Assembly (NCBI GenBank): GCA_024639645.1
Contig: JAHEIB010000003.1
Coordinates: forward strand, 1 to 43,351
Reading direction: 5' to 3'
Length of the DNA: 43,351 bases
DNA from: Deltaproteobacteria bacterium
GTDB lineage: Bacteria > Desulfobacterota > Desulfobacteria > Desulfobacterales > B30-G6
Numbering within the stretch: position 1 is the stretch's first letter; every line of letters starts with the position of its first letter. Made by a program: the position numbers and the translations under genes. A model generated the notes under the pieces. That model was given only the letters and a program-made list of their open reading frames with translations, was not told the origin of the DNA and did no database searches. Below, piece by piece: positions 1 to 43,351 of this stretch.

Positions 1-1462
1 TGAAGTTGTGGGGGTCTGGATAATCGGCGCCCCATCCGATGATGAAAATGGGATAACGGAATTGACGGATGGCCGGCATATAATCTTTCCAATCCACATT
101 GCGAACTTCTATTTGGAATTTCGGATTCAAAGATTCGATATTTTCTTTCAACATCAGGGCCGCGGCTTCCCTCTCTTCCCGGCCGGTGTTGTGGGTGATG
201 ATCATCTTGAAGCCCTTTTCCCAGACCTTGCCTCCCCAGGCTTTTTTCATATACGCCTCAGATTTGTTCAGATCGAAAGCATACATGGGCACATCTTTTT
301 TATATGCCAGCCCCTTGATCAGGGGTGTTCCCGGAAGGGAGCCTAAGCCGTTGAGCACTTCTTTGAGAAAGGTATCTCCGTCATAGGCGTGCATGAAGGC
401 CTTGCGTACGTTGATATCACTGAAAAAATCGGGTGGAATGCCTTCACCATCCAGTTTCCCGCTCCCGATGCTGGGGTTGCCCGTGGGATCGATTTTCTGG
501 CAAAACAACGCGCCGGTAACCGCCAGCTGGGGAAGTTTTGTAATTTTGACGCCTTTCATGCCTTCCACTTCATGCAGAAAGGTCTTGCCCACATGGATAC
601 GGTCAGCATCGCCGGCCTTTAGCATCAACATACGGGTGGCGTGTTCGGGAACATATTTGACAATGGCTGTCTTGATGGTCGCTTTGGGGCCCCAATATCC
701 GTCGAACCTTTCAAAAACAAACTGCTTGGATGTTTCCCAGAGTCTCAGTTTATAGGGCCCGGTTCCATTGGCTATGGCGCGCAGGGGCTCTTTGCCTTCG
801 GCCGGCTTGTTGTATTTGGCGGCGTTGGCAATATTGCCGTCCCAGCATCCATTGGCCATGGCCCATTCCTTGTCAAGGACTGCGGCCGAGGAATAGCAGA
901 GAATACCCAGCAAGGGGGGATACGCTTTGGGCAGGTGAAGAATCACCTTGTCCCCCTTGGCTTCCACGGCTTTGTCAATTTTCTCGAAAATACCAGGAAC
1001 AAACTGGTCGCCATCGCGTGTGGTATCGCTGCCGGTGAGGGCTTCCAGCATCATCCACATGGGTCCACCCGCAGGGTCGCTGATCATGGCCCGCTTAAAA
1101 GAATACGCCACATCATCGGGCGTCAGATCACCACCTTCATGAAATTTTACACCCTTGCGAATGGTAAACGTATAGGTTTTACCATCGGCGGAAATACCGC
1201 CGTTTTCCACAGATGGTACCTGAGTGGCCAGAATGGGTGAGTATTGGTCGGTATATGGATCTTTGAAGAAAATCAGATTTTGATAAATGGTATACAGTTT
1301 GGCAGCGCCGGCATTGTCGTAGACCTTGGCCGGATCCAATGTTTCCACGGACCCGATATCTGCCAGAACAAATGTGTCCGGATTTTTCACCTGGGCATAC
1401 GTGGCTGTGACCCCCATGACAAAAACCAGACAAAGAACCAGGATGAATAATAGTTTTTTCAT
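1..1462 (-). CDS. ABC transporter substrate-binding protein, peptide/nickel family 5 (DppA/OppA-like); 3' end runs off the window
   Basis: Not in the ORF track (no stop in window). Manual translation from ATG 1462, after an AGGAGA SD: MKKLLFILVLCLVFVMGVTATYAQVKNPDTFVLADIGSVETLDPAKVYD...LATQVPSVENGGISADGKTYTFTIRKGVKFHEGGDLTPDDVAYSFKR. Signal peptide plus SBP_bac_5 signature. Confidence 0.9.
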   Translation of the reverse strand, partial: MKKLLFILVLCLVFVMGVTATYAQVKNPDTFVLADIGSVETLDPAKVYDNAGAAKLYTIYQNLIFFKDPYTDQYSPILATQVPSVENGGISADGKTYTFTIRKGVKFHEGGDLTPDDVAYSFKRAMISDPAGGPMWMMLEALTGSDTTRDGDQFVPGIFEKIDKAVEAKGDKVILHLPKAYPPLLGILCYSSAAVLDKEWAMANGCWDGNIANAAKYNKPAEGKEPLRAIANGTGPYKLRLWETSKQFVFERFDGYWGPKATIKTAIVKYVPEHATRMLMLKAGDADRIHVGKTFLHEVEGMKGVKITKLPQLAVTGALFCQKIDPTGNPSIGSGKLDGEGIPPDFFSDINVRKAFMHAYDGDTFLKEVLNGLGSLPGTPLIKGLAYKKDVPMYAFDLNKSEAYMKKAWGGKVWEKGFKMIITHNTGREEREAAALMLKENIESLNPKFQIEVRNVDWKDYMPAIRQFRYPIFIIGWGADYPDPHNF

Positions 1463-1754
1463 AATATCTCCTTTTCTCTTTATGATTTAAAATCACATGG
1501 CCCAGCTATTTTAGGCCGGCTCTTATTTAAATATTTATTAATGTTAAATGTTTGTGTCAACACTAAATCACATTTATGTTGCGAAGTCTACATTTCATCT
1601 GCGAACTGATCATGGATTGACAATGGTGGGTGGTTTTGGATGTGTCGACTGTCCGTATGAAACCGGGAAAGTCTTTTTGTTTAATGGAATGAAATCACGC
1701 CAAAGCCTTTTCGAACGTCAAAAAGGCCTTGTTGGAGCTAAGTATGGCAGGTTA

Positions 1755-1780
1755 CGAGGCGACCACTTGAGGTCGCCTCG
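1755..1780. terminator. Perfect 10-bp hairpin downstream of hsp20, possible terminator or stabiliser
   Basis: CGAGGCGACC-acttga-GGTCGCCTCG; no clear U-tract. Confidence 0.4.
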
Positions 1781-1852
1781 CAGTCGATTCGGTTCTTACT
1801 GTGCATAAGCGAGTGTTCACCCCCACAATTTGCCGTGGGACAGGTTCTGGCA

Positions 1853-2284
1853 TTATTGAACCGTGATCTGTTTGGGTTTGCTATCCACCGGTTTCAGAAT
1901 TTCGATCTTCAGCAGGCCGTCCTTGTAGGTTGCTTTGATATTCTCGGTATCTACATTCGCGGGCAGAGTGAAGCGTCTTTCAAATTTCCCATAAGACCTT
2001 TCCCGCCGGAAATAGTTGTCTTCTTCAATCTTATTGTCCGAGACCCTTTCACCTTTCAAGGTCAAAACCCTGTCTTTGACATCCACTTCGATGCCTTCCT
2101 TGTCCACACCGGGGAGTTCTGCTTTTAGTACGATGTGATCATCCTCGTCATAGATGTCCACTTTTGGATTCCACATCCAAAAAGCATCTTTCCGGTTGAA
2201 GTTTTGTGCTGGCAAGAAAAAATCATCCATGAATCGATTCATCCCAAGCATATCCCGCATAGGGTTCCATCTGATGAGTTCCAT
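1853..2284 (-). CDS. Small heat-shock protein, Hsp20/alpha-crystallin family
   Basis: 143 aa; PKVDIYDE, AELPGV, LTLKGER, RRERSYGKFERRFTLP, ATYKDGLL and C-terminal I-x-V; SD AGGAGGAG. Confidence 0.95.
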   Translation of the reverse strand: MELIRWNPMRDMLGMNRFMDDFFLPAQNFNRKDAFWMWNPKVDIYDEDDHIVLKAELPGVDKEGIEVDVKDRVLTLKGERVSDNKIEEDNYFRRERSYGKFERRFTLPANVDTENIKATYKDGLLKIEILKPVDSKPKQITVQ

Positions 2285-2684
2285 GATTACTCCTCCTGTA
2301 ATAAATTGTTTGTTCTACAAACCGTGTGCTTGGCACGCGGTTCCGAACCTGAACTTGCGGAGACGTGCTGTCTCCTTTGTCTTTCCCCCATTTTGGGAGA
2401 AGTCCAAGCCACCCGTTTCACTGGCGGTAGTTGACTCAACGCCGGAAGCTTCAATTGTCTTCCATTGGTCATTTGAACATAATTTAATTATCATACGGAA
2501 TATGTCAAATTAAATTTCATTACTTTTTATATATAATAGCTATAAAGTAATGAAGGCAAGGGCCACAAGCGGAAAGAAGCACAGGACAACTTGACAAGCA
2601 TGCCGGAAGCGGTATACCGATGCTATGATGAAAGTGATTTTGACCCTATGCTAAAAACTTAATTTACCCTACAGGGAGTAACGA

Positions 2685-4298
2685 ATGACTGATTTTAAAT
2701 TTCAGGAAATGTTTCCGCTGGAGGAAGATACCACCGAATACCGTCTGCTGAGTACAGAGCATATTTCGGTCACCCCTTATGAGGGTGGGGATATTATCAA
2801 CATAGCACCGGAGGCCTTGTCTCTCCTTTCAGAGGAGGCCTTCAGAGACGTTTCCCATCTCATGCGAACAGCGCACCTTAAAAAGGTTTCCGAGATTCTG
2901 GATGATCCTGAGGCATCTGAAAATGACAGGTTTGTGGCGCTGGAATTGTTGCGGAATGCCGTGATTGCAGCTGATGGCGAATTTCCCATGTGTCAGGATA
3001 CCGGCACCGCCATCGTCATGGGGAAAAAGGGCCATCGTGTCATGACCGACGGCTCAGATGAGGCGGCCTTGTCATATGGTGTGTTTAATGCCTACCAGAA
3101 GAACAATTTACGCTACTCCCAGAACGCACCCCTATCCATGTATGAAGAACAAAACACGCTCTGCAATCTCCCGGCCCAGATCGAGTTGTACACCACCAAA
3201 GGGGATTCATACGGGTTTCTGTTCGTGGCCAAGGGGGGCGGGTCTGCCAATAAAACCTACTTGTTCCAGGAGACCAAGGCGCTATTGAATCCGGAGTCAT
3301 TGGTGGCATTTATGAAAACCAAAATGAAGATGCTCGGTACGGCGGCCTGTCCACCCTATCATCTGGCATTTGTCGTGGGGGGCACGTCCGCTGAATTCAA
3401 CCTAAAAACCGTCAAACTTGCAAGTGCCGGGTATTTGGACGGACTTCCGGTAGAGGGAAGTCCTGCCGGGCATGCGTTCAGGGACAGGGAACTCGAGCAT
3501 GAGATCCAGGCTTTATCTAGGGAACTCGGGATAGGGGCACAATTCGGTGGGAAGTATTTTTGCCTGGACACCCGCGTGATCAGGCTGCCACGGCACGGGG
3601 CCTCTTGCCCGGTGGGGATAGGTGTCAGCTGCAGTGCTGACCGCAATATCAAGGCCAAGATATCGCGCGACGGTATATTTCTCGAAAAACTCGAAACTAA
3701 TCCCGCGAGATTTCTTCCGGAAGTGACTTCCACGGGGGAGGCTGCCGTAGCCATCGATCTTAACCTGCCCATGACACAAATTCGAGCTGAATTGAGTCGG
3801 TACCCGGTCAAGCAACCCCTTCTTCTCTCCGGCAAGATCATCGTTGCCAGGGATATTGCCCACGCAAAAATTAAAGAGCATATTGATCAGGGCGGTGAGT
3901 TGCCGCAGTATTTCAAAGATCATATTATTTATTACGCCGGACCGGCCAAGACCCCTGCAGGATATGCATCCGGATCATTTGGTCCAACCACCGCGGCCAG
4001 AATGGATCCCTATGTGCCTGTTTTTCAGAAACTGGGCGGCTCCCTCGTGATGCTGGCAAAAGGAAACCGTTCCAGGGTTGTTACCGACGCATGCCGAGAG
4101 AATGGTGGTTTTTATCTTGGTTCCATAGGTGGACCGGCTGCCAGACTCGGCAGGGACTGCATAACCGCCATGAAGATTCTTGCGTACGAGGAGCTCGGCA
4201 TGGAGGCGATCTTTGAAATTACAGTAAAAGACTTTCCAGCGTTTATCCTGGTGGATGACAAAGGGAATGATTTTTTCCAGTCCCTCCTGAGCGATTAA
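2685..4298 (+). CDS. fumA: Fumarate hydratase class I (Fe-S, fused FumA/FumB type)
   Basis: 537 aa; [36 protein letters not shown] motifs. Confidence 0.93.
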
Positions 4299-4322
4299 AT
4301 CAGTACGATAGCGGTTCTGATA

Positions 4323-4343
4323 AAATCGTAAAACGATTTCTTT
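4323..4343 (+). terminator. Possible intrinsic terminator after fumarase
   Basis: AAATCGT-aaa-ACGATTT followed by CTTT; AT-rich and weak. Confidence 0.35.
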
Positions 4344-4445
4344 GGGTCTTTACAAACCAGAACGATTGGTATAGTCTGAAAAATTCTTTTAACATGGCTA
4401 AAACATGATGACAGATGGGCCAGGTTTGCCTTTCTGGACCAATAA

Positions 4446-8015
<3,570 letters not shown>

Positions 8016-8040
8016 ACGGGAACTGCTTTACGAAAAATAC

Positions 8041-8065
8041 AAAATCCCCCTTTATGGGGGATTTT
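8041..8065. terminator. Bidirectional intrinsic terminator between por and the thioesterase
   Basis: AAAATCCCCC-tttat-GGGGGATTTT, perfect 10-bp stem between convergent genes. Confidence 0.8.
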
Positions 8066-8552
8066 ATATTTGGGATATCAGACAGGTGCTGGTAGCATGG
8101 GCATACAGTTTGTCATTTCCATCGAGAAGACGTCCTTCAACGGTAGCAATCTGTTTCCCGGCATGAATGACCTTTGCCCCGGCTGTTACGGGGCCTGTCC
8201 TGCTTTTTACCGGACGGATAAAATTGACCTTCAATTCCAGGGTGGAGCAGGCTTTGCCTGGGGGCAGAAGGGTCATAACGGCTGCTGTCATGGCTGCATC
8301 CAGTAGCGTGGTGAGCAGACCACCGTGAACGGTTGAGAACGGATTGTAGTGATATTCGGATGGGTTGAGTCCGCAAGCGGCCTGTCCGGCATCGATGCTC
8401 AGGATCTGATATCCCACCAGATGGGCTGCTGGCGGCGGTGCAATACTGCCATCCATTATGGCGCAAAGATAATCCAAACCACTGATGTTTTGCGTGTCTC
8501 TCGAACTGATCTGCGGATCTTCCCACTTTATCGTCCGTGTGCGTTTGGGCAT
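8064..8552 (-). CDS. PaaI family thioesterase (hot-dog fold)
   Basis: HYNPFSTVHGGLLTTLLD and STLELKVNFIRP motifs; start reassigned to ATG 8552 (MPKRTRT) after a CAGGAG SD. Confidence 0.9.
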   Translation of the reverse strand: MPKRTRTIKWEDPQISSRDTQNISGLDYLCAIMDGSIAPPPAAHLVGYQILSIDAGQAACGLNPSEYHYNPFSTVHGGLLTTLLDAAMTAAVMTLLPPGKACSTLELKVNFIRPVKSRTGPVTAGAKVIHAGKQIATVEGRLLDGNDKLYAHATSTCLISQI

Positions 8553-8876
8553 TGTAAGCATCTCCTGTTGCAACGACAATTGTCGCCGGGTTATTCTGAT
8601 ATAAAACCGGCACCTCTGGTGGAGACCCGGAAAGGTTCTACCGATCCGGTGAAAAATAAAAAGGAAAATATCGAATGTCGAACAAGGAATGTGAAATAAT
8701 GAAGTATTGTATAGCATAGATATACCGCTTGTCATAATAATGTTCCGAAAATAGGATGGCGGCATAAGGGTTTGTAGCAGAAAAACGGTCCTCAATCGGA
8801 ACGTTTTTCTGACAACCCCTATAAAATGATCTCATAAAGATAAACCAGCAACATCAAAAGGCACCGTCTGCAATCC

Positions 8877-9521
8877 ATGAAAAACAGACCTTCCCAAGCA
8901 AAGACGCAATGTATCCGCTGTGGTACCTGTTGTAAAAAAGGGGGTCCCTCCTTTCACATCCAAGACCGTCATCTCATCGAGGACGGGACCATTCACACAC
9001 GCTATCTTTACACCATCCGCACGGGCGAATACGTTCATGACAATGTTCAGGGACATCTCAAACCGGCCGATTCAGACATTATCAAGATCAAGGGCAAAAG
9101 CCCTTCATGGGAATGTGTGTTCTTTCAAAAAAGGGATAAGTCCTGCCGTATATATGACCATCGACCCCTTGAGTGCCGCTTGTTGAAATGCTGGGACACA
9201 CAGGATATCGAGGCCGTTTATGAAAAAGGCAGGTTGACGCGCAAGGATATTCTTGCCGGAATAAAGGGCTTGTGGGAACTCGTAGCCGGTCATGAAAAGC
9301 AATGCAGCTATGAAGCGATCTACCGTGCACTCGAGGATGCCGATGGGGTGTCCCAAAAACAGACCCGGGAGTCGATAGCCAATGCCATTCAATATGACAG
9401 GGCCATCCGGCAGTTGGTTCTGGAAAACGGCAATGTCACACCCGATATGATCGATTTCCTGTTTGGGCGGCCCCTCACGGTTACGCTCAAACCCACGGGT
9501 ATCGAAATGGATACCCTATAA
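8877..9521 (+). CDS. YkgJ-family CxxCxxCC cysteine-cluster protein
   Basis: CIRCGTCC ... CVFF...CRIYDHRPLECR motif. Confidence 0.85.
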   Translation: MKNRPSQAKTQCIRCGTCCKKGGPSFHIQDRHLIEDGTIHTRYLYTIRTGEYVHDNVQGHLKPADSDIIKIKGKSPSWECVFFQKRDKSCRIYDHRPLECRLLKCWDTQDIEAVYEKGRLTRKDILAGIKGLWELVAGHEKQCSYEAIYRALEDADGVSQKQTRESIANAIQYDRAIRQLVLENGNVTPDMIDFLFGRPLTVTLKPTGIEMDTL

Positions 9522-9564
9522 GCAGTAAGCGATAAGCCCAAAGCAGCTTAAAGCTTACCGCTTA
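9516..9564. repeat. Inverted array of 7-nt tandem repeats (nnTAAGC then nnGCTTA)
   Basis: ctataag cagtaag cgataag cccaaag cagctta aagctta ccgctta; contains the stop codons of both convergent genes. Confidence 0.8.
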
Positions 9565-10377
9565 TTGCGCATCGCTGTATAATTCCGGTCTTCTGTTGGG
9601 AAGGAAAAAATGCATGCGGTTGCTGCGGATAGTGTCAAAGGTCTCAGCTTTGAGATCCACGAGTATCATTGTCTCCCTGCTGCTGAGACTTTGTCCGATA
9701 ATGTTGCCGGCTGGATCCAATACCACGGCATTTCCAGGAAATGTGAGGCCCTTTCCGTTGTAACCTGTTTGGTTGCATGCAACCACAAAGACGCTGTTGT
9801 CAAAAGCCCTGGCAGTCAGATGGCGCATCCAGGACCGGTGTTTATCTATGGCCAGCCCCCTGGGGGAGGCGTGCGGCATAAAGAGGATTTCAGCGCCCCT
9901 GATGGCCATTTTCGTACTGAGTTCCGGGAAGTGCGTGTCATAGCACAACTGGATACCAAAAGCAGATTCTTTGAACGTAAAAATCGGAATCGTATTTCCC
10001 GGGCTGTAGATCTCTTTTTCGGGGGGTGCGATGTGACTCTTTCGGTATATTTCCATTTTACCATCCGGCATGGCAACCATGTGGGTGGCATAGATTCGGC
10101 CGCTACCTCCCTTTTCCGCCATGCCGGCCAAAACAAGAAGATCATTTAAAACAGCCAGATTGGAAAGTGCTTCACTGACAGGACCTGGAATCGGTTCCGC
10201 AATATCTGGAAGCACTGCATGGTTGCTGTATCCGGTAATACTCAATTCCGGAAAGCAGATTATGTCTGCGGCAGCCTTCCGGGCTTTCTTGACAAAGGTG
10301 GTGATCTTGTCCAGGTTCTGTTGGGTTTCTCCAACCCTGGCATTACAGACCACAACCGCGATGCGAAGATCTTTCAT
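9562..10377 (-). CDS. Nitrilase-superfamily carbon-nitrogen hydrolase
   Basis: FPELSITGY (Glu), YRKSH (Lys), LCYDTHFPE (Cys) catalytic triad motifs. Confidence 0.92.
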   Translation of the reverse strand: MKDLRIAVVVCNARVGETQQNLDKITTFVKKARKAAADIICFPELSITGYSNHAVLPDIAEPIPGPVSEALSNLAVLNDLLVLAGMAEKGGSGRIYATHMVAMPDGKMEIYRKSHIAPPEKEIYSPGNTIPIFTFKESAFGIQLCYDTHFPELSTKMAIRGAEILFMPHASPRGLAIDKHRSWMRHLTARAFDNSVFVVACNQTGYNGKGLTFPGNAVVLDPAGNIIGQSLSSRETMILVDLKAETFDTIRSNRMHFFLPNRRPELYSDAQ

Positions 10378-13241
10378 CCTAGCACTTCCTTGATTTTGAT
10401 AGAAAGATCTTTCATGCCGAATGGTTTTTGCAGAAACCCACGAAAGCCGCTGTCCATAATTTTTTTTCCCTGATCGTCCAGGCTATAGCCACTGGATAAT
10501 ATGGCCTTTATATCCGGATTGATTTTTTTCAAGCGCATGAAAACCTCACCGCCGGTCATGCCGGGCATAATCATATCCAGGATAACCAGGTCAATATTTT
10601 CCTTTTGGGCGGTGTAGGTGTCTACGGCATCTTGGCCGTTGTTAGCCGGCAGGACCTCATATCCCAGGGCTGTAAGCATTTCTGAACCGACCTGTAGCAG
10701 GCTGAACTCGTCATCCACCAGCAGGATGGTTCCCTTGCCTTGGTCTATAGACTCACTGGTTGCCTTGGTAAGGCTTGAAGCTTTGCCTGATGCCGGCAGG
10801 TAGACTCTTACACGGGTGCCTTTTCCTTCCGCCGATTTGACGGTAATATACCCGTTGTAGGACTGGATAATACCGTAAACCGAAGCCAGTCCCAGTCCAG
10901 TACCCTTGCCCATTTTTTTGGTCGTAAACAAGGGGTCGAACATGCGTTTTTGAATTTCAGAACTCATGCCGATGCCTGTGTCCGAAATCTCGATGAGGAT
11001 ATAGGTCCCGGGTTTGGGTCGGAAATCTTCATCAAGAATCTCCTGGGCGGCTATTTGGGCTGTCTTGAGGTCCAACCTGCCGCCATCGGGCATGGCATCG
11101 GCCGCATTCACGAACAGGTTGAACAGAACCTGTTCCAGTTGGGTTCGATCTGCTTCAATGATCAGTTTTTCCTTTGGAAGGTCCAGCTCCAGGGTGATTT
11201 CTTTGCGGGTTCTTCCAAAGGCCTGTGCACTTTCATTTACCACCTTTATCAGATCGAGGGGTTTGACTTCATAGCTTCCTTTTCTGGCATATCCGAGAAA
11301 CTGACTTGTTAATTTAGCGCCACTGTCCACTTGCTGATCGATATTCTGAATTCTGGCCATAATGGGGTGATCGTCATCAAAATCCAGTCTCATCAGGGAT
11401 AGATTGCCTTTGATAACGGCTAGGAGGTTGTTGAAGTCGTGAGCGATGCCGCCTGCAAGGGTACCGATGGCTTCCATTTTCTGCGCTTGAAGCAGTTGGG
11501 TTTCAAGACGTTTGTTCTCGGAAATATCCCTGATAATGAGAAGAAGGCCCATGGGGTTGCCATTGTGGTCATTATAACGGGATACACTGATGAGCACATC
11601 TAGAAGGTGACCTTCCTTGGTGATGCATTTCGATGCAAATCCACGATGGGGCTTGCCGCTTTCGGCAACCTCCCTGATCATTGAATGGCAGGTCTCGTAC
11701 TCGGGCTTGGCTATAAAGGTGAACGGTGAGCTTTCTATTTCCGTGATGGACCACCCGAACACGTTGACGAATTCGGGACTGATATATTTAATGCGTCCGG
11801 CCAAATCGCATGTGGCAATGGCATCCGCTGATGAATGGATCAAGGAACGGTACAATTGTTCGTCCTGTTTGGATTCCTTATAGAGTTTTCTGAATTTGTT
11901 TTCGCTTTCCTGCAGTTTTTTAAAGGAATCGGCATTGGCAATTCCTGCCGCGATCTGCGATGCTATTCCGCTTAGAATACCGGTGTCACTCTTGGTCAGT
12001 GGCTTTTGAGAATTCCAATTATCCACAGCCAGAATACCGAAAGCTTTCTGGTTGTACACGAGGGGGACACAGATAAAGGAGGGGGATGCAATGGTATCGG
12101 CAAAAATTTTGCTGCTCTTGGATAGGTAGGAAAAGATTTCGTCAACATCTTCCACGAGAAACGGTCGCTGCTCTTTTACGGCTTTTACGAAGGGCCCCCT
12201 GGCTTTGGGGTTGTTCAAGTTGAAGCGCGCCTGCTGCAATACCTTCAACTGCTCTTGGGTGTGCCCGTAGCTTGCCACGTATTCCAGGGAGCCGGAATCA
12301 TCTCGTATTGACATGATCATTGCCCTGTCAAAATTTAAGCGTTTTTGCATGATGGGTATGACCCTGTGGATCAAACGATTTACATCCAGGATTGCGGATG
12401 ATTCAGAGGATATCTCCTGGATTACGGACATGTCGTTGTAGCGCGCATTGGCGGCGTTGAGAAGGTCTTTGGCTGAGTCCCCCTGGGAAGTGATGGTCCG
12501 GGCCAACTCTTCGTTTTTTGAATGGATAGTCTTGCAATAGATGATGAGTGTCATCAGACTGGACACCAAAAACAGTATCAATGTGTGGGTCATTGAAAAA
12601 ATCAGACCAGAAACAACGGTCAATAACAGGGTCGCCAAAAGCGCGTATTTGCTGATACGGGTCCAAAATGTCGACTGGGTTGTTTTCCACGATATCATGT
12701 AAATACAGGCATCGTCTCCCCGGTGGTAGCATTCCGGGTGCTCGATTGTGGCGAAATTGTCGGTAAAGAGTTTTGGTAAGGACTCGAGTGTCCCCATACG
12801 GTTGGCGCACTGATACGGTTTTTCCTCTACACCACTGTTGGGGGTGGCTTTGAGTCGTACCAGGTTGGAACGGATACTCTTTGTTTCGATGTGGGCACCA
12901 CGGCTCATGATGCGGTAGAGCTTACCCGTGGCAAGATACACCATGACAGGACTCATGAGACCCAAGGTGTATTCTTTTACAGCACCGATTTTTTTGGAGA
13001 GAATGGTATACCTGCCGGCTTCCCTGGCAAGATCCGGGTTGCCGGTTTTTTCAACCATGATTTCGTGAAGCCGGTCAACCTGGCCCTGGGTCAACCAGTG
13101 GGCATGGTCTTCTATTTCATAGTTTTCAATTCCGGCATATTCAAGAAGGGGTGGAATCTCTATATCAGGGTAATTACTGGAAATATATTCCAGATAGGTA
13201 TTGGAGATACGGCTGTTGTAGAGGGGGGTGTTGTTGCCCAT
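10374..13241 (-). CDS. Hybrid sensor histidine kinase (V4R-like N-terminal domain, 2 TM, GAF, PAS, HisKA, HATPase, REC)
   Basis: H-box GGIAHDFNNLL, NAADAM, GTGLGL, REC LLVDDE...ILDMIMP...QKP. Start reassigned to 13241 (MGNNTP) to avoid overlap with ahbA; ATGA overlap with the nitrilase. Confidence 0.9.
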   Translation of the reverse strand: MGNNTPLYNSRISNTYLEYISSNYPDIEIPPLLEYAGIENYEIEDHAHWLTQGQVDRLHEIMVEKTGNPDLAREAGRYTILSKKIGAVKEYTLGLMSPVMVYLATGKLYRIMSRGAHIETKSIRSNLVRLKATPNSGVEEKPYQCANRMGTLESLPKLFTDNFATIEHPECYHRGDDACIYMISWKTTQSTFWTRISKYALLATLLLTVVSGLIFSMTHTLILFLVSSLMTLIIYCKTIHSKNEELARTITSQGDSAKDLLNAANARYNDMSVIQEISSESSAILDVNRLIHRVIPIMQKRLNFDRAMIMSIRDDSGSLEYVASYGHTQEQLKVLQQARFNLNNPKARGPFVKAVKEQRPFLVEDVDEIFSYLSKSSKIFADTIASPSFICVPLVYNQKAFGILAVDNWNSQKPLTKSDTGILSGIASQIAAGIANADSFKKLQESENKFRKLYKESKQDEQLYRSLIHSSADAIATCDLAGRIKYISPEFVNVFGWSITEIESSPFTFIAKPEYETCHSMIREVAESGKPHRGFASKCITKEGHLLDVLISVSRYNDHNGNPMGLLLIIRDISENKRLETQLLQAQKMEAIGTLAGGIAHDFNNLLAVIKGNLSLMRLDFDDDHPIMARIQNIDQQVDSGAKLTSQFLGYARKGSYEVKPLDLIKVVNESAQAFGRTRKEITLELDLPKEKLIIEADRTQLEQVLFNLFVNAADAMPDGGRLDLKTAQIAAQEILDEDFRPKPGTYILIEISDTGIGMSSEIQKRMFDPLFTTKKMGKGTGLGLASVYGIIQSYNGYITVKSAEGKGTRVRVYLPASGKASSLTKATSESIDQGKGTILLVDDEFSLLQVGSEMLTALGYEVLPANNGQDAVDTYTAQKENIDLVILDMIMPGMTGGEVFMRLKKINPDIKAILSSGYSLDDQGKKIMDSGFRGFLQKPFGMKDLSIKIKEVLG

Positions 13242-13245
13242 TTTC

Positions 13246-13701
13246 CTATAGTTTGAAATGCGCCTTGATCTTAAACACACGTGTTGCCGGTAGATTGAGT
13301 ATCTCTTGAATACCCGTTTCATCGGCAATCCGTTGGAGATTGATTTTGATCTTTTCACGGGAAGACGCGATGAAGGTGAACCAGATATTGAAGTGGTTGT
13401 TGCGCTGGTAGTTATGGGTCACACCAGGGTATTGGTTGACGATTTCAGTGAAGTGCTGGATTTTATCCTGTGGCACGGATGCGGCACAAAGGGTACTGAC
13501 ATAGCCTAACTTTTCCGGGACAAAATTTCCCCCAATCCGGCGTATGAGACCCTGCTTTCGCATTCTGGATACCCGTTCCAGGACATCTGCTTCCTGCAGT
13601 TTGAGACCATCGGCCACTGCCCGGTAAGGGCTATGGGTAATGGGAAAGTCGGATTGTATCCGGTTCAGAATTTTTTTATCAATATCGTCAAATGGTGGCA
13701 T
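13246..13701 (-). CDS. ahbA: Siroheme decarboxylase subunit (AhbA/NirD-like, Lrp/AsnC fold)
   Basis: ILNRIQSDFPI..PY, IRRIGGNF, LGYVSTLCAA, GVTHNYQR, NIWFT motifs. Confidence 0.82.
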   Translation of the reverse strand: MPPFDDIDKKILNRIQSDFPITHSPYRAVADGLKLQEADVLERVSRMRKQGLIRRIGGNFVPEKLGYVSTLCAASVPQDKIQHFTEIVNQYPGVTHNYQRNNHFNIWFTFIASSREKIKINLQRIADETGIQEILNLPATRVFKIKAHFKL

Positions 13702-13766
13702 GTCAGCTGTTCAATCCTTATTGTCAACGCCGCACTATTCTATAGCAAGATGCTGTATCACTATCT

Positions 13767-13821
13767 TTTGAGCCGTAAGCCAAAAGCAGCTTAGGGCTTA
13801 CAGCTTATAGCTTAGAGCTGA
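13767..13821. repeat. Inverted 7-nt repeat array (same family as 9516)
   Basis: tttgagc cgtaagc caaaagc agctta gggctta cagctta tagctta gagctga; overlaps the yjbQ 3' end and stop. Confidence 0.8.
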
Positions 13822-14212
13822 TACGCAGATGCAACTTCCGGGTTCGTGGCCCATCGAATTCACAGAAGAATATTCCCTGCCAGGTTCCCAGTACCAGCTG
13901 TCCGTTTTCGATGGCGATCATCTCAGAAGCGCCCACCAGTGTCGATTTGATATGTGCAGGTGAATTCCCCTCCATATGACGATAGCCCGCTTTCCAGGGG
14001 ATAACCTGGTTGAGTACCATCAATATGTCCGATGGGACACTTGGATCCGCGCTTTCGTTGATTGTTACTGCGGCAGTGGTGTGGGGAACGTACAGAAAGC
14101 AGAATCCATCCTGTATATCGTGGGATTGTAGTGCTGTCCTTATCTTGTTGGTAATATCGATAAGTTCTGTCTGCTGTTTTGTTTTAATGGTCAGGATCAT
14201 AACATCTTCCAT
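13805..14212 (-). CDS. yjbQ: YjbQ/UPF0047 family protein
   Basis: PHTTAAVTINE.ADP, HMEGNSPAHIK, LGTWQGIFFCEFDGPR; start may be the ATG at 14200. Confidence 0.9.
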   Translation of the reverse strand: MEDVMILTIKTKQQTELIDITNKIRTALQSHDIQDGFCFLYVPHTTAAVTINESADPSVPSDILMVLNQVIPWKAGYRHMEGNSPAHIKSTLVGASEMIAIENGQLVLGTWQGIFFCEFDGPRTRKLHLRISSKL

Positions 14213-14247
14213 GGAATAACCGGGCTGATCGGCAGCATGGGCTCAAC

Positions 14248-14280
14248 AAAAAAAGGCTCTGCAGGAGCTGCAGAGCCTTT
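14248..14280 (-). terminator. Rho-independent terminator of dsrC
   Basis: AAAGGCTCTGCAG-gag-CTGCAGAGCCTTT with a U7 tract on the minus strand. Confidence 0.88.
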
Positions 14281-14321
14281 GTCATGAACAAGTACAGTCA
14301 ATCGATTTACCGATCAGGTGG

Positions 14322-14639
14322 TTATACACACCCGGTTGGTTTCGGCAGACCGGCCATCTTACATGCTCCCTTGCCTGGTCCTGATGGAAAGAGCTCGTAG
14401 ATGTGTTTCAGTTTGAATCCAGTCACTTTTGAAAGGACACGAACCATCGGTGCAATCCCATTTTTCTCATAGTACTCTCTGAGAACCGTGATGACTTTCT
14501 GGTGTTCATCGTTCAATTCTTCGATTCCCTCTTCTTTCTTTACCAACTGAACCCATTCGGCACTCCAGTTTTCATAGGAATCGATGAATCCATCCTCGTC
14601 AACACCAAATGTTTTACCCATAAATTCTACTTCCGGCAT
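14322..14639 (-). CDS. dsrC: Dissimilatory sulfite reductase partner protein DsrC
   Basis: 105 aa; VDEDGF, YELFPSGPGKGACKMAGLPKPTGCV with both C-terminal Cys (CX10C). Confidence 0.96.
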   Translation of the reverse strand: MPEVEFMGKTFGVDEDGFIDSYENWSAEWVQLVKKEEGIEELNDEHQKVITVLREYYEKNGIAPMVRVLSKVTGFKLKHIYELFPSGPGKGACKMAGLPKPTGCV

Positions 14640-14718
14640 TTAACAACCCTCCTTTATTTAATAATAGATTTTCTTCTGCTAGGTCTTTTACAGACCTTAA
14701 TAATTTTAGGAAGAATAT

Positions 14719-14747
14719 TTAATAAATGATAAGTGAATCATTGTCAA
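14719..14747 (-). promoter_or_regulatory. Putative sigma70 promoter for dsrC, with a palindrome in the spacer
   Basis: Minus strand TTGACA-17 nt-TATTAA; AATGAT-N6-ATCATT overlaps the spacer. Confidence 0.45.
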
Positions 14748-14776
14748 CACGAAAAATAGGGATGTTGCATCCTCAA

Positions 14777-15619
14777 TTAATATTCCCTGGGAGTTTGGTT
14801 GATCTGGTCCAGTGTAAACACGGGCCCGTCCTTGCACACAAGTTCTTTACCGATACCGCACCGGCCACACATACCGAAACCACATTTCATTCGATTCTCC
14901 AGGGACATGATGATGTGGTCATGGGCATAGCCTAGCTTTTCGAGCACCGGCAGCGTAAATTTAATCATGACCGGTGGGCCGCAGACAATTGCATAGGTGT
15001 CGTCATCGCCCTGGGGTGCTTTCTGTTCCGTTACCGGGGGGGTGAAACCCACATTGTATTCCCACCCTTCGGCAGGGGCATCGATGGTGAGATGCATATT
15101 GATGTCATCCCGTTTTTCCCACTCCACCAGTTCATTTTTGTAAAGCAGCATCCCAGGTGTCCGGGCACCGTAAACAACATCAATATTTCCGAATTTCGGT
15201 CGGTTAGCAGGATCCAGCATATAGACGATGGAAGAGCGAAGGGTTGTAAATGCAAAACCGCCACCCACAATAAGGATGTTTTTTCCTTCCAAAAAATCCC
15301 AGGGATACCAGTTCCCAAGGGGGCCACGCAGACCCATGATGTCGCCGACCTTCATGTTGTGAAGATGTGATGTCACCACACCGGCTTTAAATACGGTGAA
15401 TTTTACAAAACCCTTTTCAACCGGTGAAGAAGCGATGCCAATGGGGATTTCTCCGACACCTGCCACGGAAAGTTCTGCAAACTGACCGGCCTGGTAGGAA
15501 AATTTTTCCTCATCACCGTCATTTAAGAACACATATTTGAATGTTTTCAAACTTTTATCTTCGGTCGCAACCTCTATGTCATCGATACGAACCGGATAAG
15601 GTACATATGGATTTTGCAC
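14777..15619 (-). CDS. flxA: FlxA: FAD/NAD-binding [2Fe-2S] flavin oxidoreductase (AsrB/PyrK-like)
   Basis: RGPLGN, VGGG, YGART, VCGPPVM, MKCGFGMCGRC...CKDGPVF; GTG start after GGAGGA (track start 15631). Confidence 0.85.
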   Translation of the reverse strand: MQNPYVPYPVRIDDIEVATEDKSLKTFKYVFLNDGDEEKFSYQAGQFAELSVAGVGEIPIGIASSPVEKGFVKFTVFKAGVVTSHLHNMKVGDIMGLRGPLGNWYPWDFLEGKNILIVGGGFAFTTLRSSIVYMLDPANRPKFGNIDVVYGARTPGMLLYKNELVEWEKRDDINMHLTIDAPAEGWEYNVGFTPPVTEQKAPQGDDDTYAIVCGPPVMIKFTLPVLEKLGYAHDHIIMSLENRMKCGFGMCGRCGIGKELVCKDGPVFTLDQINQTPREY

Positions 15620-15653
15620 GTGGTCCTCCATTTATTTCTTTGCTCTTATATGC

Positions 15654-16718
15654 CTATTCCTGCACTGCGCAGGCCTGTTCATCTACTTTATGATCATTCA
15701 TCAACGCACAAACTTTTCGGATATCGATGTTGACAGGGCACTGGTTGACACACCGGCCGCAACCGACACACATGATGCCCTGGTCGTATTTGTCTACAAA
15801 ATACTTCAATTTATGCATAAACCGCTGTCGAACCCGCTGAAGTTTGGTGCCCCGGGGGTTGTGACCGGTGGTATGCAGGGTAAAGAGCGGGAACATACAG
15901 CTGTCCCAGTTCTTAAAGCGTTTCCCGGATTTGCCGTGAATTTCATCCTGAAGGTCAAAGCACCAGCAGGTGGGGCAGGTGTATGTACAGGTGCCGCAGT
16001 TGAGACAGGCAAATGAGATATCTTCCCAGAAAGGGGCTTCATGCAGATCCAGAATGTCCTGACCTTTCAGGTTGTCTGTTGCGATGGTGGATATAATTTT
16101 GGCTTCTGCTGCTTTCTTTTTAGCATCGAAAAGGGTTGTGTCCTCATCGACCGCTTCCAGGCCTGCGGTACTGAGAAAATTCCCGCCTTTTTCGGTCAAA
16201 ATCTTGACCAGATATGTTTCCCCTTCATCCGCCAGAAGAAGATCCAGGCCCTCCTCATGATAGGGGCCGCATCCTACAGAGGTGCAGAAACAGGTGCTTT
16301 TAGGCGTATCACAGGCCAGGCCGATGAATGTGGTGGCCGCCAGTGCTTTTACCCAATAGGGATCCTTGTATTCGGATGTGTCGAAATTGAGGTTTACCAG
16401 GGTTACGGCTTTGGCGTCACAGGGTCGAATACCCAATACCGCACGGGGTGAATCATCCGTCTCAATGGCCTTCATGACATGGTGATCCTCATCACGCTCA
16501 TCAAGAGAATATTCAACAATGGCTTCGGATTGTGGAAAAAGTAGTGATTTGGGTGACAAGCGCGTGTTCAGAAAGGAAAAATCAGGTTGTTCGCCCTCTT
16601 TGAGCGCCTTGAAGCTATAATAGGAATCCTCCTTGACCGGTCCCAACAATCGGAAGGATTTTTTTAGCGATTCCAATCCTTCTGCCCACTGCTTTTTGTC
16701 GATTTTTACTAATTTCAT
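15654..16718 (-). CDS. flxB: FlxB: 4Fe-4S dicluster protein (AsrA-like)
   Basis: GIRPCD, CFCTS, CLNCGTCTYTCPTCWCF, WDSC, RQRFMHK, CVGCGRCVNQCP. Confidence 0.85.
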   Translation of the reverse strand: MKLVKIDKKQWAEGLESLKKSFRLLGPVKEDSYYSFKALKEGEQPDFSFLNTRLSPKSLLFPQSEAIVEYSLDERDEDHHVMKAIETDDSPRAVLGIRPCDAKAVTLVNLNFDTSEYKDPYWVKALAATTFIGLACDTPKSTCFCTSVGCGPYHEEGLDLLLADEGETYLVKILTEKGGNFLSTAGLEAVDEDTTLFDAKKKAAEAKIISTIATDNLKGQDILDLHEAPFWEDISFACLNCGTCTYTCPTCWCFDLQDEIHGKSGKRFKNWDSCMFPLFTLHTTGHNPRGTKLQRVRQRFMHKLKYFVDKYDQGIMCVGCGRCVNQCPVNIDIRKVCALMNDHKVDEQACAVQE

Positions 16719-16741
16719 AATCAATTGCCTTATATAGGGTC

Positions 16742-16836
16742 ATTTGTGTTTTGTGTTTTGTAATGTTGTCACGTGCCGGCGTTCACATTGAAATCCTGCT
16801 CCAGACACCAACCACTAAATACCCAACACCAATCAC
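16742..16836. repeat. Degenerate 7-nt repeats (TTTGTGT and ACACCAA-like) in inverted arrangement between flxC and flxB
   Basis: atttgtgttttgtgttttgtaatgttgt ... acaccaaccactaaatacccaacaccaatcact. Confidence 0.55.
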
Positions 16837-17780
16837 TTAATAAAATCATTTGGATCATTCGGCCGGTATGTATCAAGGGGAGGTCTTTCGTCGAGACTCA
16901 TCCCGGCTTCCCAGCCGAACTGTTCGAAACAGTCTTTTTCCAGCTTTTTGGTGAAAACCCGCATATTGATCCCCACCGGGCAGGCACGTTCGCATGCCCC
17001 GCAGTCGGTACACCGTCCGGCGCAGTGAAAGGCCCGTAAGAAATGAAACGTTCTCACATCCGTAGGGTCCTGTCCTTTGCCCACCCACTGGGGTTTTGCT
17101 TCATCCACGAAACACGTGGGACAATAACAGAGGGGACAGGCATTTTTGCAGGCATAGCAGCGGATGCAGGGTGACAGGAGCGATTCAAAATAATCCCATT
17201 TTTCCTGGGTATCCATGGCTTCAATTTCTTGCACATCCGCATACCGGTCCACATCCTGTTGTTCTTCAACCTTTTCCGCAGCAAGCTCGTCATAAAAAAC
17301 CGGGTTGCGATGCGTACAGACCGCGCAGTTTTTCTGAAGGACATCTGATTTGTTCAAGGGGGTTTCCTTGCCGCCTGCCGTCACCAGGATTTTTTCTCCG
17401 TTTTCGGTCACAGTCTGAATTTCATCCGCAAAAAGGGTGGCAATTTTGTGCTTGTCGATCATGCCCTTGCAGGGGACACCGATCACCACGAGCTGCTCCC
17501 GGCTGATTTTGTTCTCAATGATATGGGTTGCGATGTTTCTCGTGTCACAGCCTTTGGCGACGATACCGATCCTCTCTTTTCGATCGGTGAGGTAGTTGGC
17601 CAGGTTGATACCGCAATTGCTGTCCCAGACAAATTGTCCGACATCCTCAGGTGTTCTGGCAAAGCAGGGTTCATTCATCATGGGCAGGGTTCCCTTGCGG
17701 AATCCAATGACCATCTCCACCGAGCAGTCTTTTAACAGGCGTTCGGAAATTTCTTTAATTTTATCTATATAATCTAACAT
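16833..17780 (-). CDS. flxC: FlxC: 4Fe-4S dicluster protein (FdhB C-terminal-like)
   Basis: AKGCD, GVPC.G, CIRCYACKNACPLCYCPTCF, AGRCTDCGACERACP; position between flxD and flxB. Confidence 0.82.
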   Translation of the reverse strand: MLDYIDKIKEISERLLKDCSVEMVIGFRKGTLPMMNEPCFARTPEDVGQFVWDSNCGINLANYLTDRKERIGIVAKGCDTRNIATHIIENKISREQLVVIGVPCKGMIDKHKIATLFADEIQTVTENGEKILVTAGGKETPLNKSDVLQKNCAVCTHRNPVFYDELAAEKVEEQQDVDRYADVQEIEAMDTQEKWDYFESLLSPCIRCYACKNACPLCYCPTCFVDEAKPQWVGKGQDPTDVRTFHFLRAFHCAGRCTDCGACERACPVGINMRVFTKKLEKDCFEQFGWEAGMSLDERPPLDTYRPNDPNDFIK

Positions 17781-17781
17781 G

Positions 17782-18213
17782 TTAAGCTACCTTGGCGTCA
17801 TTTTTTTTAAAATGCTGTTGCGGTCCCAGGGCTTTCACCTTTTCGGTCACCTCTTTGACCACTTTCACAAATTTTGTGGATTCGGCCGAGGAGATCCAGG
17901 AGAAATGGATACGATCAGACTCGATACCCATGTGTTCCATCAGGTTCATGAAAAGCGAAAATTTTCGACGAGCATAGTAATTACCTTCCAGGTAATGGCA
18001 TTCGCCGGGATGTCACCCGGACACCCAAACACCGTCCGCACCTTCCCGAAGTGCGGCCAATGCAAACTTGGGACTCATTCTACCGGTACAGGGTATCCGG
18101 ATAACCCGAATATTGGAGGGATACTCCATTCTACTGACACCGGCAAGATCTGCAGCGCCATAGCTGCACCAGTTGCACAGGAAACTGACAATTTTCGGTT
18201 CCCATTCAGACAT
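17782..18213 (-). CDS. flxD: FlxD/MvhD [2Fe-2S] subunit, probable selenoprotein (UGA at 18013-18015)
   Basis: [15 protein letters not shown]...PCTGR...[23 protein letters not shown]...KVA*. The frame continues to TAA at 17782 (143 aa) and the UGA replaces the Cys of GCHPGxCHY. Confidence 0.9.
17980..17996 (-). promoter_or_regulatory. Bacterial SECIS-like hairpin of flxD
   Basis: ATTACC-TGGAA-GGTAAT starting 16 nt 3' of the UGA, with G in the loop. Confidence 0.75.
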
Positions 18214-18345
18214 TTTTTTGTCTCCTCTCTCAATTGTGTCTTGTTTGCTATTACATATTGATAAGAGATCGAATTTCGATCTCCATATAGCCTTTTTGGG
18301 GTTTAGACTGCATCCTTTTAGGTGCCGTCAGCTCTAGACTGTTAG

Positions 18346-18380
18346 CAACCCTCGAACCCTCGGTCCCTTGGACCCTTCAG
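18346..18380. repeat. 8-nt tandem repeats (CCCTYGRA-like)
   Basis: caaccctcgaaccctcggtcccttggacccttcag. Confidence 0.65.
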
Positions 18381-18407
18381 TTCTTGTATCTCCCTCCGAC
18401 CCTATCG

Positions 18408-21400
18408 CTACACTGCCTCATTCATCGAAAAAATCTGCGAAAAAATCTGATCATTATCAAATCCTTTCAGACGGATCGCTCCCGATCGGCAGGAAGCGAC
18501 ACAAAGACCGCAGCCCTTGCACAGAACTGAATTGATTTGCGCTTTTCCAGCAAAGGGACCCTCTTCCAAAAATGAGGGCGCATTGTAGGGGCATATGGAT
18601 ATGCATACACCGCAGGAACTGCAGTCCGCCTGTGTGGTGGCCGCTACCGTTCCGCTCGTAAATATTATCTGGCGTGAAAGCAATGTGATGGCACGCGAAG
18701 CGGCAGCTTTCCCCTGTGCGATGGACTCATCGATGGGTTTGGGATAATGGGCCAGACCACAGAGAAAAACCCCGTCGGTTGCAAATTCCGATGGCCCCAA
18801 TTTAGCGTGTTTTTCTACAAAAAAACCATCGTCGTTCAAAGGCACCTTGAAAAACTGGGCCAGTGCTTCATCTTTATTGGGTATGACGGCGGACGCAAGG
18901 GAAAGCAGATCTGCGCCAATTTCTATGGGGCGACCCAGTACATGATCTGTGATTTTGACAGTGATGTTGTTTCCATCAATGAGGACCTCAGGTTTGTTTT
19001 CCAAGGTATAGCGAATAAAAATAACGCCGGCTTCACGCGCCTTTCTATAAAGGATCTCTCTTTCTCCATATGTCCGGATATCCCGGTATAAGATATAGAC
19101 ACTCATTTCCGGGTTTCGTTTCTTCAATTCCAATGCATTGTCGATTGAATGCGTACAACATACGCGCGAGCAGTATTGACGATCCGGCTCTCTAGAACCG
19201 ACACACTGTATAAAAACTGCCGAATTTAGACTTTTGAGCGTAGGATCCCCTTCAATCAGTTTTTTATCCAACTCAAGGCTCGTTATAATTCGTGAATCTT
19301 TTCCATAATGATATTCCTTTGGCTCTAATGCTGCCGCCCCCGTGGCAAGTATTGCCACACCATGCTCCAAAACCTGATCATCGCCATTTGAAGACAGTTT
19401 GGTCTTAAAATTGCCGACAAAGCCTTCGACCTCTGTCAGTTTTGTATTCAAGTGTACCGTTATTTTGTCGTCTGAATTGATTTCACTGTTGAGGGTCGAC
19501 AACCTTTCCTGTATGTCTTCGCCTTTGGCTGTCTTAAACAGGCTGAGTGCCTGGCCGCCAAGCTGAGAGTTTTGTTCCACGATATGTGTTTCGTATCCCT
19601 GGGCCGAAAGACTTTGTGCAGCAGCCATACCAGCAACGCCACCGCCAACGATGAGTGCCGTCTGGTTGACCTCTAATTCAGCTTCTTTAAGAGGCTCCAT
19701 GAGGGCAACCTTTGAGACGGCCATTCGAACCAGATCCTTTGCCTTTTCCGTTGCCAGATCGGGATTGTTTTTATGGACCCAGGAGTTTTGATTTCGGATA
19801 TTGCACATTTCAAACAGGTATTTGTTCAAACCGGCATTGATGAGTGTTTCCTGGAAAAGCGGTTCGTGGGTCTTTGGCGTGCATGCTGCCACCACGACCC
19901 TGTTTAGATTTTTTTCCTTGATGATCTGAGATATGACTTCCTGTGTGTCCTGAGAACACGAATATAGGTTATCGGTTGCAAAGTCTACATAGGGAAGAGA
20001 TGCCGCATATTCTGCCACACCGGGCACATCAACGACACCGGCGATATTGATACCACATTTACAGACAAATACGCCAATCCGGGGACGCTCACCAAATATG
20101 TTTTTTTCTACTAATTTTTCAGGGGTCTTGGTAAGTGAGTTACGTGCGGCCGCCAATTTTTCTCCGGCTGCAGCCGCTGCTGCGCTGGCGTCAACAACAG
20201 CCTGGGGTATATCTTTGGGCCCCTGAAATGCACCACAAACATAAATGCCTTCCTTCGATGTAAGGACCGGATCGAATGATGAGGTTTTACAGAAGTTTCC
20301 TTCAGTGAGATCAACGTCCAGTTTTTGCGCCAGACTCACGATCTCAGGAGATGTCTCAAGACCGACTGAGAGAACGATCATATTGTATATTTCTGATACG
20401 ATTTCTCCATTTTCTGTAACATATCTGATTTCAAGGTCATCTGTTTCCGGAACCGGATTGACTGTGTGAACACGACTTCTGATAAAATTGATGCCATGTT
20501 TGGTTTTCGCGTTTTCGTAAAATCGCTCAAATTCCTTTCCGTGTGTTCGCATGTCCATATAGAAAACAGAGCAATCCAGGTCCTCCCCGATATGCTCTTT
20601 TGCAATGACCGCTTCCTTGATGGCATACATGCAGCATACGGAAGAACAATAAAAATTATCGCATTTATTCAGATCCCTGGAGCCAACACACTGGAACCAG
20701 GCAATTTTTTTTGGTTCGGCTTTGTCTTTTGAACGCCGTGAAACATGCCCCATGGTGGGTCCAGACGCTGACAGAATTCTTTCGAATTCCATCGACGTGA
20801 CCACATTTGGCAAGTTGGCATACTGGTAGTTGTCAAAGCGTGAAGGATCAAAAGGTTTAAACCCGGGTGCAAGAATTACGGAACCTACCTGAAGGGTATG
20901 TTTTTCCTCTTTTTGGTCGAAATCGATTGCATCGGCTTCGCAGAATTTTTTACAGGCACCGCACTTGCCTTTTTTCAGATAAATGCAGGAATCGGGGTCA
21001 ATGGCATATTTCAACGGAACAGCCTGGGCATATTCAACATATGCTGATTTTCGCTTTGCCAGGCCCATGTTGTAGGTATCGATTATCTTTTTAGGACATT
21101 TTTCAGCACAGATGCCACAGGCGATACATTTGGACTCATCTATATATCTGGGATGCTGGGTAAGTTCGACTTTAAAATTGCCGGCTTCTCCGGTGATTTC
21201 TTCAATTTCGCTGAGTGTTCGTATTTCAATGTTTAAGTGCCGGCCGACCTCGACCAGTTTCGGTGAGATAATTCACATGGCACAATCATTGGTAGGAAAT
21301 GTTTTATCCAACTGTGACATGGCGCCACCGATGGAGGGACCTTTCTCTACCAGATATACATAATACCCGGAATCGGCAAGATCCAATGCGGACTGCATAC

Positions 21401-21452
21401 CAGCGATACCGCCACCAACGACCATGACCGATCCAATTAAATCTTTAGGCAT
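18408..21452 (-). CDS. hdrA: Heterodisulfide reductase subunit A-like flavoprotein (two FAD modules), probable selenoprotein (Sec60)
   Basis: ATG 21452 after AGGAGA: MPKDLIGSVMVVGGGIAG...LDKTFPTNDCAM-TGA(21273-21275)-IISPKLVEVGRH...CIACGICAEKCP, in frame with the 886-aa track ORF; 1014 aa total. QCVGSR and YCS..CC motifs occur twice; C-terminal ferredoxin. Confidence 0.92.
21240..21257 (-). promoter_or_regulatory. Bacterial SECIS-like hairpin of hdrA
   Basis: CTGGTCG-AGGT-CGGCCGG (7 bp including two G-U) starting 15 nt 3' of the UGA. Confidence 0.7.
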
Positions 21453-21752
21453 GACCTCTATCTCCTGGGTTAGGTGTTTAATCGTTTAATTGATGTCGTG
21501 AACCATAATCGCTATCAAGCGTTTAGCAGGATCGACAGACGATTTGTCGAAAACGATGGTTCAAGAACCAATTGAGTTGTGTATATTGTGCTAAATTGGT
21601 TGTCAATAGTATTCCATGAATTTTGTTCGAAATGGTTTCGTTTATGTTCGGGGTCATAAAAAGGCCATAAGTCAGTGTTGTCAAGGTAGGTGTCAATGGT
21701 CTATATTTAATATCAATTGAGGCTATGGGCACAGTATGGTGAGACAGATAAA

Positions 21753-22703
21753 ATGGGCAACGACATTGAAATGATAAAACCAAAAGCCATCATTCTCTGC
21801 GGTCCGACAGGCATCGGCAAGACATCTTTTGCCATCCAACTGGCCAGATCATTCCAGGGAGAAATCATCGGTGCGGACTCCATGCAGATTTACAGGCATA
21901 TGGATATCGGCACGGCCAAACCGACCCCGGCAGAACGATCCATGGTTCCCCATCACATGGTGGATATCATCGATCCGGACGTGTCCTTCGATGCGGAGTC
22001 CTATGCCACACTGTCACTTCCCATTGTAATGGCATTGCAGGCGCGTCAGGTCGTACCGCTCGTGGTGGGGGGCACGGGTCTTTATATCAAATCCTTGATT
22101 TATGGTCTGTTTGGTGCGCAGCCCAGGGACGAAAAGATTCGGATTCGGCTGAAACAAAAGCTTGAAAAAGAGGGGGCAGAGGTTCTTTTTGAGCGCTTGA
22201 AACAGGTCGATCCTGTTGCTGCGCGAAAATTACACGTCAATGATACCTACCGTATCATACGTGCTTTGGAGGTATATGAAACAGCAGGGGTTCCCATTTC
22301 CGTATATCAGCAGCGACACCGGTTTCAGGAAAGCAGACTGACGACACTGAAATTTGGCCTGCATATGGAGCGGGACCGGCTTTATGAACGGATCGACCAG
22401 CGTGTGGACATGATGATCCAGGCGGGTCTTCTGGATGAAGTCAGGCGCCTGCGGGAGGCAGGGTATTCCGGCGCGTTGAAATCCATGCAGTCCATCGGTT
22501 ATCGTCACATGGGTGATTTTCTGGAAGGTCGTATGGACTGGCCGGAAACCATCCGGACCTTGAAACGGGACACCCGGCGATATGCCAAACGCCAGATCAC
22601 ATGGTTCAAGACCGACAGGGAAATTGTCTGGGTAGACCCGGTTGTTTCAGAGGATGTGAAAAACAGGATTCAAAAATTCCTGTCAGATCGATCAGGCGTT
22701 TAA
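21753..22703 (+). CDS. miaA: tRNA dimethylallyltransferase
   Basis: GPTGIGKT, DSMQIY..MDIGTAKP, VGGTGLY, TRRYAKRQ.TWF; start 21753 or 21771. Confidence 0.96.
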   Translation: MGNDIEMIKPKAIILCGPTGIGKTSFAIQLARSFQGEIIGADSMQIYRHMDIGTAKPTPAERSMVPHHMVDIIDPDVSFDAESYATLSLPIVMALQARQVVPLVVGGTGLYIKSLIYGLFGAQPRDEKIRIRLKQKLEKEGAEVLFERLKQVDPVAARKLHVNDTYRIIRALEVYETAGVPISVYQQRHRFQESRLTTLKFGLHMERDRLYERIDQRVDMMIQAGLLDEVRRLREAGYSGALKSMQSIGYRHMGDFLEGRMDWPETIRTLKRDTRRYAKRQITWFKTDREIVWVDPVVSEDVKNRIQKFLSDRSGV

Positions 22704-22959
22704 AATTAATATCGGTATTGCTGTGGATAAGAAAATTATTTTTGACAAGCTCTTTTGACATGGTCATATTAGATATAGTCGTGATTGAAATACAATCCGG
22801 ATAGACTGCTTGGTGGGCCCCGACAATGCTGTTGTCCGGGAAGAGAATAGCCTTTTTATCAAGAAAACACGAAAGGACGGGAACACGGAAAAGACCAGGA
22901 GGGTCTTCGTATTTTTATAAATTTTTTAATAGGTTATTATACTAGGAAAGGAAAAAGAA

Positions 22960-23463
22960 ATGACAGGTAATAATAGTCATACACAAGGGATGTATGGATG
23001 GATATTGTTTGTCGCTATACTGTTTGCCATGGGAGCCGGCGCTACTTTTGCTGAAGGGCCCAAGGACATGGGCGGATGGGAATTGGGCAGCACCTACAAC
23101 CAGTACTACGATGCATCAGAGATGGACCGCATCAGATGCACCGTCAAAAAGGTAACCACCGTGGTGCCGCTGAAGGGTATGGCCCCGGCTGTGATACTCC
23201 TTGTGGAGGAATCAAAAGGGGACACGACCCCGGTGCATATCTGCCCTGAGTGGTATCTGGGAGTCAAAGATATCGGGATCAAGAAAGGTGACAGGCTTAA
23301 AATAAGGGGTTCATGGGCGGAAATCAACGACGAATTCATTTTCATGGCTTCCAAGATCAAAAAAGGCGACTACTTTGAATTGAAGGTCAGACTGACTTCA
23401 AGTGGAAAGCCTTTCTGGACCATGGGGCCCGAAGAACTGGCCAAGGAAACAGCCAGTAATTAG
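22960..23463 (+). CDS. Exported hypothetical protein, probable small beta-barrel (OB-like) fold
   Basis: Signal peptide, then PVHICPEWYL...KKGDRLKIRGS...LR...GKPFW; purine-rich SD; 167 aa. Confidence 0.7.
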   Translation: MTGNNSHTQGMYGWILFVAILFAMGAGATFAEGPKDMGGWELGSTYNQYYDASEMDRIRCTVKKVTTVVPLKGMAPAVILLVEESKGDTTPVHICPEWYLGVKDIGIKKGDRLKIRGSWAEINDEFIFMASKIKKGDYFELKVRLTSSGKPFWTMGPEELAKETASN

Positions 23464-23538
23464 AGTATTTTTCGGGTATGGCATGCGTATCAGAAATAGA
23501 AGCGGCAAGGTCGCGTTTTACAAGATCGCCAAGCAAAT

Positions 23539-24672
23539 TTATTTTTTAAAAGGGATTTTGATGGTAAACTGAGAGCCCTGTCCCTCAACGGAATCCACAT
23601 GGATGGATCCACCGTGCTGAGCGATGATTTTGTTGGAAAGAAAGAGCCCCAGCCCGGTTCCCTCTCGGCCTTTTGAAGAGTAAAAAAGTGAAAACAGCTT
23701 GTCCCGGGTCTCAATATCCATTCCGATACCATTGTCACCAATGATAAAGAAAAGATGCTTTTCGTCATTCTTGACTGAAAACACTATCTTGTGCTGTTTG
23801 TTCCGATCGTCTTTGATACAGGCATCGATGGCATTTTCGAGGATATTGATGAGGGCTGAATGGACAAAGCCTGTGTCGATATGAATTTTCTCGGCCGAGA
23901 AATCGAAATCTTTTTCCAGCGCTATATTGAATGTTTTACTTTTGGGTTTAACGACCCGGATGACATCATTGGCAAAGGTGAGAATATCGATTTTTTCACA
24001 TCTGAGATTCCTCTCTTTTGCGTAAAACAGGATGTCGCTCACCATTCGTCGAATCCGCTCCACCATCATTTTGAGGATGTCACCGCCTTCCTCGATCTTC
24101 AAAATGTCCTTGGTCTTCAATCCTGAAGCGAGAAGATAGAGACCGCCATCAAGACCGGTCAGCAGCCCCTTGATCCCGTGTGAAATAGATCCCACCATGA
24201 GACCCAGGTTTGAGAGGTTGTCCTGGAGTTCGGTTTTTTCGCGGATGAGTCGTTCAAGATTTTCGGTGTATTCCTGGAGCTGCTTCCGGGTGACAATCTT
24301 TTCTTCCACCCGTTTCAGGGAAATTTCAAGGGCGTCCATGTTGATGGGTTTAGTAATAAAATCAGTTGCTTGATGCTTAAGGCTTTTAATGGCCAGATCC
24401 ATGTCGCCGTGGCCGGTGATCATAATGACTTCCGCTTCGGGATTTTCGCGTTTGATGTGTTGCAAAAGAGCGATGCCATCCATGAGGGGCATCTTGATGT
24501 CAGTCAGGATAATGGGCGGTCTTTCCTCAAGAAAGGTTTCCAATGCTGTTTTGCCATTTGCCGCCGTCAACAACTGATATCCCATGTCCGACAAGGTCAT
24601 GCCGAGGACATCACGGATGTCTTCTTCGTCATCCACCAGGAGAATTTTTTTCTTGTCTTGGGACGTGTTCAT
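23539..24672 (-). CDS. Cytoplasmic hybrid protein: N-terminal receiver plus histidine kinase
   Basis: LLVDDE...LTDIKMP...ITG...TKP; H-box SISHGIKG, ENAIDA, DNGIG, GTGLGL. Confidence 0.9.
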   Translation of the reverse strand: MNTSQDKKKILLVDDEEDIRDVLGMTLSDMGYQLLTAANGKTALETFLEERPPIILTDIKMPLMDGIALLQHIKRENPEAEVIMITGHGDMDLAIKSLKHQATDFITKPINMDALEISLKRVEEKIVTRKQLQEYTENLERLIREKTELQDNLSNLGLMVGSISHGIKGLLTGLDGGLYLLASGLKTKDILKIEEGGDILKMMVERIRRMVSDILFYAKERNLRCEKIDILTFANDVIRVVKPKSKTFNIALEKDFDFSAEKIHIDTGFVHSALINILENAIDACIKDDRNKQHKIVFSVKNDEKHLFFIIGDNGIGMDIETRDKLFSLFYSSKGREGTGLGLFLSNKIIAQHGGSIHVDSVEGQGSQFTIKIPFKK

Positions 24673-24687
24673 TTTTCTTCCCTTAGC

Positions 24688-24789
24688 ATTAAGCTTTAAG
24701 CGGTAAGCTGAAAGCCTGCTAACCGCTTGTGGCTTACAGCTGTTAGCTAGCCTCGACCCCTTATTTCACCCTTGAACCCTCGAACCCTC
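24688..24789. repeat. 7-nt inverted array followed by 8-nt tandem repeats
   Basis: attaagc tttaagc ggtaagc tgaaagc ... ccgcttg tggctta cagctgt tagctag, then cctcgacccc...cccttgaaccctcgaaccct. Confidence 0.75.
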
Positions 24790-24791
24790 TA

Positions 24792-27059
24792 TTATGGTAA
24801 CGGAAACGACACAATAAAGCAGACACCCTGGTCCTTGTTAGGCAACGCCATGATGGTTCCCCCACAGTCCTTGACAATGCCGTAACTGATGGAGAGACCC
24901 AAACCGGTACCCGCACCCACTTCCTTGGTGGTGAAAAAAGGTTCGAATATTTTTTCTGCAACATGGTTTGGAATGCCGATACCTGTGTCGCAGACTTCGG
25001 CGACAACGCGGTCCCCATCGAGATAGGTTTTGAGTATAATCCGTTCTTCATGATCAACCCGGTTTGCAAAAGATATTTTCTCCTCGATAGCGTCCCTGGC
25101 ATTGAGCAGGAGGTTGATGAATACCTGTTCAAGACGACTTGGATCGGCATGGATTTTGGGTAACTCCGGTTGCATATCCTTGATGACCGCTATCCCCCTG
25201 ACTTTCAGTTGCTGGCTGAAAATCTCAAATGCGCTCACGAGGACATCGTTGATGGAAATTTTTTCCAGTGCCATGTCTGTTTTTCTGGCAAACTGCCGCA
25301 TGTGGTTGATAATCCGGGCAGCCCGGTCCACATTGCTGTCCACTTTCATCAGCATGGTTTCGAGGGTTTCTTTTTCAATATCTTCACCACGGCTGATCTT
25401 CTTGATGAAAAAACTGCTGGCCGTCTTGATGACCGACAGGGGTTGATTCAGTTCGTGGGCAACACCCGTGGCCATTTCACCCAGCGTGGCCATTTTGCTG
25501 GCCTGGATCAGCTGCTGTTCCGCCTCCAGGCGCTTGGTGATGTCACTTGTGGTGACCAGGAGCACCTCTTGCCCGGAATATTCGGAAAGAGAATTACGGA
25601 TATCCACGAAAAGCTCTTTGCGGTCTTTGGCCAGATGCTTGGCCTGGTTTATGACGGCGGATGCTGTCAGCATCGTGGCGTAATGCTCCCTTTCTTCTTC
25701 CCGGAAAAGATCCAGGAATGATCTGCCAACGATATTTTCCGCGGTGAACCCGTACACGCTCTCAACACTCATATTACAGTCCAGAATATGGAGGGTCTTG
25801 ATGTCGAGTACAAACACGGGGTTGGGTATATTGTTGAATATGTCGCGGTATTTCTTTTCGGATCGCTCCAGGTCAACTTCTAGCTGCTTGTGTTTGGAGA
25901 TATCGTGGGAGATCTCCATGGCGGCGACAATCTCGCCTTTATCGTTGACAATGGGCGAAGTCCGCACAATCCAGTGTTTGACGGTACCGTCTTTGTCAAA
26001 ACCGGTCTCTTCTGTGGAGTATGACTTGCCATCCGCGAAGGTCCATTCAACCGGGCAGCGCTTACACTTTTCCGAACGGCCCTTGTAGGCGTGGTAGCAG
26101 AAATCTCCGGGTTTGGGGTCGAACCGGGTAGAGAATTCCTTGTTGTAACGCAGCAGTTTATAATTTCGATTCTGGACGGTGATGATACAGGGAACCTGCT
26201 CAAACAGCTGCATATATTCGTCCCGCTGCATATTGAGAGCCTTTTCTTTTTGGGCGATCTCTGAACCCATTTTATCGATGGCATCTCCCAGCTGACCCAT
26301 TTCATCCTTCTGCGACAGTTGGGACTTGCTTTCATAGTCACCCTTTGCAATATCCTGGGTGCGGGTGATGAGTTTTTTGACGGGATGGTTGACAAACCTC
26401 AGCACGAAGAAAAAGATGATGGTGGATGTGAGCAGAAAAACGGAGATGGACATGCTGATAATACCACGCTGAAGGTGATACAGGGACGCATCTGTTTTTT
26501 TTAGAGAGACGACCAGGTCCAGAGCCCCGAGAATCTTCTTGTCCCGGGGGTGGATGTGGCAATCATCCGTGGAGCAGCCTGGTTCGTTTCGGATAGGGCT
26601 GATGATGCCCAGGAGCCGATACCCCTCGGCATGGTTGAATATACGCGTCCTTTCGTGGAGAGCGAGCTCGGAAAGGGGTGGTTCTGACCGGTGGCAGATG
26701 TCGCAGGCTTCGGCCTTGATGTTTGTGGACAGATCGACTTCAGAGGGTCGGTTCGAAAACTTGATTTCCCCTGCCTTATTGTATATTCGAATATTCTCTA
26801 TTTCAGGCAGCCTTCCGATGTTCATGATGATCTGGTTGATATCATCCCTGGAATTGAGCATCATGGCGTAGTGCGTTCCCAGCCGGATAGTGGTAGTGAG
26901 TCTGTCGGTGGTTCCCACAATATTCTGCATCTCCTTTTCCTTCTGATAGCGCACATTGACATAGGCCCATATTGAAACAGACACCAGAAAGACAAGACCG
27001 ATGGTCAATACGATCTTGGAGACGAGCTTTGTACGTAATTTTTTGAAAAAATTAAACAT
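24792..27059 (-). CDS. Membrane sensor histidine kinase with periplasmic heme-c motifs, HAMP and two PAS domains
   Basis: Two TM helices flank CDICH and CSTDDCH; HAMP (P...DEMGQL), PAS-PAS, H-box GVAHELNQP, NARDA, GTGLGL. Confidence 0.9.
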   Translation of the reverse strand: MFNFFKKLRTKLVSKIVLTIGLVFLVSVSIWAYVNVRYQKEKEMQNIVGTTDRLTTTIRLGTHYAMMLNSRDDINQIIMNIGRLPEIENIRIYNKAGEIKFSNRPSEVDLSTNIKAEACDICHRSEPPLSELALHERTRIFNHAEGYRLLGIISPIRNEPGCSTDDCHIHPRDKKILGALDLVVSLKKTDASLYHLQRGIISMSISVFLLTSTIIFFFVLRFVNHPVKKLITRTQDIAKGDYESKSQLSQKDEMGQLGDAIDKMGSEIAQKEKALNMQRDEYMQLFEQVPCIITVQNRNYKLLRYNKEFSTRFDPKPGDFCYHAYKGRSEKCKRCPVEWTFADGKSYSTEETGFDKDGTVKHWIVRTSPIVNDKGEIVAAMEISHDISKHKQLEVDLERSEKKYRDIFNNIPNPVFVLDIKTLHILDCNMSVESVYGFTAENIVGRSFLDLFREEEREHYATMLTASAVINQAKHLAKDRKELFVDIRNSLSEYSGQEVLLVTTSDITKRLEAEQQLIQASKMATLGEMATGVAHELNQPLSVIKTASSFFIKKISRGEDIEKETLETMLMKVDSNVDRAARIINHMRQFARKTDMALEKISINDVLVSAFEIFSQQLKVRGIAVIKDMQPELPKIHADPSRLEQVFINLLLNARDAIEEKISFANRVDHEERIILKTYLDGDRVVAEVCDTGIGIPNHVAEKIFEPFFTTKEVGAGTGLGLSISYGIVKDCGGTIMALPNKDQGVCFIVSFPLP

Positions 27060-27066
27060 AAATAGC

Positions 27067-30000
27067 TCACGACTTGGGTTCGCCGGGACTCACAATGGAT
27101 AGTGATGGCCAGTTGCTTTCCATGGCTGCGTCGATCATGTCCAGAACTTGATGATCGGAAAAGCCTTGGATCACGGATGCACTGTTGGGACAGGCCGTGG
27201 CACAGTTGCCGCAGCCCTGACACATGGCAGGGTTGACCACAATTTTCTCCAGGTTCGAATCCAGATGTCTTGCATGGTAGGGACATGTGTCGATACATTT
27301 TTCGCAAAGACTGCAGAGGCTGTGTCGCACCGAGGCGATAATTTTCCCGGCAGACAACGTTTCATGAGTGAGAATTCGTAATGCTCTTTGAGCGGCAGCC
27401 CCGGCAGTGGCGATGGTGTCCGGTATTGATCTGGGGGATAAGGCAATTCCACATCCAAAGACCCCTTCTTTGATCGCGTCTACAGGGCGCCACTTGGATT
27501 CCGCTTCCAGAAAAAACCCATCTTGATCCTTTTCAACGGCAAAAGCCTCCGCCAGTGTTGCCGGCAATTGCGGAACCATACCGGTGGCAAGAACCAGGAG
27601 ATCGGCTTCTATCTCCAGGGGTCTGTTCAGAATGGGATCGGTGACAGTAACAGCAAGGGGTGTATTCGTTTTTGTGGGAGCACTTACCCGGGGTTTGTTA
27701 TTCAACGCGTACTGGATGAAGATGACCCCCTCTTTGCGGGCAGTTGTGAAGTAACGCTCGGTGAATCCAACAGTCATCATATCACGGTAAAGAATATAAA
27801 CAGCAATCTTCGGGTTTGCCTTTTTAAGCGTTAAGGCGTGTTTCAACGATGTGGGGCAACAGACCCGACTGCAGTAATTTCTCGGTTCTTGTCTGGAGTC
27901 CACGCACTGGATCATCACCACGGAATCGAGTTTCTGTGGGTCAACATCACCTTTTGCGAGACCCGATTCCAGTTCTTTTTGGGTCATGATGGCCTGACTG
28001 GTACCGTGACCATACGCAGAGGTTGTGGCTTCGTTGCCGCCGGTTGCCAGTATGGCGACACCGTGCTGAATCGTCTCAATGCTTCCGTCACCGTTTTCGA
28101 TGCTTGTATAAAAATTTCCCACATCACCAAATGCGGCCGTAATTTTTGATTGCAGGTGAATATGGACAAGGGGGTGATTTTCTGACGCTTGAACGGTTTC
28201 ATTGAGATACGGCTCCAGAGATAGACCCTCGATGGTCTGATGCAGCCAGAGCAGGTTTCCACCAAGCTTGTCGCTTTGTTCTACCAGGTCCACGGGATAG
28301 CCGTGATCCGCGATTGCCAGGGCGGCATGCATCCCGGCAATACCACCGCCGACCACCAGGGCCCTCCTGGTGACGGGCTGCATGGATGTGGGTAGCGGAT
28401 CCATATTTTTCAGCCTGGAAATGCCCATTTTTAAAGCTGATAGCCGGTAGCTGACAGCCGATAGCTGGTTTGTTGGATTTTGGGTTTGAGTGAAGATCGG
28501 GGACATGATATCCACCACATCCATCATTTCGGCATCCAGATGAATTTGTTGGCCCAACACTCTCAGTTTTCGGATGAAAAGGTACGGATGGCACGCGCCT
28601 ATGAGGAGCCGGTTGGGCCGGCGGTCTTTAATGATCCCGGTGAGTTCCTCCCATCCAGTTGCTGTACAGCATTGTCCGAGAAAAACGACCCTGTCCACAC
28701 ACGGATCCTGTTGGAGCTGGCGTGTCAATGCTTCCTCGTCCAGATGCTCCGAATATTTGTTCCCGCAATTGCAGACAGCTACCAGCATCTTCGGCTCTTC
28801 TTTTGAGATATCCTGAAATGCCGGCTCAGAAAAAGATTCATCTGAAAGAGACCCCCCCGCAGCATGAATGATTCTGGAGGCTTCCAGAGACGCCGCAGAT
28901 GCATACATTACGGATTCACTGATATCTTTGAGGCCTGAAAACGATCCGCCGGCCAGTACACCTGATCGGTCGGTGGTCACAGGAGAAAGCGCTTCCGTCT
29001 GGATGAAGCCCCAGGGGTTAAGGGGCGCCTCGATCAGTTTTGATAATACCTCGATACCACGTGCCGGGCGCTGGCCTATGGCCAGCACCACCAGATCAAA
29101 GGTTTCATTATGGATACTCCCGTCGATCTGGGCGTATCGGATAAGCGCTTTCCCGGTCGATGTATCTGCTGTGATGGAATGGATGCGGGCCCTTTCAAAT
29201 CGTACACCGTGCTCCTGCTCTGCGCTGTCACGATAGCGCTGGAATGTTTTTCCAAACGTGCGCATGTCCATGTAAAAAATGGTGGTTTCAACGGGCGAGG
29301 GGTTCTTTTTTATCACCAGCAGGGCTTCTTTTATGGCAACCATGCAACAGACGGAAGAGCAGTAATCTGCGTCGAGTTGGACATTTCGAGAGCCTACACA
29401 CTGTATCCAGGCGATCTTCTCGATATTTTTACCATCCTGGGGTTTCACCAGCCGACCCTGTGTCGGCCCGGTGCCGCTCAGCATCCGTTCCAGTTCGCGG
29501 CTGGTAATCACGCCGGGGTTTGTCCTATAGCCATAAATGTTTTTCGATTCGGTTGGATCAAAATATGCCGTGCCACCTGATAATACAATGGCACCCACCT
29601 CAAGAGATTGAACGTCACCGGCTTCGATCTCTTCGTAAACCTGAACGATTTTTGCGATCATCTGTTCCGGGTCAAAGGGTTTCATCAGATAATCCTGCGC
29701 GCCTGTTTTCATTGCTTCCACGGCGGTTTCCACCGTGGCAAAAGCGGTCATCATCAATACACACAGGTCAGGGAAACTTTCCTTGGCTTTCTCGAGGAGC
29801 TCGACGCCATCCATTCCGGGCATCTTGATATCCGTCAACATGAGGTTGAACGACGCTTTTGACAGCTTTTTGAGCGCCATGGGCCCGGATTCGGCAACAT
29901 CCACAGAAAAACCTTCTTCGTCCAGCCACGCCTTCAGGGAGTCGCGCACGATCAGTTCGTCATCCACCACCAGGACATAAAATTCTTTACGTTTTTCAAG

Positions 30001-30549
30001 CGAAAGCTCAATGGCCTGGGTAGGACAAATCTTTTGACATTCTCCACAGTGGTTGCAGGCTGCAAGATCGATGACATAAGGGTTGGGGATGGTGTGGGGA
30101 ACGGGCAGGTAAATTGCCTTGCGCGTCGTCAAACCCTCATTGAATGCGTCGGGAATTTCCACCGGGCAAACCGTTTCACAGGCGCCGCAGCCAACGCATC
30201 GTTCCGGATCGACCCATGTGGGTTTCTTTCGCACGGACACTGAAAATTTGCCGGGCTCGCCTTCTATGGCCACGACTTCCGTGTTGAGCCGGATATCGAT
30301 ATTTTCGTGAAAAAGGCCCTTTCGAAGGCAAAACTGAGATGACTGGTCACGCTTGACAAGGGGCAGCATCTTGCACATGCCGCAATGGTTTGATGGAAAT
30401 TGATCGTCCAGCTGACTGAGAATGCCGCCCATATATGTTTCGCGATCGATGAGGGTAACACCGTACCCGTTTTCGGCCAGATCCAGGGCCGAGCGGATAC
30501 CGCTGATGCCTGCGCCCACTACCAGGGCTTTACCCATTTTTTTACCCAT
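27067..30549 (-). CDS. HdrA-like flavoprotein with an internal response-regulator receiver domain
   Basis: 1160 aa; two GxG FAD modules with QCV.SR and YCS..CC, inserted and C-terminal ferredoxins; residues ~190-305 are a REC (VLVVDDE...LTDIKMP...MTA...MKPF). Confidence 0.92.
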   Translation of the reverse strand: MGKKMGKALVVGAGISGIRSALDLAENGYGVTLIDRETYMGGILSQLDDQFPSNHCGMCKMLPLVKRDQSSQFCLRKGLFHENIDIRLNTEVVAIEGEPGKFSVSVRKKPTWVDPERCVGCGACETVCPVEIPDAFNEGLTTRKAIYLPVPHTIPNPYVIDLAACNHCGECQKICPTQAIELSLEKRKEFYVLVVDDELIVRDSLKAWLDEEGFSVDVAESGPMALKKLSKASFNLMLTDIKMPGMDGVELLEKAKESFPDLCVLMMTAFATVETAVEAMKTGAQDYLMKPFDPEQMIAKIVQVYEEIEAGDVQSLEVGAIVLSGGTAYFDPTESKNIYGYRTNPGVITSRELERMLSGTGPTQGRLVKPQDGKNIEKIAWIQCVGSRNVQLDADYCSSVCCMVAIKEALLVIKKNPSPVETTIFYMDMRTFGKTFQRYRDSAEQEHGVRFERARIHSITADTSTGKALIRYAQIDGSIHNETFDLVVLAIGQRPARGIEVLSKLIEAPLNPWGFIQTEALSPVTTDRSGVLAGGSFSGLKDISESVMYASAASLEASRIIHAAGGSLSDESFSEPAFQDISKEEPKMLVAVCNCGNKYSEHLDEEALTRQLQQDPCVDRVVFLGQCCTATGWEELTGIIKDRRPNRLLIGACHPYLFIRKLRVLGQQIHLDAEMMDVVDIMSPIFTQTQNPTNQLSAVSYRLSALKMGISRLKNMDPLPTSMQPVTRRALVVGGGIAGMHAALAIADHGYPVDLVEQSDKLGGNLLWLHQTIEGLSLEPYLNETVQASENHPLVHIHLQSKITAAFGDVGNFYTSIENGDGSIETIQHGVAILATGGNEATTSAYGHGTSQAIMTQKELESGLAKGDVDPQKLDSVVMIQCVDSRQEPRNYCSRVCCPTSLKHALTLKKANPKIAVYILYRDMMTVGFTERYFTTARKEGVIFIQYALNNKPRVSAPTKTNTPLAVTVTDPILNRPLEIEADLLVLATGMVPQLPATLAEAFAVEKDQDGFFLEAESKWRPVDAIKEGVFGCGIALSPRSIPDTIATAGAAAQRALRILTHETLSAGKIIASVRHSLCSLCEKCIDTCPYHARHLDSNLEKIVVNPAMCQGCGNCATACPNSASVIQGFSDHQVLDMIDAAMESNWPSLSIVSPGEPKS
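28432..28467. repeat. 7-nt repeat array inside the HdrA-REC coding sequence
   Basis: ttaaagc tgatagc cggtagc tgacagc cgatagc, translated as QLSAVSYRLSAL. Confidence 0.65.
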
Positions 30550-30581
30550 TATAAACCTCCTGGGAATTTGACGGCGTCAAA

Positions 30582-30648
30582 TTCAGCTCATAGCTGATAG
30601 CGCATAGCGCGTAGCACTGACATCTATCAGCTATGCGGTGTCAGCTAA
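30582..30648. repeat. Inverted 7-nt repeat array
   Basis: ttcagc tcatagc tgatagc gcatagc gcgtagc ... ctatcag ctatgcg gtgtcag cta; contains the upstream gene's stop. Confidence 0.75.
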
Positions 30649-31790
30649 TTGTGTATACCTACGATTTCAGCAAATTCGTCTTCCTTGAATTCAGAAAGAG
30701 GCGGCATTTCTTCTGGGTTTTTGCCGGCTTCGTAGTTGAATGCCCGCTGGGTGTTGTATGCGATCATGCGAAACAGCGGCATGATTGCGATGTCATTGGG
30801 ACAAGCGTTGGTGCATTGTCCACATCCGACACAGGCGGTGCTCATGTGCGCCAAACGGGTGATGTGGTACAGCAATGTGTCCGTGGGCATTTTTACGGCC
30901 CCTTTTTTTCTGGCCCATCGCAGATACTGGTTGGGTTCGTGATCGAACACATCGGTCACGAAAACGCACTCTCTGCAGTAGCACACGGGGCATGCAACCC
31001 GGCAGTTATAACAGTTTACGCATCCGGCCAGATAGGCGCTCAGTTTCTCCACGCTGTCCGTCTTGCCGGCTGTTTCAGCAAACATATTGTCTCGAAATGT
31101 CGTTCTTTCCGAAATCAGACGTTCTATTTCTTTCCTGCGCGAGGCAGGTTCTTCTGCAGCCGAGAGATCGAGGCTTTCAAGAAGATGGCCACCCTTGTCC
31201 GTAAGTGCCTGAACAAGGATCTGTTGACGGGTATCCACACCGAAAAAGCCGATGCTGATGTCTGCACCTTCGGCTACGGGAAGCTCGCAGGATTGGCATG
31301 CCTGTGCCGGTTCGACACTGCCCATGTCGGGGGTTTTTCCGGAAAGCACCTGAGCGGCAAATGTGTTCGCGGCCCCATCGCCGTTTTCGCCAGCCCAGTT
31401 CAGATAATCCCTGTTCCCCATCGCCCCCAGGCAGTCAATGCCGATGCGTATCAATTTGTCGGTGCGTGCCTGTTTGAGTTTGACCAGTTCCACAAAAGCT
31501 CTGATTTCGCATGGGCGCATCACGGCTGCTATGGTACCACCCGAGGGTTTACGTGTGAGGCGTGACACGATTTTGGCATTGTTCATTGGAAACGCCGGGG
31601 ACAGGGGGTCCACGCTGTTCAATGAGACCGGGTCTGTCAAGAGGGTCGGCATGACCATCTTTTTTGTGGGAAGCCTACAGGGAGCCAGGATGGCATTGAC
31701 ATCCTCCTTTGCCAGGATATTTTTAAAAAGCCCCCTCAGCGCGTCCAGCAGATCATGATCTTTAACATCTATTTTGGCCGTTATTACCAT
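30645..31790 (-). CDS. FdhB/FrhB-like (FlxC-related) iron-sulfur protein with 4Fe-4S dicluster
   Basis: MRPCE, GIDCLG, ACQSC, CVNCYNCRVACPVCYCRECVF, CVGCGQCTNACP. Confidence 0.82.
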   Translation of the reverse strand: MVITAKIDVKDHDLLDALRGLFKNILAKEDVNAILAPCRLPTKKMVMPTLLTDPVSLNSVDPLSPAFPMNNAKIVSRLTRKPSGGTIAAVMRPCEIRAFVELVKLKQARTDKLIRIGIDCLGAMGNRDYLNWAGENGDGAANTFAAQVLSGKTPDMGSVEPAQACQSCELPVAEGADISIGFFGVDTRQQILVQALTDKGGHLLESLDLSAAEEPASRRKEIERLISERTTFRDNMFAETAGKTDSVEKLSAYLAGCVNCYNCRVACPVCYCRECVFVTDVFDHEPNQYLRWARKKGAVKMPTDTLLYHITRLAHMSTACVGCGQCTNACPNDIAIMPLFRMIAYNTQRAFNYEAGKNPEEMPPLSEFKEDEFAEIVGIHN

Positions 31791-31850
31791 TCGGTCCTCC
31801 TAGGACAACCTGGCGGTTGTCGGCTCTTGGCTATTCGCTGGTAGCTCCCA

Positions 31851-31919
31851 GCCACCCTTGGATTCTCGACCCCCAGAACCCGGTCTTTTCTCTCCATCCC
31901 TCAACCCTCCAACCCTTCC
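31851..31919. repeat. Degenerate 8-nt tandem repeats
   Basis: cccttggattctcgacccccagaaccc...ccctcaaccctccaaccctt. Confidence 0.55.
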
Positions 31920-32345
31920 TCACCCCACCAATTGCATCCTGGCCTGGCTGGGTCCCAGGGTCTTGATCTGAGCCACGAGTTCCTGAAGGGTTTCAGCCAG
32001 CAAAACACCATCGCTGGCCGCTATCCATGTGAGCCTCAGCCGTTCAGGCTCAAATCCGAAACTGGGCAGAATCTCTTTCAACAGTTTGATACGTCGGCGG
32101 GCTTTGAAATTCCCGTTGATGTAGTGGCAGTCGCCGGGATTGCAGCCACTCACCAGAACACCATCGGCACCTTCCAGGAGCGCCTTGATGACATACTTGG
32201 GGTCCACCATGCCACTGCACATCACCCGGATGATTTTTATATTCGGTGGATAAGAGAGGCGCGATGTGCCGGCCAGGTCTGCCGCCGTATAGGTACACCA
32301 GTTGCAGAAGAAAGCCAGGATGGTGGGTTCGAAATTATCGTCCAT
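31920..32345 (-). CDS. mvhD: MvhD-like [2Fe-2S] subunit (Cys form)
   Basis: FFCNWCTYTAADLAG, VMCSG, SGCNPGDCHYINGN. Confidence 0.9.
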   Translation of the reverse strand: MDDNFEPTILAFFCNWCTYTAADLAGTSRLSYPPNIKIIRVMCSGMVDPKYVIKALLEGADGVLVSGCNPGDCHYINGNFKARRRIKLLKEILPSFGFEPERLRLTWIAASDGVLLAETLQELVAQIKTLGPSQARMQLVG

Positions 32346-32561
32346 AATATGTCTCCTATATTTGCCCTGCGGGCGACATTTACGCTTTGCGTGACATTAG
32401 TGCTTCGCACGTCATTTATCCTTGCACACAGCCGAGAGCTTATAGCTACGATGAATGACGCGAAGCAAGTGTCAATAAATGACAGCCGCAGGCATAATGA
32501 CTTTCTGTTTAAGAATGTTGAGGTGTTATAATTCATTACTAATATTTATGTAGAGCATTGT

Positions 32562-35500
32562 CTATCCCGCCAATAGCCCTTCAATTTCAGAAAAAATCTG
32601 CTTGTCTGTAAAATGACGTACCTTGGCTGCACCACTGGGACAGTATCCGGCACAACTGCCACACCCTTTGCAGATGGCTTCGTTGACTTCACTGATGCCT
32701 TTGCGCTCGTTGAATTCGATGGCCGTGTAGGGGCAGAGGCTAATGCATACCTGGCATCCGATGCAGATATCAGGGTCGATGGTGGAGATCATCGGTGACA
32801 CGGCCACCTGGCCGGAAGCACTGAGTGAAAGTGCTTCGGCAGCGGCTCCTTTGGCCTGGGCGACGGTATCCGGGATGTCTTTGGGTCCCTGGCAGGCGCC
32901 GGCCAGGAAGACACCGCTCGTAGCGGTGGAAACGGGTTCGAGCTTGGGGTGTTCTTCCTGGTAGAAGCCATCGCTTCCGGTGGAAATACCGAAAATTCTG
33001 GCCACATCGTTTACATCGGGACGTGGCTCCATAGCGGTACACAGGATCACCATTTCCACGGGAATTTTCAATAGACTGTCGGAGAGGGTGTCTTCCGCTG
33101 TTACCCACAGCATGTTGTCGACTTCCTTCACACTTGAGGCTTTGCCGCGGATCATACGAACACCTTCGCTTTGGACACGCGTATAGAATTCTTCGTAGCC
33201 TTTGCCGAAGCAACGCATGTCGATGTAGAAATTGTAAATCTGGGTTTCGTGACCACACTTGTCCTTGAGAAGATGGGCGTACTTAAGGGCATACATACAG
33301 CATGTGCGGGAACAGTACTCATGATAGTTGATGTCGCGACTGCCGATACAGTGCAGGATAGCCACACTTTTGGGTGGCTTGGTGAACTTAAGGTGATCAT
33401 CAGGGTCGCGTTTCAAAAGCCGGCCGCTCGTAGGCCCGGTGGCATTAGACAGGCGTTCGAATTCCAGGTTGGTGAAGACGTTGGCATACCGGCCGTATCC
33501 ATACTGTGTCATGGGGCTTGGATCAAGGGGGTCAAAGCCCGTAGCAACAACGATGGAGCCCACTTCGACATCCTGTATTGTTTCCGTCATGTTATGATTG
33601 ATGGCTTTTGCCTCGCAGGCATCCACGCACAGTTTACAATCACAGCACCCTCCGCAATCCAAACACCGGGCGGCTTCCGCTGTTGCCGCTTCCTCTGAAA
33701 AACCGTGATCGACCTCATGGAAACTTTTCACCCGCTGCTGTGGGTCCAGCAGGGTGGACACGACCCTGGGGCTTGTCTCGATATCTTCGGAGACGGATTT
33801 CCAGTTGTTTCCCGGGGGTGGTCCAACCTCCGGTTGTTCTAGGATTCCATGGCGATCTTCATCACAAAGATAGCGATGGATGGCTGCCACAGCCTTGTGG
33901 CCGGCGGCAACCGCTTCGATGACCGTTGCCGGTCCGGTGACGGCATCACCGGCGCCGAAAACATGCGGGAGACTGGTCTGCATTGTTCCAGGGTTGACCT
34001 TGATGGTATTTCGCGTGGTCAATTCCAGACCGGGTTCTTTTGTGGCCCAGGACACATCAATTTTCTGTCCGATAGCGGGAATGACGGCGTCGCATGGTAC
34101 GATATATTCGGAACCCTTTACCGGAACAGGGCGCCGACGTCCGCTGGCATCCGTAGGGCCGAGTTCTGTCCGGATACAGGTGCACCCGCTTACATGCCCA
34201 TCCTTGCTCTGTATGTCCACAGGTGCTGTGAGAAAGGAGATTTCAATACCTTCCTCCCGGGCCCCGGCAATTTCTTCTTCGTAGGCAGGCATTTCACGTT
34301 CAGAACGTCTGTAGACCACCGTGACATGTTCAGCCCCGAGACGTTTGGCTACCCGTGCCGCGTCTATGGCGACATTTCCACCACCGATAACGACAACCCG
34401 TTTGCCTGGGGCTTCTCGATTCCCCAGGTTGATCTCCCTCAAAAAGCCTACAGCATCAATGACCTCTGCGACCCGCTCCTCTCCCTGGATCTGCATCTGA
34501 AGGGAGCCATGGGCCCCAATCCCCAGAAAAACGGCAGAAAATCCTTTTGACTCAAGATCCGACAGGGATATGTCCTGGCCGAAACGTACATTTGTTTCAA
34601 CGTCGATTCCGTGATCAAGGATATATTGGATCTCCTTTTCCAGCAACTTGGCTGGCAATCGATAGTCGGGGATACCCACACGGAGCATTCCTCCCAGCTG
34701 GCCGAGGGCCTCGAACAAAGTGATGCGGTAGCCTTTGAGTCTCAGGTAATAGGCCACGGTGAGACCGGCGGGTCCGGAACCGATGACGGCGATTTTTTCC
34801 GAACGGTTTTCGATCTTGGGCAGAGGTAGGTCGGAAACGTTCACCTGGTCGGCGGCAAAACGCTTCAACTCACGGATGGCAACCGGGGTGTCCACCTCGA
34901 CCCGGCGACAGGATTTTTCACAGGGTGCCGGACAGACACGGCCAAGGGTCCCGGGGAGGGGTATCTTCTCCATGATGAGTTTTACCGCCTCTTGGTATCG
35001 GCCTGTTTTGATAAGAGCGATATAGCCTTGGACGTTGGTTTCTGCAGGACATGTCTGAACACATGGTGCCCGATCAAGTTTGTCTATGGTGTAAGTGATG
35101 GGAACGGCCTGAGGAAATGGTCGGTAAATAGCTTTTCTCAGCTTGGTGCCCACATCCCATTCATTGGGGAAGGTAACAGGGCATACCTTTTCGCACTCAC
35201 CGCACCCAGTGCAGTTGGTTTCGATATAACGTGCTTTGCGAAGGATTTTGACTTTGAAGTTGCCGATAAATCCGCTGACATCCACTATTTCACTGTAAGA
35301 CAGGAGTTCAATGTTGCGCTCCTGGCCCACAGAGACCATTTTCGGTGTTCCAATACATGCCGCACAGTCCAGGGTGGGAAAGGTTTTGTCATACTGGAGC
35401 ATGTGCCCCCCGATGGTGGGCGTTCTTTCTACCAGGTATACCCTGAAACCGGCACTGGCGATATCCAGGGATGCCTGCATGCCGGCGATACCAGCGCCTA

Positions 35501-35942
35501 CCACGAGGGTGTTTGTACAGACGGGAAATTCCGCCGGTGTTAATTCCTGCTGGTGAACAACACGCATAATGCCTGCTCCGGCTATAATCTTGGCTTTTTG
35601 TGTTGCTTTTTCCTCCTCCAGGGTCACCCAGGAAACATGTTCCCGGACACTGACCATGTGGAAGGACCTGTAGGGGTTGAGACCGGCGCGCTGGCAGGCA
35701 GCCCGAAAGGTTTTTTCGTGCATCCTTGGAGAGCAGGATGCCACAACCACACGCGTGAGATGGTGGGTCCGAATATCATTTTCAATCAATTCCTGACCCG
35801 GATCCGAGCACATGAACAGATAATCCCGTGATACGGTTACATTCGGGAGGGTCGCTACATAAGCAGCCACCTCCTCCACCCGGACACGGTAAGCGATATT
35901 AATGCCGCAGTGGCAGATGTAGAATCCGACGCGTTCAGGCAT
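32562..35942 (-). CDS. hdrL: HdrL-like protein: HdrA with a GltD/NfnB-like NAD(P)H-binding insertion
   Basis: YICHCG, DKTFPTLDCAAC; insert APC...CP...LGRVCPAPCE..C, GSGPAG, GIPDYRLP, GGGNVAIDAAR, YRRS; HCIGSR, CSRTCC; start 35942 after CAGGAGG. Confidence 0.87.
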   Translation of the reverse strand: MPERVGFYICHCGINIAYRVRVEEVAAYVATLPNVTVSRDYLFMCSDPGQELIENDIRTHHLTRVVVASCSPRMHEKTFRAACQRAGLNPYRSFHMVSVREHVSWVTLEEEKATQKAKIIAGAGIMRVVHQQELTPAEFPVCTNTLVVGAGIAGMQASLDIASAGFRVYLVERTPTIGGHMLQYDKTFPTLDCAACIGTPKMVSVGQERNIELLSYSEIVDVSGFIGNFKVKILRKARYIETNCTGCGECEKVCPVTFPNEWDVGTKLRKAIYRPFPQAVPITYTIDKLDRAPCVQTCPAETNVQGYIALIKTGRYQEAVKLIMEKIPLPGTLGRVCPAPCEKSCRRVEVDTPVAIRELKRFAADQVNVSDLPLPKIENRSEKIAVIGSGPAGLTVAYYLRLKGYRITLFEALGQLGGMLRVGIPDYRLPAKLLEKEIQYILDHGIDVETNVRFGQDISLSDLESKGFSAVFLGIGAHGSLQMQIQGEERVAEVIDAVGFLREINLGNREAPGKRVVVIGGGNVAIDAARVAKRLGAEHVTVVYRRSEREMPAYEEEIAGAREEGIEISFLTAPVDIQSKDGHVSGCTCIRTELGPTDASGRRRPVPVKGSEYIVPCDAVIPAIGQKIDVSWATKEPGLELTTRNTIKVNPGTMQTSLPHVFGAGDAVTGPATVIEAVAAGHKAVAAIHRYLCDEDRHGILEQPEVGPPPGNNWKSVSEDIETSPRVVSTLLDPQQRVKSFHEVDHGFSEEAATAEAARCLDCGGCCDCKLCVDACEAKAINHNMTETIQDVEVGSIVVATGFDPLDPSPMTQYGYGRYANVFTNLEFERLSNATGPTSGRLLKRDPDDHLKFTKPPKSVAILHCIGSRDINYHEYCSRTCCMYALKYAHLLKDKCGHETQIYNFYIDMRCFGKGYEEFYTRVQSEGVRMIRGKASSVKEVDNMLWVTAEDTLSDSLLKIPVEMVILCTAMEPRPDVNDVARIFGISTGSDGFYQEEHPKLEPVSTATSGVFLAGACQGPKDIPDTVAQAKGAAAEALSLSASGQVAVSPMISTIDPDICIGCQVCISLCPYTAIEFNERKGISEVNEAICKGCGSCAGYCPSGAAKVRHFTDKQIFSEIEGLLAG

Positions 35943-38235
35943 GCAGGGCCTCCTGGTCAAGTTCTAAATTGATATGGACAGGCATGGGGTGTTCATATCT
36001 TATCTCAATGGATTGAATCAGTAGCTCGGCAATATCTTGAACAGCAATGCGTTCTTGGATACCGAGGTTCATGATGGCTTTTTGGAGCATCCGTGTGCAA
36101 TAGGGACAGGCCGTGGCGATCACACCGGCACCAGTGTTCAGGGCCTGTTCAATTCGCTGCACTGCCAGTCGGTCATTGGAGGAAGGATCCTGGAATGCGC
36201 CCCCGCCCCCGCCCCCGCAGCAGAGGCTGTTGTTACGATTGTCAGGCATTTCAACAAGGCTGAGACCCGGGATGCCCTTCAAAATACGGCGCGGCGCGTC
36301 GTAAATGCCGTTGTGACGCCCCAGGTAACAGGGATCGTGAAAGGTGACACGGCTTGTTACTTCGAATCTTGGGACCAGATCTCCTTTTGAGACGAGTCGA
36401 TCAAGGAGCACGGTGTAGTGTTCGAATTCCATGTGCGCCCGGGTATTTGCATACGCTTTTCGAAAGGTTTCAAGACAATGGGGTGAGGTCGTGAGGACCC
36501 TTTCAACACCCCGACGCTGAAAAAGCGACATATTCTCATGTGAAAGGTCTGAAAAACGGTCTACAGCACCTAATCGGAAGGCCGGGTCTCCGCAACAACG
36601 CTCTTCTTTTCCAAGGCTGCCAAATCCTACTTTTGCCTGCAGCAGCAGTTTGAGGAGCGCCCGGCCGGCCTGATTGCATGTCTGGGACGGTGTTTCGTCA
36701 TATGCCGTGGTGCAGCACGTGAACAGGCAATAGGTATGTTCCGGTTTGAAATCAGGTATATGGATATCTTCTGACCAGCACAATCGTTGCCCGGGGTCTC
36801 CCCCCCAGGGGTTACCTTTGTCCGTTAGTTGCTGCAAAGGGATTTCGAACGGCGCCGGGGTGTGCCCCTGTATGTTCTGGATTTCCCGGACGGATCTGAT
36901 TACATCGATGAGATGAATTCCCCGGGGGCAGGCGTCCCCGCAGGCATCACAGGTGACGCAGTTCCATGCAGCGTCATCGACACTCTTTACGGTACCGGTA
37001 CCCAGGCCGATTTGGCGAAGAATCTGTCTGGGGCTGTAAGCTGATACCTGATTCCAGGGACAGACAGCGGTACAGGTGCCGCACTGCAAGCAGACCATAA
37101 ACAGCTCTCCAATACGCGTCTTGACGTTTTGCATGTCCACGGAAGAGGGTTTTGCAGCTTTTTCCCGAACGCTTGTCAAAAACAGGGCCAGGGGGCGGTA
37201 GAAGAGGTGGGACCACTTTCCAAAAGGGACCTCGATGACCAGCATGGGCACGGCGATGGCCAGATGGATGACATACATGACATACGTACCCATGGGCCAG
37301 CCGGCCAGGCGCACCATGTGCATGATGATACCGGTCAGGGTGGTCAGAAAAAGGAGGATCAGGAAAAGCCAGTCGGAAAGCTCTGAAAAGCGGTGGAGGG
37401 CCTCTTGTTTTCTGCGTCGGCTCTGGAACATTTCAATGGTAACGATCAGGATGACACCGGTGGCATAGTATCCAAAGAGGCTCGAGAAATGCCAGCTGCT
37501 ATCATCCACCTGAAACCAGCGGATAAATACGATAATCAGGGTCATCATGGTCATGTAGCCGGATACCAGAAGAAAATGTTTCAGCCAGCGGCTTTTGTCC
37601 TCACTGCATTCCCGCCAGCGCTTCTGGGTTGCAAAATGAAGCACAAAGGATTTGGCTTCGGTCAGATAAAGCCGGAAAGGTACGGACGTGTCGCTCATGA
37701 TGAATCGGAACATCCTGAATGCATTTGACAGGAGAAAGAGTGACAGCACAGCCGCCATGCCAAGATCGCCGATTTCGATCCACAGAACCGGCACAAAGGT
37801 ATTGACGGCCACATGATCGGTAATGATGGGGCCGTGAAAAAACCAGAATAGAGCGATGATACCCAGGGCCACCACACCCAGCGCACCCATCTCCCATGTT
37901 TCGTAGAGATAGAATTTTTTGGCGAGACCGGTCCAGTCGTACTGGGTGGTCAACCACCGGCGGGTTGCCATCATGGTTTCTGCGGGTTCGGCACCCCGGG
38001 GACAATCTAAATTGCATTCACCACAATAATAACAGAGCCACGGGACGGGTGACTGGAGCAGCTTGTCTCTTAAACCCAGCTGAAGATAGCGGTATATCTT
38101 TCGAGGGAATGTATCTGTGCCGGTGGAAAGGGGACATGACGCGCTGCAGGTGCCGCATTGCATGCAGATTTCCATGTCTCTGGCCCCGAACTTTGCTACC
38201 TCCTGGTAAAGTTCCGGGTCGATTTCCTTATACAT
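35935..38235 (-). CDS. Membrane heterodisulfide-reductase-like protein (QmoC-like ferredoxin plus cytochrome b TM region fused to HdrD-like ferredoxin and 2 CCG domains; HdrF-type)
   Basis: CMQCGTCSASCP and CYYCGECNLDCP; about 6 TM helices with His (KHF, IHL, KWSHLFYRP); second dicluster; RCCG...SPHC and HDPCYLGR...LCCGGGGG...TACPYC. Confidence 0.88.
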   Translation of the reverse strand: MYKEIDPELYQEVAKFGARDMEICMQCGTCSASCPLSTGTDTFPRKIYRYLQLGLRDKLLQSPVPWLCYYCGECNLDCPRGAEPAETMMATRRWLTTQYDWTGLAKKFYLYETWEMGALGVVALGIIALFWFFHGPIITDHVAVNTFVPVLWIEIGDLGMAAVLSLFLLSNAFRMFRFIMSDTSVPFRLYLTEAKSFVLHFATQKRWRECSEDKSRWLKHFLLVSGYMTMMTLIIVFIRWFQVDDSSWHFSSLFGYYATGVILIVTIEMFQSRRRKQEALHRFSELSDWLFLILLFLTTLTGIIMHMVRLAGWPMGTYVMYVIHLAIAVPMLVIEVPFGKWSHLFYRPLALFLTSVREKAAKPSSVDMQNVKTRIGELFMVCLQCGTCTAVCPWNQVSAYSPRQILRQIGLGTGTVKSVDDAAWNCVTCDACGDACPRGIHLIDVIRSVREIQNIQGHTPAPFEIPLQQLTDKGNPWGGDPGQRLCWSEDIHIPDFKPEHTYCLFTCCTTAYDETPSQTCNQAGRALLKLLLQAKVGFGSLGKEERCCGDPAFRLGAVDRFSDLSHENMSLFQRRGVERVLTTSPHCLETFRKAYANTRAHMEFEHYTVLLDRLVSKGDLVPRFEVTSRVTFHDPCYLGRHNGIYDAPRRILKGIPGLSLVEMPDNRNNSLCCGGGGGGAFQDPSSNDRLAVQRIEQALNTGAGVIATACPYCTRMLQKAIMNLGIQERIAVQDIAELLIQSIEIRYEHPMPVHINLELDQEALHA

Positions 38236-38343
38236 GTGATCATCTCCCTAAGCATTTAGAATTTTCAATTGAACCCTTAATTCCTGCAACGGTTCAAACA
38301 TGAAACACGAAGTAATGCAGACTTTTTGCATCTGGATATCCAC

Positions 38344-38760
38344 CTATCCATGTTCCAGGGTAGACAAATCCTGAACTGTCGTCAGGAGATCCTCGGTTTC
38401 CAGCGGTTTTTCCATGAACGTATCGGTTAATTCATAGGCTTCACAGTGCCTGTAACCGTATACGTTTTGGCATCTCAGAAACGTGTCTTTATCCAGGTTA
38501 GAGAGCATGATGACCGGTATATGCCTGAGGACCTTGTCCTGCTTGAGGTTTTGATACAGATGGATGCCGCTTTTTCCCGGCATCATCATGTTGAGGATGA
38601 TGACGGATGGATGCTCTGTAATAGCTTTTTTGAACCCGTCTGCCTTGTTGTTCGCCGTAATTGCATTGAATCCGCTGGCGTTCAGGAGATTTATAAGGAA
38701 AATTCTCGTATCTGCCTCATCGTCCACCACAAGGATTTTTTTCACGATTTTTGCAGACAC
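38344..38760 (-). CDS. Single-domain response regulator with the phospho-acceptor Asp replaced by Asn
   Basis: GTG start after GGGAGG; KILVVDDE...VIILNMMMPGKSG...MLS...MEKP; AAC codon at 38590-38592. Confidence 0.85.
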   Translation of the reverse strand: MSAKIVKKILVVDDEADTRIFLINLLNASGFNAITANNKADGFKKAITEHPSVIILNMMMPGKSGIHLYQNLKQDKVLRHIPVIMLSNLDKDTFLRCQNVYGYRHCEAYELTDTFMEKPLETEDLLTTVQDLSTLEHG

Positions 38761-38869
38761 CCCAAAAGCCTCCCGGAAAAAAATGCTTTCGCGTTTGTGG
38801 TCTGTCAGAGAGGAATGTACACAGTGCAATCTCAGACCTTTGTTGCTATTCAGGTTTATCTGATGAATT

Positions 38870-38885
38870 AGCACAGAGCGTGCCA
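38870..38885 (-). promoter_or_regulatory. sigma54 (-24/-12) promoter
   Basis: TGGCACGCTCTGTGCT: GG-N10-GC with TGGCACG, ~110 nt upstream of the receiver gene and next to a bEBP gene. Confidence 0.75.
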
Positions 38886-38957
38886 AACTTATAATGATAT
38901 ATAACTTACAGAAATAATTGGTATAAAATGAATATTTCCCATCAGGTCATACCCTGC

Positions 38958-38998
38958 TACATCACATATGTTGCAATAAACGCAACATATGTGATGTA
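38958..38998. promoter_or_regulatory. Perfect 17-bp inverted repeat, probable upstream activator site
   Basis: TACATCACATATGTTGC-aataaac-GCAACATATGTGATGTA, 73-113 bp upstream of the -24 element and separated from it by an AT-rich tract. Confidence 0.7.
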
Positions 38999-39571
38999 AC
39001 TTATTAATAATATGATTTAAAAATTTCCTGAAACATATTGCAACGTAAGTGCAACATTGATGCAGCGTTGTGATGCTTTCAAAGCAAGGCACCGGATGTA
39101 ACAAAGGGTGCCAGCGAGCGCATCATTGATATATATGGTTCTTTTACAGAGATCAGGCGGGATGTCCTGGCGGAGTTGTATTTACGAACAGGGAAAAAGT
39201 AGGGTCCGAGGGGAATAGGCTTTGTCAGAATAGCATTCCTAAATTGCTTCGACAAATAAGGTCAAACGACCGCTCGAACTTGCAAATAAGCGCTCGTAAG
39301 GAACGCACGTGCCAAGGTATTAAAATACGATTGTCTGGTTAACAGATCTGGATTGTAATAAATTGAAGCGTACCCTGAAGCAAGCTGCAGTGAATGCTCT
39401 GCCTGACGGCAGTGCTATGCATCTCGATAATGATTTTATCTATTTGATCTGCTCGCTGACACCGCAGCAAACCTCGGGGTTAGCGCTCGCTGTTTCGGTT
39501 CAACAACGGACGAATGGGGATCTCATTGGCTATTTTGTTCCTGCCTGGCATCGTTGCGCTCTCCATGAGCA

Positions 39572-39640
39572 TTAAATGATAAGTTTTAAGCATTATGCTG
39601 CGTATCGTTTAATGATCAAAGCTTATCGCCGAAGCAGCTA
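39572..39640. repeat. Degenerate 7-nt repeat array at the bEBP 3' end
   Basis: tgataag ttttaag cattatg ... aagctta tcgccga agcagcta. Confidence 0.5.
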
Positions 39641-41371
39641 AAGTAGGTGATACCGCTTCATCTTTCGCCATAGGGTGGTGCGATCCATATTTAAAGTACG
39701 GGCTGTTTCTTTTCGGTTTCCGCCCTGCTGTTTTAAGACCTGGATGATTTTTTGGCGTTCTATTGAGGCTGATGCATCAGCACTAAGATCGGAGAGCGCT
39801 GTTTGCATATCCGATGCCGGGGAAGAGAACTGAACGTGCTCGGGCAGGTGTTCGGGTAGAATTTCCTGTTCCTGACTGATAATCAGGGCGTGCTCGAGAA
39901 TGTTTTCAAGTTCCCTCACGTTGCCGGGATAATCAAACTTGAGAAGTATTTCCAGGGTGGATTTTGAAATATTCACCGGGTGGTTGCCCCTGGCGGCACA
40001 GAGCCGTCTCAGTATATGCCGTAACAGCAGGGGTAGGTCTATCTTGCGGTCCTTCAGTGTCGGGAGTCTAAGTCTGAAAACATTCAACCGATAAAAAAGA
40101 TCTTCTCGGAACAATCCGTTTTCTACCAGCTTGTCGAGTTTTCTATTGCTGGCAGATAAAATTCGCACATCGACTTTACGGGTATGGCGACTCCCCAGTG
40201 GATAAAACTCCCTGTCTTCCAGTACCCTCAATAGTTTTGCCTGAAGTGACAAAGGCAGATCACCGATTTCGTCCAGGAAAATAGAGCCGCCATCCGCTTC
40301 GTTGAATCGTCCGGGTTTGTCCCGATCGGCGCCTGTAAATGCGCCTTTGACGTATCCGAACATCTCAGATTCCAGCAGGTTGTCCGGAATGGCGGCGCAG
40401 TTGACCTTGACAAAGGGGCAGGATGCCCGTTGGCTGGAAGAGTGGATGACCTTTGCCAGAAGGTCTTTGCCGGTTCCCGTGGGCCCTTCAATGAGGATGG
40501 TCGCGTCGGTTCCGGCAATAACGGATACGGTTTCAAACACTTTCTGCATCTCAGGGCTCTTGCCGATCATATCGTGGAAGGTGTATCGGTCGCTGATAAC
40601 CTGATCCAACTGGTGTTCGAGGGTAAGGTCGTGAAAAGTGGCCAGCCCACCGACGATGGCGTCTTTTTCGTTTTTCAGGGCAATGATATTGGCTCTGACG
40701 GGAACCTTTTCACCGGCGTTGGAAATGATTTCTCCCTGCCGGATGCTCTGCTTGATTCCTTTTTTGATGGATTCTTTCAAGAGGAAGAGATCGTTGGTTC
40801 CGTCGTTTCCGAAAATAGTTGAACAGGATTTTCCCAGGACCTGGCGTCGGTCATAACCGGATATTTTCTCGGCTTTGTTATTGAAAAAGGTTATGTAGCC
40901 CCCTCGGTTGACCGTAAAAATACCCACATCGAGATTGTCCAGGATTATTTTCAGGCTGCGCTCCTCATAATGAATGCGGTCGATGAGGTCCGCGATGGGG
41001 GAATGGTCCTGGAGAATCGTGAGACAGCCGGCCAGTTGATAACTTGCATCATAAATCGGGATAGCCATCCGTGTTAGCAAGCGTGCCGTTTCATTCTCAT
41101 TGATGATTTCCACCTCCGGCTCGTCTGTGACGGCATTGCTGTTCCCCTTCAGAAGGCAGGTGGTCATGCAGGGAACACCGGTGAAGATATCACGGCAATC
41201 TTTCTCTTTGACATCATTTTCTTTCAAACCCATGAGCGCCTGGGCCGTCAGGTTCATGGACTTTACCTTCCGGCCGAGATCCACAGTAAAGGCACCGACG
41301 CCGAGTTCATCGAGGATTGCCAGGGATTGATCGCTCCGGATGACATCTATTCTTTTATGATCTAAAGACAT
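39638..41371 (-). CDS. sigma54-dependent enhancer-binding protein (PAS-PAS-AAA+-Fis HTH)
   Basis: [55 protein letters not shown]. Confidence 0.95.
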
Positions 41372-41400
41372 TTGGAAACTCCGATAAAATTGCTTCGCAT

Positions 41401-41459
41401 TATTAGCTCATAGCTGATAGCCCGCTACGAGCTAGCAGCTATCAGTCACCGGCAGTCGG
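41401..41459. repeat. Inverted 7-nt repeat array overlapping the kinase 3' end
   Basis: attagc tcatagc tgatagc ... ctacgag ctagcag ctatcag tcaccgg cagtcgg. Confidence 0.7.
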
Positions 41460-42583
41460 ATGATAAATGTCGTGCCTTTTCCCGGCCTGCTCTTAACCTC
41501 GATCCGGCCGTTGTGGTGATCGATAATACCATACACTGTCGAGAGCCCCAGACCCACGCCGTAGCCTTCCTGTTTGGTGGTGAAAAAAGGCTCGAATATA
41601 TGCGGCAGATTGTCTTCCGGGATTCCGACACCTGTGTCCGTAATCGTGATGGTCACATGGGTCTTGTCCGTATGATATTGGCTGTCAATATGTAGGGCTC
41701 CTCCCTCTGGCATGGCGTCGATGGCATTGAAAATCAGGTTGATGATGCACTGCTGCAGCTGATTGGCGTCCCCCTGGATGTCGGGAAAGTTCGGTTGAAA
41801 GGCGGTGGTCAAAACAATGTCCTGCAACGCGAGTTTGTGTTGGCTCAAGGATGTGCATTTATTGAGTAGTTCCTGTATGCGAACAGGGCCCATGGCTGGT
41901 GGTGATTTTCTGGAAAAAGCCAGGAGGTTGGAAACAATCTGTGAACACCGTTCTGTTTCGGATTCCACAAGTTCCAGGTATTGTTTGAATTTATTTATTT
42001 TTACTTCTTTCAAAGGGTGTTTTTCTATGATTTTGGACATGAGCCTAATATAATTGAGAATACCTGAGAGGGGATTATTGATTTCGTGAACCACGCTGGC
42101 TGCCAGCCTTCCAAGGGACATCATTTTATCCTGGTGAAGAATCTGGGCCTGGTCCGCAGCCTGTTTTTCAAGGAATTTTGTGTAATCCTGTAGTTTTTTG
42201 CGGGATGTGTAACGTTGTTTTGCGCGTTTCAGAGACAGGTGCAGGGCATGGTCGCTGATGGGTTTGGTGATAAAATCGGAGGCATCAAGTTGAAGGGCCT
42301 GGATGGCGAGATCCATTTCTGCAAAAGCGGTACAGACGATCACCTCGATGTCCGGATCGAGAACCTTTACGGCCTCCAGAACCTCGAGGCCGCTCATCCC
42401 CGGCATCCGGATATCCGTGATAACAATCCTGGGAGATACCTTGCGGCACAGGTCGAGACCGCTTGTTCCATCCGGAGCGGTTGTTACCTGGTAGCCTTTA
42501 TCGCTCAGGGTGAGGCACATGACATCCAGAATGTCTTTTTCATCGTCGATGACAAGAATGTGCCAGTCGGAATGATCAGACAT
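41432..42583 (-). CDS. Cytoplasmic hybrid protein: N-terminal receiver plus histidine kinase
   Basis: LVIDDE...ITDIRMP...CTA...TKP; H-box VVHEINNP, NAIDAM, GVGLGL; start 42583 after GGAGG. Confidence 0.9.
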   Translation of the reverse strand: MSDHSDWHILVIDDEKDILDVMCLTLSDKGYQVTTAPDGTSGLDLCRKVSPRIVITDIRMPGMSGLEVLEAVKVLDPDIEVIVCTAFAEMDLAIQALQLDASDFITKPISDHALHLSLKRAKQRYTSRKKLQDYTKFLEKQAADQAQILHQDKMMSLGRLAASVVHEINNPLSGILNYIRLMSKIIEKHPLKEVKINKFKQYLELVESETERCSQIVSNLLAFSRKSPPAMGPVRIQELLNKCTSLSQHKLALQDIVLTTAFQPNFPDIQGDANQLQQCIINLIFNAIDAMPEGGALHIDSQYHTDKTHVTITITDTGVGIPEDNLPHIFEPFFTTKQEGYGVGLGLSTVYGIIDHHNGRIEVKSRPGKGTTFIIRLPVTDSC

Positions 42584-42680
42584 AATTTCTTTCCTCCGGT
42601 TTCCCGGTCCTGTCAGATCGGTGCACATGCGCTTTAAACTTGAAACATTTGGTTAAAGGTATTGTATGCCAGGGGTATTG

Positions 42681-43351
42681 TCAAGAAAGCCTGCCCTGAT
42701 GCGTGTCCCGGCGTTCCAGTTCCCTTTGAATCCGAGACAGGGTTCCCATTTTATCCAGGGACCAGTGAGGCGCGACCAGTTCGTGCGGGTGCGGGTCACT
42801 GGTCAGTCTTTGAACGATCATGTCTTCGGGAATCCGCTCCAGAAAATCACAAACCAGATCCACATAGGCGGTCTGTGTCAGGCAACGGTAAGATCCCTTT
42901 TGGAGCAGGGTTTCGAGCCGGGTGCCCTTGATGACATAGAGTAGATGGAGCTTGATGCCGTGGATGCCCAGTTGTGAAATAAATTTAGCTGTCTGGTGCA
43001 CGTGGTCAGTGGTTTCACCCGGCAGCCCCAGGATGACATGCGCACACATCTGAATACCTCTGTTTTGGGTTTTCTCAACCGCTTTCGCAAAACAGGCTGC
43101 ATCGTGTCCCCGATTGATCAGGGCCAGCGTGCTGTCATGGGCTGATTGAAGCCCGTATTCGACCCAGACAAGGCTCTTGCCTGCAATTTCCTGGAGTAGG
43201 GCCAGTTTTTCCTGGTCGATGCAGTCCGGCCGGGTTCCAATAGAGATACCCACGATACCATCTACGCTGATGGCTTCCTCATAGAGATGCCTCAGGCTTT
43301 CAACAGGGGCATACGTGTTGCTGAACGACTGAAAATAGGCCAAAAACTTCT
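42681..43351 (-). CDS. TIGR01212/YhcC-family radical SAM protein, 5' end outside the window
   Basis: AYFQSFSNTYAP, IGTRPDC, EYGLQS, INRGH, HVILGLPGE, GIKLH.L, QRLT. Confidence 0.9.
   Translation of the reverse strand, partial: KFLAYFQSFSNTYAPVESLRHLYEEAISVDGIVGISIGTRPDCIDQEKLALLQEIAGKSLVWVEYGLQSAHDSTLALINRGHDAACFAKAVEKTQNRGIQMCAHVILGLPGETTDHVHQTAKFISQLGIHGIKLHLLYVIKGTRLETLLQKGSYRCLTQTAYVDLVCDFLERIPEDMIVQRLTSDPHPHELVAPHWSLDKMGTLSRIQRELERRDTHQGRLS

Follow-up and report, generated by a model that had tools for sequence, protein, structure and literature searches.

Several response regulators, CheB, PleD and RpfG among them, carry enzymatic output domains. In Geobacter metallireducens the class II benzoyl-CoA reductase includes BamE, described as a fused HdrA dimer in which electrons are bifurcated at the N-terminal FAD, beside a Cys59-Cys62 pair (bioRxiv 10.64898/2026.04.10.717634). 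The low-potential electron path of HdrA has been placed in its inserted ferredoxin domain, and conformational gating of electron flow has been proposed (PMC13518236). The names HdrF and HdrL, and sets of hdr, mvhD and fdhB genes, are known from Desulfobacterium autotrophicum HRM2, where a response regulator, a histidine kinase and a CheY-like regulator lie alongside the hdr loci (Strittmatter 2009; PMC2702500, Fig. 4 legend), and the accessible portion of that account makes no mention of a receiver inside HdrA or of a phosphorelay. Our literature search found no paper describing an HdrA-receiver fusion. Here we describe such a protein, HdrA-REC, and its locus; since sensor kinases flank the locus and an intact receiver sits within the large flavoprotein, signalling may, if our reading is true, switch an Hdr enzyme itself and not just its genes.

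The window, by which we mean the whole stretch of DNA analysed, comprises 43,351 nt of a Deltaproteobacteria bacterium (GCA_024639645.1, JAHEIB010000003.1:1-43351). A Pfam scan places all ten genes of the Hdr locus on the minus strand (Table 1), in the order given by the first-pass annotation, which holds at its stated coordinates and whose count of three kinases and four receivers is also correct. The junctions are as it reported them: hdrF and hdrL overlap by 8 nt (hdrF stop at 35935, hdrL ATG at 35942), with AGGAGG upstream of the hdrL start, and 7 nt separate HdrA-REC from the haem kinase (stop at 27067, kinase ATG at 27059). Elsewhere in the window, at 18408-21452, lies a selenocysteine-containing paralog of the tandem-HdrA kind that has no receiver.

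Table 1. Features of the Hdr locus, in window coordinates.
Feature	Position	Strand	Description and basis
RECHK_up	41432..42628	-	Receiver + HisKA + HATPase hybrid kinase; Pfam
sigma54 enhancer-binding protein (bEBP)	39638..41371	-	PAS, PAS, Sigma54_activat, AAA_lid, HTH_8, without REC; Pfam
NtrB-like kinase gene remnant	39498..39551	-	5' end, first 18 codons; tblastn + blastn
Palindrome, probable enhancer-binding site	38958..38998		17-bp arms, core TGTTGC-N7-GCAACA
sigma54-type -24/-12 promoter	38871..38885	-	TGGCACGCTCTGTGC
REC*	38344..38760	-	First gene of operon; single receiver domain, Asn for acceptor Asp; Pfam
HdrF-like membrane subunit	35935..38235	-	Fer4, NarI-like membrane part, 2 CCG domains; Pfam
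HdrL	32562..35942	-	HdrA-like fused to GltD/NfnB-like NAD(P)H module; Pfam
MvhD/FlpD-like [2Fe-2S] adaptor	31920..32345	-	Pfam FlpD, E 3.7e-53
FrhB/FdhB-like iron-sulfur flavoprotein	30645..31790	-	FrhB/FdhB_C + Fer4; Pfam
HdrA-REC	27067..30549	-	Tandem (fused-dimer) HdrA flavoprotein, 1160 aa; Pfam
Receiver domain within HdrA	29647..29976	-	aa 192-301; Response_reg (PF00072), E 4.7e-31
Predicted haem-c sensor kinase	24792..27059	-	TM, periplasmic part, TM, HAMP, PAS, HisKA, HATPase; Pfam + sequence reading
RECHK_dn	23539..24672	-	REC + HATPase hybrid kinase; Pfam

The sigma54 promoter recognised in the first pass has correctly spaced -24 GG and -12 GC elements. In 13 of the 17 sites examined the pattern TGG[CT]A[CT]-N5-NTGC precedes the REC* gene, where chance would give about 0.013 per 850-nt strand (hand arithmetic). 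An AAA+ enhancer-binding protein is encoded nearby (Sigma54_activat, E 1.5e-69), lacking a receiver as the annotation had said, with orthologs of 56-93% identity in related loci. The palindrome upstream of the promoter is probably an enhancer-binding site; its core recurs at a similar upstream distance in five of 16 other sites (L029, L031, L034, L038 and L045), and within the window a zero-mismatch core is found there only. REC*, correctly described as Asp-less, is a pseudo-receiver, having the receiver fold with Asn at the acceptor position (VIILNMMMPG); among 16 orthologs this position is N in 10, D in five and E in one. We assign REC*, HdrF, HdrL, MvhD, the FdhB-like gene and the tandem HdrA-REC to a predicted sigma54-dependent operon of the kind seen in sulfate reducers, which probably continues into both kinase genes. 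It is predicted to encode a complex, linked to the membrane, of the heterodisulfide-reductase / flavin-based electron-bifurcation type. A terminator scan gave 30 candidates against 21.3 +/- 5.2 expected, which is not above chance. The FdhB-like gene is kept in all 19 loci covering its position; the HdrF-like subunit is present in the window and in 10 of 20 fetched loci, and in nine others it is replaced by soluble HdrC and HdrB encoded downstream of HdrA-REC.

HdrA-REC itself is a tandem HdrA, having two FAD domains with GxGxxG (Pyr_redox_2/FAD motifs at aa 8-38 and 730-848), inserted and C-terminal ferredoxin domains (Fer4 at aa 112-180 and 1072-1123) and cluster cysteines that are invariant in a 40-row alignment, including C56 and C59, the CxxC pair of the receiver-bearing N-terminal half. 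Among the PDB matches listed, HdrA chains cover both halves at E 1e-113 to 1e-89. The alignment to these chains breaks off at query 182 (HdrA residue 310) and resumes at query 313 (HdrA residue 316), which is the end of the inserted ferredoxin domain. Judged by sequence, the insertion point of the receiver is the hinge that leads, in the N-terminal half, from the inserted ferredoxin domain back to the flavin domain. An AlphaFold model of moderate quality (pLDDT 72.9) yielded no inter-domain geometry.

In the inserted domain the canonical receiver positions are all filled: the acidic pair by D196 and D197, the acceptor Asp by D240, the Thr/Ser by T268 and the Lys by K290. All five are invariant in the 40-row alignment, and each of 21 HdrA-REC copies, from the window and 20 loci and spanning 53-89% overall identity, keeps the DD/D/T/K pattern. 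PF00072 is present in all of the best 120 homologs listed. On a wider scale, with clusters at 50% identity, 15 of 150 representatives carry a receiver at the same site, and the receiver-bearing representatives fall in one 13-row clade (support 95) together with two receiver-less rows. In one representative (P0127) the receiver scores weakly, at 29.7 bits, so receiver decay may occur in places. We identify HdrA-REC on these sequence features as a BamE-like fused-dimer HdrA subunit with a genuine phospho-receiver domain. The first-pass annotation had named the redox enzyme as the most obvious terminal acceptor of the locus. This holds in so far as the residues are intact in every copy and the HdrA receiver is the only phosphorylatable receiver of the window not itself joined to a kinase.

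Among 41 related genomes, 29 contain an HdrA-REC ortholog, at no less than 54% identity where paralogs reach at most 40%, and 25 of them encode the haem kinase on the same strand no more than 3 kb further downstream; the first-pass annotation had said that its reading would fail if the kinases were not conserved beside HdrA-REC, and they are conserved there. No haem kinase was found in genome G036, whose HdrA-REC adjoins a RECHK_up-like kinase with PAS domains and without a receiver. The first-pass label of haem-c kinase fits the sequence: a CXXCH lies between two hydrophobic stretches read from the sequence (about aa 15-35 and 198-222), as in a periplasmic haem-c sensor kinase, and the predicted haem site C119-x-x-C122-H123 and a second haem-c-type motif, C162-x(3-4)-C167-H168-x-H170, are both invariant in 26 of 26 orthologs. 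Its constant partner is RECHK_dn, a kinase with an atypical H-box (SHGIKG), which adjoins it in loci with and without HdrA-REC. The pair is intact in four genomes that have no HdrA-REC ortholog (G008, G016, G021 and G023), of which G008 is of the same genus as the window (85% and 89% identity), so the pair must have at least one other output; second copies of the pair occur in G025, G030 and G034. A direct path from periplasmic signal through this kinase to the enzyme, as the annotation had drawn it, is probably not correct, given that the haem kinase always travels with RECHK_dn.

The distribution of RECHK_up is different. Its ortholog occurs in all 29 HdrA-REC genomes and also in G021, so that RECHK_up and HdrA-REC are together in 29 genomes, RECHK_up is alone in one, and neither is present in 11. 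The two are on separate contigs in G001 and G005, thus the link is not merely physical. The co-occurrence may nevertheless have a simple cause, since RECHK_up adjoins the bEBP and both may belong to the transcriptional control of the operon. Four same-genus genomes (G001, G004, G005 and G006) have a single cassette of RECHK_up, bEBP, NtrB-like kinase and NtrC-like response regulator. At the expected place in the window is a remnant matching the start of the NtrB-like gene of locus L040 (blastn, 79.6% over 54 nt; tblastn, 72% over 18 aa, E 0.002, which is weak alone). The absence from the window of any protein with both receiver and DNA-binding domain, which the annotation reported, is thus right for this DNA, but it is not a general feature of such loci, and the remnant marks it as an apparent local loss. 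An NtrC-like ortholog is in or near the locus in 17 of 29 HdrA-REC genomes and in none of the 12 without HdrA-REC; it is lacking in the other 12 HdrA-REC genomes, including same-genus G007 and G009. The best match to the NtrC-like regulator in G000 reaches 42%, and the kinase core closest there to the NtrB-like kinase is that of RECHK_up itself (47-50% identity). The ancestral main output of the relay may have been transcription.

In a receiver tree the HdrA receivers form a single clade (SH-aLRT 98), sister (92) to the receivers of the locus-linked NtrC-like regulators, and the two groups are alike in helix 1 (DDELIVRDSLKEWL in HdrA receivers, DDEKIVRESLYYWF in NtrC-like regulators); the receivers of both hybrid kinases read DDEEDIRDVL. 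On the kinase side, the DHp helix of RECHK_up (HEINNPLSGILNY) resembles that of the NtrB-like kinases (HEINNPIQGLLTF), whereas the haem kinase has HELNQPLSVIKTA and RECHK_dn HGIKGLLTGLDGG. Three contact-type positions (S/Q, N/T and Y/F) separate RECHK_up from the NtrB-like kinases, the positions used being those which we take to be specificity contacts from the HK853/EnvZ and Spo0F work. Based on the receiver tree and on the helix-1 and DHp residues, we tentatively name the upstream hybrid RECHK_up, and not the adjacent haem kinase favoured by gene position, as the likeliest donor to the HdrA receiver, an assignment by likeness of a few residues in seven RECHK_up and six NtrB-like sequences.

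On balance we think it somewhat more likely than not that the HdrA receiver functions as a phospho-acceptor and is supplied by the kinases of this system. We infer the following phosphotransfer steps and their effect on the enzyme. The periplasmic di-haem sensor kinase would phosphorylate the receivers of both REC-kinase hybrids, which are sister receivers with alike helix-1 residues. RECHK_up would then hand phosphate to the HdrA receiver, as suggested by its NtrB-like DHp helix and by the NtrC-like receiver, the partner of that kinase class, being the nearest kin of the HdrA receiver. Phosphorylation would alter how the ferredoxin arm is placed or how freely it moves, and hence electron flow through the enzyme. 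Transcription would be governed apart from this, with the enhancer-binding protein and its PAS domains acting at the sigma54 promoter. No Hpt family appeared when the ten proteins were scanned with Pfam, so that in place of a His-Asp-His-Asp relay through Hpt the system would be a kinase cascade through receiver-kinase hybrids.

An unlikely reading is that the relay is mainly transcriptional, its kinases feeding a DNA-binding regulator (NtrC-like in relatives, unlinked or unassembled here), while the HdrA receiver, as a side branch or a sink for phosphate, would adjust the relay and not the enzyme. The cassette of the four same-genus relatives, the confinement of NtrC-like orthologs to HdrA-REC genomes, the conserved sigma54 promoter and the haem kinase pair kept without HdrA-REC are all consistent with it. 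G000 has about 48 receiver ORFs, of which six are REC-AAA+, and it is only 83.6% complete, so an acceptor may be encoded elsewhere. Against this, the NtrC-like ortholog was not seen in 12 of the 29 genomes, the low match in G000 and the remnant point to loss at the site, and a sink would have no need of a fixed insertion point, which is kept in all copies seen. Direct phosphorylation of the HdrA receiver by the haem kinase, a simple two-component pair with the enzyme as response regulator, would suit the 7-nt gap and the proximity of the genes in 25 genomes; we regard it as quite improbable, because the HdrC and HdrB genes intervene in nine of 20 fetched loci, RECHK_dn always follows the kinase even where HdrA-REC is absent, and its DHp helix is unlike that of the NtrB-like kinases, the class paired with the receiver that is sister to the HdrA one.

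The signal could also run in reverse, the redox state of the HdrA clusters altering phosphate gain or loss at the receiver so that the enzyme reports to the relay and, via the hybrid kinases, to gene expression. The receiver does adjoin iron-sulfur domains, and the locus is rich in hybrid kinases able to read a shared phosphate pool; beyond these two features the idea is conjecture, no result speaks for it specifically, and on the enhancer-binding protein there is no receiver that might accept such an output. We regard it as a very remote prospect. That the HdrA receiver is now just a structural or dimerisation module, no longer phosphorylated, is hardly credible: the operon does include a pseudo-receiver, REC*, whose acceptor position holds Asn in 10 of 16 copies, but decay in these loci looks like REC*, unlike the HdrA receiver, whose five phosphorylation residues persist in every one of 21 copies over a range of 53-89% overall identity.

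Our preferred reading, a phosphorylated and enzyme-borne receiver, can be set beside the known systems. With NtrB/NtrC systems the locus shares H-boxes of the HE[IL]NNP/HELNQP kind, a conserved sigma54 promoter and an enhancer-like palindrome, and NtrC-family PDB chains (1ZIT, 3DZD and 1NY5) are among the best matches listed of the HdrA receiver; in the window, however, the NtrB/NtrC pair is missing and the enhancer-binding protein that is left carries PAS domains without a receiver. HdrA of methanogen HdrABC-MvhAGD and its relatives (PDB 5ODC, 8RVU, 7BKB and 9SFI; E 1e-113 to 1e-89) share with HdrA-REC the FAD, the inserted and C-terminal ferredoxin domains and the cluster cysteines. HdrA-REC differs in being a tandem fusion whose N-terminal half lacks the N-terminal cluster domain, in its extra 110-residue receiver, set between positions that correspond to residues 310 and 316, and in its bacterial context without hydrogenase. 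No BamE or benzoyl-CoA reductase chain appears by name among the 60 PDB matches listed, and BamE is likened here by its description, in the accessible part of the report, and not by sequence: both proteins have two thioredoxin-reductase-like FAD domains per chain, a Cys-x-x-Cys in the N-terminal half (C56/C59 in HdrA-REC), and an MvhD-like adaptor and a CCG-type subunit as partners, whereas BamE as described there has no receiver domain and works with BamBC or BamGHI in place of HdrF, HdrL and the FdhB-like protein. As in CheB, PleD and RpfG, receiver and enzyme share one chain and a kinase is encoded nearby; unlike the N-terminal module of that class, the receiver of HdrA-REC interrupts the catalytic fold from within, and an iron-sulfur flavoprotein from energy metabolism would serve as its output.

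The ten minus-strand genes that the first-pass annotation had listed, with their domain make-up, are all found in the window by Pfam, and its observation of the operon is confirmed as a whole. The junctions are exact as described, hdrF and hdrL overlapping by 8 nt and HdrA-REC (a tandem HdrA with an inserted receiver domain) being separated from the membrane sensor kinase by 7 nt. This kinase carries the haem-c-type motifs ascribed to it, C119-x-x-C122-H123 and C162-x(3-4)-C167-H168-x-H170, between two hydrophobic stretches, and all 26 orthologs keep both Cys/His motifs unchanged. The predicted sigma54-type promoter, TGGCACGCTCTGTGC, lies at 38885-38871, and the small-receiver gene begins with GTG approximately 110 nt downstream of it. 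The motif TGG[CT]A[CT]-N5-NTGC precedes this gene at 13 of 17 sites (the window and 16 sites in related loci). At a similar distance, five of the other 16 sites also have the palindrome core TGTTGC-N7-GCAACA. A terminator scan gave 30 sites against 21.3 +/- 5.2 expected, and no convincing terminator was found in the minus-strand intergenic gaps.

Features of the Hdr locus and of its promoter region
Feature	Position (nt)	Strand	Basis or location
Upstream hybrid (RECHK_up), REC-kinase	41432-42628	minus	Pfam
bEBP, PAS-PAS sigma54 enhancer-binding protein without receiver	39638-41371	minus	Pfam
Palindrome, 17-bp arms	38958-38998		upstream of promoter
Small receiver (REC*), single receiver	38344-38760	minus	Pfam
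HdrF-like	35935-38235	minus	Pfam
HdrL	32562-35942	minus	Pfam
MvhD	31920-32345	minus	Pfam
FrhB/FdhB-like	30645-31790	minus	Pfam
HdrA-REC, tandem HdrA, 1160 residues, receiver at residues 192-301	27067-30549	minus	Pfam
Membrane sensor kinase	24792-27059	minus	Pfam
Downstream hybrid (RECHK_dn), second REC-kinase	23539-24672	minus	Pfam

HdrA-REC matches solved methanogen HdrA chains with an E value of 1e-113. Its residues 8-182 correspond to HdrA 146-310 and its residues 313-505 to HdrA 316-507, and thus the receiver is placed exactly at the return of the inserted ferredoxin domain to the flavin domain; the window also encodes a paralog without a receiver (18408-21452), which runs uninterrupted through the insertion point. 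All 21 copies retain D196, D197, D240, T268 and K290 in the receiver, as does every row of a wider 40-row alignment, in which C56 and C59 of the enzyme part are invariant too. The excerpt of PMC13518236 assigns the low-potential path to the inserted ferredoxin domain and proposes conformational gating. In HdrA-REC, we suggest, a receiver at the hinge could gate this ferredoxin arm. In an AlphaFold2 model HdrA-REC has a mean pLDDT of 72.9 and a pTM of 0.71, its ferredoxin parts staying below 50. Decay is seen in the small receiver of the operon: its acceptor position, Asn in the window copy as the claim of an Asp-less receiver had it, is Asn in 10, Asp in 5 and Glu in 1 of 16 copies, near relatives having Asn.

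A receiver is present at the same site in 15 of 150 HdrA cluster representatives (50% identity). In the HdrA tree, which was computed without the insert columns and with the representatives P0129 and P0142 counted as receiver-bearing, receiver-bearing rows are held by one clade of 13 rows (support 95), 11 with the receiver and 2 without, and this composition fits a single old gain followed by a few losses. The receiver-less tandem HdrA of the window, also on the minus strand, has a single in-frame TGA within its CAMU motif, which corresponds to CGMC of HdrA-REC. Downstream of it, 14777-17780 (minus) encodes two Fer4 proteins as well as an NAD/FAD-binding protein whose Fe-S domain is of the DHODB type, and by sequence the two regions look like a BamE-like or selenocysteine Hdr module. 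Approximately 5 kb from this paralog a 994-residue GAF-PAS-HisKA-HATPase-REC hybrid kinase is encoded (10374-13358, minus), whose receiver groups in the receiver tree with that of a C112 hybrid kinase.

Orthologs of HdrA-REC at 54% identity or more occur in 29 of the 41 related genomes searched, paralogs reaching at most 40%; in three of the 29 (G018, G025 and G036) the contig stops short of the receiver part and the ortholog is recognised by its HdrA part. The gene-neighbourhood comparison proposed earlier found the kinases kept beside HdrA-REC, contrary to the refuting condition set with it: in 25 of the 29 genomes the sensor kinase follows downstream on the same strand at a distance of 3 kb or less. 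As to the four exceptions, the sensor kinase is 7.8 kb away and inverted in G032, contig ends intervene in G003 and G020, and none was found at E 1e-90 in G036, where HdrA-REC adjoins a PAS-containing kinase similar to the upstream hybrid and lacking a receiver. The enzyme itself comes in two forms: membrane HdrF is encoded upstream in the window and in 10 of 20 fetched loci, and soluble HdrC and HdrB lie between HdrA-REC and the sensor kinase in 9 of the 20, one locus being too short to assign. Three loci carry an extra HdrD-like gene between the FdhB-like gene and HdrA-REC (L038:7560-8879, L043:7536-8840 and L042:11108-12424), whose sole in-frame TGA falls within the conserved context LNTE-x-GH and which probably encodes a selenoprotein. 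The HdrL genes of two same-genus loci, L029 (9691-13090) and L031 (7417-10798), were rejected as selenoprotein genes, since they are split by frame shifts and not by a single TGA; they are assembly errors or pseudogenes.

The first-pass annotation had stated that no receiver is attached to a DNA-binding domain, which is correct within the window but not for the system. Four same-genus relatives (G001, G004, G005 and G006) possess a cassette of the upstream hybrid, the bEBP, an NtrB-like kinase and an NtrC-like regulator, and NtrC-like orthologs are found in 17 of the 29 genomes with HdrA-REC versus none of the 12 others. In the window's own genome no such ortholog was found within the assembled 83.6%, the best match having 42%. 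Compared with G006, the nearest relative, approximately 8-9 kb is missing between the bEBP and the operon promoter, a deletion marked by two remnants in the 750-nt spacer: a piece of codons 1-18 of the NtrB-like gene (39498-39551), and a second short piece (39115-39223) matching the region beside the GcvH-like gene of G006. Contigs from the X1 runs tile 38695-39922 with at most one difference, the two pieces overlapping by just 26 nt (39273-39298); these runs are probably of the window's own sample and so are not independent support for the junction. Just upstream of its Hdr operon G006 encodes a 344-residue protein with a glycine-cleavage-H (lipoyl-carrier-like) domain (L059:16286-17320). Lipoate-binding proteins are partners of the Hdr-like systems of sulfur oxidisers.

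Phylogenetic analysis of 120 receiver domains groups the HdrA receivers in a single clade (98), whose sister group (92) is made up of the receivers of the NtrC-like regulator of six related loci; the receivers of the two hybrids likewise pair as sisters. Residues at putative contact positions are in line with this tree. Helix 1 has I-V-R-x-S-L-x-x-W in common between HdrA and NtrC-like receivers, and D-I-R-x-V-L between those of the hybrids. The DHp helix of the upstream hybrid resembles that of the NtrB-like kinase encoded ahead of the NtrC-like regulator, those of the sensor kinase and the downstream hybrid being unlike both (the putative contact positions of kinase and receiver are those of the HK853/EnvZ and Spo0F literature). 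Such kinship, among relatives that are not independent, suggests a path in which the sensor kinase would act on the receivers of both hybrids, and the upstream hybrid kinase would then act on the HdrA receiver. A covariation analysis of kinases and receivers was set aside, because HdrA helix 1 and the DHp of the haem kinase are nearly invariant across loci and only seven upstream-hybrid sequences were in the set. The multi-step phosphorelay proposed at the outset would instead be a kinase cascade and not a His-Asp-His-Asp relay, Pfam scans of the ten locus proteins having found no Hpt domain.

The phyletic patterns fit such a path. The upstream hybrid is present in all 29 HdrA-REC genomes and in G021 (on a different contig from the operon in G001 and G005), and this co-occurrence may arise only because it sits with the bEBP. 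The proposed route from periplasmic signal through a kinase to the Hdr enzyme gains from the HdrA receiver being, by its residues, the sole live receiver of the locus outside a kinase in this genome, but the pair of sensor kinase and downstream hybrid also persists intact in four genomes without an HdrA-REC ortholog (G008, G016, G021 and G023). In G021 the signalling genes stand together (L050, 19-7830) in the order sensor kinase, REC-kinase, small receiver with Asp kept, bEBP and second small receiver with Asn, after which the contig ends. In G008, of the same genus and without the Hdr operon, an MttB-family gene read as two ORFs of 327 and 163 aa (L048:12035-13522) precedes the sensor kinase, and the region also encodes a phage-type integrase and a fragment of a Mu-type transposase. 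The locus has perhaps been rearranged, and the MttB gene could contain an in-frame stop.

Taken together, the first interpretation is partly supported. Judged from its sequence, HdrA-REC belongs with the response regulators but has an output without precedent: its receiver is internal to a flavoprotein of energy metabolism, and a putative kinase cascade would serve it. We tentatively propose, with more doubt than confidence, that the cascade runs from the periplasmic haem sensor to the receiver of this fused-dimer HdrA, set in the hinge of its low-potential ferredoxin arm, and that phosphorylation of the receiver would switch or re-route flavin-based electron bifurcation within seconds, in parallel to sigma54 gene control. 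The energy yield of many anaerobes is set by such bifurcation, and we know of no flavin-based bifurcating enzyme that is switched by phosphorylation, nor did a literature search find one. If the proposal is true, an energy-coupling redox enzyme would be under direct post-translational His-Asp control alongside the sigma54 control of its genes. If the HdrA receiver is a working switch, marine-sediment sulfate reducers would tune a core redox complex directly by an extracellular redox or ligand signal, and HdrA-REC would be a natural handle on ferredoxin-arm gating of bifurcation. With three kinases, three live receivers and one dead receiver, the locus is a defined test set.

Public records name the HdrA-REC protein "response regulator", "heterodisulfide reductase subunit A" or "FAD-dependent oxidoreductase", and they include a homolog from Desulfonema magnum. 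A full-text literature search found no description of the HdrA-receiver fusion, the supplements of Strittmatter 2009, whose Hdr domain figures might show the domain, being outside its reach; the main text of a preprint surveying HdrA domain architectures does not contain "receiver", "response regulator" or "CheY". In the excerpt of Strittmatter 2009 (PMC2702500), regulators beside hdr loci appear in a figure legend only. To these the present analysis adds the two classes of receiver and kinase, the sister NtrC-like regulator and its loss in the window, the sensor pair persisting where the enzyme is missing, the way in which the small receiver has decayed, and the conservation of promoter and enhancer. 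As for the enzyme, an excerpt of a preprint describes BamE as a fused HdrA dimer whose N-terminal FAD bifurcates beside a Cys59-Cys62 pair (bioRxiv 10.64898/2026.04.10.717634); as far as this excerpt goes, HdrA-REC has the fused-dimer layout in common with BamE, and its C56/C59 can be set beside Cys59-Cys62 of that enzyme.

Follow-up and report, generated by a model that had tools for sequence, protein, structure and literature searches.

A receiver domain inserted in a tandem HdrA flavoprotein of sulfate reducers suggests phosphorylation control of an energy-conserving enzyme

The locus and its genes

The window, by which we mean the whole 43,351-nt stretch of DNA analysed, contains an open reading frame (27067-30549) for a tandem HdrA flavoprotein of 1160 residues with an inserted receiver (REC) domain, termed HdrA-REC below. 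The frame has no internal stops. It lies on the minus strand, as do the partner, kinase, receiver and activator genes, the promoter element and the protein domains and motifs whose coordinates are given here. The gene immediately upstream encodes an FdhB/FrhB-like Fe-S protein (30645-31790; E=4.6e-32 against FdhB, 8RVU_E), the probable electron-input subunit, and occupies this position in 69/71 loci. It is preceded by MvhD/FlpD (31920-32345; E=3.7e-53; 62/63 loci) and by HdrL (32562-35960; 47/54 loci), which resembles HdrA and bears, at residues 294-794, a GltD-like NAD(P)H module. A QmoC-like protein fused to HdrC/HdrB(CCG), with five predicted transmembrane helices, lies further upstream, at 35935-38235. 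The fused HdrD-like gene lies upstream of HdrA-REC in 12 of 46 loci; in seven loci inspected, separate HdrC and HdrB genes located after HdrA-REC replace it. HdrL, MvhD, FdhB-like, HdrA and HdrBC/HdrD-type components, which make up an HdrABC/HdrL-type cluster, are all in the window. HdrA-REC is present in single copy as a conserved part of one gene cluster, and the conserved arrangement is HdrL-MvhD-FdhB-like-HdrA(REC)-HdrCB/HdrD. In Desulfonema magnum no partner gene lies near the copy (L022).

A sensor histidine kinase (24792-27059) starts 8 nt past HdrA-REC. It comprises a transmembrane helix, a periplasmic domain, a second transmembrane helix (the two predicted at residues 8-26 and 205-223), HAMP, PAS, HisKA and HATPase domains. 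The periplasmic domain carries the sequence CDICH (26691-26705), a CXXCH haem-c motif found in 37 of 39 orthologous N-termini, and this sensor domain probably binds haem c. A REC-HATPase hybrid kinase (23539-24672) is also downstream, as in 36 of 57 evaluable loci, and its paralog, a REC-HisKA-HATPase hybrid, is found at 41432-42628. The three neighbouring kinases mentioned in the initial annotation are real. A kinase core is located within 7 kb downstream in 64 of the 73 evaluable canonical loci, 50 of them on the same strand, and is absent from the other nine.

A stand-alone receiver of about 138 residues (38344-38760) is present in 29/44 loci; the TTG start at 38886 given by the ORF lister is over-extended. 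Upstream of it sits a sigma-54-type -24/-12 element, TGGCACGCTCTGTGC (38871-38885; GG-N10-GC), identified by match to the consensus only. Some 70 nt further upstream there is a perfect palindrome of 41 nt (38958-38998, no strand assigned), a possible activator site, and beyond it a PAS-AAA+-HTH sigma-54 activator (39638-41371) in which no receiver was detected. The annotated part of the window revealed no DNA-binding response regulator. The phospho-acceptors left are thus HdrA-REC, the stand-alone receiver and the hybrid kinases.

Architecture of the fusion and state of the receiver

Pfam places Pyr_redox, Fer4 and Response_reg in a single ORF. There are two FAD/Pyr_redox modules, starting near residues 8 and 730 (Pyr_redox_2/FAD_oxidored/NAD_binding_8), with Fer4 at 112-187 in module 1 only and at 1077-1123 in module 2 only. 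Module 1 opens with the first part of a thioredoxin-reductase-like FAD domain (residues 1-108; 30226-30549), which contains GxGxxG and Cys56/Cys59. It continues with an inserted ferredoxin domain (109-188; 29986-30225) bearing two CxxCxxCxxxC motifs (C118-C128 and C165-C175). The REC domain with its short linkers (189-312; 29614-29985), delimited by Pfam and by alignment to a paralog, separates this ferredoxin domain from the second part of the FAD domain (313-565; 28855-29613), which holds C384/C397/C401/C402. Residues 582-720 (28390-28806) correspond not to a separate MvhD but to the HdrA N-terminal domain and are part of module 2, query residues 582-765 aligning to residues 2-181 of HdrA in PDB 5ODC. 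The module 2 FAD domain (727-1065; 27355-28371) has no inserted ferredoxin domain, no CxxC and no Cys59 equivalent; it retains C882, C893, C897 and C898. A ferredoxin domain (1066-1145; 27115-27354), assigned by Pfam and by the 5ODC alignment, completes the protein.

All 16 ferredoxin-domain cysteines, as well as C56, C59, C384, C397, C401 and C402, are invariant or near-invariant among 68 sequences. Cys59 aligns with the second Cys of the CxxC in the solved HdrA and with the selenocysteine of a paralog in the window, Sec-HdrA (18408-21452; TGA translated as U at residue 60). A methanogen HdrA contains a selenocysteine, U197 (PMC13518236; here and below, what is said of papers cited by PMC number refers to the part of each that was available), and we take the Cys59 position to be its equivalent. 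With a GxGxxG Rossmann start, the Cys motifs, both ferredoxin domains with two 4-Cys motifs each and an alignment to 5ODC HdrA at E=3.1e-113, the protein is by structural family an HdrA-type flavoprotein. Its scores are under the NCBIfam cutoffs for HdrA2 (660.3 bits vs 1100) and HdrA (541.2 bits vs 1400), so by sequence it is a homolog and not an equivalog of the archaeal CoB-CoM HdrA/HdrA2. CoM-S-S-CoB is an unlikely substrate.

The Response_reg match (PF00072) covers residues 192-301 and profile positions 1-110 of 111 (E=4.7e-31; 107.7 bits against a gathering cutoff of 30.2). Query residues 7-185 align to 5ODC HdrA 145-313 and residues 313-505 to 316-507, which locates the receiver between HdrA residues ~313 and ~316. 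At this point the chain leaves the inserted ferredoxin domain, as the initial annotation had it. Alignment to Sec-HdrA (38% identity) leaves a single clean gap of about 120 columns, between '...LEKRK' and 'LEVG', in agreement with the clean in-frame insertion of some 120 residues first proposed. The catalytic positions are where they had been reported: the acidic pair Asp196-Asp197 (29959-29964) in VVDDE (from 194), the predicted phospho-acceptor Asp240 (29830-29832) in LTDIKMP (238), the switch Thr268 (29746-29748) in MMTAF (266) and the conserved Lys290 (29680-29682) in LMKPF (288). These five residues, the phospho-acceptor included, are invariant in 121/121 sequences of 63-91% identity and in 80/80 canonical genome loci of 53-88% identity, and are present in 8 of 9 full-length REC-bearing representatives of 50%-identity clusters. 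Over 116 full-length rows the receiver has a mean identity to the query of 0.71 and an entropy of 0.88 bits; the two large FAD-domain segments give 0.62/1.15 and 0.63/1.23, suggesting selection on the receiver like that on the catalytic flavin domains. Its alpha4 is very highly conserved in the 121-sequence alignment. The receiver most resembles the NtrC/FixJ/AtoC types and, judged by its sequence, is complete and catalytically intact.

The junctions of the receiver were located in other assemblies. A contig of 2015 nt from run X1 covers 28503-30517, hence both junctions, with two letters different, and contigs from two studies bridge them. Run X1 is possibly the source sample itself, so independent support for continuity comes from other genomes. 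The identical in-frame junction occurs in 26/41 related genomes, where the frames are mostly of 1130-1183 residues and free of stops, and in complete chromosomes such as that of Desulfonema magnum. Of the refuting conditions set out in the initial annotation, a misassembly, a lack of homologs with the insertion and a loss of the Asp are contradicted by the bridging contigs, by the many homologs and by their retained Asp240.

Distribution and relation to known systems

Pattern matching in named genomes (Desulfobacterales, Syntrophobacterales) gave 600 hits, and 588 of them were confirmed as the HdrA-REC junction. HdrA-REC is thus not rare but a family present in many genomes of these orders. 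Its members are automatically annotated as 'heterodisulfide reductase subunit A', 'FAD-dependent oxidoreductase' or 'response regulator'. The tree is explained by a single insertion, a single degeneration and no fewer than two losses. The degeneration is seen in a monophyletic sister branch (support 100; L099, a subset of L163-L193, and P0125) in which the acidic pair is lost in 12/12 rows and D240 in 3/12. This branch fits the definition of a pseudo-receiver, recognisably receiver-like with key catalytic residues missing (PMC12632262); the window protein, with all five residues kept, does not. A downstream kinase is found in 0/8 evaluable pseudo-receiver loci, a co-loss that represents one evolutionary event and not eight independent ones. 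Two REC-less proteins, L119 and P0124, are nested among the canonical ones. As judged from the tree, they and the pseudo-receiver branch show that the enzyme can do without phosphorylation and even without the REC domain. The nearest REC-less clusters encode stand-alone receivers and have downstream kinases in 9/13 evaluable loci. The fusion is therefore not alone in its linkage to kinases, and the idea that the kinases serve D240 alone loses weight; they may primarily serve the stand-alone receivers.

CheB, PleD/WspR and RpfG are response regulators with enzymatic outputs. They share with HdrA-REC a canonical receiver covalently joined to the enzyme it is presumed to control, with kinases adjacent. 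The receiver of HdrA-REC differs in lying inside the enzyme fold and not at the N-terminus, and the output here would be a multi-cofactor flavoprotein of the electron-bifurcation type.

The FAD domain, Cys motifs, both ferredoxin domains and the N-terminal domain all align with HdrA of methanogen HdrABC-MvhAGD and Fdh-Hdr (PDB 5ODC, 8RVU, 7BKB), and the partner types (MvhD, FdhB-like, HdrBC-like) correspond. In contrast to these, the window protein is bacterial, fuses two HdrA modules with complementary domain loss and has a receiver after the inserted ferredoxin domain. The same gene set has been published as 'HdrABC/HdrL' of Syntrophobacter fumaroxidans (Sfum_0819-0824), consisting of HdrL, MvhD, an Fe-S protein akin to Fdh/hydrogenase beta subunits, HdrA, HdrB and HdrC (PMC5947623). 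The window differs in having the membrane QmoC/HdrD-like fusion in place of separate HdrC and HdrB. Both the REC junction and the cluster are present in Syntrophobacter loci (L069 and L092); the available text of PMC5947623 mentions no receiver and contains neither 'response regulator' nor 'two-component' nor 'histidine kinase'. Fused HdrAs, with complementary N-domain and Cys197, have been described (PMC9012536; PMC2702500); in those of ANME (PMC9012536) the module order is the reverse of that in the window. The same two sources describe HdrAs with an NfnB-like or GltD-like (HdrL) module, which share the insertion point in the inserted-ferredoxin region. There the module is a redox or nucleotide-binding domain, here a signalling receiver. 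A domain-architecture survey of 501 HdrA sequences contains, in its available part, neither 'receiver' nor 'response regulator'. Full-text literature searches gave no description of an HdrA-receiver fusion or of such an output class, in line with the initial remark that no characterised HdrA-REC protein is known.

Possible roles of the receiver

In the explanation we favour, HdrA-REC would be the central flavoprotein of an Hdr-like complex (HdrL, MvhD, FdhB-like protein, tandem HdrA and an HdrBC/HdrD-type disulfide-reductase subunit) and would double as a response regulator. A canonical receiver would have entered in a single insertion, at the seam between the end of the inserted ferredoxin domain and the resumed FAD domain. 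Operon-encoded kinases would phosphorylate Asp240, the candidates being the membrane kinase with the periplasmic CXXCH sensor domain and the REC-kinase hybrid. A changed alpha4-beta5-alpha5 face of the receiver would then switch the enzyme allosterically. The most likely target would be the low-potential ferredoxin branch, the receiver repositioning or blocking the ferredoxin arm, with the outcome that cytoplasmic electron bifurcation or confurcation is matched to a redox signal. The domain identities, insertion site, conservation, synteny and phylogeny behind this explanation are computed; from them we infer phosphorylation, kinase identity, the sensed signal and the effect on electron flow. 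Low-potential electrons leave the FAD via HdrA's inserted ferredoxin domain, and conformational flexibility of HdrABC gates electron transfer (PMC9012536; PMC13518236). We note that for methanogen HdrA mobility is described in the N-terminal domain and in MvhD/VhuD and not in the inserted ferredoxin domain (PMC13518236), an observation that counts against gating by the ferredoxin arm. The comparative data lean towards real phosphorylation control, since kinases lie downstream in 64/73 canonical as against 0/8 pseudo-receiver loci. On balance we consider allosteric control of the enzyme through phosphorylated Asp240, probably acting on its low-potential ferredoxin branch, slightly more likely than not. 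As to direction, the kinase co-occurrence would fit either phosphorylation gating electron flow or redox state feeding the phosphorelay, the two options initially proposed.

Were signalling reversed, the embedded receiver would be a redox-dependent phosphate sink or connector. The redox or conformational state of the enzyme would alter phosphate gain or loss by the receiver, tuning the kinases and stand-alone receiver and, in the end, sigma-54-dependent operon transcription. Sinks are common in branched phosphorelay systems, and many receivers and kinases are encoded here (two REC-kinase hybrids plus a stand-alone receiver and a single histidine kinase), with a sigma-54-type promoter and upstream palindrome ahead of the operon and beside the PAS-sigma-54 activator. 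A phosphorelay also predates the insertion, since REC-less relatives too have kinases and stand-alone receivers beside them. We nonetheless judge this arrangement improbable. No link from receiver to activator is evident, the latter having a PAS domain and no detected receiver, and a sink needs neither a precise conserved seam nor very high conservation of alpha4. The pseudo-receiver branch, moreover, retains the domain after loss of catalytic residues and downstream kinases, which indicates a role inside the enzyme.

Receivers of the NtrC/FixJ/AtoC types, to which this one is closest, typically act via dimerisation surfaces. Dimerisation or a phospho-dependent surface might accordingly recruit or release partners (the FdhB-like/MvhD input module, HdrL, ferredoxin or DsrC) or shift the oligomeric state. 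HdrA complexes function as dimers, fused HdrAs being their own heterodimers (PMC9012536), and ferredoxin or polyferredoxin docks on the side of the inserted ferredoxin domain (PMC13518236). The short linkers flanking the receiver, however, suggest rigid coupling to the host domains and not a free docking module, and such control of assembly seems unlikely to us.

The receiver fold could also persist as a spacer or scaffold where insertion is permitted, phosphorylation being irrelevant in vivo. The seam does accept further large inserts: HdrL has a GltD-like module whose end coincides with the downstream boundary of the REC, and an NfnB-like domain splits the inserted ferredoxin domain in ANME-1 (PMC9012536). 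A whole branch bears pseudo-receivers. Yet the invariance of the five phosphorylation residues in all canonical sequences makes selection for phosphochemistry hard to avoid, and kinases accompany the canonical and not the degenerate form, so that a purely structural role is very unlikely. The false joining of a response-regulator gene into hdrA by assembly or annotation, conceivable for a genome in 302 contigs and 83.6% complete, is refuted by the junction in related genomes and complete chromosomes and by the bridging contigs.

Returning to phosphorylation control, a more detailed version may be tentatively proposed, and we hold it with less confidence than the general one. A phosphorelay would act directly on the electron-bifurcating or confurcating Hdr complex. 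The membrane kinase would read periplasmic redox through a c-type haem and, directly or via the REC-kinase hybrid, phosphorylate Asp240 at the base of the low-potential ferredoxin arm, opening or closing this branch within seconds. The device would be conserved across marine and syntrophic sulfate reducers, with the sister clade frozen as a pseudo-receiver.

In methanogens, sulfate reducers and syntrophs, HdrA-type complexes are central to conserving energy at the thermodynamic limit. Discussion of how they are controlled has turned on gene expression and intrinsic conformational gating (PMC13518236). The HdrA-REC design is widespread and apparently undescribed, and sulfate reducers abundant in sediments conserve the receiver with its catalytic residues and with neighbouring kinases. 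The design suggests direct tuning of an energy-conserving enzyme by a phosphorylation signal. Whether phosphorylation switches electron bifurcation on, off or between branches becomes a testable question, with D240A/E and BeF3- as handles and a natural control set in the pseudo-receiver clade, the REC-less sisters and the relatives with stand-alone receivers. It could also bear on why the complete 'HdrABC/HdrL' complex was detected only with sulfate available (PMC5947623). If true, this would be the first case in which a signal switches flavin-based electron bifurcation post-translationally, and an oxidoreductase of such complexity would be a new output class of response regulators.

Domain architecture and insertion site

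HdrA-REC is encoded by one uninterrupted open frame of 1160 residues (27067-30549, minus strand). In Pfam, residues 192-301 match Response_reg over its full length (profile positions 1-110 of 111) with 107.7 bits (cutoff 30.2) and E = 4.7e-31; two FAD/Pyr_redox domains start near residues 8 and 730, and 4Fe-4S motifs of the ferredoxin type lie at 112-187 and 1077-1123. The best NCBIfam models, HdrA2 (660 bits, equivalog cutoff 1100) and HdrA (541 bits, cutoff 1400), both fall far short of their thresholds; the receiver is nearest to the FixJ, ZraR, AtoC and NtrC types. The motifs and coordinates in the initial annotation were all verified: VVDDE runs from residue 194, T268 and K290 are in place, and LTDIKMP begins at 238, which makes codon 29830-29832 that of D240, the predicted phospho-acceptor. 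The claim of an in-frame insertion was also borne out, since the alignment with the paralog Sec-HdrA (18408-21452, 38% identity) is broken by a single clean gap, some 120 columns wide, that separates '...SLEKRK' from '..LEVG'. Sec-HdrA itself (minus strand, 1015 aa) is a second tandem HdrA, readable only with TGA 21273-21275 as selenocysteine (residue 60).

The solved HdrA (5ODC chain A) aligns in four blocks: HdrA-REC 7-185 with 145-313, 313-505 with 316-507, 582-765 with 2-181 and 965-1140 with 469-647. The breaks put the receiver between HdrA residues ~313 and ~316, at the C-terminal seam of the inserted ferredoxin domain, to whose base it is joined by short linkers. Judged from these alignments, two HdrA modules, neither of them complete, are fused in the protein. 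Module 1 lacks the N-terminal domain and the C-terminal ferredoxin but keeps the inserted ferredoxin and Cys59; module 2 has the former two and lacks the inserted ferredoxin and an equivalent of Cys59. This cysteine aligns with the selenocysteine of the paralog and with the second Cys of the CxxC in the solved HdrA. The same complementarity is found in the fused HdrAs which the available text of Chadwick et al. (PMC9012536) calls 'their own heterodimeric partners'.

The seam is a recurrent insertion point. Homology with HdrL (32562-35960, minus strand) resumes exactly at HdrL 795, opposite HdrA-REC 313, so the GltD-like NAD(P)H module of HdrL (residues 294-794) shares the downstream boundary of the receiver. 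The two neighbouring paralogs carry different modules at one insertion point. In ANME-1 an NfnB-like domain is described, in the accessible part of the same paper (PMC9012536), as interrupting the inserted ferredoxin domain.

Occurrence of the fusion and its gene cluster

HdrA-REC is neither an artefact nor unique. When a word-indexed search was centred on residues 100-420, 4006 of the 8000 candidates scored reached E<=1e-3; the 120 of these that were listed are 63-91% identical to the query and mostly 1130-1170 aa long. When these 120 were aligned with the query (MAFFT), D196, D197, D240, T268 and K290 were each invariant (121/121 rows), and the stretch from alpha4 to beta5 (residues ~266-292) was almost so. 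Among the 116 full-length relatives compared, the receiver matches the query at a mean identity of 0.71, with an entropy of 0.88 bits and 28 invariant columns out of 124; it is conserved about as well as the inserted ferredoxin (0.72, 0.96 bits) and better than the two large FAD-domain segments (0.62, 1.15 bits and 0.63, 1.23 bits). Database names of the relatives, all automatic, are 'heterodisulfide reductase subunit A', 'FAD-dependent oxidoreductase' and 'response regulator'.

The genome itself holds a single copy (self match 433 bits; the next match, 96 bits, is an ordinary receiver). Of 41 related genomes, 26 contain a 196-aa junction fragment, each of them once (13 of 14 of the same family, 12 of 26 of the order's other families). 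In a sample of 301 genomes from the whole phylum at least 8 have it; this figure is a minimum, as scoring was limited to 10 candidates per genome at E<=1e-40. In a collection of named genomes at least 588 pattern matches were confirmed, out of 600 listed. The best 80 of these loci are 53-88% identical to HdrA-REC, keep all five receiver residues (80/80) and include Desulfonema magnum, D. limicola, Desulfosarcina cetonica, Desulfobacula, Desulfobacter, Desulfospira, Desulfamplus, Ca. Desulfatibia, an Olavius symbiont, Syntrophobacter and Desulfatibacillaceae. HdrA-REC is widespread in Desulfobacterales and Syntrophobacterales. Misassembly, a want of homologs and loss of the Asp, which the initial annotation had named as grounds for rejection, are countered by the recurring insertion, the invariant D240 and contigs that bridge the junctions. 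A 2015-nt contig from sequencing run X1, which may be the source sample, spans both with two differing letters, and each is bridged by contigs of a relative in an RNA library of another study (X19), which is no proof of transcription. The small-share runs X4-X20 were uninformative on habitat.

Around HdrA-REC the minus strand encodes, in order, a PAS-AAA+-HTH sigma-54 activator (39638-41371) in which no receiver was detected, a stand-alone receiver (38344-38760, true start probably a GTG near 38760), a QmoC-like/HdrC/HdrB(CCG) fusion (35935-38235), HdrL, MvhD and, between MvhD and HdrA-REC, an FdhB-like Fe-S protein whose best solved relatives are FdhB of Fdh-Hdr complex entries (8RVU_E, E=4.6e-32). 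A kinase of the layout TM-periplasmic domain-TM-HAMP-PAS-HisKA-HATPase (24792-27059) begins 8 nt past HdrA-REC, and a REC-HATPase hybrid (23539-24672) follows; a further neighbouring kinase lies at 41432-42628. Synteny was counted at the 80 named-genome loci with coverage >=60% and identity >=40%. The FdhB-like gene is immediately upstream at 69 of 71 evaluable loci, MvhD is present at 62/63 and HdrL at 47/54, the misses inspected being split, partial HSPs. By the same measure the stand-alone receiver occurs at 29/44, the downstream kinase at 38/59, the REC-HATPase at 36/57 and the fused HdrD-like gene at 12/46. The N-terminal half of the latter is QmoC-like in the window (217 bits, cutoff 300), with five predicted TM helices, and is followed by HdrC-like and HdrB (CCG) parts. 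At seven loci the kinase is preceded by a gap of ~1.5 kb, and reading the ORFs there showed separate HdrC-like and HdrB-like (CCG) genes; unlike these, the Hdr complex of the window's lineage may be membrane-anchored and quinone-linked. The Desulfonema magnum chromosome (L022, 8004506-8025084) carries an orphan HdrA-REC, with FdhB-like, MvhD, HdrL and kinase genes absent within 10 kb. Elsewhere in the window, Fer4 proteins and an FAD/NAD-binding protein (14777-17780) come after Sec-HdrA and form a separate Hdr/Flx-like cluster; pyruvate:ferredoxin oxidoreductase (4464-8015, plus), class I fumarate hydratase (2685-4298, plus) and a GAF-PAS-HisKA-HATPase-REC hybrid kinase (10374-13358, minus) were also identified.

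The kinase next to HdrA-REC has CDICH (CXXCH) at residues 119-123 (26691-26705, minus strand), between its two TM helices. Of 39 orthologs, 37 keep CXXCH and 27 keep a CX4CH in the same periplasmic domain, which is probably a haem-c redox sensor. The sole Pfam hint is a sub-threshold match (21.7 bits, cutoff 27) to PF21563, a family which we take to cover haem-c sensors. Upstream of the stand-alone receiver, within 38871-38998, there is a consensus match to a sigma-54-type -24/-12 element, GG-N10-GC (TGGCACGCTCTGTGC), with a 41-nt perfect palindrome ~70 nt upstream of it; over the whole window the pattern turns up no more often than chance predicts (53 occurrences, 47.3 expected).

The gene set is that of the 'HdrABC/HdrL' cluster of Syntrophobacter fumaroxidans (Sfum_0819-0824; PMC5947623). 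According to the available text of that paper, the complete complex was seen by proteomics only with sulfate available, its authors proposed electron confurcation and a link to DsrC, and no receiver is mentioned there (PMC5947623). We find the HdrA-REC junction in two Syntrophobacter loci and in 2 of 3 genomes of that genus.

Receiver decay, receiver loss and downstream kinases

When representatives of 50%-identity clusters were searched exhaustively with HMMER, 625,602 matched at E<=1e-3, 1947 of them at E<=1e-30. Among the top 150, 103 are of full-length size; nine of these carry the insert and the others are REC-less tandem HdrAs. P0140, a fragment beginning inside the receiver, is additional to the nine and was discarded as a REC-less candidate, as was the related genome G018, whose contig stops 102 residues into the gene. 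With 102 further loci gathered through the FdhB-like marker and a REC-less sister protein, 182 loci were assembled, of which 179 could be classified: 119 with a canonical receiver, 11 with a degenerate receiver in an insert of 125-141 aa at the same seam, 18 'near' REC-less (module-1 identity >=50%) and 31 distant REC-less.

In the degenerate group (L099:7167-10712, L163, L164, L165, L167, L171, L174, L175, L182, L189, L193 and protein P0125) the acidic pair is gone in 12/12 rows, D240 is kept in nine and Gly in three, Thr is kept in 2/12 and Lys in 9/12; P0125 reads D-P-D-G-H by local alignment, and one of these receivers falls under the Pfam cutoff (25 bits). In place of the pair stand TP, SP, DR, HQ, AG or DP, and a C-terminal motif peculiar to the branch, VPWLDK..MR..SD, is conserved. 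A FastTree phylogeny of 67 proteins, with receiver columns removed, rooted on the distant group and with approximate support values, places 39/39 REC-bearing rows in one 41-row clade (support 96), within which the pseudo-receivers form a monophyletic group (support 100). Outside this clade fall the near REC-less clusters, in agreement with an earlier tree. REC-less L119 and P0124 are nested within canonical subclades, P0124 as sister of P0122 (support 98); both are full-length (P0124, 1021 aa) and indicate precise secondary loss of the receiver. The tree is explained most simply by a single insertion, a single degeneration and two or more losses. At the REC-less cluster L108 (6683-8008) the sigma-54 activator beside the kinase has a receiver 52% identical to that of HdrA-REC, the highest value among the non-HdrA receivers here, which hints at an NtrC-type origin of the inserted domain.

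Kinases were scored within 7 kb downstream (core >=60 bits or REC-kinase >=100 bits, flank >=4.5 kb). One is found at 64 of 73 evaluable canonical loci (50 on the same strand), 0 of 8 pseudo-receiver loci, 9 of 13 near REC-less loci and 0 of 23 distant REC-less loci. L119, with 3.5 kb of downstream flank, falls outside this count, and P0124 has no locus in the set. Loss of the catalytic residues is accompanied by loss of the downstream kinase, as would be expected if these kinases truly phosphorylate the canonical receiver; since the pseudo-receivers form a single clade, this co-loss counts as one event. Some kinase lies elsewhere in the flanks at 6 of 11 pseudo-receiver loci (5 of 8 evaluable), that of L099 being a hybrid kinase upstream on the opposite strand. 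The near REC-less loci rule out that kinases are exclusive to REC-bearing HdrA. These clusters also encode stand-alone receivers, PAS kinases and PAS-sigma-54 activators (Pfam for L100), with REC180-like pairs in L100 and L102-L105, and the two-component system therefore predates the insertion and is not for D240 alone. In L100 (11649-15846; also L102-L105) two stand-alone receivers (156 and 158 aa), a PAS kinase and a PAS-sigma-54 activator directly follow HdrC/HdrB; such receivers are a possible 'in trans' counterpart of the fused one.

Proposed role of the receiver

Domain identity, insertion site, conservation, synteny and phylogeny are observed here; phosphorylation of HdrA-REC and an effect on its electron flow are inferred. 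Both termini of a receiver lie on the side opposite its active site, and an inserted receiver could thus keep its phosphorylation site exposed. At slightly better than even confidence, we favour an allosteric switch of the enzyme, acting most likely on the low-potential branch: the input would come from the kinase with the periplasmic CXXCH sensor domain, and phosphorylation of D240 would do the switching. In the portions of two papers available (PMC13518236, PMC9012536), low-potential electrons leave the bifurcating FAD via the inserted ferredoxin domain to ferredoxin or polyferredoxin, and conformational flexibility of HdrABC gates electron transfer; the movement shown in what is accessible of the first (PMC13518236) is that of the N-terminal domain and of VhuD rather than of the inserted ferredoxin domain.

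Two other roles seem unlikely, each to the same degree: that the receiver is a redox-dependent phosphate sink feeding the relay, or that it controls assembly or partner docking. A mainly structural domain is more doubtful still. An artefact is practically excluded by the shared junction and the bridging contigs.

The HdrA-receiver fusion is undescribed in the full-text literature searched, and 'receiver' and 'response regulator' have zero occurrences in the available text of an HdrA architecture survey of 501 sequences; InterPro architecture tables or response-regulator censuses may yet mention such an architecture. HdrA, the receiver, the HdrABC/HdrL cluster type and insertions at the HdrA seam are already known. 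What appears to be new is a response regulator whose output would be a flavoprotein of the electron-bifurcation type, and the HdrA-REC family comes with a ready-made set of natural controls.
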